Positions 1 to 64,000 of a stretch of 64,000 nucleotides of DNA are shown here, piece by piece. The stretch comes from an uncultured archaeon. GTDB lineage: Archaea > Asgardarchaeota > Lokiarchaeia > Sigyniarchaeales > SOKP01. The notes under the pieces are model-generated. The model worked only from the letters and a program-made list of their open reading frames with translations, did no database searches and had not been told where the DNA came from. The stretch is from contig CAZGJX010000005.1 in NCBI GenBank assembly GCA_964525635.1, forward strand, positions 1 to 64,000, written 5' to 3'. Within the stretch, counting starts at the first letter, position 1. Every line of letters begins with the position of its first letter. A program made the position numbers and the translations under genes.

Positions 1-49
1 TGACATTTTTAATTACGCAAAACCCTGACAAAAAATTTGTCCACATAAC

Positions 50-70
50 AAAAAAAAAAGAAAAAAAAAA
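50..70 (-). terminator. Oligo-T archaeal terminator after unit 1
   Basis: A10-G-A10 on + (T-tract on -), about 10 nt after the stop of 81..1178. Confidence 0.6.
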
Positions 71-80
71 TAAAATTATT

Positions 81-1178
81 CTATAATTTTATGACAGATT
101 TTAGATCTGAAAAAGTATTTTCTAAAACAGTTAAATACTCTACTAGAACTTTATCAGCTTTAGATTTTTGTTCATATTCATTCTTGATAATATTCAGAAT
201 GTATTTTGGAAAGATTTTATTGATATAAAAATCTGATAATAAAGTGTAATATTCATTATTGTGTTTGTCTTGGAAAACTTGAATCATTTGATTATTCCAT
301 AATTTTTTTAGTACATCACTGATATTATCAACACCTTTCTTTTTAAGCTTTTCAAGTTCATTTCTTGTAACAATTGCAGTTCTTAGTAATCTTATTGTCT
401 CATATACTTCTGGATCACTTAAGATATTAATGATTTTTAAATTATCTTCCTCACTTGGTCTATAATTCTGAAAGAATTTTTTACATTCAATAATATAATC
501 ATTTGATAATTGTTCAGGTAAACCTCTTTCCGAAGGATTTTCGATTAGATTCCCAGGCGGAATTCTCATCATAATGATATCATTTGTAAAAAATAATAAT
601 TCAGAAGGCATTCCTTTAACAGATGCTTCTCTAATAATTTCTTGTTTTACTAATTCAATTAAAATGCTATCTAAATCTACAAAGCCTTGCTTATATTTAT
701 CTCTTAGCCATACTCCTAATTCTGATTTAGATACAACACCTTCATCACGCAAACGGTTAATTATCATTCGCTTTATTTCTTCTTCATATGTTATTGCTAG
801 TTTTTGTTCTTCTCTGAATGTAGGATATACAGATAATCTCCGAAATAGTGTAGGAACCATACTCTTAAATGTATCATCTTCTATGTTTAACAAAATATTT
901 CTAGCAACATCTGCCAAACCTCCTTCATAAAGATCAGGATCATCATCAACATTTAAGAGTAATAGAATATAATATCCTGTATCTGGTCCTGTGTAGTAAG
1001 AAGCGATATTTAAAGAACCAATCATTAAACTAATCATACCCGATTCACCTCCATATTCATGCGTACTATATACCTGCATTAGAGTTTTATCATTTATTGT
1101 AATTTCTTCAGGATATTTAGCTAAAATTTCTGTACCAACTCTTTCATCCCATCTCATTATTACTAGTCCAACTGGCAT
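81..1178 (-). CDS. Cytoplasmic longin/uDENN-like + two winged-helix protein (NPRL2-like architecture), copy 1
   Basis: N-terminal LVIMRWDERVGTEILAKYP resembles the first hairpin of uDENN/longin domains (NPRL2, C9orf72 type). Two wHTH-like segments (IINRLRDEGVVSKSEL...LVKQEII; TIRLLRTAIVTRNEL...LWNNQMI). No TM segment. Paralog at 5537..6646. Confidence 0.65.
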   Translation of the reverse strand: MPVGLVIMRWDERVGTEILAKYPEEITINDKTLMQVYSTHEYGGESGMISLMIGSLNIASYYTGPDTGYYILLLLNVDDDPDLYEGGLADVARNILLNIEDDTFKSMVPTLFRRLSVYPTFREEQKLAITYEEEIKRMIINRLRDEGVVSKSELGVWLRDKYKQGFVDLDSILIELVKQEIIREASVKGMPSELLFFTNDIIMMRIPPGNLIENPSERGLPEQLSNDYIIECKKFFQNYRPSEEDNLKIINILSDPEVYETIRLLRTAIVTRNELEKLKKKGVDNISDVLKKLWNNQMIQVFQDKHNNEYYTLLSDFYINKIFPKYILNIIKNEYEQKSKADKVLVEYLTVLENTFSDLKSVIKL

Positions 1179-1193
1179 TACTTTACACCTCCA
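1176..1193 (-). promoter_or_regulatory. Embedded Shine-Dalgarno (GGAGGTG) and TAATG stop/start overlap
   Basis: Minus strand reads TGGAGGTGTAAAGTAATG. The same arrangement occurs at 6644-6661 (TGGAGGTGTTGACTAATG). Confidence 0.8.
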
Positions 1194-4100
1194 GTTTCAT
1201 TTTCATTTTTGTATTTTTTTGTTTTTTTTCCTTTTGTTCCTAAAATATCTTCTAAAGATAATCCAAGTTTCTTCCATTTATCACCTAATAGATCTGCTAA
1301 AAAGTGTTCTTTAGGAGGATATAAATTAGAATCAGATATTGATTTTCCAGATTTTATCTCTTTTTTAATCTTTCTTGATTTTTTAATGAACTCTGGTATT
1401 CTGGCTACTTGAATTGATCGATATCCTACCAAACTTCCTACAACAGCACCAACTCCTATTAAGATCATTAGAAAATAAAACAATGGAAATCCTGGAAAGA
1501 TTTCAGTCATACCAACAACTATATTGAACACCCAACTTTTTATTTCATAATTTTCCTTTTCAATTATTATTTCCGCAGAAAGACTTTTAGGAGTAAAAAA
1601 TGTATCTATACCACTTGTTGAGAAAATTAATTCATAGATACCTCCTCCCATATATGTTGCTGAGATAGTATTATATCCTTTAATCGTCAATGTAACATTT
1701 ACATCTGTCAGAGGTAGAGCAGTAATTTTATCAACTATATTTAGTTGTATAACCACTTTAACTCCTTGTTTTATATTCAATTGTCTTGAAGGGAATCTAA
1801 TTAGATCATCATCTATTGGTCGTGGTACTATTGTAATTGTAAGGTCAGCAAATTTAATCAAATAATTTTGTTTCTCAAAGTAAACTGCAATAGAATATGT
1901 AGCAATTTCTCTTGTTTCTGTATCAAAATCTAATATATATAAATCATCAACCGTTTCAATTAAGAAATCAACTCCTTCATTTCCAGGACCATATAAAAAG
2001 TTGCCATCTTCATCTAATTTATTCCACTCATAATATTTAGTCTCACAATCAGTAATTCTTGCATCATTAATAGTGTCATAATATTCAAATATATAGAATT
2101 TTTCGGATAAAACTGGTATATCATCAATTATTTTAACTCTTGATGTTCCATTAAGAGCGGTTGGAATTGGATCTATATCTAGAATGATTTCATAATCATC
2201 TATTTTTGTGTAATTATCCTTGTTTGCTGTTATTTCAATCAAATATTGACCTACATTGGTAACAATTGCAGTATCAAACAAAAAAGTATAATATCCCATT
2301 GATAAGGGGTCCTCATTTATTATCCCAGATTCTCCAGGAATTCCAGGGATATTATATGTCAATATAGCTTCAGAGATTCTATTCGAAGTTTCACCTGCTA
2401 CAAAGTAAGAAAGAGTAATATTTATCGATTGAGTAAAATATTCAGAAGTCCTATTTGAAATAATAATATCTTTTGTGTTATAATCATGTAACAAAATTCC
2501 TGTATTCACTCCAATTACTCTAAAATCAAAATTAACATCATATGGGTCTATATATCCAATCTTACGTCCAAATATTCTCATTTTATACCATTCACTACCT
2601 ATTAAAACATCGGAGTTTAGTTGAAGACTATAATTTCCATTATCTCCTGGAGCCATATCTCCAGATCTTACAACTATCGAGGTCCCTAACTTATAAATCT
2701 CATATCTTACATAAGTAGGATTTTGAATAGGCGTCCAATCTAAAATAGGTGTTTTTATTGTATAATTGACTTCAAAGTACATCATCTCTCCCCAATTTAT
2801 TTCACTGATTCCAACCGTATCTTGAAATCGTGATTGATAATCTTCTATGTTAATAGTAACATTAAAATTAAGTATAGCAAGACCATCTAAAGTGTAATTA
2901 TATGGATCAAGATCATAATATTCTTTTGCTGGATCAAAATATTTATCTGATTGACTGACTAAAAATGATTTATTCGAACCATAAAAAGATAATGAAAAGT
3001 TATAATCTCCATGGAAATACCAGAACGGCAAATCATTATTATATCCTTTTGCTAAACCATTACTATCTGTTACTAAATTTACAATATTATGTCCTGTACT
3101 ATTTACAACTTTAACGATCATATATTGTATTGGTTGATTTTCAGAACTTTTATCAAATGTATATATTCTTAATTTTGACATTTGTGCTTTTTCATATACT
3201 TGAGTTGTTTCATTATAATTAATTGTTATAATACCATTGGATGGTGTTGAATTGAAAAAATTCACAATAGATTTTATTCCATATGCTTCATATTTATCAA
3301 TGATGTTAAGGTGTATTGTATCAGAAGTATCACTAGTTCCATAAATTTTCGACCCTTCCTCTACAATCTTCCATGTATTATCTGAAGCTAAATATTGAAC
3401 ATCTAAACTAACTAAATGGTTTATTATTTTTTCAAGCTCAATATTAATATCAATAGCAATAATTTTATTTTTTCCAATATTACTAGCACTAGAGTTTTCT
3501 GCATATATATTAACAATCGATCGATAAACAGATCCCCCAGATAATTCTGCTGTTTCATTAACAAAAAATGTTGTACTATTAAGTTTACTTTCTCGATAAA
3601 TAGTAGCTGAGTCTAAAAAATTCTTTTTAACAAGATAATCTTCATTATAATAATACATTTCATAATAGTAATGCGATCTATTCAACCATCTAAAAGTGTT
3701 AATTCCTGTTCCAGTTCCTAATGTCAGATTTGCTAATAATGGGTCACTATTTGAATTATTATATACTAAAACATATCCATAATCCATCGGATCTTCTTCC
3801 CAATCATCCACTTCAAAATCAATAGACCATATATCTACATAAATAGTCTCATTACAAAACAGACCAAAAAAATTCAAAGCTCCATTTACGAGTTCTGCAC
3901 TATCATACAATAAATCCTCATAAACAATACCTCCTTGTTTTAAGGTGTAATTTACTGTAACATTATATTCACCAAAAGGAATATTTTCAAAATTCACTAT
4001 ACCCATATCTGATGTATCAAGCGTTATTATCGTTCTATTTGCTAATGGTGCTGTATTATTTACTAATGAAACTTCAGCATTAGGAACAGGTCGTCCATCA

Positions 4101-5329
4101 ACATCTCTTATTGTGATTATTACTTTTGCAGCTCTCTCTTGTTCTCCTAATAATTCTGAAGTTAATGTATAGTTTGTATAGAGCCAATTCATATCTGCCA
4201 AAGCTATACCATAATTATAAATTCTAATATCATCAATAAATCCATTGAAATTTGGATATGGACCCATATAAGCAGTATCATCATAACCTATGAAAGGAGT
4301 TGATAGACTTGGTTTATTTAAAATGTTTGGATTTGCTGTAGTAACACGTTCACCATCAATATAAATATATTGGATATTTCCATTCCATTCTGCTACAACT
4401 ACTACCTGATGCCAATTATTTAATAGATTAGGGATATTATAATAAATTCGGCAATCAGTATCGATACTATCTTCAAATTCCCATCCAATTTGCCCATTAT
4501 CCAATCGTATATAAAAATATTTATCTCCTAATGTCATATCATATAAAATACCCGATGTAGCTCGACTATTAAACCAAAGTGATATAGAAAAAGCTCCTGA
4601 ACTAGGAATTGGATCAGTGCCTATAGTTACATATTCAGTACTTCCATCAAAATCAAGACAATATTCTCCAATTTTTCCTGATTGCCAATTACTAGGCCCC
4701 ATATTAATTAAAGTTCCGTCATTATTTCCTATTAGATCTAAAGCAGTTACACCTTGACCATCTTCAAATCCCCACCACGCAATACCTTCTCGCTCTGGTC
4801 TATAATAAGTTGGATCTGGAGTTGCTACATCATTACCATAATATATATATGCATCATATTCAATAGAACTTGCATTAATAGTTGTTTCAAACCATACGTA
4901 TGCAAAATCTCCATCTGGACGTTCAGAGGAAAAATAGTAGTTTCTCAATATACCATTTTCTACTATCCTTACATCTCCTAAGTCTGATCTTATTTGATTT
5001 TTCTGTAGTAATTCTGTATGATTAATTTTTATTGAAACCATATAATCAATTAAATCAATATTATATGGATTGGTAATATTAATGCATTGACGATATTTCC
5101 AAGAGGCATGCCACCATGAATCTTCACCATATTGACTCATTTTTAGCATGATTGGATCAATATTATTACCATCTTCATCTATATTTTCTGATGAATCTAT
5201 ATAAGAAGAATAAAGAAAATTTAGTGTGGTTGATGATAAAATAAAAAATAGAAATATTATCTTAATAGATTTTTTAGATAGTTTTGGTATCTTATAAGTC
5301 TTGTTTGCATAAAATTCTCGTTTTTTCAT
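1178..5329 (-). CDS. Single-pass surface receptor/adhesin-like glycoprotein (DUF2341-like + LamG/ConA head, Ig-like stalk, C-terminal TM and cytoplasmic tail), copy 1
   Basis: Hydrophobic N-terminal signal/anchor; WWHASWKYRQ...YIYYGN (DUF2341-like); WWGFEDG...GKIGEYCLDFDG...FSISLWF...WHQV...FNGFIDDIRIYN (LamG); many N-x-S/T sequons; TM FPLFYFLMILIGVGAVVGSLVGY followed by a basic tail. Confidence 0.8.
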   Translation of the reverse strand: MKKREFYANKTYKIPKLSKKSIKIIFLFFILSSTTLNFLYSSYIDSSENIDEDGNNIDPIMLKMSQYGEDSWWHASWKYRQCINITNPYNIDLIDYMVSIKINHTELLQKNQIRSDLGDVRIVENGILRNYYFSSERPDGDFAYVWFETTINASSIEYDAYIYYGNDVATPDPTYYRPEREGIAWWGFEDGQGVTALDLIGNNDGTLINMGPSNWQSGKIGEYCLDFDGSTEYVTIGTDPIPSSGAFSISLWFNSRATSGILYDMTLGDKYFYIRLDNGQIGWEFEDSIDTDCRIYYNIPNLLNNWHQVVVVAEWNGNIQYIYIDGERVTTANPNILNKPSLSTPFIGYDDTAYMGPYPNFNGFIDDIRIYNYGIALADMNWLYTNYTLTSELLGEQERAAKVIITIRDVDGRPVPNAEVSLVNNTAPLANRTIITLDTSDMGIVNFENIPFGEYNVTVNYTLKQGGIVYEDLLYDSAELVNGALNFFGLFCNETIYVDIWSIDFEVDDWEEDPMDYGYVLVYNNSNSDPLLANLTLGTGTGINTFRWLNRSHYYYEMYYYNEDYLVKKNFLDSATIYRESKLNSTTFFVNETAELSGGSVYRSIVNIYAENSSASNIGKNKIIAIDINIELEKIINHLVSLDVQYLASDNTWKIVEEGSKIYGTSDTSDTIHLNIIDKYEAYGIKSIVNFFNSTPSNGIITINYNETTQVYEKAQMSKLRIYTFDKSSENQPIQYMIVKVVNSTGHNIVNLVTDSNGLAKGYNNDLPFWYFHGDYNFSLSFYGSNKSFLVSQSDKYFDPAKEYYDLDPYNYTLDGLAILNFNVTINIEDYQSRFQDTVGISEINWGEMMYFEVNYTIKTPILDWTPIQNPTYVRYEIYKLGTSIVVRSGDMAPGDNGNYSLQLNSDVLIGSEWYKMRIFGRKIGYIDPYDVNFDFRVIGVNTGILLHDYNTKDIIISNRTSEYFTQSINITLSYFVAGETSNRISEAILTYNIPGIPGESGIINEDPLSMGYYTFLFDTAIVTNVGQYLIEITANKDNYTKIDDYEIILDIDPIPTALNGTSRVKIIDDIPVLSEKFYIFEYYDTINDARITDCETKYYEWNKLDEDGNFLYGPGNEGVDFLIETVDDLYILDFDTETREIATYSIAVYFEKQNYLIKFADLTITIVPRPIDDDLIRFPSRQLNIKQGVKVVIQLNIVDKITALPLTDVNVTLTIKGYNTISATYMGGGIYELIFSTSGIDTFFTPKSLSAEIIIEKENYEIKSWVFNIVVGMTEIFPGFPLFYFLMILIGVGAVVGSLVGYRSIQVARIPEFIKKSRKIKKEIKSGKSISDSNLYPPKEHFLADLLGDKWKKLGLSLEDILGTKGKKTKKYKNENETGGVK
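1440..4150. repeat. Direct repeat (stalk + TM region), copy 1; partner at about 6920-9630
   Basis: Constant 5480-bp offset at every point checked. Tracts that look identical by eye: 2409-2785 = 7889-8265 and 3147-3412 = 8627-8892. Confidence 0.9.
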
Positions 5330-5494
5330 GATTTAACATCATATAATAGCTAAATTAATATATTTTTATTTAAATAAATAAAGATTAATAGATTCTAAAC
5401 TATATTTAAAAATTAATTAATTTAATACTAATTCAAGTATTAAAATTTTTACATAATAATTATATCAGATTTATGGTCTTAAGTAATAATAGAC

Positions 5495-5515
5495 AATAAA
5501 AATAAAAAAAAAAAA
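5495..5515 (-). terminator. Oligo-T terminator after unit 2
   Basis: A12 run (5504-5515) on +, about 20 nt after the stop of 5537..6646. Confidence 0.55.
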
Positions 5516-5536
5516 GATTAAAATAAATATAATTAA

Positions 5537-6646
5537 TTATTCTTCTTTCACTTTTGCTTTCAGTTCTTTTAATGCTAGGAAAGAATCCTCTAAGACATTA
5601 ATATATTCCACCAAAACCTCATTTGCTTTCGATTTTTGCTCATATTGCTTCTTTATAATGTTAAGTAGATATTTTGGAAAGATACGTTCAATTATAAAAT
5701 CTGTTAATAGTGTATAATATTCATTTCCCTGCTGATCTTGAAATACATGGGTCATCTTATTCTCCCACAAGAGCTTTAAAACCTCGTCAAGATCTTCTAC
5801 TCCTTTTTTCTTCAGTTTCTCTAAATCATTTTTTGTAACGATTGATATCCTCAGTAGTTTTAAAGTCTCATACACTTGAGGATTTATAATAAGTTCAATG
5901 ACTTTAAGATTATCCTCTTGACTGGGACGATATTCTGAAAAATATTTTTTGCATTCTATTTTATAATCCTCTGCTAAATGAGAAGGAAGTCCACAATCGG
6001 ATGGATTTCTTAGTAATTTAATTGGAGGCCGACGGATGATAACAATATCATTGGTAAGAAAAATCAATTCTGAGGGCATTCCCTTTACAGAAGTTTCCTT
6101 AATGAGCTCTTTCTTGATCAAATCGTTTAAGACATTTTCAATATCTACAAATCCTTGTTTATATTGATCTTTTAACCATACAGATAATTCTGATTTAGAA
6201 ACAACACCCTCCTCTTGAAGTCGACTGATTATCATGCGTTTAATTTCATCTTCATAAACCATTGCTAATTGTTGTTCGGTATTAAGCGTTGGGTAAATTG
6301 AGATTCTTCGGAAAAGTGAAGGAATGAATTCTAAAAAGGCATCATCCTCTAAATTCTGTAAGATAGTTCTTGAGGCATCAGCTAATCCTCCTTCAAATGC
6401 GTCAGGGTCTTCATCTATATTTAAAAGTAAGAGAATGTAATACTGTGAATCTGGACCTGTGTAGAATGAGGCAATATTTAAAGATCCGACCATTAAACTT
6501 ACCATTCCAGCTTCTCCGCTATATTCATGTGTACTATATACCTGCATAAGTGTTTTATCTGTAATTGCAAGTTCCTCTGGATATTGAGTAACGATTTCAG
6601 TACCTACTCTCTCATTCCATCTCATAATTACGATTCCGACTGGCAT
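5537..6646 (-). CDS. Cytoplasmic longin/uDENN-like + two winged-helix protein (NPRL2-like architecture), copy 2
   Basis: Full-length paralog of 81..1178 with the same motifs; its start overlaps the stop of 6646..10737. Confidence 0.65.
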   Translation of the reverse strand: MPVGIVIMRWNERVGTEIVTQYPEELAITDKTLMQVYSTHEYSGEAGMVSLMVGSLNIASFYTGPDSQYYILLLLNIDEDPDAFEGGLADASRTILQNLEDDAFLEFIPSLFRRISIYPTLNTEQQLAMVYEDEIKRMIISRLQEEGVVSKSELSVWLKDQYKQGFVDIENVLNDLIKKELIKETSVKGMPSELIFLTNDIVIIRRPPIKLLRNPSDCGLPSHLAEDYKIECKKYFSEYRPSQEDNLKVIELIINPQVYETLKLLRISIVTKNDLEKLKKKGVEDLDEVLKLLWENKMTHVFQDQQGNEYYTLLTDFIIERIFPKYLLNIIKKQYEQKSKANEVLVEYINVLEDSFLALKELKAKVKEE

Positions 6647-9600
6647 TAGTCAACACCTCCATTTTCATCTGTTTTATTGATCGTATCTGGCAATTTCTTT
6701 CCTTTCTTTTGACTGACTCCTAAAATATCTTTTAGAGATAATCCAAGTACATTCCAATCATCTCCATATTTTTTAGCAATGAATTCTTCTTTTACTGGGT
6801 ATAAATTCTTCTCTGAAATTGTATTTCTACCTTTTATCTCTTTTTTCATACTTTTAGCTTTTTTAACAAATTCAGGAATTTTCGCTAATTGAATAAAGCG
6901 ATAACCTGCAATAGCTCCTGCAACTGCGCCGACTCCTATTATGATCATCAAGAAATAAAATAGTGGAAATCCAGGAAATATTTCTGTCATACCTACAACA
7001 ATATTGAACACCCAATTTTTTGTTTCATAATTCTCCTTTTCAATTATTATTTCTGCAGAAAGACTTTTAGGGGTAAAGAAGGTATCTATACCATTTGTTG
7101 AGAAAACTAATTGATAAATACCTCCTCCCATATATGTTGCTATGACAGGATTATATCCTATAATCGTCAATGTAACATTTACATCTGTCAGAGGTAGAGC
7201 AGTAATTTTATCAACTATATTTAGTTGTATAACCACATTAACTCCTTGTTTTAAATTCAATTGTCGTGAAGGGAATCCAATTAAATCATCATCTATTGGA
7301 CGTGGTACTATTGTAATTGTAAGGTCAGCAAATTTAATCAGATAATTGCTTTTCTCTAAGTAAACTGCAATAGAATATGTAGCAGTTTCTCTTGTTTCTG
7401 TATCAAAATCTAAAGTATATAAATCATCAACTGTTTCAATTAAGAAGCCAACTCCTTCATTTCCAACACCATGTAGAAAATTGCCCTCATCATCTAATTT
7501 ATTCCACTCATAATATTTAGTCTCACAATCAGTAATTCTTGCATCATTAATAGTGTCATAATATTCAAATGTATAATTTTGTTCGGATAAAACAGGTACA
7601 TCATCAATTATTTTAACTCTTGATTCTCCATTAAGAGTGGTTGGAATTGGCTCTATATCAAGAATAATTTCATAATCATCTATTTTTGTATAATTATCCT
7701 TATCTGCTGTTATTTCAATTAAATATTGTCCAACATTGGAAACAATTAAAGTATCAAATAAAAATGTGTAATACCCCGTTGATGAAGGTTCCTCGTCTAT
7801 TAACCCAGATACTCCCGAAAGGCCTGCGATATTATATGTTAATGTAGCTCCTGAGATTCTATTTGATGGTTCACCTGCTACAAAATATGAAAGAGTAATA
7901 TTTATCGATTGAGTAAAATATTCAGAAGTCCTATTTGAAATAATAATATCTTTTGTGTTATAATCATGTAACAAAATTCCTGTATTCACTCCAATTACTC
8001 TAAAATCAAAATTAACATCATATGGGTCTATATATCCAATCTTACGTCCAAATATTCTCATTTTATACCATTCACTACCTATTAAAACATCGGAGTTTAG
8101 TTGAAGACTATAATTTCCATTATCTCCTGGAGCCATATCTCCAGATCTTACAACTATCGAGGTCCCTAACTTATAAATCTCATATCTTACATAAGTAGGA
8201 TTTTGAATAGGCGTCCAATCTAAAATAGGTGTTTTTATTGTATAATTGACTTCAAAGTACATCATATCTCCCCAATTTACTTCACTTATTCCAAGAGTAT
8301 CTTGAAATCTTGATTGGTAATCTTCTATATTAATTGTAACATTAAATTTAAGTACAGAAGTACTATCTAAAGTGTAATTGTATGGATCAAGATCATAATA
8401 TTCTTTTCCTGGATCATAATATTTATCTGATTGACTAACTAAAAATGATTTATTGGAACCATAAAAAGATAATGAAAAGTTATAATCTCCATGGAAATAC
8501 CAGAATGGTACATCATTATAATATCCTTTTGCTTCACCATAACTGTCGGTTACTAAATTTGCAATATTATATCCTGTACTATTTACAACTTTAACGATCA
8601 TATATTGTATTGGTTGATTTTCAGAGCTTTTATCAAATGTATATATTCTTAATTTTGACATTTGTGCTTTTTCATATACTTGAGTTGTTTCATTATAATT
8701 AATTGTTATAATACCATTGGATGGTGTTGAATTGAAAAAATTCACAATAGATTTTATTCCATATGCTTCATATTTATCAATGATGTTAAGGTGTATTGTA
8801 TCAGAAGTATCACTAGTTCCATAAATTTTCGACCCTTCCTCTACAATCTTCCATGTATTATCTGAAGCTAAATATTGAACATCTAAACTAACCAAATGGG
8901 TTATTATTTCTTCAAGTTCAATATTAATATCGACAGCAATAATTTTACTCTTGCCAATATCACTAGTACTAGAATTCTCTGCATATATATTAACACTTGA
9001 TCGATAAACAGATCCCCCTGATAATTCTGCTGTTTGATTAACAAAAAATGTTGTACTATTTAATTTACTTTCCCGATAAATTGTATCTGATTCTAATAAA
9101 TTTTGTTTAGTAAGATAATCTTTATTATAATAATACAATTCATAATAGTATTGTGATCTATTTAACCATCTAAAAGTGTTAATTCCTGTGCCAGTTCCTA
9201 ATGTTAGATTTGCTAATAATGGATCACTATTTGAATTATTATATACTAAAACATATCCATAATCCATCGGATCTCCTTCCCAATCATCAACTTCGAAATC
9301 GATAGACCATATATCAACATAAATAGTCTCATTACAAAACAGACCAAAAAAATTCAAAGTAGCATCTTCTAGCTCTGCACTATCATATAATACGTTCTCA
9401 TATATCATACCCCCTTGATTTAAGGTGTAATTTACTGTAACATTGTATTCCCCAAAAGGAATATCTTCAAAATTCACTACACCTATATCTGATGCATTGA
9501 AAGTAACTATAGTTCTATTTGCTATTGGTGCTGTATTATTAACTAATGAAACTTCAGCATTAGGAACAGGTCGTCCATCAATATCTCTTACAACAATTCT

Positions 9601-17053: not shown

Positions 17054-17878
17054 TTATTTTTTATCTTTTGTATTTTTCATCATTTCGGCTTTAATTCTTG
17101 ATTGTTCTATTGATTTATGGGTAATTGACTTATTAGCAGGCATTCCTATATAAATCAAATTACTTTCTAATACTTGTTCAGGTTTAGTAAAACTATTTGC
17201 TCCTAAAACAACCTCATCTTTGATATTTGTCCCTGGAAGGATTAATGTATGAGCACCAATAATACATCTTTTTCCAATTTTCACTTTTTTAATAATAAGT
17301 TTATCATGATATATTAGATGAGAGAAGATACATACATGAAGAGAAGTCATAGTATCATCACCAATTTCTACAAACTCAGGATCAATATAACCTTCATATA
17401 AAACTACTCTTCTTCCGACTTTTGTACCAAATAAACGGTATATAAATATATCTGACCATGGTAATGGAATAGCTCTAGCTAACCATATTGGAAAATAAGC
17501 GGTCCAAAATCTTCTATGCATATATTTCCAATCTTTGCTACCTTTTTTAAACACACCTTCTCTCGGAGGATGTAATAATTTAAGTATTTTATATACTAAT
17601 GTTGATATTCCCATATTAATTACAAAAAATAAGAAAATATTACCATAAATATTCAATGGAACTAATAACCAATACCACCAATAGCCATCAGGAAAAGATT
17701 GTATGAATTTATCCCCTGTTAAAAGGAAATATAATGAATTTATAAACCAGAGATTGATTAATATAATTATTATTGCTGATATAAAGAATTCAATTAAAAT
17801 AATTAACGTAAAAGAAGTTTTGTAAACTCCAGATGTAGATATATATTTTATATCTAAAGAAGTGCCTTTTATTTCCAT
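17054..17878 (-). CDS. Membrane-anchored left-handed beta-helix acyltransferase-like protein (paralog of 16268..17014)
   Basis: Two TM helices, then PPREGVF, FGTKVG, VEIGDDT, VKIGKRCIIGAHTLILPGT and YIGMPA. Confidence 0.8.
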   Translation of the reverse strand: MEIKGTSLDIKYISTSGVYKTSFTLIILIEFFISAIIIILINLWFINSLYFLLTGDKFIQSFPDGYWWYWLLVPLNIYGNIFLFFVINMGISTLVYKILKLLHPPREGVFKKGSKDWKYMHRRFWTAYFPIWLARAIPLPWSDIFIYRLFGTKVGRRVVLYEGYIDPEFVEIGDDTMTSLHVCIFSHLIYHDKLIIKKVKIGKRCIIGAHTLILPGTNIKDEVVLGANSFTKPEQVLESNLIYIGMPANKSITHKSIEQSRIKAEMMKNTKDKK

Positions 17879-18078
17879 CTTTTTTCTATTATCAATTTCT
17901 CTAATATTTAAGTTTTATTAATGAATAAATATATATTAAATCATTTTCTTATTATTTTTTAAATATATCTAAAACATTTTAATTGTAGTAATAAAATTTA
18001 TACTAAAAAATAAAAAAAATAAGCTAAATTTAATTATTAAATCATAATAATCTTAATCAAAAATAATGTGAGTATATA

Positions 18079-18915
18079 ATGAGTATAGAATGGGAAAAAG
18101 CAGAAAAACAACCGGATAAAGCATTAAAAGTTGATGCAAAAGCTCTACTAGATTTAAGAGAAAAAATTAATGATATTGAAACCCAACTTGCAGAAAAAAA
18201 GAAAAAATTATCTCAAACAGAAGAAACCTTAGAATCAACTAAAAAAGTTTTAGAACAAGTCAAATCCTCAAATGAAGAATCAAATAATGAACTTAGTAAA
18301 AAAAATCAAATTATTGATGATCTTGGATCAGAAATTAATAAATTAAACCAAAAAATAAATACTAACGATAAACAAATAGAAGAACTTGGAGATAAACTAA
18401 ATAACATCGCAGGTACTTCAAAATCATCCGAGGAAAAACTAATTATTCTTAATAATGAATTAGAAGAAACTAAAAAAGCATTGAAAAATAAAGAAGAAGA
18501 ATTATCAAATCTTAATGAAAAAACCAATTCGCAGGAACAGGAACTTATTTCTCTAAAATCTAATCAGGAAGAATTTAAATCATTAAAGTCAGAAAATCAA
18601 GAATTAAAATCTCAGATTGAGGAAAAAGATAATCAAATATCTGAATTGACTTCAACCCTTGAAGAAAAGAGTAAATCTTTGGAGGAAACAATCGAGAGCC
18701 TCGAAGTAGTTGAAAGTGAATTAAGTGAATATAAACCTCCTGAAATAGGATCTGGAGGTTTTACTAGTGAGGAACGAGTTTCATGTCCTATGTGTGGTGC
18801 TGTTGGACAATATATAAAAACTGTTGAAGATAAATCAAAAGTATTAAGCTATGTTGGCCATATTCCGATGTATGCTAAGAAAAATGTTTGTAAAAAATGT
18901 GGTTATGAATTTTAG
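18079..18915 (+). CDS. Long coiled-coil protein with C-terminal zinc ribbon
   Basis: About 190 aa of E/K/L heptad pattern, then CPMCG...CKKCGYEF at the C-terminus. Confidence 0.8.
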   Translation: MSIEWEKAEKQPDKALKVDAKALLDLREKINDIETQLAEKKKKLSQTEETLESTKKVLEQVKSSNEESNNELSKKNQIIDDLGSEINKLNQKINTNDKQIEELGDKLNNIAGTSKSSEEKLIILNNELEETKKALKNKEEELSNLNEKTNSQEQELISLKSNQEEFKSLKSENQELKSQIEEKDNQISELTSTLEEKSKSLEETIESLEVVESELSEYKPPEIGSGGFTSEERVSCPMCGAVGQYIKTVEDKSKVLSYVGHIPMYAKKNVCKKCGYEF

Positions 18916-19039
18916 TATTTTTTTATTTTTCCTTTTAATTTTAAGACCTAGGTTTTCTTTTAATAGATCATTTAAACTATAATTTAATTCTTTAAATTCT
19001 CAAAGAATTTTTAAGATAAGAAAAAGAATTTCAATTAAT

Positions 19040-19612
19040 ATGATTAGATCCTTTATTGCTTTTGATCTCGAAAACAAGACAACTATTAAGAAAATTGATA
19101 TTTTTTCAGAACGAATAAAAGAATTTCAACAAGGTGTAAAACTGGTAAAACCCGAGAATATCCATCTGACTATGAAATTCCTTGGAGAAATAAAAGAATC
19201 AGTCGCTTCAAAAATCTATAAAATTATAGATAAAGAAATTAATGAAGAATTTTTTTCTGATAAACCTATTATTTACAATCTGAAGGGTGTTGGGAATTTC
19301 AAGAATTTTTCAATAATTTGGATAAAAATAGAAGGAAATAATGAATTATTGCAACAAATTAAGAATATAATTGAAGAAGAACTTTACAAGCAATTAAAAA
19401 TTAAAAAGGATGAACGCCAACAATTTAATCCCCATATAACAATTGCAAGATTGAATAGAAAGAAAATAAATTATAGAACTTTCAATGATTTCAAAGAAGA
19501 AATTAAACAAAATAAAAATAAAGATTTTGGAGAGTTCTATATAAAAAAAATAAAACTGAAAAAATCAGTTCTTACACCTAAAGGTCCTATATACACTGAT
19601 TTAGTTTATTAA
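19040..19612 (+). CDS. thpR: RNA 2',3'-cyclic phosphodiesterase (2H family, ThpR/LigT)
   Basis: RSFIAF, ENIHLTMKFLGE, FNPHITIAR and KSVLTPKGPIY. Confidence 0.92.
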   Translation: MIRSFIAFDLENKTTIKKIDIFSERIKEFQQGVKLVKPENIHLTMKFLGEIKESVASKIYKIIDKEINEEFFSDKPIIYNLKGVGNFKNFSIIWIKIEGNNELLQQIKNIIEEELYKQLKIKKDERQQFNPHITIARLNRKKINYRTFNDFKEEIKQNKNKDFGEFYIKKIKLKKSVLTPKGPIYTDLVY

Positions 19613-19664
19613 ATGAAAAAAAATAGATTAAAAGCAATAGTCTGGGATTTAGATGTTACAATTA

Positions 19665-19736
19665 TTTATTTAAATATTTATGAATTTCTTTATCTAATTT
19701 ACTTTTTACAGAATCTAAACCTTCGACTACAATTCT
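19665..19736. repeat. 72-bp perfect inverted copy of 22112-22183 (3' end of the HIT gene)
   Basis: Reverse complement reads AGAATTGTAGTCGAAGGTTTAGATTCTGTAAAAAGTAAATTAGATAAAGAAATTCATAAATATTTAAATAAA, identical to 22112-22183. Confidence 0.95.
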
Positions 19737-19863
19737 TCTTACTTTATTATAATTTTTGAAGACTTTATGTAATTTATACTCTTGTGAGACTGTTGGATGC
19801 AGTCTAAATTTGATAGTTTGCCTCATTTATATATATAAGTGGAGTATAGGTATTTAAATAAAG

Positions 19864-19922
19864 AATAAAGATAAAAATAAAAAGATGAAGAGTGCAAACA
19901 ATTTTTGATTTTTATCTTTATT
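19864..19922. repeat. Inverted repeat / hairpin (possible IS subterminal hairpin)
   Basis: AATAAAGATAAAAAT...ATTTTTATCTTTATT, 15-bp perfect arms. Confidence 0.6.
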
Positions 19923-20278
19923 TATAAGAATTTATATAATTTCAGCGAACTGTTGATACAATATATATATGTAAAAAACTTAAACTACTCCCAAATGAAA
20001 TTATTGTAATTGGTGATACATCTCATGATATAGAATGTGCGTTAAGTGTTGGAGCTAAATCAATTGCAATTAAATGTGAAAAAACTAAATTCTTTGAAAG
20101 GGATATGTTCCAATATGCAAATCTTGTAATTGAACAAAGGGATATTCCCCATGATCTAATTAACACAATAAAAACTTTTCTTTAAAAATATTAAAAACAT
20201 TTTTAAGTAAATTATAGTAATATTGATATATTTTTAATATATTATTTAAGATAATAAATTGAAGATTTAATGAACTAA

Positions 20279-20557
20279 ATGATAAAAACTAAATATAACT
20301 TAGATGTTTTAAAACCGCATCATCCGAGTAGTGATATGGTCGCTCGTGCTTTATTACAAATTGAGGGAGCTAAGGCGGTTAAAGTAAGTGTTGATGAATT
20401 AGATCAAAAAACAGCCTCTTTACATATTGAAATAGAGGGAATTGATTTAAATCTTGATTTAATTTCTGAAACATTAGAAGAGTTAAACTGTGCATTGCAT
20501 TCTGTAGATGAGGTTATATGCGAAAAAATAACGGATGAACAAAATTCCATTATCTAA
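20279..20557 (+). CDS. DUF211-family small archaeal protein
   Basis: LDVLKPHHP...V.V.VDELD..T..L.I.IEG......I...LEELNCALHSVDEV. Confidence 0.8.
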   Translation: MIKTKYNLDVLKPHHPSSDMVARALLQIEGAKAVKVSVDELDQKTASLHIEIEGIDLNLDLISETLEELNCALHSVDEVICEKITDEQNSII

Positions 20558-20661
20558 TATGATATTATTCAAATGTTAGAACCAAAGATTTAAACCTTTG
20601 AAGTAATAAAAAAATTATATATTAATTAATAAAATTATTTTTAAATTATACTTAATAAAAA

Positions 20662-21015
20662 ATGTCTGCTCCAAAAATATTAAATGTAATACAGGAAAAA
20701 GGTGAAATTTCAGACGAATTGGATTATGCTTTAATGAAATATCTATTACAAAATCGAGGTTCTGGATATACTCCTTGTCAACCTAAATTAGTAGAACTTG
20801 AGGATGGAACAAAAGCAATTAAATTAAGCATTGATAATACTTTCGTTGGAAAAGACAATCAATTAATGGGTTTAGGGATCGTTGGAACTATTTTTGTTAA
20901 TATGGATAATTTTAATGTAATTTATGCAACCACAAAGGAAGAATTAGAAAGTAATATTCTAAAATTAGAAAAGGCAGGAATAAAGCCTCAACCAAGACCT
21001 CACGGAAAATACTAG
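20662..21015 (+). CDS. Hypothetical protein (117 aa)
   Basis: Clean ORF with host-like codon usage, co-oriented with its neighbours; no recognised motif. Confidence 0.7.
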   Translation: MSAPKILNVIQEKGEISDELDYALMKYLLQNRGSGYTPCQPKLVELEDGTKAIKLSIDNTFVGKDNQLMGLGIVGTIFVNMDNFNVIYATTKEELESNILKLEKAGIKPQPRPHGKY

Positions 21016-21092
21016 ATATAGAAAAGAATATTTTTTTGATTTTTAAATAAAAAATTTAATTTCCAATCTTAATTTTTAAATTATTGATATTA

Positions 21093-21635
21093 ATGAATAA
21101 AACTATAAATATCCTCGAAGAGTCAATAAGAGAATATCTATTAGATGAAGGACTATTACAAAATTCAATAAATGATTCAAAAATAAAATTTGGATTTCAA
21201 TTTACTTTTCCACCCCTCTCAAAGCAATCTTTACAAAAAAGTAATTCTATGATAGTGTTCCAACCTCAAAATAAAGATTTACTAATTGTATCCATAGGAA
21301 CACAAATTACAAAACCTTACATTAATGCTCTTAAAAAAAGTAAAGATGGAGAAGTAAATTTTCTAATGGAATTAAAGAAGTTATTTCTAATAAAGAATGT
21401 CTTCTTTAGACTAGATAAAGATAATTATAGATATGAAATTAGCGATCAGGTCTTTATCAATCAACATGAAATAATATCAAAAAATAATTTTTTTGTTATA
21501 ATAAGGAATCTATATAATGTTTATGCTTATAGTAATTTACTTTTAAGTGATTATTGTACTATTAAAATAAATCCAAATGATCTTAGTAGAACTCAGAGAT
21601 TTAACACAAGCCCAGGATTTAATTTATATACATAA
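21093..21635 (+). CDS. DUF2299-like hypothetical protein
   Basis: IREYLLDEGL...FGFQFTFP...MIVFQP..KD pattern. ATG at 21093 preferred over the TTG at 21084. Confidence 0.55.
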   Translation: MNKTINILEESIREYLLDEGLLQNSINDSKIKFGFQFTFPPLSKQSLQKSNSMIVFQPQNKDLLIVSIGTQITKPYINALKKSKDGEVNFLMELKKLFLIKNVFFRLDKDNYRYEISDQVFINQHEIISKNNFFVIIRNLYNVYAYSNLLLSDYCTIKINPNDLSRTQRFNTSPGFNLYT

Positions 21636-21685
21636 GTAATTATTTAAATTTATAATACAATAACTTAATTTAATTATAAAGAGAA

Positions 21686-22204
21686 ATGTTTAATAAATGG
21701 CTTCAAGCTTTAGATAAACTTGAATATGTACAAGGTAAAAATAGACCAATTGTTGACTGTATCTTATGTGCAGTTAGAGATAATGATGAAAAAGTAGTCT
21801 CTTTAAAAATTTATGAAGATAGTATTAATTATGTATCGCTTAATTTATTTCCATACAATCCTGCACATTTATTAGTTGTAATAAACCGTCACATAATAAA
21901 TTTTACGGATTTAATGAAAAATGAATTAATCCATATTTTTCGAACAATTCAAGGTTTACAATTGTTACTTAATGATTTATATTCTCCTAAAGGATATAAT
22001 ATTGGGATGAATCAAGGAAAAAGCTCAGGAGGAAGTATTGAACATTTGCATTTTCACGTAGTACCTAGATTTGGTTCTGAACTTGGTTTTATTGATATAA
22101 TTGGTAAGACGAGAATTGTAGTCGAAGGTTTAGATTCTGTAAAAAGTAAATTAGATAAAGAAATTCATAAATATTTAAATAAAGCTTTCTTTAAAGATTT
22201 CTGA
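21686..22204 (+). CDS. HIT-family nucleotide hydrolase (Ap4A phosphorylase/FHIT-like)
   Basis: CILC, LNLFPYNPAHLLVV, GYNIGMNQG..SGGSIEHLHFHVVPR. Confidence 0.92.
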   Translation: MFNKWLQALDKLEYVQGKNRPIVDCILCAVRDNDEKVVSLKIYEDSINYVSLNLFPYNPAHLLVVINRHIINFTDLMKNELIHIFRTIQGLQLLLNDLYSPKGYNIGMNQGKSSGGSIEHLHFHVVPRFGSELGFIDIIGKTRIVVEGLDSVKSKLDKEIHKYLNKAFFKDF

Positions 22205-22329
22205 TTGATCCTCTTCTTATTATAATTCTTAATCCAGTTTTCTTTAAAGAATAATCATTAGTTCTTTAATTATTTTCAAAAGAGAAATATATTTTTACTA
22301 TTTATTTAAAATATTAGAATTATTCTAAA

Positions 22330-22359
22330 AAGAAAAATTAAAAAAAAAAAATAAAAAAA
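22330..22359 (-). terminator. Oligo-T terminator after the histone gene
   Basis: Long A-runs on + just beyond the histone stop codon. Confidence 0.55.
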
Positions 22360-22369
22360 CTGCTAATTA

Positions 22370-22594
22370 TTAATAAGAGCCTCTTGTTGCTTCACGAATA
22401 TCAGCAGCGGTAATTCTTTTTCTCTTATCTTTTTTGGTTATTTTAATTGCGTCTTTTGTTGCATTAGCAGCATTTTTTTCTAAAAAGTTAATTAATTTAT
22501 CTAGAGCATCTGCAGCAACTAAATCAGCCCCTTCTCTTTTCATTAACCTTCGAATAGGTGCTTTAGCAATATAACCTTCTGCTTTTTTAGCCAT
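22370..22594 (-). CDS. Archaeal histone (HMf-like)
   Basis: IAKAPIRRLMK..GA..V...A...L...LE...A..A......KRKRITAADI histone fold; GGAGG Shine-Dalgarno upstream. Confidence 0.93.
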   Translation of the reverse strand: MAKKAEGYIAKAPIRRLMKREGADLVAADALDKLINFLEKNAANATKDAIKITKKDKRKRITAADIREATRGSY

Positions 22595-23204
22595 AATTTT
22601 ATTCCTCCACTAATTTTTTAAATTAATTTTTATAAATTTAATTTAGTTCTTAATTATATCTACACATTTCTATTATATAAATGTTATGATTCGAAATGAT
22701 ATATTTATGAATCTAAGTAGATTTATTTGACGATTGAAATATTATCTTAATATATCATTGACCGACAAAAAACTAATAAAAAGTAAATTTTTATTTTTTA
22801 TTTTAGTTAATTTGACTATTTTTATAGAGAATTCTTCTTCTCTGTATAAATTTATCTATAATTTTTTCATATTTTAAACGTATATGAATAATAATATTAA
22901 AATATTAATAAAATACTTTTTTTTTTTTAAAATTCTTATCTTTATTTTTCTCTCCTTGAAACCTATAATAATTTAAGAATTTTCTCATAATATTTATAAA
23001 AGATAACGCAAAAAAGAAATAATATATTTGATTCTATTATTTTAATTATAATTATCTTAATAATCTTAATAAAAAAACATATCAAGATGATATTATTCAA
23101 AAATATATTGAATGTTTTTTAGACTTAAATTTAAAAAATTAGAAATTATATATCAATAAGCAATCATTAGTCAATAAATAATAAATAAAGAAGTGAGTTA
23201 GTCT

Positions 23205-24047
23205 CTGATTAGCAATAGTAAGATAGAAAAAGAATTTAATGAATCTGAGATAGAAGAAGCATTACAAGAACTAAATTTTACCAAAAATGATTCAAAAGTA
23301 TTCCTTACACTTGCTAAGTATAAAGTTTTATCGCCTGCTGACATTGCTCGTCATAGTAATGTTGATAGAGCAAGAGTATATGATTCTCTTAATCGACTAA
23401 TGGAAAAAGGTTATATTAAAAAAGAACCTGTTAAAAGAGGAGCTAATTATCAAGTTATTGCTATTGATAAAATTTTTAAATCTATTCGTGAAGGATTTAA
23501 AAAAAAAATAGAAGAAACTATATTATTAGAAAAAGTGATTAGTGAATTACATGTTGATGAGGAGGAACCTGAACCAAGGGTCTGGGCAATTAACTCAAAA
23601 AAAAAAATTAGAAAAAAAATTAAACAACTTATTGATTCTGCTAAAAGAAGACTGTTCTTAATTATTACTCCTGACTTATTAATGGATGAACTAGGAGGGC
23701 ATGAATGGCTTTTGAAAGAGATATGGAATAAAAAATTTTCTTCTGAAAAAATAAAAATTGTTATTGCTTTAAAATACTTTAATACTCTGAAAGAAGAGAT
23801 AAAAAAATTACTTAAAATTCAAATACAGGTCCATTCAATTGAGGGAGATAATGTAATTCCCTTTGGTTTATTAATAGCTGATAATGATTTTCTTTTAACC
23901 ACATTAGACCAAGTAAAGGAAGCACCAGAATACACATCAGGAATCTGGTTAGAGGACGGAAATGACAAACAGATCTTAGGCTACGAGCACCTGTTCAAGC
24001 ATTTCATCGGTTCTGAGTGCAAGGAGATTATATTGACATTAAGGTAA
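23205..24047 (+). CDS. TrmB-family transcriptional regulator (wHTH + PLD-like effector domain)
   Basis: The frame is open upstream of ATG 23400 and encodes ALQELNFTKNDSKVFLTL...SPADIARHSNVDRARVYDSLNRLMEKG (TrmB HTH). The C-domain has LIDSAKRRLFLI and LLIADNDFLL. The start must be non-canonical (CTG 23205, ATT 23208 or ATA 23223). Confidence 0.85.
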   Translation: MISNSKIEKEFNESEIEEALQELNFTKNDSKVFLTLAKYKVLSPADIARHSNVDRARVYDSLNRLMEKGYIKKEPVKRGANYQVIAIDKIFKSIREGFKKKIEETILLEKVISELHVDEEEPEPRVWAINSKKKIRKKIKQLIDSAKRRLFLIITPDLLMDELGGHEWLLKEIWNKKFSSEKIKIVIALKYFNTLKEEIKKLLKIQIQVHSIEGDNVIPFGLLIADNDFLLTTLDQVKEAPEYTSGIWLEDGNDKQILGYEHLFKHFIGSECKEIILTLR

Positions 24048-24234
24048 GAAAATAAATGAATTCTGGTAATTCCCCTTAATTCTCTATTATTTTTCTAAGT
24101 GGAAAAACAGTTAAAAAAAAATTTTTAAAAAAATACTATTTTAAGCTGAAAGAGATGAAAATAATAATATAGAATAAGTTGCTTAAGTTTAGCTAGAACT
24201 ATCTTTTTAGAGAAAAATAGAAGGCGTTTTAAAG

Positions 24235-25764
24235 TCAATTTATTTTAAGGGAAGGAATGTCTTTTAAAGATTGAGGAATTTTTTTTATTTTATTTCTTGC
24301 TATAGTTAATTCTTTTAATTTTAGTAAATTTCCGAAGGAATCTGGGAGATCTTCTATACTGTTATCTCTTAGACCTAAGAATTCTAAATTTTTAATCTCT
24401 CCAATTGATTCTGGTATTTTTCTTAATAATTTATTTTCTTGTAAGCTGAGACGCTTTAAATTTTTCAATTTACCTATATTAGAAGGAATCTTATTGATTT
24501 TATTATATCCTAAAAATAATTGCTCTAGATTTATTAAATCTAATATAAATAATGGAAATATAGAAAGGTTATTATGACTTAAAGAAAGAAAATTTAAAGA
24601 AGTTAAATTTAAGAGATTTGGTAAGACTTCTAATTGATTATCATCTAGATGTAATTCTTTTAGATTGGGGAGGTTATTTATTGACTGAGGAATCTTGTTT
24701 AACTTATTCCTACTTAAATTGAGAATTTCGAGGGATTTTAAATTTCCGATGGTCTCAGGAATGTGGCTTATTTCGCATAAACTTAAATCGAGGTATTTTA
24801 ACTGTGTTAAGTCTCCAAGAGATTTAGGAATTGAAACTTGATACTTACCAGAAAAATGGCTTAATTTTGCATTCTGAAGGTGCACATCTAAAACCTGCAA
24901 TAACTTACATTTATTTATCCATTCAGGCACTTTAATAAGCTCATTCTCACTAGCATCAAGCTCTTTAAGACGGAAATGAAGTATTTCTTTAGGTAATTCA
25001 GTAAGATATAATTTGCTCAAATCAAGCTTTCCTTTATTTACCATTTTCGCGAGGACATCGATTTTCTCAGCTTTGGACAAGCGGAAAAATAGCTTCATTA
25101 ACCAGTGTCTAGTTAGATATAAGTCTTTATGTCTGAGTAACGGTTTTAAGTCGAACAGATGAAGGATAACAGGTCTATGGAGTTCAGGACTTAAAAGGTC
25201 CAGAGCTCCTTCATGTAGCAATACAGCAATCATATCTATGTCGTTTCCCTCAAAAAAGCGTAGTAGAAGGGTGTCTTTTTGTTCTTGAGTGAGGTAGTTA
25301 AGAAATTTGCGCACTAAAAGATATTTAACAACATTTTTGCTTCTACTTTCGAACCTTCTGACAATCTCTTGCGGGAATTTAATTTTGGCCTTAGGGTCGC
25401 CGACGTCAACGAGTTTTCTCAGGAGTGGGAAGGCGAGATTGCTGTGGAGGAGGCGAGTATCGTAATCATGTTCGGCCCACACTTGGAGATTTGAGCAGTG
25501 AGCCCAGAATTCAACTTGAGGGGGTATTTTAACGGTGGTCTCTTTTGGTCGTTCTAGAATTGAGTTGAGGTGCTCCTTCGCATCGTCGATGGAGTCAATT
25601 TTTTCGAATTCTTCAATCTTATTGGCGGGTATCGACAAAAGCAGGTATTTACACTGTAGAAACCTTTCATTATTTACAAATATGACTGTTTTTCCATCTC
25701 TGAGCTTTAAGGTGATAAATTCATTTATTTTAAATTCTGGCGAGGGTGGAATATATACAGTCAT
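24235..25764 (-). CDS. Leucine-rich repeat protein with Lokiarchaeia-type N-terminal domain
   Basis: About 10 LxxLxLxxNxL repeats in the C-terminal half. N-terminal EFKINEFITLKL...EFWAHCSNLQVW...DTRLLHSNLAFPLL domain. No signal peptide. Confidence 0.9.
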   Translation of the reverse strand: MTVYIPPSPEFKINEFITLKLRDGKTVIFVNNERFLQCKYLLLSIPANKIEEFEKIDSIDDAKEHLNSILERPKETTVKIPPQVEFWAHCSNLQVWAEHDYDTRLLHSNLAFPLLRKLVDVGDPKAKIKFPQEIVRRFESRSKNVVKYLLVRKFLNYLTQEQKDTLLLRFFEGNDIDMIAVLLHEGALDLLSPELHRPVILHLFDLKPLLRHKDLYLTRHWLMKLFFRLSKAEKIDVLAKMVNKGKLDLSKLYLTELPKEILHFRLKELDASENELIKVPEWINKCKLLQVLDVHLQNAKLSHFSGKYQVSIPKSLGDLTQLKYLDLSLCEISHIPETIGNLKSLEILNLSRNKLNKIPQSINNLPNLKELHLDDNQLEVLPNLLNLTSLNFLSLSHNNLSIFPLFILDLINLEQLFLGYNKINKIPSNIGKLKNLKRLSLQENKLLRKIPESIGEIKNLEFLGLRDNSIEDLPDSFGNLLKLKELTIARNKIKKIPQSLKDIPSLKIN

Positions 25765-25820
25765 TTCTATGATTACTATAAGTAATTTTCTTATTTAAAT
25801 TATTGGAGAGTGAGGAATTT

Positions 25821-28800
25821 TTAAATTCTGAATATGGAATTCCATGCTTCAGCAAACTCCTTTAGTAATGGTAGGGTGTACTCGATATTCCCATAAAATT
25901 GAGGATAAGCCACATGAATTTTTCTCAACTCTCTCAAGCTTTTTTGAAGGTCGCTAATTAGATCATCGTATCCTCCAATATATTCAATTCCCCGTGGAGT
26001 AGGTCCTTCATTACCGCCAAATATTTCCGTCTTTTTAAACTGTCCACCGTAATAATCGATAAGGGTTATGAACAGATCCTGTTCCTTATGTGGGACTATT
26101 GCGAAAGAATCTCCTTGAAGGAATAAGCTCATAATCAAGCTAAGATCAAAATCTTTAATAGTCAATTTGTTTGCATCGACTTGATTTTCTTGTATTGTAA
26201 AGACCATATGGGGATCCGCATCGAAACGGCTATTCCAATAGTATTTATCAAGGGTCCATCCAGAATCGCCGCTAAGTTTCCGAATTTGCTTATATGTTTT
26301 TTTATATTGCTCAATAATGTTGGTTAGCTTATTTGTATAACTTTTATCCTGAATAAATCCATCTTTACTTTTCTTTAAAGGCACTAAATATACAGTTCCA
26401 TGGGTGATAGCAGCTTTAGCGATTAATGTTTGGAATGCTTTAACAAAATTGATTATTTCTTCTTTTTGATAAGTTAATCGTGTATTGATGTTTTTATCTT
26501 GTTTTCCGATGGTTATTTTAATAAAGCTTGAGAGAAATTGACCATCATCATAAAATAGGCTTGCTTCATGTCTGAAATGCTCATCTGTTAGATGGAGTAC
26601 GAAGATATCATCCAACTGATTTGGATCAGGATCTAAGCTAAAGTCAAGAGGTGCTGGAAATCCTTTCTTATAAAGCAGAGCATTTTTAAATAGTTTTCTT
26701 ATCTCGGGTCTTTTCCTAATATTTAAGATATAATCAAGGCGATCTCGAACTATTGCTTCATAATATTTTTGATTATCTTTGAAGAATTTCTCTTCATTAT
26801 CCTCTTTATTAAATTTTTTACCTACCTGACTGTTCCAAATCGTCATAAGTTTATCCAGTATGTTCGCCATAGCGCTGCACTGTATATCTTCTATTGAGGT
26901 GTCTGGACTCCACTCTTTATATTGAGCTGCTATTGTCTCTATTAAATAGTCTGAATATTGATTGGCAGTAATTGGGTTGAATTCTCTATTCTTTTCTTCG
27001 GACGTCTCTAATAATTTATTATTTATGTCGGCAATTGAAGGATTGGAGGAATCCCAAGTACTCGAATCTAGAATATTCATTGCGTCTATATATTTAGTAT
27101 TTCCTGAGATTTCTATAGCGATTTTAACGCCTGCTATTACTGAACCTAAAAGATAATCTATATAATCATCCTTATATTTTGAATCTACATATTCCATGAG
27201 AAAGGAGAGCCTTTCTAGATTTTTTAAAATTAAATGATTTTTTCCTAAATTTTGATCTAAAATTTTTCTTTGAAGGGAGAGGGGGATAAGCACGCCATCC
27301 TTAAACATTGCGCTTCCTTCAAGCATTTTCAAATAGGTAATTCTTCCAAGTATTGCTACAACTAATCTATGTAACTTCTGAGCTTTTCCAAGAGTCTCAT
27401 CAGTCCATTCATCTGTAAAACGATTGTTTTCTTCAAAGACAAAATTGTCTATTAATTTATCCATTTCTTTAAACTCAGGAGAGTCCTTTTTATTTTCTTT
27501 ATACTTCTTTAATGTATCCCACATAATGGCCGTCCATTTTTTAACATCTTGCTTCCCATCAAACTTAAGATTCTCGATTAGGCGTTCTTTTCCTTTAAAA
27601 TCATTGAAAAACATATTATCTGAGAGTGTATTGTAAATCTCTTCATAATTCTGAGGATCTAAGTTGTATGCTACTGTTTTTATTATATGATCCAAACGTT
27701 GTTCAACAATGTCCTTCTTTATATTATTCCAATCAGCATATTGTTGGTTTGTTATGTCTGTTGCGAAAATCTTTATAGTAGTTGATGTATAGTGGTATAT
27801 ATATCTAAATATTCCATTTCGGAATGCGATTGATTCTTGGTTGCTTTTCATATTTTTTGGAAAATTCTTATTTACATATTTTACGATAGAATCTGATTTT
27901 CTTGGGAGACTTTTATATTTTTCGAACAACCATGTCCTGTAATCAAATTTGTGACCTTGCCATAAATACGTAGAAGTTAATTGGAATTCGAGGGAAATTG
28001 CGTTTTTAGTATTTCCAAATCCGCTATGTAAGAAAAGAATCGGTTGTATAGCACCCTCCATTCCCTCTTTATTCTTCTCTTTTTTCCATAGATTTTTATC
28101 TTCAAACCAATTTAGCCCTCTATCTTTGACATCTTTATCAATAATTAGCCATCTGCTTTCTAATACATTGGAGTTCTCATCAGTGACCATGAACATCTGC
28201 GATATTTGCAGGGTATCTTTCTCGTCATAATAAGCATAACCTAAATGCCAGTCTGAAATATCTTGTCCTTTTGCTGGAGTATATTGACCTTTTTCATTGA
28301 TTTCCATTCTTATAAATCGATTTATGATATCTTTTCCTTCTAGCTTAAAAGCCCATGCATAGGAACCATCCATCATTCCTGTTGTATCATCTATTTTAAT
28401 ATCATTTTTTCTATTAGTCACACTATTTTCTTTAATTTCTAAAGGTATTTCATCATATGGTAATTTTCTATTAGATGGATAATAAAATCCTAGCATATTA
28501 TTAGAGGTAATTCCATATCGAGTTGTCTTAGTTTCTTTATCAAAATATTCTCCATAATAATCACTCATAGAATTATCAGTAGCGAGAATTTCAAGAAGAT
28601 ATTTTTTTAATTCCTTTTTTTCATTCCTAAAATCTTTAATCAGAGGCTTTCCTACTTGTTTTTCTTGTATTTCATTAAAGGTTGTTTCTATTTCTTGCCA
28701 ATTTTTATCTTCCTCAATGAATTGTTTTAGTTTTAAGCGATAATTATTTTTGCTGTTGTCGTCATTAGATTTAATCTCTTCCCAATCTTTAGTAATTTCA

Positions 28801-31800
28801 TGAATTGTCTCAAAAGCCACTTGTTCAATGAAGAGGGATGGGATTGCTTTAAAAATTCTTTCACTAATAAACGATACTTCTTTACGACCTCCTAACTCCC
28901 CTGGAACTTTCATAAGAAAAAGTTTATTACCTATTACTTTACCAAATCCATCTAATGTTGTCAGACGCTCACCAGTCTCAGAATCAACAAAATCTTCGTC
29001 ACCAAAGAAGGCAGCATTGGCTATAACTCTAGCAGTAGTCTCTTTATTTATTTTTGTCTTATAAAGAGTAGAATAAAATATCATCCTGAATATATCATTA
29101 ATAATTCCCGTTTCACTGATATCTTTCCCTCCCCGACCATATAATCCTTTCCTAACCATTTTGGATGGAGATCCAATAATGATATACTTAGCTTCCTTAC
29201 CATCTCCTATGTCTATAATATGTAATCCTTTCATATCAACTATTTTAATACCCTTTATTACGAATGGTTTACTTTCTGAAAGAATTTGTCTTCCTTCAAG
29301 AGTAAAAGATTCTTCTTGAGTATCAAGAATAATAGGATTAATAATTGTATATCTTTTACTTAAAATTTCTTTTATATCATCGATATCTGAGTTATCCAGA
29401 TCAAAAGTACGAGCAAGTTCATCAAAAATTTCTTTCGGTAGGAGGAGTGACGTTGCTAAAGTTTCAAGGTTAGCACCTTCAACACCTATATATTGTCCTA
29501 AATCGACAAATTTATAAGCTTCTTTTAGTGTCTTGTAATCTTCAACCATTAATATTCCTGGTGGTAGGAATATTGATCCAATGAATGCCTGATAAAGTAA
29601 AAGATTGGGATCAAGCTTTTTATTTTCCGCATAAATATTTCCTAAATTATAATTTTCTTCGAGTAAACAAGAGAGGATTCTACTTAACCTGTAATATATT
29701 TCTCCTTGATTCTCTTTGGAGTTAGGATCGAGCTCATAAGTAGGAATTCCATCTTCAAAAGGTATACTATATAATTGAATAAATAACAATTTCATAATAT
29801 TTTTTCTTAATGCTATTTCAGCAGTTGTTTTTCCTGTTCTTGTATCATATTCCTTGGTAATTACATCAAAAATATACTGTGCCAATGCTGTATAAAATTT
29901 ATTTTCATTTTTCTTTTCATTTTCATTATCTGACTCAGCAAGACCTACATATAAAGTCTCAAGCACCGTTCTAACTCTTTTTTTAACATTTTCATAATTA
30001 AAGTCCTGAGTACCTTCAATGATTTTGTCTGCAAGTTGACCCAATTTGAGAGCAAATTCACCAAAATTCTCATAATAATTCTTTTCGTCATCTTTATGAT
30101 ATTTTTTTCTTGCTTTTTCAATAGAATCACTAAGTTCTTTAGTATTGAAGATCCTCTCAAGATTTCTAGGATTTCCCTTTGTAGGATCACTGGCTACAAA
30201 TCCCATGAATCTATCCAAGAAATACTCTATTGCTTCTATTTCTTCTATATTTTTCCCAAGGGGCTCAAGAGCTTCCCTTGTCTCCCTCTCTAGTTTTGTG
30301 CGAATAGATATCCCAGTTCCTATAGTCTCTTCTATATTCAATATATCTACACTTATACAACCCTCAATGTTCGCAAATCCGAAATAAGTCGCAATTTTAG
30401 AAAGTGTTGTAGTCTTATCGATAAATTTAGTATTTCCAAAAGAATCAGTGAATTCTAAATTAAGATCAATCTTCACTCCTTCTGCTTCAATTTGTATTTG
30501 TGCCAATGATAACTTATCCCTGAGTTTTTGAATTACAACTGCCTTTAATTCATTAATGGTATATTCTCCTTTTACAGGAATTTTTAACATTAAATCTTCT
30601 ATGTATATCTCCTGATATTCACCAGATTCCTCATCAATATCGGCTTCCCTATTCACTTCTATAACACTATTTTTTCCCTCTACCTTCTGTGAACTATCAA
30701 TAGATTCACTAATTTCCTTAATTTGTTTAATATTTTCTTGATTCATTTCTAATTTTTCCTTGATTGCCTGAGCTTTTAATAATTCTTCTATATTAGAAAG
30801 GGGGCTTTCTTTTTTGGACCTACCTTTCTCAGGCATGCCTTCCCTATCAATAGCTAAGACTGTACTAGAAGTTGCAGAATAGGCGGCAATTTTATTATTT
30901 ACGTTATTAAAAACTCTTACTTGTTGCTGTTCATCAGTCTCGGGTACAACAGGAATTGTAGGCAGTCTTTTCAAATCCTTAACAACACTATCATCAATTA
31001 ATACTCTAGTATTAAGCATTAAACCTGGCTTCTTAAGACTTGAAATAACGTCTTTAAATCTCATTCTGTTATTAAGGTGAATCTGGTATGTGTGCAATAA
31101 TTTCATATCAACATTATCCAGAAATTTCGAGTAGATATATTCTAAGGCAAGAGTCGAGCCTAAAGCTGAGAGACTCGGTATAAATAGGGTTAGCCCACTT
31201 GCAATAAAGAGAGCTGAAAGTTTCTTAATTGTTGGAACTGTCGCTTCCTTGCCGAAAATCTGTAGTTCGGAAATCATAGCTAAAATTGCTTCCCGTTTCT
31301 GTAGCATAACCTGTTCTTCTGATATACCGCTTGATTGCAGTACTACATTATTTAACCAATTTTGAAAGTCCTTATTAGATTTCATTGCAACAAAAATCTG
31401 AGCATTATAGGAAAGGGATTGCTGTGAGATTTGTGCTCCTGTACCGCTGGTAAGGAATCCAAAGAATTTGGTCTCTCTTGCACTTGTCGCAAATGTGCTT
31501 AACCAGAAGCCAAGCTCATCAGACCAGCCCATGGTTCTCGCTATACTCCCAACGACAGTCTCAATAACTCCATCTATGATGACTTCTTGCATAACTTCTG
31601 AGACTGTGCCTACAGCGGTTCTCACCGCCATCTGAGTTAATAGATTTTTTATAATTTGCTGTGATGTTACTCTCTGAATTTGAGATGCCATTATTGAATT
31701 CAAGGCCTGCATCGCCACTTGTTTTCCTGCCATTGCCGCGGCCTCTGTGTATGCCTGTTTTGCAACTCCGGTTAAGTATGAGCCCAAAATGATTAGCGGA

Positions 31801-34800
31801 GTGGATATAATAGTCGATTGTAAGGTGAGATCCTTTGTGTATTTCATTTCAGCGACCATTCCCGCTGACTGTGTTGCAAATGAATACTGATTAAAATAGT
31901 CCATAACCATATGAGAAGTTATCTGAGTTAAGGCAAGTTTTGCTGTCTCTTCTGTGGTGTCAGGGATTATCTTTTCGAATTCAATTTGAATTTTATAATA
32001 ATATGTACCTGATGTGTATGCGTTAAGTGTGATTAATTCATTAATAGGTGTCATGAAATATAGGTCTCCAGAATCTAATACATAATCAGAATCAGAAATC
32101 TCAAGAGGATCACCTATTTGTGTGCTATCTTTATATAAATACAATAAAATCTGTGATATAGGATATTCAAATCCGCCGATTTTAGAGGCTAATGGAATTT
32201 TGTCTTTATAATCCATAGTAATTTCCTCTTTTGAGAGCTCCTGAGTAGTAATTCCCCTAGTATTTTCTATTTGGGGAAGGGCAACCTCTATTGTAAGATA
32301 TCCTGTCGTTAAATCATATTTCCTCAATTGGTCATAATGATCTTGGTCGACCACCAAAGGTTTATAAAGAGCTTCATTAAATCCTCCTTCTATATCTGAG
32401 AAAATATAGGTTGGAGCACCATCGATACAGGTTGGGATCACCGAACTAAGTGTTCCATTCGTCTCCCTAGAGATGGCATAGCTCACATATCCAAGCGTAT
32501 TTTCCTGATATTGTGTATATAAATCTGTAGAACCTCCACTTTGGTGGTACCTATAGAATGGGATGTCATTATATGTATAGAGCTCACTTGAGACTAAAAA
32601 GAAATCTAAATTCTTATGATCAAAAGGTAATTGCTCGTCTGGGGGAGTAAAATCTATAAGCCCTCCTGTTAGTAGAAAACTGGCAAGATTAGAATATACA
32701 CTTACAGCCCTATCTCCATTTGGAGGGGACGCTATAACATGGGCAGTATAATCATTTCCAGGATTGCCCCCCACCACTCTTGTATAATAAGCCCCTGTAT
32801 GCCCTGTCAGCGCTGCTGGAAGGCTCTCACCCCAGAAATCGTCCCAGTAGTCTTTCTCATTAAGAGATTTGGGACTTCTTCTATTTACATTCTCAGGATA
32901 GAAAGTGTCTGCGGTCTGAACTGAGGTCATTTCATGCATTTTCAAATCCATAAAATATTTAGTAAGCAGGGAATACACAGCAAAATAGGCAGCATGAGCT
33001 AAACTTGTTGCTGTGCCATATGATAAAATAGTAATTAATGAGCTTGCAGCAGAAGCGATTAACGTCGACAGTACCTGCTCTCCTACATCTCCTAAAAATT
33101 GAGCATCATATTCTTTCCAGATTCTACTATATTCTCGCTTCCTGGCTTCATAGAATAATTGAGGATATTTCGAGATTTGACTGCTCCTATTAACCAATTT
33201 TCTCACTTCAAAGATATGGTCTTTTGCAACCAGTCCATCGTCTATATTTACTGGAAAAAGTAATCTCTCATTATCTAATCTTTCATATTTATATCTCCAG
33301 TTCGAGCCATATATTTTATGACCTTCCTTTGAAAGAATGTCGGTATAATCATCTCTAAGAGTCTCATATGGGCTTTCTACCTGTTTCCTAATATACGGAC
33401 AGAAGCTATATTGCGTGGGAGTCCCGTAAATATATCCAACTGAAATTACGTTATACTTGCCATCACAGTTACTATCATTTTCAACAATATAGACAACATC
33501 ATATAAGCCATCACTGTTGGAGTCTACATAAAAGTAGCTACCGGATGTCTTGGCGCCCCAACTATTTTTAAATGAGTCCTTGTCAGAGGTGTAATATACC
33601 CGTCCATCCGGAGGGGTTATAAACACTCCCGTAATAGCAAGTTCAACATCTCCCACAGCATTCGAACCTTTATTGTAGTCGTAATAGGTGCTAAATCTAT
33701 TGGGAAGGACAAGGGTAATTTCTGTCTCATAGAAATTGACGATCTCATCACTTCCATCCTCATTTAAAATTTGAATTGAATCGTATTTTATTGGGATTGC
33801 ATCTTTTCCATAATCTTGCCAAGTCTCTTGTGTATAACCATTTATAGTTATAGGGGTATAAATAGCATTTGCTACGTTAAGAGAGACTTCGGATTCGACA
33901 CCTAATTCAAGATCCCTTATTATACGCTTTCCTTCTCTCGCTAAATTAAAAGACATTCCAATTTGTCCATCATCAAAGAGATCGCGATAACTTCTAATTG
34001 AGATTACTTCTCCTTTCTCAAATTCCTGAACTGTAATAACCTCTGACTTCACATCTTCCTTAAGAGATTCTACTCCCAATTGAGTATATTTTCTATAGGT
34101 TGCCTGTAAAGTAGATTCTAATCCAGGATAAAGATAGGTAAATCCATCTGGGTAATCAAAATCATAGTTATCTAATTTTTCTTCAGTTAAGATTTCATTA
34201 AATATTGCATCTTCTCCACCTCCTCCGCACAATCGATCCCAAGAGGCAACCGTATAATCTACGATGTAGTTTTTCACATTCCTTGGCTTACCAGCAATTA
34301 TTGCTCTCTCTTCCTTATAATTCTTTACGTGAGATATTGTAGTCTCGCTTTCATAGGTTATTTTCTTATCTGCATATGAATCGCGGTCCTCATCAACAGA
34401 AATCATATAATATTTTGAGGTAATTTCTCCGAAAATCTGAGTAGAATCCTGCATAAACTTTTGAGCATAATAATCCACATCAGGGAGAAAGATTCTGGCT
34501 ACTGTCTCGAGCAAGGCAAGAGTGTTAAATATTCCGAATCCAAGCCCTAAGATTGTGGCTAAATTAAATTCATAGTCAGCAAATAAGCTATCGTCGATAT
34601 CGAACCATTGCGTTCTCATTACCTTTCCTTGCGAAATATTGAAGAAAGAAGATGTAAGTGTTGAGTCTTGAATAATGGTATGCCAAATAATACTATTTTC
34701 TGTAGCATTGAGAAATCCGTATTTTGTGATATCAAATACGCCATCTCTATCAATATCGATAATTTGTTTATAATCTGGATTTTGATCCATATCTAAATCG

Positions 34801-37800
34801 CATTCCAAAATTATATTATATGGATCGTAATAGATTTGAAAATCTTCAAATAAGTTTGATGTATCAAATAACTCTGCTGTAAGATCTGACTCTGCCCGTG
34901 AATAATTAAGAGCTGTAAATGAGGTATAATCAGAAACAATTGCATCATGATCTTGAGAAAAAAGGATATATCCATCATTATATGCATATTCAAAAGAGAT
35001 GGATAAGTACTCATAGAAAGAATCTTCTATATTGGAAAGGTAATCACTTCTAAATTGTTCTGATAATGTTAATAGCGTAAAACTTGATACAGGTCCTGTT
35101 GTATAATTAAAACTTATAGTAATATAATCATAATCAAAAAGAGGCGTACCTCCTAAAGTTATAATCGTGAATGTATTATCAATCTTATCTAATGTAAAAT
35201 AATAATTGCTATAGTCGTTTCTAATTTCTGACCTAGTAAGGTTTGGAAAGACGCCAACTACATTATAAAGTTCAAAATTTGTGAAATTAGTAGCAAATGG
35301 CTGCTCAACATTAAATTTATGAATGTAAGTATCGGAAGACCTATCATATACAGTAAACGATTCTTGATAGAATTGTTCTATATTATAATCATAAGAATCA
35401 CTATTATCAATTACTTCTCCTAAAAACATTTCATATCTTGGAGTTAATGGAAATCCACTCTGACTATAATATATTTCAAGGGAGTTAGCATCTATATTTT
35501 CGTAATTAAGAGCAATTGGAACTTTCCATGAAGTGTTTGTACAGTAATTAACGTAAAACGTACTGTTAGGATCAACCATGTGGGGTAATGCAATTTCAGA
35601 TCCTAGAAAATCTTGATATCTATCAAATTCATCATTCCAAGTAAGCGATCTATTAGCATCGTGATAAATTAGCTGGTCATTTACTCCCAACGCTCCCGCT
35701 GAATAATAAATATAATTATCATCAATAATATGAATATAATTTAACCATATATCTTGAGTATCGCTATCACCAAATAATAATGGTTCATTTTCAAACGCAA
35801 GAGTATAGGAATCATCAGTTGGATTATCACCTGCTGTGAATTCCTCTGTCTCTGTAAATCTCCAGATTCTTGTATCAAAAGAACTACTTCCAGAAGTACC
35901 TTCAATGATTTCGACAATTTCTATTTGATCAATTGTTATTTCATATGAAAGATGAGGTGCCGAAATTAGTAAATGAGAAAATTCAACCATGCTGTCAATA
36001 GCATGTGCCTCAAATTCGGTAAGATTTAATTCAAATCTGACTTCTTTAAATGAGTTGGTGATCTCTGTATCAAATGGCGTTATTGGAAGTTCAATGTGAT
36101 AATAATAATCGTCGGTAAACTGCTCATAAGCAGTGCTGCTTGATGCGTTCACAAGCATTATCTCAGCTTCATAGTTAAGATCGTCATAAAGTGCATGTTT
36201 CTTGTTGAAATAGGTCTTCTCTATTCCGATAGAGACAGAGTGCTCCAAGGGAGTCTCATATCGTATGATAAATACATCCCCATCGGCAAATTCCAAATGA
36301 TTGGTTGAATTGAAAGGATCAATAAATATGCTCGGAATTTCTAGAATATATACATCTTGCCCTAAGACATCTTTTTCAACCCTATATACATAGTTGATGT
36401 CCTCTGGTAGGGCAATATAGTTCAGCTCAATATCCCATAAATAGACAGATTCCACCTGCCCCTCATTTAAGGGAGCTGAGAGCTCAAATTCCATATATGA
36501 GACTCCTTCACGCTCTAAAAGATCCTCTGTGGACCATACTGCATAGTCTATAGTCGATACTTTTGTATTAGAAGGATGATACGGTCCTTGGTCTGTAAAT
36601 TGGGGAATAATAGATATTTTCTGAAGGGTATTTACACTAATAGGTAAATTAACCTCAATATTGGAATCCCACATCACAAGATCTTCAATTGAGATTTCCT
36701 GTGTATATCCCTCAATAATACCTGTAGTATCATTTAATATAATAATAATTGAGTCTAATGCATTATAATTCTCAATTAGAGCATTGAAAACAAGGGAGGA
36801 GTATTCTCCTCGATGAATGCTCTCAAGAAGATCAGGGCTGAACCATGATAATTCACCTGCTAAATCAAATACAAGAGTCTCACCCCTCTCTAGATGAGCT
36901 CCTATCTGAGTCGCATAACAGCTTACATTATTGTAAGAGCTCTCACCATAGTCGGCAAACCAATGTGCTCCAAGATTAGGTATCGTATCAAGAGGCTCAC
37001 CATCCATAACAGTCCAATAATTGAGATCAAGTGGTCTCTCATTATCCAATGGTGAGTAAGAAAATTTATATGAATTAAATGCTTGATCGTTAAGGGATGG
37101 AATGAATGAAATCCAGAACTCGTATATGTTATTAATTGCAACAATATCATTGCCATCGTCTAGCAATGTTATTGTATGAGAGGTTGTATCTATTGTATAA
37201 TGGCTTTCATCAAGAATTTGTAAAAGTCCTTTCTCGTTATAGTAATGGATTCTAACAGAGGGAGTTCCATCTACCTCCTCATATACATCTATAGATTCAT
37301 TTAATCCTATTGGAATATAATCATATGTATATTGAGGGTTATTATAATTAAATTCGTGCTTTTCATCATAATAATTCCTCTCATTTAGACGATAACTTAA
37401 ATATAACATATAAGTACTGTCAAGTGATAATCCGTATTCAAACGGTGTAATGATTGAGCCTCCTGATAGTTTTCTGTATCTCTCTCTATAGTTAATCAAT
37501 GGATTGTCTGAAACATCTGTAGCAGCATCATCGAGCAGTTGTTCGAAGGAATGAGACCAAGGATAAATAACTGTTAAGAAATGCTTTCTATCAAGGAGAG
37601 TTGGAGCTTGTTTGTAATAATATTGGATAGTGATCTGAGAGCCAGGAGTAATATTTGTCTCATTAAGGATGATGTTATTATCTACTATGCCAACTACATA
37701 TTTATCAAATTCAGCATCAATATTTGAAGTATAAGGACCATTAACACCTATCGTAATTGTGATATAGTAATCGCTAAATTGAGAATCTAACCTATTGTAA

Positions 37801-40800
37801 ACAAATGGTGTCTGGGAGAGTCTATATTTTGTCTGCCTTGATTCATATTTAATATGAATAATTGATGTAGAATCTTCAAGAAGCTCAAATCCATCAGGGA
37901 TATCGTGCTTAAATGCTGTATAATTGAGATAATATCTCCAAGTAGTTGTATTATCTTCTATTATATATTTATTAGCAGTGCCAATGGTATACCTCTGAAT
38001 TGTGCCTGTATTTTCTCCATCCCAGATTTGACAACCTACATGTGTAAAAATATCGATACTAAACTGGTCTGATGGAACAACATTTAATATTGAAAATCCT
38101 TCAAGCTCATTTGAATTTGAATCCTCATAATCTACATAAATCTTACTTCTTAAAGTTGGTTGAAAAGTAAAACTATCTTGGGTGCTGAAAATATAATCTT
38201 GAGATACAGTTCCCCAATCCAGTGAATAATAGGAGACCTCAAAAGACTCACCAAAATTAAGGTCTGGATGGAGTGTAAATTCATTTATGCTTTTATATGA
38301 ATAATCCCAAACAAGTCGGGTAATAAGTGGATCTTCTGGACTTTCTCTTAAATAATAATCAATTCCTTCGTTAAATAACGCATATGCCCAGAAATCCAAC
38401 ATAATTAAATTATCTATAGCAGAATTATTCACCTCTTCTAGGGAAATTGTAAATAAAAGATATTTAGAACCATTATTTAGATATTGAACTGAGTAATTAC
38501 CTTCGGGTATAATATTCTCAGATGGAATAAATGAATTACTCTCAAGATTGGTATTTACATTGCAATATGTACCATCGGTATACTCACCTGTTGGGTAGCC
38601 TTGAATAGAGAGATCATATTGATAAGGCTCTCCAATCTGGCGGATTGAGGAGATTGCTACATCATCAAGTAATCGTAAGCCAAATGTAGTATTAGTATGA
38701 ATATGAGGTCCAAAGAGGTCCAATACCTCTGATTGCGATACCACATTCCTTGCCAAATCAAATAATTGATGGTATAACACTGTCCCTCTTACATCAACCT
38801 CCCTTGTAGATAGGAACTGGTCTGTAAGAATGATAGTGTCGTTCCATGAGGTTGCTTTCATATATCCATTGTTATTTGTAAGAGAAGAGGTATAATCGGC
38901 TTTATATAAATCATCAGCATATCTTATTCTGCAATCTTTTTCATGAGAGGTCTGACCTGAGACTTCTGTCTGAGCTCCTGAATAGAGTGATAAGTATCCT
39001 TCTTCATAGCGTGTCTCTTCTAAATTGTAAGAGTTAAACAAAAGTCCTAAGTTTGTAATCATATTAAAGTCGTCATCAGAGATAGTTAGAGTCTCTTGTG
39101 TTCCTATGTAATTAAATTCATAATTATTTAGAGATACAAGATCAGCATAATCCATGTCTTCCACGGCTATGGTTATTTGAGAATTCTCCCGTAAATTAAA
39201 TGGTGAGGCTGGAAGATATGGATACAATTCGCTATTACGAAGGGGCTCAGATAGAATTTGATAATAGTGATTTGTAGATACAACAGATTGCACGTCCATA
39301 TTACCGAGCCGATCCTTTGGCATAAAATCATACATTTCCACCAAATGTGTATCGCATATATATTCCCAAGTATCAAGCAATATATATGATAAATACTCAA
39401 CACTTTCTCCTTCTTGCGACAATACAATGAATACGTTGGTATTTCCAATACCAAAGGCATTATAGAGTGCATCCAAATTAATTGATTTTGTAACTCGATA
39501 AATACCATTATCTAATTGAGAACTTATTTCATCATAATTCAGCGAAATATTGAGACTATCATGATAATATCCATTTGTCTGGAAATTATCAAAATAAAAA
39601 TCTATTATTAAAGAATTATCTCCTTGAAGTGCCTTTAGTTGATCGACTATAATTTGATCAAAGACAAATGAGACATTTACCTCTGGAGAAGCCAACAAGG
39701 GAAGATCGTATAACTGTAGGACCGTCTCATTTTCATCAAGGCCAATATAGATAACAGAATCATCAAGTTCAACTGAAGGAAATGGTTCGCTAAGAGGGTT
39801 AATAATGCTATTCATAATATCCTCATCATTGTAAATTAGACGAATTGAGTTGCTATATCTCCTATCTTGCTTCTGGAATCCATATCCTAACTCATAGGAA
39901 GTCTTAAGTCCGTAAATAATCGTAAAGTCCTGAGCTGGGGCATTTGTAAAGTTAACTATTGGATGTCCATTTGTATCTATGTCTATTGAAACATCTCCGC
40001 CTGAAAGAGTTTCTAACTCATCTTTGTTGTAAATAATGACATCATCAATATTTAGTGTCTGAAGAGTATAGTCAAGGGAGTATTCCATACTCCCAGTTCC
40101 AGAAGCACATTCCTGTTTGTATTGCATGTACATGGGTGATCTGGCATCTTCACTACTAGGAAGGAAATTATCTATAAATTTAAATGAGATTTCTGTTGAA
40201 TTAATACTGTTAGATTGTGGTCCAAGCGATATTTTCCCAAAATAATTATTCCAATTATTGGTCTCAAAATTAAATTCAAATGTATATATAACTTTAAAAT
40301 CACTTTGATTATCTGGTACCATATAATCGTTATTAAATGTAATCATTGATTGTTCTAAAAGCGCATTTCCTTCGTTAGCAGTCCAATCAACTTCTTTTAC
40401 AAATTCATATTCCTCCTTATTTTGTAATCCTTGAATGGATATTGGGATTATTTCTACCAAACCAAGCAACTCAAGAAGATTGCTATTGGAATCAATAGAA
40501 TAGGATTCTACTTCAGGATCATAGGTATGCTTGACCTCAATTCCATATTCTACATCATCAGATATTCCTCCTAATGTGAGAAGACCTGACTGACTTGAGA
40601 TCACATTAGGATCGATCTCTAAAGGAAATTCTGTTGATTCAAACTGATCTTTAAAGAAAGACCATGTTGTATTTGGATTAGAGGAGCTAGGATTCTTTTC
40701 TACTCTTAGGTCTAATAAAAATATATCTATATTTCTATTTTCATTATAAATTGTATCTAACGTAGTCTTTTCTATATTAAACGTAATATTTACAATATTA

Positions 40801-55800: not shown

Positions 55801-58800
55801 CCAATTTCATTCCAATCATCATCATAGTTAATAACTGTTCTACCACTTCCGTTATACCAAGCATATGAGACCCACCAAGAGTTCTCGTCTCTTCCAAATT
55901 GTCTTGCCAATAGGAAATAATTCGGATTCATTAAATCACATACTACAATACCATTGCTAAAATCATTATCGAATCTATAAATATAACTTTCCCATTGATT
56001 ATTAATACCAACACACAAAATCCACCAGTAATTATTATAGTAAGAAATCCCCCATGCGGTATTAGCTCCTATTGATAATTGATATTGATCGCCAGTTGGA
56101 GTCCAATCATAATGATATTTTGTAACATGATCATATGAGAGAACATACCAATACCTATCAACAAGTATTATATCATCCCCATCAATATCCCAACTATCTA
56201 ATACATTTGAAAAATCTCTATTGAATTTACACACTCTACCGCTTCCTTGATATCCCCCAATTATGTACCAATATCCTTTATGAAAATAATATGAATTAAT
56301 TGCATCAATATAAGGAGCGGTCTTGGAAGTCTGACCTAAGCGATCCCAAGTGGTTTGGATTAAAGTAATATTTTCTGTTAGATAATTACTCATTTGTGGA
56401 GATTCTTTATAAAATTCGTAATTTACATTATTATAAAGAATCCAAGAACTCCCATCCTCTTCAAAATCCTCTTCATATATATTCTCTCCCATTGCAGGAT
56501 AAAATGTGAGATAGGATTCTATATCGTCTCCATAATATTGAACAGTGTAATTATATAGATCATCACTTTCTAAAGATCCTGATATACCATCACCATTATT
56601 TCCAAAAGGATATCTATAACCTCCATTATAGTTTATACCACCAGAACCGAGCATGTCATTATAATACATAACGGAATCAAGATTAGTTGATTGCTCCTGA
56701 TAGGTATACCCTAAATTAAGCCCATTATTTTGAGTAGTATAGCTATCTGTAATTAATGAGGTGTCTAATATATTATTTTCTTGCATCTCATCATGAAAAG
56801 AATAAATAATGTTAATATCTGCTGATATATGAGAAAATGCATTTTCAGGAGTAGTTAAAAAGTCCGAATAGGTAATTTCATTTGTCTTTGTATCTCCTAT
56901 TTGAGATATCATATCCTTATATGCTTGGAAATCTGCTTGATCTTCTATTCTTTTATAGAATTGATGCTCAAGCTTGGTAATTAATAATTGCCCTGAAAGA
57001 GGATAATCGATCTCAATACCAGGACAAAGAATTTCTGGATCAGCGTCTTCATATTCCCATATTGGATCACCAGTAAGATATGTAGAAGGTTCAAAATTAA
57101 GATAAGCTTTCCAAACCTGTTGAGAACAATCATAAAATACTACTAGACTATTTTCATTACCGCCATAGTCTAAATATCCTCCATCCTCGTTCACAGGATC
57201 TTCAAATGTGAAGGAAAGCTCATCATTTAATTTAAATGTAATATTTCCTCCAACATCGTCATAAGGTATATTAAATCTAAGCTCTGCTCTATAGGCATCA
57301 TGACTCGTAAATTGATTACTGATCTTTTCAGCTATGATTGAGTCTATATCAATGTAAAATGATGCTAAATTTGTTACTAAAAGTTTTAATTTGAGCCTAT
57401 AATTTTGACGAGAAGAATCATATAATCTTATAAAATCATTTTTATTTATGGTAATTTTAAATGTATCATCATCGATAATTTGGACTTGAGTAGGGATATA
57501 TTCACCTGTAAAATCTCTATAAAAGATCTGAAGATTATTTTCAAGTAATAGAGGCGAATATGCAAACACTGTTATTTCCAGCTTATCTAAATCATTAATT
57601 CCATCTATTGGTTCTGTCTCTATGTTGAATTCAATTTCATGTTCCTGTTTTTGTTGGGAATAAATTGTATAAAGATCACCATCAATATCCTGTAAAGAGA
57701 CAGGAGAGAAAAGGTACCCATCCCCAGAGACTATTTGAATAGTATTTTCAAGGAATCTAATGTACCCTGTTCTAACTTCTGATTGCACTTCGGGAGTATT
57801 GGAGATCCCTTCATTCATTTCAAACCCGCTTCTTCCTTCTAGTATTAATCCATTTTCTGTCATGTCAATATTATCGCTGAGAGATTGTGTACTTAAATAT
57901 GTATCAAAGTCCTCATAATTCAAATAATTAGTATTTGTTCGCGTAAATGTCTTAAAATCGCCGACGGTGATGTATTCATATGGTAGGATAGATAATTTTT
58001 CTGTACAAACTTGGATTCGAAATTCTTGGTTAAGATTCAAGTAATCTCTGTAGAATGTAGATGGAGTTACGGTTTCAAATATTCCATATGGATTTGGAAA
58101 ACGAGTATATTGAGTAGTCTTAAATCCATTGACTAAATCTAAGACAATGTTATTAAGCTGATATTTGTTTGATAACTCAGTAGAATTTTGATAAATAGAT
58201 ATTTGAGATTTATCGGCTTGTAAGACATTTTTCTGATATAATCTAGAAGAATAATCATTATCAAGAAAATTTCCACCATTTTCAACCAAAGGATCAAATT
58301 CAAAGTGTTCATACTCATCAATAAAATATTGGTTAATACCGAACGATACTGTCTGCATACTATCTATACTTGCTGTACCCCAACCAGGAGTAAACTTGTC
58401 TATAGATGTTTGATATCCCGAGTTGAAAGCCCAGAAATATTCATAATCATATGATGATGTGATGTCTAGAGCTTCCCACCTATCCTCTGCATAATTGTAA
58501 ATCAAGACAGAGAGAGGGTATTCCTCTGTAAATGCTGAAGAGAGAATAGAGGCATCAAAAGCAATTTCAATTGCTTTAATTCCATTTTTATCAACTGTTG
58601 GTATTTTGTTTACAAATTCAAATCCATATGCTTGATTAAGATTGGCTAAAAGAGCGCATATATATTCCTCTCTATTAAGAAGTGCTAATTCTATGTCCTG
58701 GATAGTCGCGTCCTCAAATCTCTCTAAAAATACTCCATCAGTTAGTGCTCCTTGTGATTCAATTCCACCATAGGGTGAATTATATAGAGAAAAGTTAATC

Positions 58801-61800
58801 ATCTGGTTTTGAACAGATATTTCTTGTTCGAAAAAATTATATATACCACTTGATGAATGAATATTATCATAATACATTGAGGAGAAATTATAGGTGTCAC
58901 CTAAGATCGGATCGCTTATCCATACACTATCGATATAATTACCTTCATACTTACCATCAAATTCATCTTCAGCTAAATCGAGTCGAGAATATTCTTTCCC
59001 TTCTAGAGTTTCTGAGAGTATCCCAGAGTCATAGGAATCTCCATAATATATGAGGTTATTCTGGAGTTCTGACATTGAATAATATTCTTCTCCCCAATAT
59101 TGATTATTCCAACCGATTCTTGTGGAGACTGGAATATCTAATAAATAGCCACTTCCAGAGATAACCGATTGTCTCCTATAAGTATTACAATCTTCTAGTA
59201 AATGCAGACTATAATGATTAGACGTACCATAATTGTTTATCCAAGCGAGATCTAATTCATTTTCCCCGTAGAACTGAGCTGATGCTGATGTGTCTGTCCG
59301 ATCAGGTCTTCCCTGAGCCCTATTAAAAGACGGATCTATACTCGTTATTTCCTCACTGTAATAACTTAAAAATGAATAATCAACTTTTATATTTTCAAGA
59401 TTACTCCATATTATACCTAAATATGGATTTTTTAGGTCTAAGTAGATTGAAAATTTATCTGCTAATGTATAAAAGTCAGGAGATAAATAATACCATTTAT
59501 TATTTTCCATAAATGAAATTTTATTAATCTTATCAATTTGATAAGGTCCAAGCGTTAATTTATAACCGGTTCTAAATTGTTCCAACTCTTGACGTGTCTT
59601 AATAGTTGATGTGAAGCAAATTGGACTTGAAATTGTGTATTTATCCTTTAACGTTTCAATATTAATTTCAAATAATCCTGTGTGTGATGCCACAATCAAC
59701 TTCTCTGAATCTTCTTCACTAAGTGCTAATAGATCAAGAATCTGGAACTTTTCTTCTTCAAAACCAGAGATATCTACTTTTATCCAATCATTCGCTTCTT
59801 GACTATATTTTACCGAGTAGACAGTATCCATCTTACCAAGTAATTGCCTTGATAATCCAAGTAGTATTCTTTTTTGACTCTTTTCGATTACTGATATTTT
59901 ACCCAAGATAGAGTTAACAATTACATTTTGAGGATTTAGATTATTATAATCAAAGTGTATTAGTTGAGAATAATAGCTTCCTTCTATTAATCCTCCTATT
60001 AATATAGATTTATCTTGCTCAGATATTAATGACTCAACAATTTTTATAGAACTTGGAATGAACCCAATAGGTGCTTGTTGCCGTACTTTTTTAATTGCAT
60101 TGAAGCCGTCATCAATTTGGTATTTACAAAATGATTGTTTTCCCGTCTCGTCTTCTTGAACCGTAATTAATACTGTCTTTCCTATATTTCCATCATAATA
60201 TAGATCAAACAATAAATTCTTATATTCGCTATTAGAAGTTATATTTAAAAATGAATTCCAATTATCATTATAAAATGAAAAGACATTCATTTGATCGGGT
60301 GAAAGAATAATTAGTTCAGCGATCCCATCTCTATTAATATCAAATAATTTGAAAATTTGATTGTATGAAGAATTAAAAAGACCTTCAGCACTAAGAACAT
60401 CATCTTTTATCCATCCATTTGTCTCGTTAAACTTATAGATAATTAGATCAACATAGAGATCATTTTTGACCAAAATAATTGGCTGAAATTCACCATTAGG
60501 ATTAAACACGCCCCAACTACCCCATAAATTATTTGAGGTTATAGGAGTCACCTGCACGGGAATATAGGAATAATTAAATTCCCTAATTGAATTATAAAAT
60601 TCTGGATCTTTGTTGAAATCCCAAGTTATAGTATAAGAGCCTGCGTCTATAATCGTTGGCTCTGTTGTTATTGGAATCCATTTGTTAGTAAGGACATTAT
60701 AGTATTGCGAACATACATCCCAGAATTCTTCAGAATCAAAGTAATTACTTATTTGTCCAGCTATGATTTGTGAATTAATTATCTCAATTTCATCAAATTC
60801 AAACACATCTCCAAAGACAAGATTTGTAATTAATTCTACCTGAGCAAAATCATATAATACTATATTAGATATTTCAGTAAGATAATTTCCTGCTTTATCT
60901 AATATGAGTACTTTTATATAATTAAAATTGGGAATTTGCTCAAGTAAATCTCCATCCCAGTAATAATTCCACTGATCAATATCACCTGAATAATATGCTC
61001 TCCCTATATTTTCCCAAGAATTGCCATCAATAGAACAATAAAGAAGAATTCTATTAATATCACTCTGTCCTAATGGATTCTTATCTACTAATGAACTTTT
61101 TATTGTAATTGTACTATCAGAATAGGTTTCTGAACCAAAAAGTACAATTCCTGCGTTAGTTGAGTTTGTACCTAAATTCCATTGAAAAAGAGATCCTGCT
61201 TGTTTTAATATGGCAGGATCATATATCCCTTTAAATTTCTGTGTTACTATTGTGTTTCCTAATTGAGCCCCTCCAGTTGCAAGCTCCATTCCATCTGTTA
61301 TTTCAAACCATAGTAAAAAAGATTCACCTTCCGTAATTGTTGGCAGGTAATTTCTAATATCGAAAGACATCAACCTCCATTCCCTACTGTCTGAATCGAA
61401 AGTTAAAGGAATTTTATTTGAAGTTGCTTCATAAAAAGTGGCATAAATCGAGTCTGAGTTTTTAGATGATAATAAATGGCGTGATGATTCTCCAATTTTC
61501 AGTATTAATTTTTCACAATCTAAAATAACTTCAAAATCATTAATTATATATCCTCCAATTGTTATAGAGGTTATTGATTTAATTAAAGAAATATTATAAT
61601 TAACTGGATCTGAAAACCCAATAATTTCATATTCAAGCTTTCCATAATCAAGTTCACCTGAAATTACGAGATTGTGTGATGCAAGGGTTTTTGTTAGATT
61701 TAGACGAACACTTTCAACACCATATTGATAGTAAAGGGGCGTGCTTATCTGCGCCCAATCAAACCCATCAAATGCGGCATCGAATGCCTCAATTGATAAA

Positions 61801-64000
61801 GTTTTGTAATTATTAAAATATATGATATTTTCAATTGTTTTATTGTAAAGATTTATCCCATTTTCATATATCATATCCTTTAAATTAAATTGAGGGGGAT
61901 CATTATCAAAATAGCAATCCATCTCCTCTGTAATGCTATTTCCCGCATAATCGATTGCTTTTATGAATAAATCATATGAGCCTGATGGGAATTGGTTTGT
62001 ATCTATGATCAATTGGTATATATTATTTGTTATCTCAATTAAAGTATATTCCGGAGAATCAAACCTAAGCCCTGAGAACATATTTCTAAGAGTGACTGAT
62101 AAACTATAATTTGAAATATCACTGACAGAGAGATTTACAATAAATAAATCTTTCCAATAGGTACTAGCAATTTGGATATTTGAAATGATAGGTGGAGATT
62201 TATCAAATATTAAATGTATGGTATGGTTTATTGTAAATCCATTAGTATCTGTACATGATAAGATTGTCTCAAAATCCCCTTCATTTTGATTTGGGTCGTT
62301 AAACGTAAAGGAGTATAGAGAATCTTCATTATTCCAATATCCTACAGTGTTATATAATGTTATGTTTTCTATTCCTGAAATATCTTTTATGATAAATTCT
62401 ATTGTTCCAGAATCGGGATTTACTGATGTGTACTCTTCAAATTGTCTATACACAATTGGAGCCTCATAATCAATAGTAAGTATATTATCTAAAATGTAAG
62501 CATCTTTGATACCTGATATGTCTTGAAATACCCCTATTACTGTATAGTTTGATTGTGGTAATGCTGTAAAATCATAATTACTAATAAATTGAGCCTCTGG
62601 TGTGCTTATGAGTGAAACACCATATTCAACTGTAATTGGGGATGTTATTGATCCATAGACTCCATCAAGAGAATTATCGGTAAGTAATGTAATAAATAAT
62701 TCGTTATCACCTACATCTATGAAATAAGAGAAATTGAAAAGAACAGTATTGAGATATATACTCTCGATTGAGCATATAATTTCATACATATTATTTAAAG
62801 GTAACACAAATCTATTGTTTATTATTTCTATCTGCTCATTATCAAAAGTATAGGAAGATATGTGATCATAATTTGCATGTAAATATATCGTGTCAATTAG
62901 AATTCCTGATAAGTCATATAACTCAAGACATGGAGCTGCATTATTCGAAAAAAATGGTATGGCATGTGAATTATTATATGCATCTTTTCCTGTATTAAAG
63001 CTCATAGATGCATAATTATTATCTATTTCAACTGAAATATTTGATATGGATATGGGGCTCTCGAATACTTTATCCACGACTGTAATTGTAATCTCTTTTG
63101 ATGTGATATATTTTGTTCCTTGAAACAATGATATATCTATTTCAATATTGCTAAAATCTGATCCAAAAATATTATAATAAGACGAGTTTAGCTTAATACT
63201 TGGATCTAGATCCCCTCCTGTGAAATAATAATGATCTTCTTGCACTACTGGATGTGAAAGTGTAAATCTTTCATAACCAGTATTTATATCAACAGAAGTT
63301 ATATCGTTGGCTATTGGAAATATTTTAAGATCAAGCTCAATCATTCCCTCTTGATCGTGGCTATATAATGTCTTATCTAATCCTTTTATAATAAATTCAA
63401 GCTCATTATCAAGGTCCTTAATTATCCAAAATGACGAGTTATAGAGTATTTTACTATTACCTAAATCATCACTACCGATAAATCTGAAATATAATTTTCC
63501 ATCACGTAAAGACAAAAGATCAAGACTCATCTCTAGTAACGAGTTAGGATCAACATTTATGGTTGCATAATTAATCCAACTGGCTTCTGGTGTGTCATAT
63601 TTATATTGGAAGCTTATCTTCTGGAAATTTATATCATTACATAATATTCCAAGAGTAATTATGTTATCATCGATGTTCCAATATGTTGCAGTACAGTTTA
63701 GAGTATAATCATCTTCAAATAATACAACTTCAGGACCATTTAAATCCAATATAACTTGTGGTAGCGTGAAATTATATTGGTAATATGGAAATTCAGAACC
63801 AAATGTTAAATTACTTTCGATTATAAAATTAATAGTATATTCATCATCATTAAAATCATTCTCTATAATCCAACTTGACAAAATATCAAGATTTATCAAG
63901 TTGAAATCTGAGGAAATCTCCCTATACATAATAGGGGTATTTGTAAGTAGTTCTACATTTCCAGAATGATTAACAAATACATTCATGGAAAGTATATGTC
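25821..64000 (-). CDS. Giant (at least 12,721 aa, probably 5'-truncated by the window) multidomain surface protein: Ig-like, beta-propeller, LamG and jelly-roll domains, Ca-binding loops, hydrophobic helices, large K/E-rich C-terminal region
   Basis: Uninterrupted 38-kb frame that stays open past ATG 63986 (..CAT ATA CTT TCC ATG). No signal peptide at that Met. Repeated D.AGN...D..P Ig motifs, three LamG domains, DxDxDG loops and abundant N-x-S/T sequons. Confidence 0.9.
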   Translation of the reverse strand, partial: HILSMNVFVNHSGNVELLTNTPIMYREISSDFNLINLDILSSWIIENDFNDDEYTINFIIESNLTFGSEFPYYQYNFTLPQVILDLNGPEVVLFEDDYTLNCTATYWNIDDNIITLGILCNDINFQKISFQYKYDTPEASWINYATINVDPNSLLEMSLDLLSLRDGKLYFRFIGSDDLGNSKILYNSSFWIIKDLDNELEFIIKGLDKTLYSHDQEGMIELDLKIFPIANDITSVDINTGYERFTLSHPVVQEDHYYFTGGDLDPSIKLNSSYYNIFGSDFSNIEIDISLFQGTKYITSKEITITVVDKVFESPISISNISVEIDNNYASMSFNTGKDAYNNSHAIPFFSNNAAPCLELYDLSGILIDTIYLHANYDHISSYTFDNEQIEIINNRFVLPLNNMYEIICSIESIYLNTVLFNFSYFIDVGDNELFITLLTDNSLDGVYGSITSPITVEYGVSLISTPEAQFISNYDFTALPQSNYTVIGVFQDISGIKDAYILDNILTIDYEAPIVYRQFEEYTSVNPDSGTIEFIIKDISGIENITLYNTVGYWNNEDSLYSFTFNDPNQNEGDFETILSCTDTNGFTINHTIHLIFDKSPPIISNIQIASTYWKDLFIVNLSVSDISNYSLSVTLRNMFSGLRFDSPEYTLIEITNNIYQLIIDTNQFPSGSYDLFIKAIDYAGNSITEEMDCYFDNDPPQFNLKDMIYENGINLYNKTIENIIYFNNYKTLSIEAFDAAFDGFDWAQISTPLYYQYGVESVRLNLTKTLASHNLVISGELDYGKLEYEIIGFSDPVNYNISLIKSITSITIGGYIINDFEVILDCEKLILKIGESSRHLLSSKNSDSIYATFYEATSNKIPLTFDSDSREWRLMSFDIRNYLPTITEGESFLLWFEITDGMELATGGAQLGNTIVTQKFKGIYDPAILKQAGSLFQWNLGTNSTNAGIVLFGSETYSDSTITIKSSLVDKNPLGQSDINRILLYCSIDGNSWENIGRAYYSGDIDQWNYYWDGDLLEQIPNFNYIKVLILDKAGNYLTEISNIVLYDFAQVELITNLVFGDVFEFDEIEIINSQIIAGQISNYFDSEEFWDVCSQYYNVLTNKWIPITTEPTIIDAGSYTITWDFNKDPEFYNSIREFNYSYIPVQVTPITSNNLWGSWGVFNPNGEFQPIILVKNDLYVDLIIYKFNETNGWIKDDVLSAEGLFNSSYNQIFKLFDINRDGIAELIILSPDQMNVFSFYNDNWNSFLNITSNSEYKNLLFDLYYDGNIGKTVLITVQEDETGKQSFCKYQIDDGFNAIKKVRQQAPIGFIPSSIKIVESLISEQDKSILIGGLIEGSYYSQLIHFDYNNLNPQNVIVNSILGKISVIEKSQKRILLGLSRQLLGKMDTVYSVKYSQEANDWIKVDISGFEEEKFQILDLLALSEEDSEKLIVASHTGLFEINIETLKDKYTISSPICFTSTIKTRQELEQFRTGYKLTLGPYQIDKINKISFMENNKWYYLSPDFYTLADKFSIYLDLKNPYLGIIWSNLENIKVDYSFLSYYSEEITSIDPSFNRAQGRPDRTDTSASAQFYGENELDLAWINNYGTSNHYSLHLLEDCNTYRRQSVISGSGYLLDIPVSTRIGWNNQYWGEEYYSMSELQNNLIYYGDSYDSGILSETLEGKEYSRLDLAEDEFDGKYEGNYIDSVWISDPILGDTYNFSSMYYDNIHSSSGIYNFFEQEISVQNQMINFSLYNSPYGGIESQGALTDGVFLERFEDATIQDIELALLNREEYICALLANLNQAYGFEFVNKIPTVDKNGIKAIEIAFDASILSSAFTEEYPLSVLIYNYAEDRWEALDITSSYDYEYFWAFNSGYQTSIDKFTPGWGTASIDSMQTVSFGINQYFIDEYEHFEFDPLVENGGNFLDNDYSSRLYQKNVLQADKSQISIYQNSTELSNKYQLNNIVLDLVNGFKTTQYTRFPNPYGIFETVTPSTFYRDYLNLNQEFRIQVCTEKLSILPYEYITVGDFKTFTRTNTNYLNYEDFDTYLSTQSLSDNIDMTENGLILEGRSGFEMNEGISNTPEVQSEVRTGYIRFLENTIQIVSGDGYLFSPVSLQDIDGDLYTIYSQQKQEHEIEFNIETEPIDGINDLDKLEITVFAYSPLLLENNLQIFYRDFTGEYIPTQVQIIDDDTFKITINKNDFIRLYDSSRQNYRLKLKLLVTNLASFYIDIDSIIAEKISNQFTSHDAYRAELRFNIPYDDVGGNITFKLNDELSFTFEDPVNEDGGYLDYGGNENSLVVFYDCSQQVWKAYLNFEPSTYLTGDPIWEYEDADPEILCPGIEIDYPLSGQLLITKLEHQFYKRIEDQADFQAYKDMISQIGDTKTNEITYSDFLTTPENAFSHISADINIIYSFHDEMQENNILDTSLITDSYTTQNNGLNLGYTYQEQSTNLDSVMYYNDMLGSGGINYNGGYRYPFGNNGDGISGSLESDDLYNYTVQYYGDDIESYLTFYPAMGENIYEEDFEEDGSSWILYNNVNYEFYKESPQMSNYLTENITLIQTTWDRLGQTSKTAPYIDAINSYYFHKGYWYIIGGYQGSGRVCKFNRDFSNVLDSWDIDGDDIILVDRYWYVLSYDHVTKYHYDWTPTGDQYQLSIGANTAWGISYYNNYWWILCVGINNQWESYIYRFDNDFSNGIVVCDLMNPNYFLLARQFGRDENSWWVSYAWYNGSGRTVINYDDDWNEIGDVYEQEGNLLFDIRYFDHYWWEINGPGDFLYYYNNEYDVSKYNRGNGYFYMQTNTTEILKCRSPDNLDLQLKENDIIEISFSTTSQNQINLNLLNQGIQQSSYILSEQGNTDINARTEYIIIESDLDISQFEISGLFEDTQNFVLYRIEIYRHDPHGGLYNSLDDYYLFYDGSISDILGGQDWETSLTLDGEEELVLGEDMIHFEAYYPNLPITSNSFRIDIYNNTYWYHWFHEGRIINLDMFNLFWINQHVNISVNNPIITIQEDLSRQISSSIPIKNSMFNDPLFSSNSIRYTIKNSIIFPTFGRGAENIENIYLTSALNALDFRFELYNDPNEAQYPNSITNVEGSDILQYNPEQLQNSTYYEDSRFSNSAIDNAQIVLLTPIELNFGDINVDDFTTMSLETYIGLNLTLSNRKYNSQWSYRYRLMYYNYTSSQWQDFQGKLRAGNNGIERTVWNIAGIHGTNPINYLQQPNSESFIPIYDQNDIQFANPIIFENIDKNIIDNGILKLALLSYLLPGNFTPSADGICLSFERENPIIPIEISQNLDIENTILVGQEIQTVYADPSLELICDVAPEISYVDLNNYNIGDIISVKGIIKDFEGITYLHEVFNYRIDENHHLYYSSPLKDYFLQMIINYVPELSLIFNEINGYWYLPNSTIINGVMFNNSYFVTNVRDGDTFFGTYGHPETDVGYTMGNDQYGTYLDFNSQVKAPTGAVRFQKVNNLPLSGISLEDDLLYTYDILDTEDEFIGGTLTLELNAGFDDIQSSDLRQITMMDYYLNVKLYRRNPDGLETFIGFINVDLDHSITRYKYYEFEFQIQDFNFTQNGREELINSLYKGYGNDLLVRISSSVENCLVRGYLFEGYFVQELLSATLKIQSLDSKMLFDNTQVSTSYILIEQKNIPLIRIAEGVYIFDIGSLDYNFGFNITSLRAENGILQEDEFEFDKDNNKIILLKEYRGYSGLLYADVMFHAFAWKDGYVSMLNPISIKFNDNYQENIAKYLTIDITYDETGVPGYDNMIVDKVSRRIILGDECKEASDLIIYLYNFIEEKWEGIEYIVYDQVNAPLSFTYVLDREFICFEDFFNQTKEGFELKMIFAVEESYETKFCSQVGFSIDSIASNIYTNSIDSEYKAQPSIEFDIDITNYYNNEQININKINLKPYFHGYIHTDFDLAQFSLIQEKYSFYALNKYLEYEQINDKSNNLLIFGQDDLTNFLLYDTNNEKYYIRVRIQYKWEILLGILIQFDKKIDIISSLELIKYDIEVEYEKDETTRISSQEQFLEFDLVAINAPNYIVHDSSISIIPEDNNIDIGILGGYLRSTETSQKVMIRQTLIYTFQDSLLGHLEVVLDHTYSDIALRFIRPTGMLEQQSNYYIKNNEYLSFVSEENLEKIELFYLNQFSEYEYIGNFSQNLDRLDKYEYIWEHIQSTTEVMTGDIITIKIRLTDTYGKVNEYIYSFEADFDAPSPTISIGYESMSFENNYANPLTNISFTHGENFVISNWRFDEESGSTVTDSFGGNDGIMMNMEARDRIVGVVGEGSLAFDGIDDYILIPTNQLLQFDHQDNFTIALWVRTLATSGTIIRTEDVEKGGYGLYLNDGRTCFFVRDNNNAKASLVSTRVINDGNWHHLIAVRSMNTISLYIDGNYDCSSIDSTTNSLNSDNDIFIGVYESNEIFYDHLTGDLDDIYIFSYSIPEEEVEMFFYSSETGEIETLWLDFEDSSSNGVVGNSMNFEHPSESSPSQQDISINSGRINKQGDLNNENNEMIIESTSIEDLGSELLDHETYNSLDPSYMSHSYLPNDISSEFFVDNGVYMFNSFPTSTTQISYTGWIVESNSYYTETNYNDGGIFSSYLNQETNTYVPSFSDIDIQEGEITELGDFYNEDNQPMFNSTSSSFNYDFSEPNNIYYEPLFNEDFTQFDPSYMEHSSIPDSYSSTLDMNPLEMQNDYPHELYTEEWDDWELSNIPQYTDSYFCEEFGHWGLDEGTGNIAEDSISNYDGIIAGASYTSGKVGDYALDFDGTRDYVNFGDIDALDAPSRFSIALWFNRKSDDYRYTNHGVHNILFAQSSIASNDNIELGTHREFIELYLDSEEGYNGLKSYNAQIQNNIWYHLILTYDDNDPNEVKLYLNGNLIQQWSQWEGKLHSSEESPVTIGVARPEMTFPKADFHGMIDDLRIFNYALSQIQIDLLYNDGEGQIDDLKTIIPIRDLSSELNLIPSSQVDNIQSFSYENAEGYYSGGDYYIARNHYNNSSNPGPYNEDGDYYGIYEITHPSSAELNYKRFPLEWYEYGGAKADFQITAGLSTLRWNWRFKFDTGIDMANPTLQIHDLHIPIRIRFQDSHWGGESLKLYVQNNNFGWDFCRDLDFNENYDNVNLEDYLDDTNLLNYINEDGEIWIKLDAICDGVWLLSTSSRTWIDQLRCDVEWSVEPSIECDFDYGILDNQRDYYLYFRGKTDQGTATFNIDDNPAFTIREEWTDIDSYFIEDPAKLSIIMNSLETDNIIIDYIYLREAVPGPYPVALLSKSTDFGGFLNRYDDYNEFQNKYDVKILFMYRFTQNLDLPQDIDCTAAELHFEGGKLADLINDGAWHIFLDTYELADYDGQNDLLEISFLISNGLLQVAYLFYNVEFKCLDLSGNVYLQQSLEVDYPYEDTLSQYEKENGNFFVNATYQFSTIDDGLYYQNKYGRSNKFEILYHIKSTGEWYTFHYDINENNTEEYCFNVRQFMDDNNLGVLEDIKIEYVILGKSQLVVNQLSLYDRRSFIPPELSFTVNAHLDTEIEDTLEEVRLNYKYQLSQFTVNPYDQFSLEIFDYMHTEWDIISTNPATYFIEEIFTCSLTDHISVNNNLKFRISSTAGNFEEQFALILDQFYLEYDLRKSSGDINAMLTNMVNLPFLDQYNDHSQFQEIFNVTVGFNYSFTTEDVQYGSTAEVIIDNTPHLLITDGISHTFSYNFLFDSGFRAPEVNITFKISNGVLAFSQIKTDMYFECINASGHRILQQEFSTSYFRIIDPLSSFEKSQIRFQYNVSYEFLPLEADYYTYHNTYGYTEPLTIKYFIKADNNWYTYSHLADSYENKTLSFNIKLFMTERELLELQDFKVSFILSGNNNLLKIREAIFYNKLLTPASINMTIECPLLGDINTQKIELLYSYRVNLSEYTDFFTQLKIWNYNTNSWENLNTQISDSYISKSFSLKSSYISPEDNIKILLIAKNYFESFKIDIDIIKTVAFNYIQTNPIINSNQSPFTFAAWVKIDSITGQSAIYGEYNEDGDARNYISARPNGIVSFEYYSDNVVSVKSDPLLLEEGNWIHLTIAKSGDRIVFYKNGEQYGSPAYLSAGYRGALPTKIGIGARYCGSNYENSWYSSVLNASVDDIRCYKEVLTTKEIKWLYNDGNGRFQSLHTLSKQKYSLNPIEQYKIIDLITGEETEWINFHSVAVKRLSDFGELPSNFSLLYRVIDTAGNIMETMVYNSNCTYILYSTQSEHNLTWNNNIIDLNDLGNERKISFLNEGQFGNVPLLDVFINNFRYGSAILNGSDYVISFGEINNDETLVGYSESLISNNIYSNINPLNKISWEVRDNEEDFFGVVKHVLVDGDIIISNSFTYNKTQVLNLDHIYDRGFALKSFVRMHQAYWYNTSGDGENVFQPLIYAIDYIVEENGIITFPEYSIVHKLYSENFEDVKDGKIYFDYGASEFSNQLSLSNAEGFFLNFTMPSIHYHHTTIDKLIVQFNYFTGDAFAKTYYDIDLRTFFLENKEKYEQEIHGFGQVMTIPLYISLAELDASNPSEMFNLRMLESITLKISDSNSWPASFIQDIGDYDILDLPYQRVGISDLCLYNFISDTTQQDEDDLVQADITFKAPDYYGIEISDQVKIKRLEILLTDFKIYYERTNIEVNYNVEYSDFLDVYFRYDHSLGKAPLNSLMHIPLSLVNKSTGEIHSFGTAHFIEKHDEEAPEGFYSDYYFTRFEVPKVLGFNEYILTGIEGTSLFNTTIQMQPFLLNITQESLSEDEPIYLSQDNYELEFDSLSETLLLEGMILDNDKYLVEDRVYSYEYQEALDGKTVHFLDIKAPFDDNDFISTSEFAVYYLDNDLKIIPLYSSIGGKQIFDDVHLSEIPAISYIDNQYRLNMYWNSKTSEFIDYDTHILVSYTMQKGRPLSPMSYGPLDQFGNDKREYLTEVEFARYDAISREFRTEEEFIESFYIQKELLYSDISGASTPWLNGVPYTDDSQIIQTGVVMLDAVYVNKSNDIMFVELGESEYQYEINSQGQLKVYNLPYEDGDIFKVVYYGYKPVKTVHPLTTCLSTIEYIRAYNDTGKYYELNESDYYISNDGYLIYFKDIHNSILAEGGFTIYDKFEIKYHAPLTEQIDLGSNLLLTMQDEKGNYIAIDSIPIEATGEFRYEEKLSVNGRLSLPIGGGKTLVNMKLLYLPLSLYNLTSNSTEMINYNREYGKIHSYKEGNWERSFKITTIPKKIKLELLDDFTDQTTIINSNFINERDYLFTTNPAETLEEGEEYSSIRIYTTVKDEHVFTFKLSEMNDAQQIGINNSIVWLCIGFVPKSETGFINNMIVDEEGNPTYYESLGTDPITYTGPGVGSKKMFSRPDLYDTATIYDNEKYGPYYWNWGITDAKGEVSFNLNFDQDYIADFLDIFGSLESVQSIENISLYIRAFTTPFGYSDYSWQDFAIINPDQYLCSENNTIFDGINYPLNYDFADMKLRDSTYAEGIINLYHKDIALGAGDFYSYKLPDLRPDDPYQQEREIYEDLVLHLRVTEANPIPNAEGKSTQFLRKVYSQTELEPTSTNILTGNHTYYAIVNFHDPAGNLQGSYYKEIEETYDGGRIIINNETMISLLERLGPGISLITIQVEETENYKASPVVRMPLEVLPPNYLKFGEKNTKIDLINSYINAWGDAYSGSNEMIFESNYPHIIGTIFVAPYFSSGQELSIQDYIELSASCEIINDDGSSEPFMLRNNIHLRPLNREGFLDFDIGLGPEDAFLMGVNNIVNITFNIEKTTLDTIYNENRNIDIFLLDLRVEKNPSSSNPNTTWSFFKDQFESTEFPLEIDPNVISSQSGLLTLGGISDDVEYGIEVKHTYDPEVESYSIDSNSNLLELLGLVEIIPISIQGLQNKEEYEFVKEVDWTANEGNALLEQSMITFNNDYMVPDNQSDFKVIYTFEFNFETNNWNNYFGKISLGPQSNSINSTEISFKFIDNFLPSSEDARSPMYMQYKQECASGTGSMEYSLDYTLQTLNIDDVIIYNKDELETLSGGDVSIDIDTNGHPIVNFTNAPAQDFTIIYGLKTSYELGYGFQKQDRRYSNSIRLIYNDEDIMNSIINPLSEPFPSVELDDSVIYIGLDENETVLQLYDLPLLASPEVNVSFVFDQIIVDQLKALQGDNSLIIDFYFDNFQTNGYYHDSLNISLNYDEISSQLDNGIYRVTKSINLDALYNAFGIGNTNVFIVLSQEGESVEYLSYILLDTWEYICDTHLVEMYDFMPKDRLGNMDVQSVVSTNHYYQILSEPLRNSELYPYLPASPFNLRENSQITIAVEDMDYADLVSLNNYEFNYIGTQETLTISDDDFNMITNLGLLFNSYNLEETRYEEGYLSLYSGAQTEVSGQTSHEKDCRIRYADDLYKADYTSSLTNNNGYMKATSWNDTIILTDQFLSTREVDVRGTVLYHQLFDLARNVVSQSEVLDLFGPHIHTNTTFGLRLLDDVAISSIRQIGEPYQYDLSIQGYPTGEYTDGTYCNVNTNLESNSFIPSENIIPEGNYSVQYLNNGSKYLLFTISLEEVNNSAIDNLIMLDFWAYALFNEGIDYYLRESPEDPLITRLVWDYSYKSINEFTLHPDLNFGESFEVSYYSLDWGTVSQDYIFSTQDSFTFQPTLRSKIYVDYEDSNSNELEGFSILNVVPSDQFSIDIFTHVGCQIWDGENTGTIQRYTIGTANKYIIEDNTTTWRYYLNYTAFKHDIPDGFELLEDSTSIIHIKYESRQTKYRLSQTPFVYNRLDSQFSDYYITITIGVNGPYTSNIDAEFDKYVVGIVDNNIILNETNITPGSQITIQYYYKQAPTLLDRKHFLTVIYPWSHSFEQLLDDAATDVSDNPLINYRERYRKLSGGSIITPFEYGLSLDSTYMLYLSYRLNERNYYDEKHEFNYNNPQYTYDYIPIGLNESIDVYEEVDGTPSVRIHYYNEKGLLQILDESHYTIDTTSHTITLLDDGNDIVAINNIYEFWISFIPSLNDQAFNSYKFSYSPLDNERPLDLNYWTVMDGEPLDTIPNLGAHWFADYGESSYNNVSCYATQIGAHLERGETLVFDLAGELSWFSPDLLESIHRGEYSSLVFNALIENYNALDSIIIILNDTTGIIEGYTQEISIEDLVMWDSNIEVNLPISVNTLQKISIIPQFTDQGPYHPSNTKVSTIDYAVWSTEDLLEREGVSYMEFELSAPLNEGQVESVYLWDIELNYIALPEDINYVYRVEKDVLGQDVYILEIPSIFIDPFNSTNHLEFADGDVFIIRYETPLEHSVSIGIEKTYFNKKHALYDDLNYEAEIMLVNASSSTAYEQFTDDYYYHIELPITPFDTEITNSFKEVRFELNLTEFEAHAIDSMVEFSHLLISAPHLSYEITIDQIEIVEIIEGTSGSSSFDTRIWRFTETEEFTAGDNPTDDSYTLAFENEPLLFGDSDTQDIWLNYIHIIDDNYIYYSAGALGVNDQLIYHDANRSLTWNDEFDRYQDFLGSEIALPHMVDPNSTFYVNYCTNTSWKVPIALNYENIDANSLEIYYSQSGFPLTPRYEMFLGEVIDNSDSYDYNIEQFYQESFTVYDRSSDTYIHKFNVEQPFATNFTNFELYNVVGVFPNLTRSEIRNDYSNYYFTLDKIDNTFTIITLGGTPLFDYDYITISFNYTTGPVSSFTLLTLSEQFRSDYLSNIEDSFYEYLSISFEYAYNDGYILFSQDHDAIVSDYTSFTALNYSRAESDLTAELFDTSNLFEDFQIYYDPYNIILECDLDMDQNPDYKQIIDIDRDGVFDITKYGFLNATENSIIWHTIIQDSTLTSSFFNISQGKVMRTQWFDIDDSLFADYEFNLATILGLGFGIFNTLALLETVARIFLPDVDYYAQKFMQDSTQIFGEITSKYYMISVDEDRDSYADKKITYESETTISHVKNYKEERAIIAGKPRNVKNYIVDYTVASWDRLCGGGGEDAIFNEILTEEKLDNYDFDYPDGFTYLYPGLESTLQATYRKYTQLGVESLKEDVKSEVITVQEFEKGEVISIRSYRDLFDDGQIGMSFNLAREGKRIIRDLELGVESEVSLNVANAIYTPITINGYTQETWQDYGKDAIPIKYDSIQILNEDGSDEIVNFYETEITLVLPNRFSTYYDYNKGSNAVGDVELAITGVFITPPDGRVYYTSDKDSFKNSWGAKTSGSYFYVDSNSDGLYDVVYIVENDSNCDGKYNVISVGYIYGTPTQYSFCPYIRKQVESPYETLRDDYTDILSKEGHKIYGSNWRYKYERLDNERLLFPVNIDDGLVAKDHIFEVRKLVNRSSQISKYPQLFYEARKREYSRIWKEYDAQFLGDVGEQVLSTLIASAASSLITILSYGTATSLAHAAYFAVYSLLTKYFMDLKMHEMTSVQTADTFYPENVNRRSPKSLNEKDYWDDFWGESLPAALTGHTGAYYTRVVGGNPGNDYTAHVIASPPNGDRAVSVYSNLASFLLTGGLIDFTPPDEQLPFDHKNLDFFLVSSELYTYNDIPFYRYHQSGGSTDLYTQYQENTLGYVSYAISRETNGTLSSVIPTCIDGAPTYIFSDIEGGFNEALYKPLVVDQDHYDQLRKYDLTTGYLTIEVALPQIENTRGITTQELSKEEITMDYKDKIPLASKIGGFEYPISQILLYLYKDSTQIGDPLEISDSDYVLDSGDLYFMTPINELITLNAYTSGTYYYKIQIEFEKIIPDTTEETAKLALTQITSHMVMDYFNQYSFATQSAGMVAEMKYTKDLTLQSTIISTPLIILGSYLTGVAKQAYTEAAAMAGKQVAMQALNSIMASQIQRVTSQQIIKNLLTQMAVRTAVGTVSEVMQEVIIDGVIETVVGSIARTMGWSDELGFWLSTFATSARETKFFGFLTSGTGAQISQQSLSYNAQIFVAMKSNKDFQNWLNNVVLQSSGISEEQVMLQKREAILAMISELQIFGKEATVPTIKKLSALFIASGLTLFIPSLSALGSTLALEYIYSKFLDNVDMKLLHTYQIHLNNRMRFKDVISSLKKPGLMLNTRVLIDDSVVKDLKRLPTIPVVPETDEQQQVRVFNNVNNKIAAYSATSSTVLAIDREGMPEKGRSKKESPLSNIEELLKAQAIKEKLEMNQENIKQIKEISESIDSSQKVEGKNSVIEVNREADIDEESGEYQEIYIEDLMLKIPVKGEYTINELKAVVIQKLRDKLSLAQIQIEAEGVKIDLNLEFTDSFGNTKFIDKTTTLSKIATYFGFANIEGCISVDILNIEETIGTGISIRTKLERETREALEPLGKNIEEIEAIEYFLDRFMGFVASDPTKGNPRNLERIFNTKELSDSIEKARKKYHKDDEKNYYENFGEFALKLGQLADKIIEGTQDFNYENVKKRVRTVLETLYVGLAESDNENEKKNENKFYTALAQYIFDVITKEYDTRTGKTTAEIALRKNIMKLLFIQLYSIPFEDGIPTYELDPNSKENQGEIYYRLSRILSCLLEENYNLGNIYAENKKLDPNLLLYQAFIGSIFLPPGILMVEDYKTLKEAYKFVDLGQYIGVEGANLETLATSLLLPKEIFDELARTFDLDNSDIDDIKEILSKRYTIINPIILDTQEESFTLEGRQILSESKPFVIKGIKIVDMKGLHIIDIGDGKEAKYIIIGSPSKMVRKGLYGRGGKDISETGIINDIFRMIFYSTLYKTKINKETTARVIANAAFFGDEDFVDSETGERLTTLDGFGKVIGNKLFLMKVPGELGGRKEVSFISERIFKAIPSLFIEQVAFETIHEITKDWEEIKSNDDNSKNNYRLKLKQFIEEDKNWQEIETTFNEIQEKQVGKPLIKDFRNEKKELKKYLLEILATDNSMSDYYGEYFDKETKTTRYGITSNNMLGFYYPSNRKLPYDEIPLEIKENSVTNRKNDIKIDDTTGMMDGSYAWAFKLEGKDIINRFIRMEINEKGQYTPAKGQDISDWHLGYAYYDEKDTLQISQMFMVTDENSNVLESRWLIIDKDVKDRGLNWFEDKNLWKKEKNKEGMEGAIQPILFLHSGFGNTKNAISLEFQLTSTYLWQGHKFDYRTWLFEKYKSLPRKSDSIVKYVNKNFPKNMKSNQESIAFRNGIFRYIYHYTSTTIKIFATDITNQQYADWNNIKKDIVEQRLDHIIKTVAYNLDPQNYEEIYNTLSDNMFFNDFKGKERLIENLKFDGKQDVKKWTAIMWDTLKKYKENKKDSPEFKEMDKLIDNFVFEENNRFTDEWTDETLGKAQKLHRLVVAILGRITYLKMLEGSAMFKDGVLIPLSLQRKILDQNLGKNHLILKNLERLSFLMEYVDSKYKDDYIDYLLGSVIAGVKIAIEISGNTKYIDAMNILDSSTWDSSNPSIADINNKLLETSEEKNREFNPITANQYSDYLIETIAAQYKEWSPDTSIEDIQCSAMANILDKLMTIWNSQVGKKFNKEDNEEKFFKDNQKYYEAIVRDRLDYILNIRKRPEIRKLFKNALLYKKGFPAPLDFSLDPDPNQLDDIFVLHLTDEHFRHEASLFYDDGQFLSSFIKITIGKQDKNINTRLTYQKEEIINFVKAFQTLIAKAAITHGTVYLVPLKKSKDGFIQDKSYTNKLTNIIEQYKKTYKQIRKLSGDSGWTLDKYYWNSRFDADPHMVFTIQENQVDANKLTIKDFDLSLIMSLFLQGDSFAIVPHKEQDLFITLIDYYGGQFKKTEIFGGNEGPTPRGIEYIGGYDDLISDLQKSLRELRKIHVAYPQFYGNIEYTLPLLKEFAEAWNSIFRI
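46115..48245 (-). repeat. Two diverged ~350-aa tandem repeats within the giant ORF
   Basis: FLNRYDDYNEFQ/FLDQYNDHSQFQ; LINDGAWHIF/LITDGISHTF; ISFLISNGLL/ITFKISNGVL; CLDLSGNVYLQQ/CINASGHRILQQ; LSQYEK/LSSFEK. Confidence 0.85.
49900..50575 (-). repeat. Two diverged ~120-aa repeats within the giant ORF
   Basis: PSQQDISINSGRI..GDLNNEN / PSFSDIDIQEGEI..GDFYNED; LDPSYMSHSYLP / FDPSYMEHSSIP. Confidence 0.85.
55690..56300 (-). repeat. Aromatic beta-propeller-like repeats within the giant ORF
   Basis: Five ~35-45-aa units containing GYWYII, RYWYVL, NYWWIL, NSWWVS and HYWWEI, each typically followed by K/R/N-F/Y and an acidic turn. Confidence 0.6.

Follow-up and report, generated by a model that had tools for sequence, protein, structure and literature searches.

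The window, by which we mean the whole 64,000-nt stretch of DNA analysed here, carries on its minus strand a giant open reading frame (ORF; 25821-63986) encoding a 12,721-aa surface protein of a Loki-type Asgard archaeon whose genome also contains TFB, STT3/AglB and Asgard-type small GTPase genes. In this assembly an in-frame TGA at 63999-64001 splits the giant ORF from an upstream anchor ORF of 1,532 aa in the same frame, which encodes about 8-10 strongly hydrophobic helices and then a LamG-type ectodomain, and the N-terminus of the giant ORF as translated is without a hydrophobic signal-like start. The anchor and giant parts are fused in one open frame in homologs, and the single chain of these relatives runs from an N-terminal multi-helix membrane anchor through an acidic LamG stalk of about 9,700 residues and a conserved hairpin module, about 1,250 residues long, to an exchangeable tail. 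The TGA codon position reads TGG (Trp) in a contig from another salt-marsh sample, at low depth.

The giant protein had been described, from the letters alone, as about 10,000 acidic and sequon-rich residues followed by a K/E-rich C-terminal part. The charge and Lys profiles agree with the acidic and K/E-rich character of the two parts, with a net charge per 100 aa of -5 to -14 in the first 10,000 residues and of -4 to +0.5 in the tail, where Lys rises to about 10%, but the ectodomain is not rich in sequons (N-x-S/T) for its composition, with 109 observed and 114 expected. Pfam, run over the full 12,721 residues, matched Laminin_G families alone, the LamG domains lying in the stalk. CdiA/CdiB two-partner secretion (T5SS), which has a TPS domain, FHA repeats, a VENN-type pre-toxin motif and a CdiB partner in the outer membrane, was considered and set aside on the basis of this result and of the archaeal host.

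Conserved module, junction and exchangeable tail

The family-conserved 'membrane zone' (31110..34889, minus strand; aa 9700-10959, 1,260 residues) contains four hydrophobic segments, H1-H4, together with two beta-rich or alpha/beta domains. The four segments show up as Kyte-Doolittle peaks at the positions given in the original prediction: H1 at 34488..34565 (aa 9808-9833), H2 at 32937..33089 (peak aa 10305-10345, about 33074-32950), H3 with an Ala/Met/Gln-rich amphipathic run at 31437..31829 (H3 itself aa 10724-10742, 31817-31761) and H4, the last of them, at 31143..31214 (aa 10925-10948), all on the minus strand. We found matches to the module in 46 of 151 Lokiarchaeia genomes, mostly within open frames of 11,000-20,600 aa, and in an alignment of 20 sequences its identity to the window copy was 27-37%. 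None of the 20 aligned members lacks H2, H3 or H4, though the sequence of H4 is poorly conserved, and H1 is reduced or missing in about four (L061-L064). As read from the alignment, DxDxDG-type calcium-binding motifs flank H1 on either side, and positionally conserved sequons occur in the flanks of H2 at alignment columns 295 and 387 (11/20 each), 1039 (5/20) and 1179 (9/20).

In the AF2 model of the membrane zone (pLDDT 70.7, pTM 0.72), helical hairpins of great length carry the hydrophobic stretches at their tips. H2 is predicted as the hydrophobic tip of one such hairpin, at the turn between helices 507-552 and 558-591 (model numbering), and H3 with its amphipathic run as a 73-residue helix. 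The helices of H2-H4 pack in the model into a bundle faintly like small membrane proteins (Z 6-7.7, background level), and comparison of the model with the PDB gave no significant fold match (Foldseek E 0.04 or worse; best VIA Z 7.7, background level). The summed Hessa dG was +2.4 for H1, which is marginally hydrophobic and probably does not span the membrane, and +2.5 for H4, the N-terminal anchor helices scoring -4.2 to +1.2. Given this low hydrophobicity, far below that of the same protein's anchor helices, the dispensable H1, the sequons on both sides of H2 and the hairpin-tip positions in the model, H1-H4 look marginal rather than like stop-transfer anchors. The proposal of four translocation helices is right as to the existence of the segments, but helical hairpins with hydrophobic tips, plus one dispensable segment (H1), would be the better description.

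Past H4 the conserved stretch continues (30915..31142, minus strand) up to a swap junction at about aa 11021-11035. The identity of the window giant (C5) to its paralog C4 and to locus L068 of genome G036 is 55-65% as far as about aa 10960 and no more than noise past about aa 11021, whereas C4 and L068 are still 40-55% identical to each other beyond the junction. The break lies about 75-100 residues after the last hydrophobic segment, and four further family pairs diverge at the same relative position, within a Pro/Glu/Lys-rich linker. A variable tip thus follows a conserved region across a sharp recombination junction, the arrangement found in polymorphic toxins.

The variable tail itself (25824..30914, minus strand; aa ~11025-12721, about 1,700 aa) has a close copy in just one other genome of the 151, with four weak partial matches in addition. 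With the module present in 46 of these genomes and identity collapsing at the junction, the expectation of a variable C-terminus after a conserved zone is borne out. The last 1,200 aa of the tail matched 6 short fragments among 1.84 billion representative proteins, and no tail homologs were found among proteins of 546-1,738 aa and 3,085-5,000 aa. Its distal part, module B (25824..28130, minus strand; aa 11953-12721), is 68% identical to a copy in another genome (G023:C252) and about 50% identical to one in the same genome (C96). The earlier reader could identify no catalytic motif and neither could we: the tail contains no Pfam or NCBIfam family, nothing rose above Pfam cut-offs in it or in 27 other tails, Pfam gave no pre-toxin domain or in-built processing peptidase, and no match to PF01844 (HNH) was found in any open frame longer than 482 aa in the 151 genomes. 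For the distal tail AF2 gave a poor model (pLDDT 44.7), and a fold search on that model returned generic helical matches with Z below 6. Paralog C91 gave a sub-threshold ThiS/ubiquitin-like match (E 0.0017), which is a lead only.

The LRR partner gene

Downstream of the giant ORF a spacer of 56 nt (25765..25820, minus strand) leads to a gene on the same strand (24235..25764) encoding a 509-aa LRR protein, both as first noted. The spacer contains an AT-rich TATA-like box at about 25791-25804, placed 27-40 nt ahead of the start codon of the LRR gene, whose promoter it may be. Pfam LRR families are confined to residues about 265-509 of the partner, and its N-terminal domain (aa 1-260) matched no Pfam or NCBIfam model. 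The protein had been called signal-less, and we saw no hydrophobic signal-like segment at its N-terminus as translated; its sequon count is also close to expectation (3 observed vs 3.3 expected).

At least 1,703 proteins make up the N-domain family. The domain is joined in them to LRR or TPR repeats and in some cases to nothing, and where a source is named the members are almost all from Asgard archaea. Many of them are unlinked to tails; in this genome about 23 paralogs were found, of which 8 adjoin sequon-free tails and about 15 lie elsewhere. Conversely, an LRR-containing neighbour is present at 18-19 of 31 family tails. These other LRR partners are mostly convergent rather than co-directional to the tails. 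The G023 copy preserves the whole order of tail, 56-nt spacer and LRR gene, the spacer being nearly identical in sequence, and the G023:C252 and C96 copies of module B each precede the closest LRR paralogs (63% and 59% identity), so that module B is the part of the tail that travels with the partner. For 13 of 17 loci a single locus supplied both the closest tail tip and the closest partner, and 3 of 5,000 label permutations reached the observed correlation between tail tips and partners. The adjacent, co-varying cognate gene of a polymorphic toxin is therefore found here as regards adjacency and co-variation, and the linkage of an LRR-type gene to such tails holds in other genomes too. Orphan cassettes are also present at C22 and C23, each consisting of nothing but a partner gene and the terminal 345-640 aa of a tail of the C4 type; together with the roughly 15 unlinked N-domain paralogs they correspond to the orphan cassettes of tip and immunity gene, and to the surplus unlinked immunity genes, of polymorphic toxin systems. 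As its N-domain is strongly conserved across specificities and its family is large, with many members away from tails, the partner looks more like a general adaptor than like a classical immunity protein.

Sequon avoidance in the tails

The giant protein has its last N-x-S/T at aa 10510, leaving the final 2,209 aa free of the motif, which extends the essentially sequon-free stretch of about 1,700 residues originally reported. In 5,000 shuffles of these 2,209 residues the mean was 15.6 sequons and the minimum 5. The sequon-free region starts about 200 residues upstream of H3, and across 20 family members the interval from H3 to H4 contains 1 sequon with about 16 expected. In 31 family tails (35,716 aa) we observed 1 sequon against 271.9 expected, and this lone sequon lies three residues from a C-terminus.

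As controls, the reversed motif S/T-x-N (246 vs 272 expected) and Q-x-S/T (159 vs 163) were close to expectation in these tails, and the non-glycosylatable N-P-S/T was found 17 times with 8.4 expected. Sequon counts were likewise ordinary in the partner proteins (68 vs 69.8 expected), in the giant protein's own N-terminal cytoplasmic region (4 vs 4.4) and in ORFs of at least 300 aa across the genome (6,518 vs 6,335). The paralogous tails are the sole ORFs of this genome-wide set with a Poisson p <1e-5 for sequon shortage. The tail is cytoplasm-like in composition yet seems to meet the glycosylation machinery, and the completeness of the avoidance in 35,716 residues from unrelated tails speaks for a general mechanical constraint and not for the shielding of particular surfaces.

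Readings of the locus and comparison with known systems

The original prediction offered either an effector-delivery protein with LRR immunity or a giant receptor with a large cytoplasmic domain. Our comparative tests favour effector delivery with a cognate LRR partner: the tail is variable and its linked LRR gene co-varies with it, and a receptor leaves the missing sequons unexplained. We therefore consider it probable, on balance, that the giant is a polymorphic contact-dependent effector or toxin delivery protein and that the cytoplasmic LRR protein is its cognate immunity-type partner, with the toxicity of the tail being putative. We infer a course of events in which the whole chain past the anchor would be exported and, on contact with a neighbour cell, the hairpin module (H2, H3, H4) would insert into the neighbour's membrane, the tail would be threaded into that cell and act there as an effector, and the LRR protein encoded 56 nt downstream would bind its own tail type and so protect kin cells. 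The tail would be kept without N-glycans in order for its passage into the neighbour cell to work.

An exported polymorphic tail could also serve cell-cell recognition or adhesion, for example in kin or partner discrimination, with no toxin involved and with the LRR protein acting as a chaperone or export adaptor and retaining the tail until it is exported. This would account equally for the variable tails, the fixed junction and the cognate partner, it fits the absence of any enzyme domain, and the conserved N-domain of the partner looks like a docking module for common machinery. Sequon avoidance could be explained as well, as glycans could mask a recognition surface, but its completeness across unrelated tails points to the mechanical constraint described above. 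The cytoplasm-like composition of the tail, unlike that of the acidic stalk, and the orphan cassettes of tail end and partner with many unlinked partner paralogs, which are typical of toxin-immunity systems, further argue against this explanation and we regard it as unlikely.

Similarly improbable, and slightly more so, is a decaying or silent gene in this strain, in which the TGA cuts the 12,721-aa ORF off from its anchor so that nothing is exported. The position of the stop between two in-frame ORFs, the homologs that hold both parts in one frame and the lack of a signal-like start on the giant ORF would all fit. The remaining 38 kb are however free of stops, so any lesion must be very recent, and with TGG at that codon in the other salt-marsh contig the TGA is a polymorphism, a readthrough site or an error; moreover this explanation concerns the activity of the gene in this strain and not the function of the family. 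A giant receptor, whose segments span the producer's own membrane and whose cytoplasmic tail of 1,700 residues signals through a cognate LRR adaptor, would suit the K/E-rich, cytoplasm-like tail, an apparently cytoplasmic partner (normal sequon counts) that is cognate to it and combines a conserved N-domain with a variable repeat domain, and the conservation and weakly membrane-protein-like bundle of H2-H4, but it is very unlikely since it gives no reason for 1 sequon where 272 are expected while the reversed motif, the partners and the N-terminal cytoplasmic region are normal, and sits poorly with hydrophobic segments that are marginal beside the anchor helices, with tail swaps at a fixed junction and with orphan tail fragments.

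The effector-delivery reading places the family beside the bacterial polymorphic toxin systems (CdiA-CT/CdiI, Rhs, MafB, LXG; PMC3482391), which have the same order of anchor or secretion part, long stalk, conserved pre-tip and swapped tip, and likewise a fixed junction, a co-varying cognate neighbour gene, orphan cassettes and unlinked partner paralogs. The giant and its relatives correspondingly have an anchor or secretion part, a presentation part and a C-terminal tip, the tail being the C-terminus. Unlike the bacterial systems the giant has no TPS, FHA, RHS, PAAR, LXG or known pre-toxin motif, LamG alone being present in the stalk, the partner gene is often convergent, and the host is an N-glycosylating archaeon in which the tips avoid sequons. 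We know of no bacterial counterpart to this avoidance in toxin tips. Two features of the family's tips count against effector delivery: they contain no recognised toxin domain, catalytic motif or known fold, and at 600-1,900 aa they far exceed typical polymorphic-toxin tips. The convergent orientation of most LRR partners at other loci and the adaptor-like look of the conserved N-domain likewise depart from classical polymorphic toxin systems and count against this reading.

Colicin pore domains, the diphtheria toxin T domain and the ClyA/XaxAB family are helical-hairpin membrane-insertion domains of pore-forming or translocating toxins. As modelled, the module resembles them in having long hairpins with marginally hydrophobic tips upstream of a cargo, a likeness of architecture alone, since membership is unsupported by the fold searches (Foldseek E 0.04 or worse; VIA Z 7.7, background). 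Imm-LRR proteins are likewise encoded beside a variable toxin-like tip (Zhang et al. 2012, PMC3482391), but in the partner described here the LRRs come after a conserved domain of 260 residues that fits no known family, and the immunity role of the partner is putative. The same authors reported a general paucity of polymorphic toxin systems in archaea, whereas contact-dependent ones are well known from bacteria. The layout is like that of bacterial cell-to-cell toxin systems, assembled from unfamiliar parts.

Should the effector-delivery reading be true, it would give the Asgard giants a function in cell-cell warfare or recognition in the lineage closest to eukaryotes, point to a new membrane-translocation module and assign a role to the abundant eukaryote-like LRR proteins of Asgard archaea. 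More tentatively, the hairpin zone may be an undescribed Lokiarchaeia translocation module that takes unglycosylated cargoes of >1,000 residues, carried at the end of a stalk about 10,000 residues long, across into a different cell, and the N-domain LRR/TPR repertoire a set of intracellular receptors for recognising and neutralising polymorphic effectors as they enter; eukaryotic LRR-based intracellular immunity would then have an equivalent, and possibly a precursor, in archaea. Sequon avoidance is in addition a simple marker, read from sequence only, that could flag, in glycosylating archaea, exported protein parts which have to remain unglycosylated.

We found no paper describing this giant-protein family. 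Giant genes have been reported in Asgard archaea, including those of the aloposon proteins Otus and Ephialtes, very large ORFs with no function assigned, and the aloposon giants are 3,000-6,000 aa long and occur as tandem pairs in tRNA-integrating elements with a MinD/ParA-like gene upstream (Wu et al. 2022, PMC8813620). They share with the giant described here their very large size as Asgard ORFs and differ from it in these described features of length, tandem pairing and genomic setting.

The giant gene and its genomic setting

The host genome comprises 4.45 Mb in 245 contigs with ~26% G+C, the window being the start of contig C5, and half or more of this stretch was present in at least 8 of 24 salt-marsh metagenome runs. 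Genes for TFB and Ras/Rab-like small GTPases on contigs carrying paralogs of the giant protein, an STT3/AglB gene and the source names of homologs all agree with a Lokiarchaeia-type Asgard archaeon as host. The giant ORF (25821-63986, minus strand, 12,721 aa) itself lacks an export signal. Upstream in the same frame lies an ORF of 1,532 aa (C5:63999-68597) with a K-rich N-terminus, a series of ~8-10 strongly hydrophobic helices and, after these, an ectodomain of LamG type, and the two are split by an in-frame TGA at 63999-64001 (4000-4002 of locus L012, which surrounds the start of the giant). The corresponding anchor and giant parts form a single open frame in 6 homologs, and among contigs from other salt-marsh data this codon reads TGG (Trp) on one, from another sample, and TGA on another, at low depth. 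Read as one protein the anchor ORF and the giant would amount to 14,258 aa. An ABC transporter ATPase and permease pair is found immediately upstream of giant genes on the same strand, both here (C5:69625-71551, L012) and on a second contig of the genome (C9:61376-63311, L002), and may be part of the giant-protein system; a further contig holds a divergent ABC ATPase fragment (C91:1-588, L004).

A conserved zone followed by a variable tail

The original prediction described four hydrophobic segments towards the end of the giant (about 34485-34570, 32960-33065, 31760-31810 and 31130-31220) and a shift in composition thereafter. The segments (H1-H4) are present at these positions and the shift is real. 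They lie in a zone of 1,260 aa (aa 9700-10959) which has matches in 46 of 151 Lokiarchaeia genomes, mostly within open frames of 11,000-20,600 aa; the open frame around one family member in another Lokiarchaeia genome (G052:C13, locus L032/L060) runs to 20,619 aa. Using tblastn we found at least 6 paralogs of aa 9710-10856 in the host genome itself, the C-terminal parts of which are mutually unrelated or related in subsets. On a crude scale the summed Hessa scores of H1-H4 are +2.4, +1.9, +4.2 and +2.5 as against -4.2 to +1.2 for the helices of the upstream anchor ORF, and H1-H4 appear unlike ordinary membrane anchors. H1, which has DxDxDG-type motifs on either side, is lost or reduced in about 4 of 20 family members (L061-L064). 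H2 is flanked by positionally conserved N-x-S/T sequons, at alignment columns 295 and 387 before it and 1039 and 1179 after it, which suggests that both of its flanks face outward; the number of passes after H3 is ambiguous.

An AF2 model of the zone (31092-34679, 20-sequence alignment, pLDDT 70.7, pTM 0.72) contains beta hairpins of 26-28 residues and also very long helical hairpins, H2 and H3 being placed at the tips of the latter or close by. No solved fold in the PDB matched this model with a Foldseek E-value of 0.001 or below, the best non-significant rows being membrane-inserted MACPF/CDC pore forms with a probability of at most 0.41, and the best Z in a VIA-wide structure search, 7.7, was at background.

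In a sliding comparison the giant is 55-65% identical to its closest zone relatives (the copy on contig C4 of the same genome and L068) up to ~aa 10960, and identity is at noise after ~aa 11021-11035, which delimits the variable tail of the giant as ~aa 11025-12721. The C4 and L068 proteins still resemble each other past this junction, and the same relative breakpoint was seen in 4 further pairs of family members. The junction falls in a Pro/Glu/Lys-rich linker, 175-200 residues past the best-conserved part and ~75-100 residues past H4. Set against the 46 genomes holding the zone, a 1,762-aa tail query against the same 151 genomes returned one strong match, in G023 of the same genus (68% identical across the final 812 aa), bearing out the expectation that homologs would have variable C-termini after a conserved helical region; the further matches were a fragment on contig C96 of the host genome and 4 weak partial hits. 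Searched exhaustively with phmmer against 1.84 billion representative proteins, the last 1,200 aa retrieved 6 short metagenomic fragments and nothing else, with no whole-tail homologs among proteins of 3,085-5,000 aa and no proximal-tail homologs among those of 546-1,738 aa.

As in the original prediction no catalytic motif could be assigned, whether from Pfam, NCBIfam, PF01844 or fold searches. Pfam gave zero matches above cut-off for the last 3,059 aa, 10 in-genome tails and 17 tails from other genomes, ThiS (C91) and Peptidase_S24 (C147) being the sole sub-threshold matches; NCBIfam gave no meaningful match on the tail, an ESM Atlas feature search with the last 553 aa no usable hit, and PF01844 (HNH) no match within an open frame of more than 482 aa in the 151 genomes. 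The AF2 model of the distal 821 aa (9-row alignment, pLDDT 44.7) was too poor for use, and with it a VIA-wide search found only generic helical matches (Z of 5.7 or less). Our impression is of a candidate ubiquitin-like segment at ~aa 11125-11215. One sequon-free tail gene spans an assembly break, C195:3-2186 and C26:3-1946 (L008, L009) sharing the same residues at their ends.

Sequon avoidance in the tails

The absence of sequons near the C-terminus, also part of the original prediction, proved to be exact in that the last N-x-S/T of the giant is at aa 10510 and there are none in the final 2,209 residues, for which 5,000 shuffles gave 15.6 ± 3.6 with a minimum of 5. We compared observed with expected counts across the family. 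In 31 tails totalling 35,716 aa (25824-30914 of the window together with loci L001-L011, L014 and L051-L070) there is 1 sequon where 271.9 are expected, and it lies three residues from a C-terminus. The reversed motif S/T-x-N (246 vs 272), Q-x-S/T (159 vs 163) and D-x-S/T (265 vs 284.5) occur close to expectation and N-P-S/T, which is not glycosylatable, at ~2x (17 vs 8.4), so that the avoidance is complete and motif-specific. Counts are 6,518 against 6,335 expected for ORFs of at least 300 aa genome-wide and 109 against 114 for the giant's ectodomain (aa 1-9700), and the three most sequon-depleted ORFs of the genome are paralogous tails. Across 20 family members the zone holds 46 sequons against 75.9 between H1 and H2, 30 against 69.2 between H2 and H3, and 1 against ~16 from H3 to H4. 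Several ORFs of 1,400-1,830 aa carry ~2x the expected number (e.g. 43 vs 20 and 42 vs 20.6), a pattern that may point to the use of N-glycosylation, and to selection for it, in this host.

Domains that stay in the cytoplasm do not encounter the oligosaccharyltransferase, and their sequon counts should be neutral. This is the case for the two internal controls, the partner proteins (68 vs 69.8) and the N-terminal cytoplasmic-type region of the giant protein (4 vs 4.4), and from their contrast with the depleted tails we infer that the tails come to lie on the outer side of the membrane, under selection to be glycan-free.

The partner gene and a putative effector system

The LRR gene (24235-25764, minus strand, 509 aa, the C-terminal half being LRRs) had been predicted to follow the giant closely and the ORF coordinates confirm a gap of 56 nt. 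Its linkage holds in another genome, G023, where the LRR gene, the end of the tail and the 56-nt spacer between them, TATA-like box included, are all kept together. Conservation of the N-terminal domain (24979-25764, aa 1-262) is strong and includes invariant His, Cys, Ser, Asn, Gln and Trp positions. Its family numbers at least 1,703 proteins, nearly all of them Asgard where the source is named, and in these the domain is fused to LRR repeats, TPR repeats or nothing; the domain has no match in Pfam, NCBIfam or PDB sequences. The host genome has ~23 paralogs of this domain, 8 of which adjoin sequon-free tails, mostly convergently. The closest (66% identity over the N-terminal domain, 59% full length) lies beside the C96 fragment, itself ~50% identical to the distal part of the giant's tail (aa 11953-12721). 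Over 31 loci all best-matching partner pairs have homologous tail ends, the nearest tail tip and the nearest partner came from the same locus in 13 of 17 loci, and the tip-partner correlation was reached in 3 of 5,000 label permutations. By this sequence co-variation the LRR gene appears to be the cognate partner of the tail. A complex prediction of the LRR protein with the last 482 aa of the tail scored 0.00 with controls not run and speaks neither for nor against binding. In other genomes a co-directional partner lies 44-81 nt downstream in 13 of 20 loci. Contigs C22 and C23 hold true orphans, in which no more of a C4-type tail than its final 345-640 aa is present, together with a partner gene.

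A variable, swapped tail that is glycan-free yet exported-looking, with a cytoplasm-like composition and a cytoplasmic-looking matched partner, could be explained by a delivered effector. The tail would be exported and then enter the cytoplasm of another cell, and the partner would be its cognate binder or immunity protein; judged on sequence evidence this is the most likely reading. Bacterial polymorphic toxin systems follow the same logic (Zhang et al. 2012, PMC3482391), although the giant has none of the delivery domains known from them, LamG being the only Pfam family in the stalk. Our searches of the literature on Asgard polymorphic toxins, contact-dependent systems and giant proteins found no account of this family. 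The main weakness is that a toxin role of the tail is putative, with no assignable toxic activity, catalytic motif or fold, so that the tail may instead serve in recognition without toxicity, its partner acting as a kind of chaperone. The original prediction had left effector delivery and a giant receptor with a large cytoplasmic domain side by side; the former fits, and the latter is the reading least compatible with the sequon data.

Partners of the 31 tails are of several types, ~12 having the N-domain with LRRs, 6 LRRs only and the rest coming from small families without LRRs, found repeatedly alongside related tails. Small non-LRR partners were seen at L002:1451-1906 (C9:43450-43905), at L007:4730-6028 (C147) and as the first ORF downstream of the giant in L051, L054, L063 and L065. 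One recurring family of 113-185 aa starts with a KRAIIIKS..RL.KIRNNLR-like motif, and a second of 150-160 aa occurs as tandem duplicates.

Follow-up and report, generated by a model that had tools for sequence, protein, structure and literature searches.

Polymorphic toxin and CDI systems (CdiA-CT/CdiI, Rhs, MafB) combine an N-terminal anchor, a long presentation stalk and a conserved pre-tail region with an abruptly changing C-terminus, and Imm-LRR is a recognised immunity class in such systems, which are rare in archaea (Zhang et al. 2012, PMC3482391). The giant Ca2+-stabilised adhesins (Marinomonas MpIBP at 1.5 MDa, Salmonella SiiE and the LapA-type proteins) are megadalton, acidic chains of Ig-like beta-sandwich domains that project from the cell, are composed of near-identical tandem repeats and depend on type I secretion with RTX and C-terminal signals. 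For archaea, 'The neglected giants' (PMC11573180) catalogues huge Laminin_G_3 proteins and West-Roberts et al. (bioRxiv 10.1101/2023.11.21.568195) tallied the Asgard proteins of more than 10,000 aa; both surveys state that the function of such proteins is not understood. Among Asgard archaea, giant genes are also known from the Aloposons Otus and Ephialtes of Heimdallarchaeum, where tandem genes of 3,000-6,000 aa are carried by tRNA-integrating mobile elements that also have a MinD/ParA ATPase (Wu et al. 2022, PMC8813620). Asgard archaea, which have no S-layer, form close physical partnerships with other microbes, and their surface molecules are almost wholly uncharacterised.

The locus described here lies on a contig designated C5 (other C numbers are contigs and G numbers the genomes of relatives). 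Its gene product shares the overall layout of the polymorphic toxin and CDI proteins, and the locus also has a putative cognate neighbour gene without an export signal and orphan cassettes elsewhere (C4, C96 and G053). It differs from these systems in its archaeal host, in having its anchor, a multi-pass membrane domain, on the same polypeptide, and in a partner gene that belongs to a large, general family and is mostly convergent in relatives; Pfam scans of the protein and its neighbours found no TPS, FHA, RHS, PAAR, VENN/PT or CdiB. The size, the acidity and the projecting beta-sandwich chain are shared with the giant adhesins, but the C5 protein has highly divergent domains, N-terminal TM anchoring and a C-terminal tail that is free of sequons and accompanied by a partner gene; Pfam gave no RTX or BIg match for it. 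Like the huge archaeal Laminin_G_3 proteins it exceeds 5,000 aa and has Laminin_G_3 as its only Pfam domain, with one copy near the N-terminus; neither of the two surveys describes the anchor, the hairpin module, the sequon-free tails, the tail classes or the partner genes reported below. No Aloposon-type context is seen at the locus, and it is by this context that it is set apart from Otus and Ephialtes.

Extent of the gene and the in-frame TGA

The giant ORF occupies positions 25821-63998 on the minus strand of the window (the whole stretch of DNA that was analysed, 64,000 nucleotides) and contains 12,725 sense codons stop-to-stop, with a TAA stop at 25821-23. Frame analysis placed its first ATG at 63986, leaving 12,721 codons, so that the initial annotation of an ORF of more than 38 kb with at least that many codons and no stop was sustained. 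The five remaining frames over the same region contain 827-1,751 stops each, with longest open runs of 95-112 codons, and the probability of such an open frame arising by chance at the given composition is about 10^-461. The description of the sequence as mostly non-repetitive likewise held: no direct DNA repeats of at least 30 bp were found in the ORF, and self-comparison of the protein gave few matches, all of LamG type. The first Met was followed neither by a signal peptide, as had been noted, nor by a TM segment. The frame is not still open at the window edge, as had been thought, but is closed by a TGA at 63999-64001 on the minus strand, which the window end cuts through, leaving positions 63999-64000 within the window.

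Extension past the window edge, proposed earlier as a way to find the true start, revealed it directly. Contig C5 runs on to 73,542 bp and carries, outside the window, an upstream ORF at 64002-68621 of 1,540 codons, which is in frame with the giant ORF and holds the true N-terminus (a basic region, a multi-pass anchor and a LamG domain); taken alone it would be a 1,532-aa membrane protein. The giant ORF therefore has no signal peptide because the N-terminus sits in the upstream ORF, and not because export is unusual. With read-through the gene is about 42.8 kb long with one in-frame stop and encodes 14,258 aa from the first Met (about 14,260 codons), with a predicted mass of 1.65 MDa, or 1.47 MDa for the downstream part alone. 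With high confidence the giant ORF is the larger part of one gene of this size, a member of a family of giant surface proteins, with its parts ordered as mapped here.

The TGA, codon 1,541 of the read-through gene, is the sole divider between the upstream anchor ORF and the giant ORF. Eight homologous loci have open frames and align without gaps across the junction column, where the homologues carry N, R, E, P, G or K and show no indel, and the TGA maps to a turn between strands 290-295 and 303-312 of a modelled beta-sandwich (pLDDT 90-95). Given that the homologues are open across this column and that the stop falls inside a confidently modelled domain, this indicated one gene with one nonsense codon. 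Anchor and stalk form a single ORF in the paralogue C63 and in the relatives G114 and G075, and C5 is colinear with the latter two across aa 608-12,390. The search for homologues, also suggested at the outset, thus yielded uninterrupted relatives' genes of 12,745 and 14,473 aa that are colinear with C5, and this colinearity with two independent giants excluded a misassembly of several genes, the objection raised against the ORF beforehand. An ATG does stand four codons past the stop, as it might if the membrane protein of 1,532 aa and a protein of 12,721 aa came from two independent genes, or if the join were chimeric, but the continuous alignment of all eight homologues over the junction, the position of the stop within a modelled fold, the single ORFs of C63, G114 and G075, the end-to-end colinearity and the lack of DNA repeats make either case extremely improbable.

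The TGA is a single-codon lesion, that is a very recent nonsense mutation, a minority allele (a population variant) or an error at one base; leaky read-through has a lower probability. DNA pattern scans of genome and metagenome contigs with the stop wildcarded gave 0 matches to an independent assembly of the junction, an exact look-up of the upstream ORF product returned no record, and a search for a longer protein returned nothing but a partial relative of 41% identity, whose annotation reads 'LamG-like jellyroll fold domain-containing protein, partial'. The locus thus carries a lesson for annotation: a single stop codon and the window edge divided the gene, its relatives are labelled merely 'LamG-like, partial' by standard tools, and paralogues are fragmented in short-read MAGs.

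Two other explanations of the codon were considered and rejected: a BHB (tRNA-type) mini-intron, since there is no extra residue relative to the eight homologues and the local fold lacks 3-nt bulges or a bulge-helix-bulge, and selenocysteine, since the column is never Cys in homologues and there was no SECIS match, although a tRNA-Sec is encoded. Programmed recoding of the UGA in a broader sense, in which full-length protein would be made purposely at a low level by selenocysteine insertion or regulated read-through, is very unlikely. In its favour, besides the tRNA-Sec, are a C at the +4 base, the rarest base after genuine TGA stops in this genome (7%), and a weak hairpin across the TGA (z about -2). 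Against it, the homologues carry ordinary variable residues at the column, no other family member has a stop at the same position, the hairpin is no better than 4% of shuffles, and at E up to 10 Rfam, which may lack an archaeal model, yielded neither SECIS nor any other match around the TGA or in the 3' region.

Given that the C5 copy carries a stop codon, it may be inactive in this genome. If the TGA is genuine and fixed, the 12,725 downstream codons are no longer translated and the locus has been freshly inactivated here, a reading that we consider a serious but lesser possibility. TGA is an ordinary stop in this genome, where it ends 252 of 1,930 long ORFs; the lesion splits a domain that folds in the model, the downstream ORF is without any export signal, and internal stops occur in other family fragments (a TAA in the C96 tip and several further matches). 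On the other side, a minority allele or a MAG consensus error is equally compatible with the TGA, and the probability that 12,725 untranslated codons stay stop-free is 0.12 at 0.1% neutral divergence and 0.014 at 0.2%, so that inactivation, if any, must be extremely recent.

Anchor, stalk and pre-tail module

In the read-through protein aa 1-530 are basic and cytoplasmic and aa 531-887 form the multi-pass membrane anchor, which by the positive-inside rule places the stalk on the extracellular side. The stalk is acidic, about 11,300 aa long and composed of many divergent beta-sandwich and LamG domains; the part within the window (31953-63998, minus strand, as are all features below; aa 1,542-12,223) has a pI of 4.2. 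N-x-S/T sequons occur in the stalk at the expected frequency. Three Laminin_G_3 domains were the only Pfam domains in the protein, one at aa 1,222-1,388 in the upstream ORF and two within the window, at 50697-51161 (aa 5,821-5,975; E = 1.7e-41 for the piece, in two stretches) and 45639-46112 (aa 7,504-7,661; E = 2e-15). A lineage-specific insertion of about 1,900 aa (45561-51305, aa ~5,773-7,687), absent in the G075 and G114 orthologues, contains extra LamG-like copies and an internal repeat at aa 6,807-7,496. The last beta domain of the stalk (31935-32357, aa ~12,089-12,229) is the last sequon-bearing place in the family and has a conserved sequon at alignment position 297.

When a 600-aa segment of the stalk was modelled, the best structural matches included 4p99, 5irb, 2yn5 and 6xi3, from adhesins of the MpIBP, SiiE and LapA types. 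The earlier suggestion of an exceptionally large surface structure kept by selection is borne out by the external, acidic stalk with its Laminin_G_3 domains, by the modelled string of beta-sandwiches and by the uninterrupted frames in relatives.

The stalk is followed by a conserved pre-tail module (30885-31952, aa 12,224-12,579), consisting of a long helical hairpin and amphipathic or hydrophobic helices. Within it an acidic ladder, E-x3-E-x3-D-x3-E (aa 12,342-12,354), and an S-x-R-E motif (aa 12,380-12,383), together spanning 31473-31598, are invariant in 24 sequences, and a moderately hydrophobic helix (31155-31220, aa 12,468-12,489) stands at the end of the conserved module. The hydrophobic segments between aa 11,352 and 12,489 have Kyte-Doolittle values of 1.6-1.8, as compared with 2.2-3.1 for the N-terminal TM helices. 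The model of the module was of low confidence (pLDDT 55), and its comparison with 48,161 PDB chains gave generic helix matches only (Z <7).

Sequon-free tail and neighbouring LRR gene

Beyond the module the C5 protein continues for about 1,690 aa as a fast-evolving tail of cytoplasm-like composition. The proximal tail (28131-30884, aa 12,580-13,497) is K/E-rich and sequon-free, belongs to no known family and contains a candidate beta-grasp-like stretch around aa 12,680-12,770; the tip of about 770 aa (25824-28130, aa 13,498-14,266) is an orphan, also sequon-free, with a second copy in the C96 cassette described below. The boundaries are sharp, since the nearest relatives (C4, G001:C27 and G001:C8) are 54-56% identical through aa ~12,577 with nothing beyond, and a second boundary at aa ~13,498 is set by the C96 cassette. 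The sole stretch of the C5 tail that resembles another tail (that of C129) is aa 13,331-13,606. Across the family the tails are 620-1,900 aa long and fall into two divergent superfamilies, a long and a short class.

Searches of Pfam (E up to 1), NCBIfam, PDB sequences and the ESM Atlas brought up no toxin or enzyme domain for the C5 tail, and a word search of 5.8 billion proteins was empty. Profiles of the long tails, the short tails and the module had no match among PDB sequences, and no Pfam family, HNH included, was recurrent across 26-27 tails. A match of a full-length tail profile to C5 was rejected as composition bias throughout, and the C5 tip matched a profile of the other long-class tips no better than did shuffled sequence. 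Sub-threshold matches to nuclease or conflict domains, all weak, were obtained with relatives' tips (PRTase-CE, 4.8e-5; GIY-YIG, 0.035), and the short tails contain an RHH...H motif, also a weak resemblance, which is missing from the C5 tail.

The most distinctive property of the tails is the near absence of N-x-S/T sequons, of which 2 were observed in 30 family tails (about 36,000 residues pooled) when 279 were expected, a ratio of 0.01. The C5 tail has 0 against 13.7 expected, six other tails of the same genome have 0/6.9, 1/7.3, 0/15.7, 1/18.2, 0/13.8 and 0/6.9 (observed/expected), and 20 tails from relatives have 0 in all against about 151 expected. Control motifs in the tails occur at ratios of 0.88-0.99, N-x-C at 1 against 7.6 expected, and cytoplasmic-proxy proteins of the same genome have a sequon ratio of 0.90. 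The avoidance sets in exactly at the helical hairpin and holds to the C-terminus, over a region of about 2,000 aa in C5, and the genome has an STT3/AglB gene. Given the near-total absence of sequons, it appears that the tail is exported and yet kept unglycosylated, a combination that suggests passage through a second membrane. We regard the sequon-free tail as a strong, quantitative and testable clue.

The same numbers bear on the idea that the protein is a purely adhesive or structural fibre, comparable to a giant adhesin or to halomucin, whose tail would be an extracellular binding or assembly domain that needs a glycan-free surface and whose LRR neighbour would be incidental. The likeness of the beta-sandwich string to the MpIBP, SiiE and LapA-type adhesins, the LamG lectin-type domains and the many complex surface proteins of Lokiarchaeal cells, which have no S-layer (PMC9834061), would all fit such a fibre. 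Only 2 sequons in some 36,000 tail residues, however, implies that a glycan is harmful anywhere in the tail, unlike in folded extracellular domains, and the stalk itself bears sequons as often as expected. In addition, the adjacency of tails and LRR genes and the co-duplication seen on C96, both described next, are far from chance, and the purely adhesive reading is considered improbable.

The LRR gene (24235-25764, 509 aa) lies 56 nt downstream of the giant ORF and is co-oriented with it. Its product has a conserved N-terminal domain of about 230 aa followed by LRRs, has no signal peptide and has a normal sequon count. Overall, LRR genes adjoin 10 of the 13 long tails and none of the 16 short ones; within this genome they adjoin 4 of 7 tail ends. 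A small basic ORF comes after 8 of the short tails and none of the long ones. In most relatives the LRR gene is convergent and not co-transcribed. In G001 a Ras/Roc GTPase adjoins the LRR gene. The N-domain family has 24 copies in this genome, is found in 103 of 121 genomes and is highly conserved, and it is therefore not dedicated to the giants.

Parts of the giant also occur on their own. C4:6837-13670 is a stand-alone gene of module plus tail with an LRR neighbour, and C96:11552-15459 is a stand-alone cassette of tip plus LRR gene with the order and spacing found on C5, in which the tip is 48-53% identical and the LRR gene 59% identical to those of C5. The C96 LRR gene is the closest paralogue of the C5 LRR gene, and a TAA lies inside the C96 tip. 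A second cassette was found in a relative (G053:C185). The C5 tip is very probably co-inherited with its adjacent LRR gene.

That the tail is sequon-free and travels with an LRR gene suggests that the tail end is handed to another cell. By analogy with polymorphic toxin systems, the C5 giant may be a contact-dependent effector-delivery fibre, a proposal that we put forward tentatively and hold at slightly short of even. In such a scheme the anchor would fix the fibre in the membrane of the producer, the stalk would extend outward by hundreds of nanometres, and the hairpin module and tail would pass the oligosaccharyltransferase without receiving a glycan, which both would have to avoid because they are threaded afterwards through another membrane or channel. 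On contact the tail would be delivered into the neighbouring cell, as in bacterial polymorphic toxin and CDI systems, and the cytoplasmic LRR protein would be the cognate binder of the tip, either an immunity factor or a holding chaperone. Rather doubtful is the more specific proposal that membrane-anchored fibres of 1.5-2 MDa thread protein cargo of 600-1,900 aa into neighbours, with the conserved acidic helical hairpin as a translocator unrelated to any bacterial secretion system and sequon avoidance as the genomic mark, in organisms with an oligosaccharyltransferase, of cargo that is 'exported, then re-imported'. Several observations speak against the proposal of delivery: tails of 620-1,900 aa are far above the typical size of a toxin domain; they form just two divergent superfamilies, not many unrelated ones; the C5 tail gave no toxin or enzyme match; the LRR gene is mostly convergent in relatives, and its N-domain family is a general one; the module model is of low confidence; and the C5 copy carries a stop codon. 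As to the attachment or antagonism suggested in the initial annotation, support is circumstantial and comes from the sequon-free exchangeable tails, the putative cognate neighbours and the orphan cassettes; no toxin domain was found.

A different function would follow if the stalk were an extracellular loop. The hairpin and the hydrophobic helices would then re-cross the membrane of the producer, and the tail would signal in the cytoplasm through LRR adaptors, the whole being a giant receptor or tether with no delivery. The K/E-rich, cytoplasm-like composition of the tail and the moderately hydrophobic helices within aa 11,352-12,489 would agree with this, as would an LRR protein without export signal from a large family, conserved and genome-wide, such as a general adaptor should have, the Ras/Roc GTPase beside the LRR gene in G001, and the failure to find a toxin domain in the tails searched. 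But were the tail permanently cytoplasmic, selection would not act on its N-x-S/T sites, as the ratio of 0.90 in cytoplasmic-proxy proteins illustrates when set against 0.01 in the tails; the hydrophobicity of these helices is well under that of the N-terminal TM helices; and sharp homology breakpoints and stand-alone tip-plus-LRR cassettes are unexpected for a signalling tail. The receptor reading is considered unlikely. The best explanation as a whole, one giant fibre gene together with putative tail delivery, is in our judgement about evenly balanced between being right and wrong.

If this explanation is true, the locus would represent an archaeal design of system for contact-dependent delivery of proteins or for antagonism, and sequon avoidance would also provide a simple sequence signature with which delivered cargo could be found in other glycosylating prokaryotes. 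The more specific proposal of threading by the hairpin, if true, would amount to a novel class of protein transfer between archaeal cells, in a lineage thought to have been the partner of the mitochondrial ancestor.

Distribution of the family

Within the order, 34 of the 121 genomes contain the pre-tail module, and in a sample of the phylum it was present in 14 of 40 genomes of the family designated f1 as compared with 1 of 160 elsewhere; among 1.84 billion representatives, 256 clusters contained it. With high confidence, the giants are thus nearly confined to a single family of Lokiarchaeia-type Asgard archaea. Uninterrupted family frames in relatives range from 11,000 to 20,619 aa, and the retention of such lengths (11,000-20,600 aa) from genus to genus makes it clear that the family matters to these cells. 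In the genome studied here the family amounts to nine ORFs or fragments with 42,404 codons, about 2.9% of the genome. The same genome also encodes eukaryote-type actins.

Reading frame and the in-frame TGA

The giant ORF occupies positions 25821-63998 of the minus strand, with a TAA at 25821-23, and comprises 12,725 sense codons (12,721 from an ATG at 63986). At its composition one stop per ~12 codons is expected and the chance of such an open frame is ~10^-461; the other five frames over the same stretch contain 827-1,751 stops, with open runs of at most 112 codons. The initial annotation had described the sequence as mostly non-repetitive and without a signal peptide at the first Met, and both descriptions held: at the DNA level the ORF has no direct repeats of at least 30 bp, and the protein resembles itself only in a small number of LamG-like copies and a single duplication of ~330 aa. 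The ORF was also said to be still open at the window edge, which proved incorrect, since a TGA at 63999-64001, bisected by the window end, shuts the frame. The extension upstream that had been recommended did reach an N-terminus, on the far side of this stop: the contig (C5) runs to 73,542 bp, and an in-frame ORF of 1,540 codons lies directly upstream of the TGA at C5:64002-68621.

A 600-aa junction query spanning the TGA aligned end-to-end and without gaps to open frames at eight homologous loci (two of them paralogues in the source genome, the other six spread over four related genomes), where the residues at the TGA column are N, R, E, N, P, G, G and K. For aa 1,241-1,840 of the read-through protein, AlphaFold2 modelling with the junction alignment gave a mean pLDDT of 83 (90-95 near the stop) and placed the stop in a turn joining two strands of a beta-sandwich. 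Anchor and stalk are contained in a single unbroken ORF in the paralogue on contig C63 and in two related genomes, at G114:C21 (14,473 aa, with an initial Met followed by a multi-TM anchor) and at G075:C7 (12,745 aa), and the C5 protein is colinear with the latter two over aa 608-12,390 apart from a C5-specific insertion of ~1,900 aa. Given the junction alignment, the fold, the single ORFs and the colinearity, a misassembly of several genes, the concern raised in the initial annotation, is excluded, as is the existence of two genes. The insertion (window 45561-51305, aa 5,773-7,687), which is absent from the G075 and G114 orthologues, contains the additional LamG-like copies together with an internal duplication of ~330 aa.

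If the part downstream of the TGA were untranslated, 6,397 possible single-base changes would make a stop, and the probability of it staying open would fall to 0.12 with 0.1% neutral divergence and to 0.014 with 0.2%. Because an untranslated frame would soon acquire stops, the TGA is a very recent mutation, a minority allele, a consensus error or a leaky stop. Pattern scans of genome and metagenome contigs and protein look-ups found no independent assembly of the junction by which to choose among these. A tRNA-type intron over the TGA was rejected, as there is no extra sequence relative to the homologues and no bulge-helix-bulge. Selenocysteine was likewise rejected, as the column is never Cys, there is no SECIS-like element and TGA is an ordinary stop here, terminating 252 of 1,930 long ORFs of the source genome (G000). 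A tRNA-Sec gene with anticodon TCA is present at G000:C50:9907-9999, and decoding of UGA as selenocysteine is possible in this genome, though not at the giant's junction.

Anchor, conserved module and distribution of the family

The upstream ORF starts with a very basic region (aa 1-530, pI 10.1), followed by about eight hydrophobic helices (aa 531-887) and then by an acidic stretch in which aa 1,222-1,388 form a Laminin_G_3 domain; its first ATG is preceded by an AT-rich leader with a TTTAAATA box. Given that the loop ahead of the last helix holds 11 Lys/Arg and the next 60 residues 11 Asp/Glu, the positive-inside rule predicts that the entire chain past this helix is extracellular.

The stalk has a pI of 4.2 and closes with a confidently modelled beta domain (aa ~12,089-12,229), after which the model of the pre-tail region (overall pLDDT 55; no informative match in a structural search) shows very long helices at model residues 345-421 and 432-484. 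Among 24 family members the module region contains an invariant E-x3-E-x3-D-x3-E ladder and an invariant S-x-R-E, with moderately hydrophobic helices near these motifs. Up to aa ~12,577, C5 is 54-56% identical to its nearest relatives (C4, G001:C27 and G001:C8); past this point no identity is detectable. The remaining tail of ~1,690 aa is K/E-rich and gave zero matches in Pfam, NCBIfam, PDB sequences, Atlas and a collection of 5.8 billion proteins. Tails form a long class (1,650-1,900 aa, C5 included) and a short class (620-1,100 aa), with 21-30% identity within either class, and are thus not unrelated to one another.

Further pieces of the family are located on contigs C63, C21, C9, C91, C129, C4, C85 and C147, and including C5 the family accounts for 42,404 codons, or 2.9%, of the source genome (4.45 Mb, 245 contigs, 26.8% G+C). 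The longest uninterrupted frame in relatives is 20,619 aa. Of 121 genomes examined from the order, 34 contained the conserved C-terminal module, and 32 of the 34 belonged to the 101 sampled from the source's own taxonomic family. By profile in 201 genomes of the phylum the module was present in 14/40 from that taxonomic family and 1/160 elsewhere, the lone outside match being a fragment with four stops. Searched exhaustively against 1.84 billion representative proteins, the profile gave 256 matches (213 below 1e-10). A single relative in the databases bears a name, that of the NCBI entry 'LamG-like jellyroll fold domain-containing protein, partial'. Surveys report that Asgard archaea have the highest frequency of archaeal proteins longer than 10,000 aa (bioRxiv 10.1101/2023.11.21.568195) and that huge archaeal proteins are dominated by Laminin_G_3, 'function not understood' (PMC11573180), and cryo-tomography of Lokiarchaeum revealed complex surface proteins and no S-layer (PMC9834061).

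Inside a LamG domain of another giant paralogue, at G000:C21 ~25,560-26,200 (the start of a 6,440-aa open frame, preceded by a run of N), there is a double repeat of dockerin-like type (D-x-N-x-D-G-x-V...D-A-L). Elsewhere in the window, two tandem gene pairs at 81-10737 (minus strand), each encoding a ~1,370-aa protein and a ~367-aa ORF, look like a duplicated two-gene surface-protein module; the ~1,370-aa protein at 1178-5329 has Laminin_G_3 and CarboxypepD_reg matches, and the ~367-aa ORFs (81-1178 and 5537-6646) have no Pfam match. A 337-aa small GTPase (12347-13360, minus strand; best Pfam match Gtr1/RagA, E=1e-23), a eukaryote-type signature protein, adjoins ThiI, metallophosphoesterase and hexapeptide-transferase genes, and together with the four actin-family genes of the source genome (best E=9e-133) agrees with the Asgard assignment.

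Sequon avoidance in the tails

The C5 protein contains 129 N-x-S/T sequons, the last at aa 12,055. Their number is 120 in the stalk (123 expected), 4 in the N-terminus (4.6 expected) and 0 in the tail, against an expectation of 12.6-13.7. Six other tails of the source genome have 0, 1, 0, 1, 0 and 0 sequons (6.9-18.2 expected), tails of the related genomes G001 and G075 have 0, 1 and 1 (21.2, 19.8 and 8.4 expected), and twenty further tails from several genera have none (~151 expected in total). For 30 pooled tails (~36,000 residues) there were 2 sequons versus 279 ± 17 expected, whereas control motifs in the pooled tails (S/T-x-N, D-x-S/T, Q-x-S/T, N-S/T and N-x-x-S/T) gave ratios of 0.88-0.99. 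The rare alternative sequon N-x-C occurred once in the pooled tails versus 7.6 expected, and as a genome control the sequon ratio was 0.90 in ORFs without hydrophobic segments. In the family alignment sequons are present up to the last beta domain and end where the long helix starts, with 3 in the ~9,700 aligned residues beyond. One column of this beta domain (alignment A3, C5-model position 297, window ~32,090-32,100) carries a sequon in 9/24 members, C5 not among them, and may be a glycosylation site that is kept for its function.

The source genome encodes an STT3/AglB oligosaccharyltransferase. Given that N-glycosylation is the only process known to us to read N-x-S/T(C), we infer that the tail region encounters the oligosaccharyltransferase and that glycans at any position within it are harmful. 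Sequon avoidance argues separately for an end that is exported but has to remain threadable.

Partner genes, cassettes and possible function

A co-oriented leucine-rich-repeat (LRR) gene of 509 aa is located 56 nt downstream of the C5 giant ORF. Homologous LRR genes, which share a ~230-aa N-domain, abut 10/13 long tails and 0/16 short tails, mostly convergently, and a homologous set of small basic Cys-containing ORFs follows 8/16 short tails and no long tails; arrays of small paralogues lie downstream of three tails. The LRR proteins lack an export signal, and their sequons are as numerous as normal. Their N-domain has many invariant residues and no Pfam model, and is present in 24 copies in the source genome and in 103/121 genomes of the order. 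Adjacency to tails is far above chance, yet the N-domain family is not dedicated to the giants, and its size weakens the link between LRR gene and giant.

Parts of the giant also occur apart from a stalk, in two cassettes of the source genome. The one at C4:6837-13670 (locus to 14984) begins with an ATG of its own, lies downstream of a TFB gene and has a convergent LRR neighbour. It encodes only module and long tail (2,278 aa); this tail has 1 sequon versus 18.2 expected and is 45% identical to G001:C8 over 1,697 aa. At G000:C96:11552-15459 a gene with its own Met and one internal TAA matches C5 aa 13,498-14,264 with 48-53% identity (0 sequons versus 6.5 expected), and beyond a 62-nt gap lies the paralogue that most resembles the C5 LRR gene, with 59% identity over 497 aa. 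The last ~770 aa of C5 thus make up a tip, inherited together with its LRR gene. In a relative, the locus L053 (G053:C185:34800-54000) is an orphan-cassette array: behind a giant of 12,291 aa come small paralogous ORFs in an array and, 5 kb downstream, a second module-plus-tail ORF of 1,283 aa.

The arrangement resembles bacterial polymorphic toxin systems in its anchor, stalk, conserved pre-tail and variable end with sharp breakpoints, in the neighbour gene without export signal and in the orphan cassettes. Imm-LRR is a recognised immunity class in such systems, with archaeal examples being rare (PMC3482391). As in these systems, the tail might be delivered to another cell by contact, with the end kept glycan-free for threading. 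In CdiA the C-terminal half stays inside the producing cell until receptor binding. If the giant were arrested in this way, its cytoplasm-like tail and a cytoplasmic LRR binder would be compatible with export at a later stage. Against a toxin stand the very large tails, the generality of the LRR family and the lack of any toxin domain found in the C5 tail, matches in relatives' tails being weak (PRTase-CE, 4.8e-5; GIY-YIG, 0.035; Peptidase_S24, 1e-4). For these reasons we give contact delivery somewhat less than an even chance. A giant acting as a receptor we regard as unlikely, and a purely adhesive fibre as less probable still. We found no literature on the module, sequon-free tails or partner genes of this giant family.

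The tail tip at L055 (G086:C48) has a canonical-looking GIY-YIG motif (Pfam E=0.035). Most short-class tails (alignment A6) contain an R-H-H-(F) ... T-x4-H block with a spacing reminiscent of His-Me/HNH fingers, and no Pfam HNH family matched. Directly 3' of one short-class tail, at G000:C147:4231-6043, there are three tandem small paralogues (153-177 aa, 35-44% mutual identity), homologues of which come after tails in the related genomes G053 and G083.
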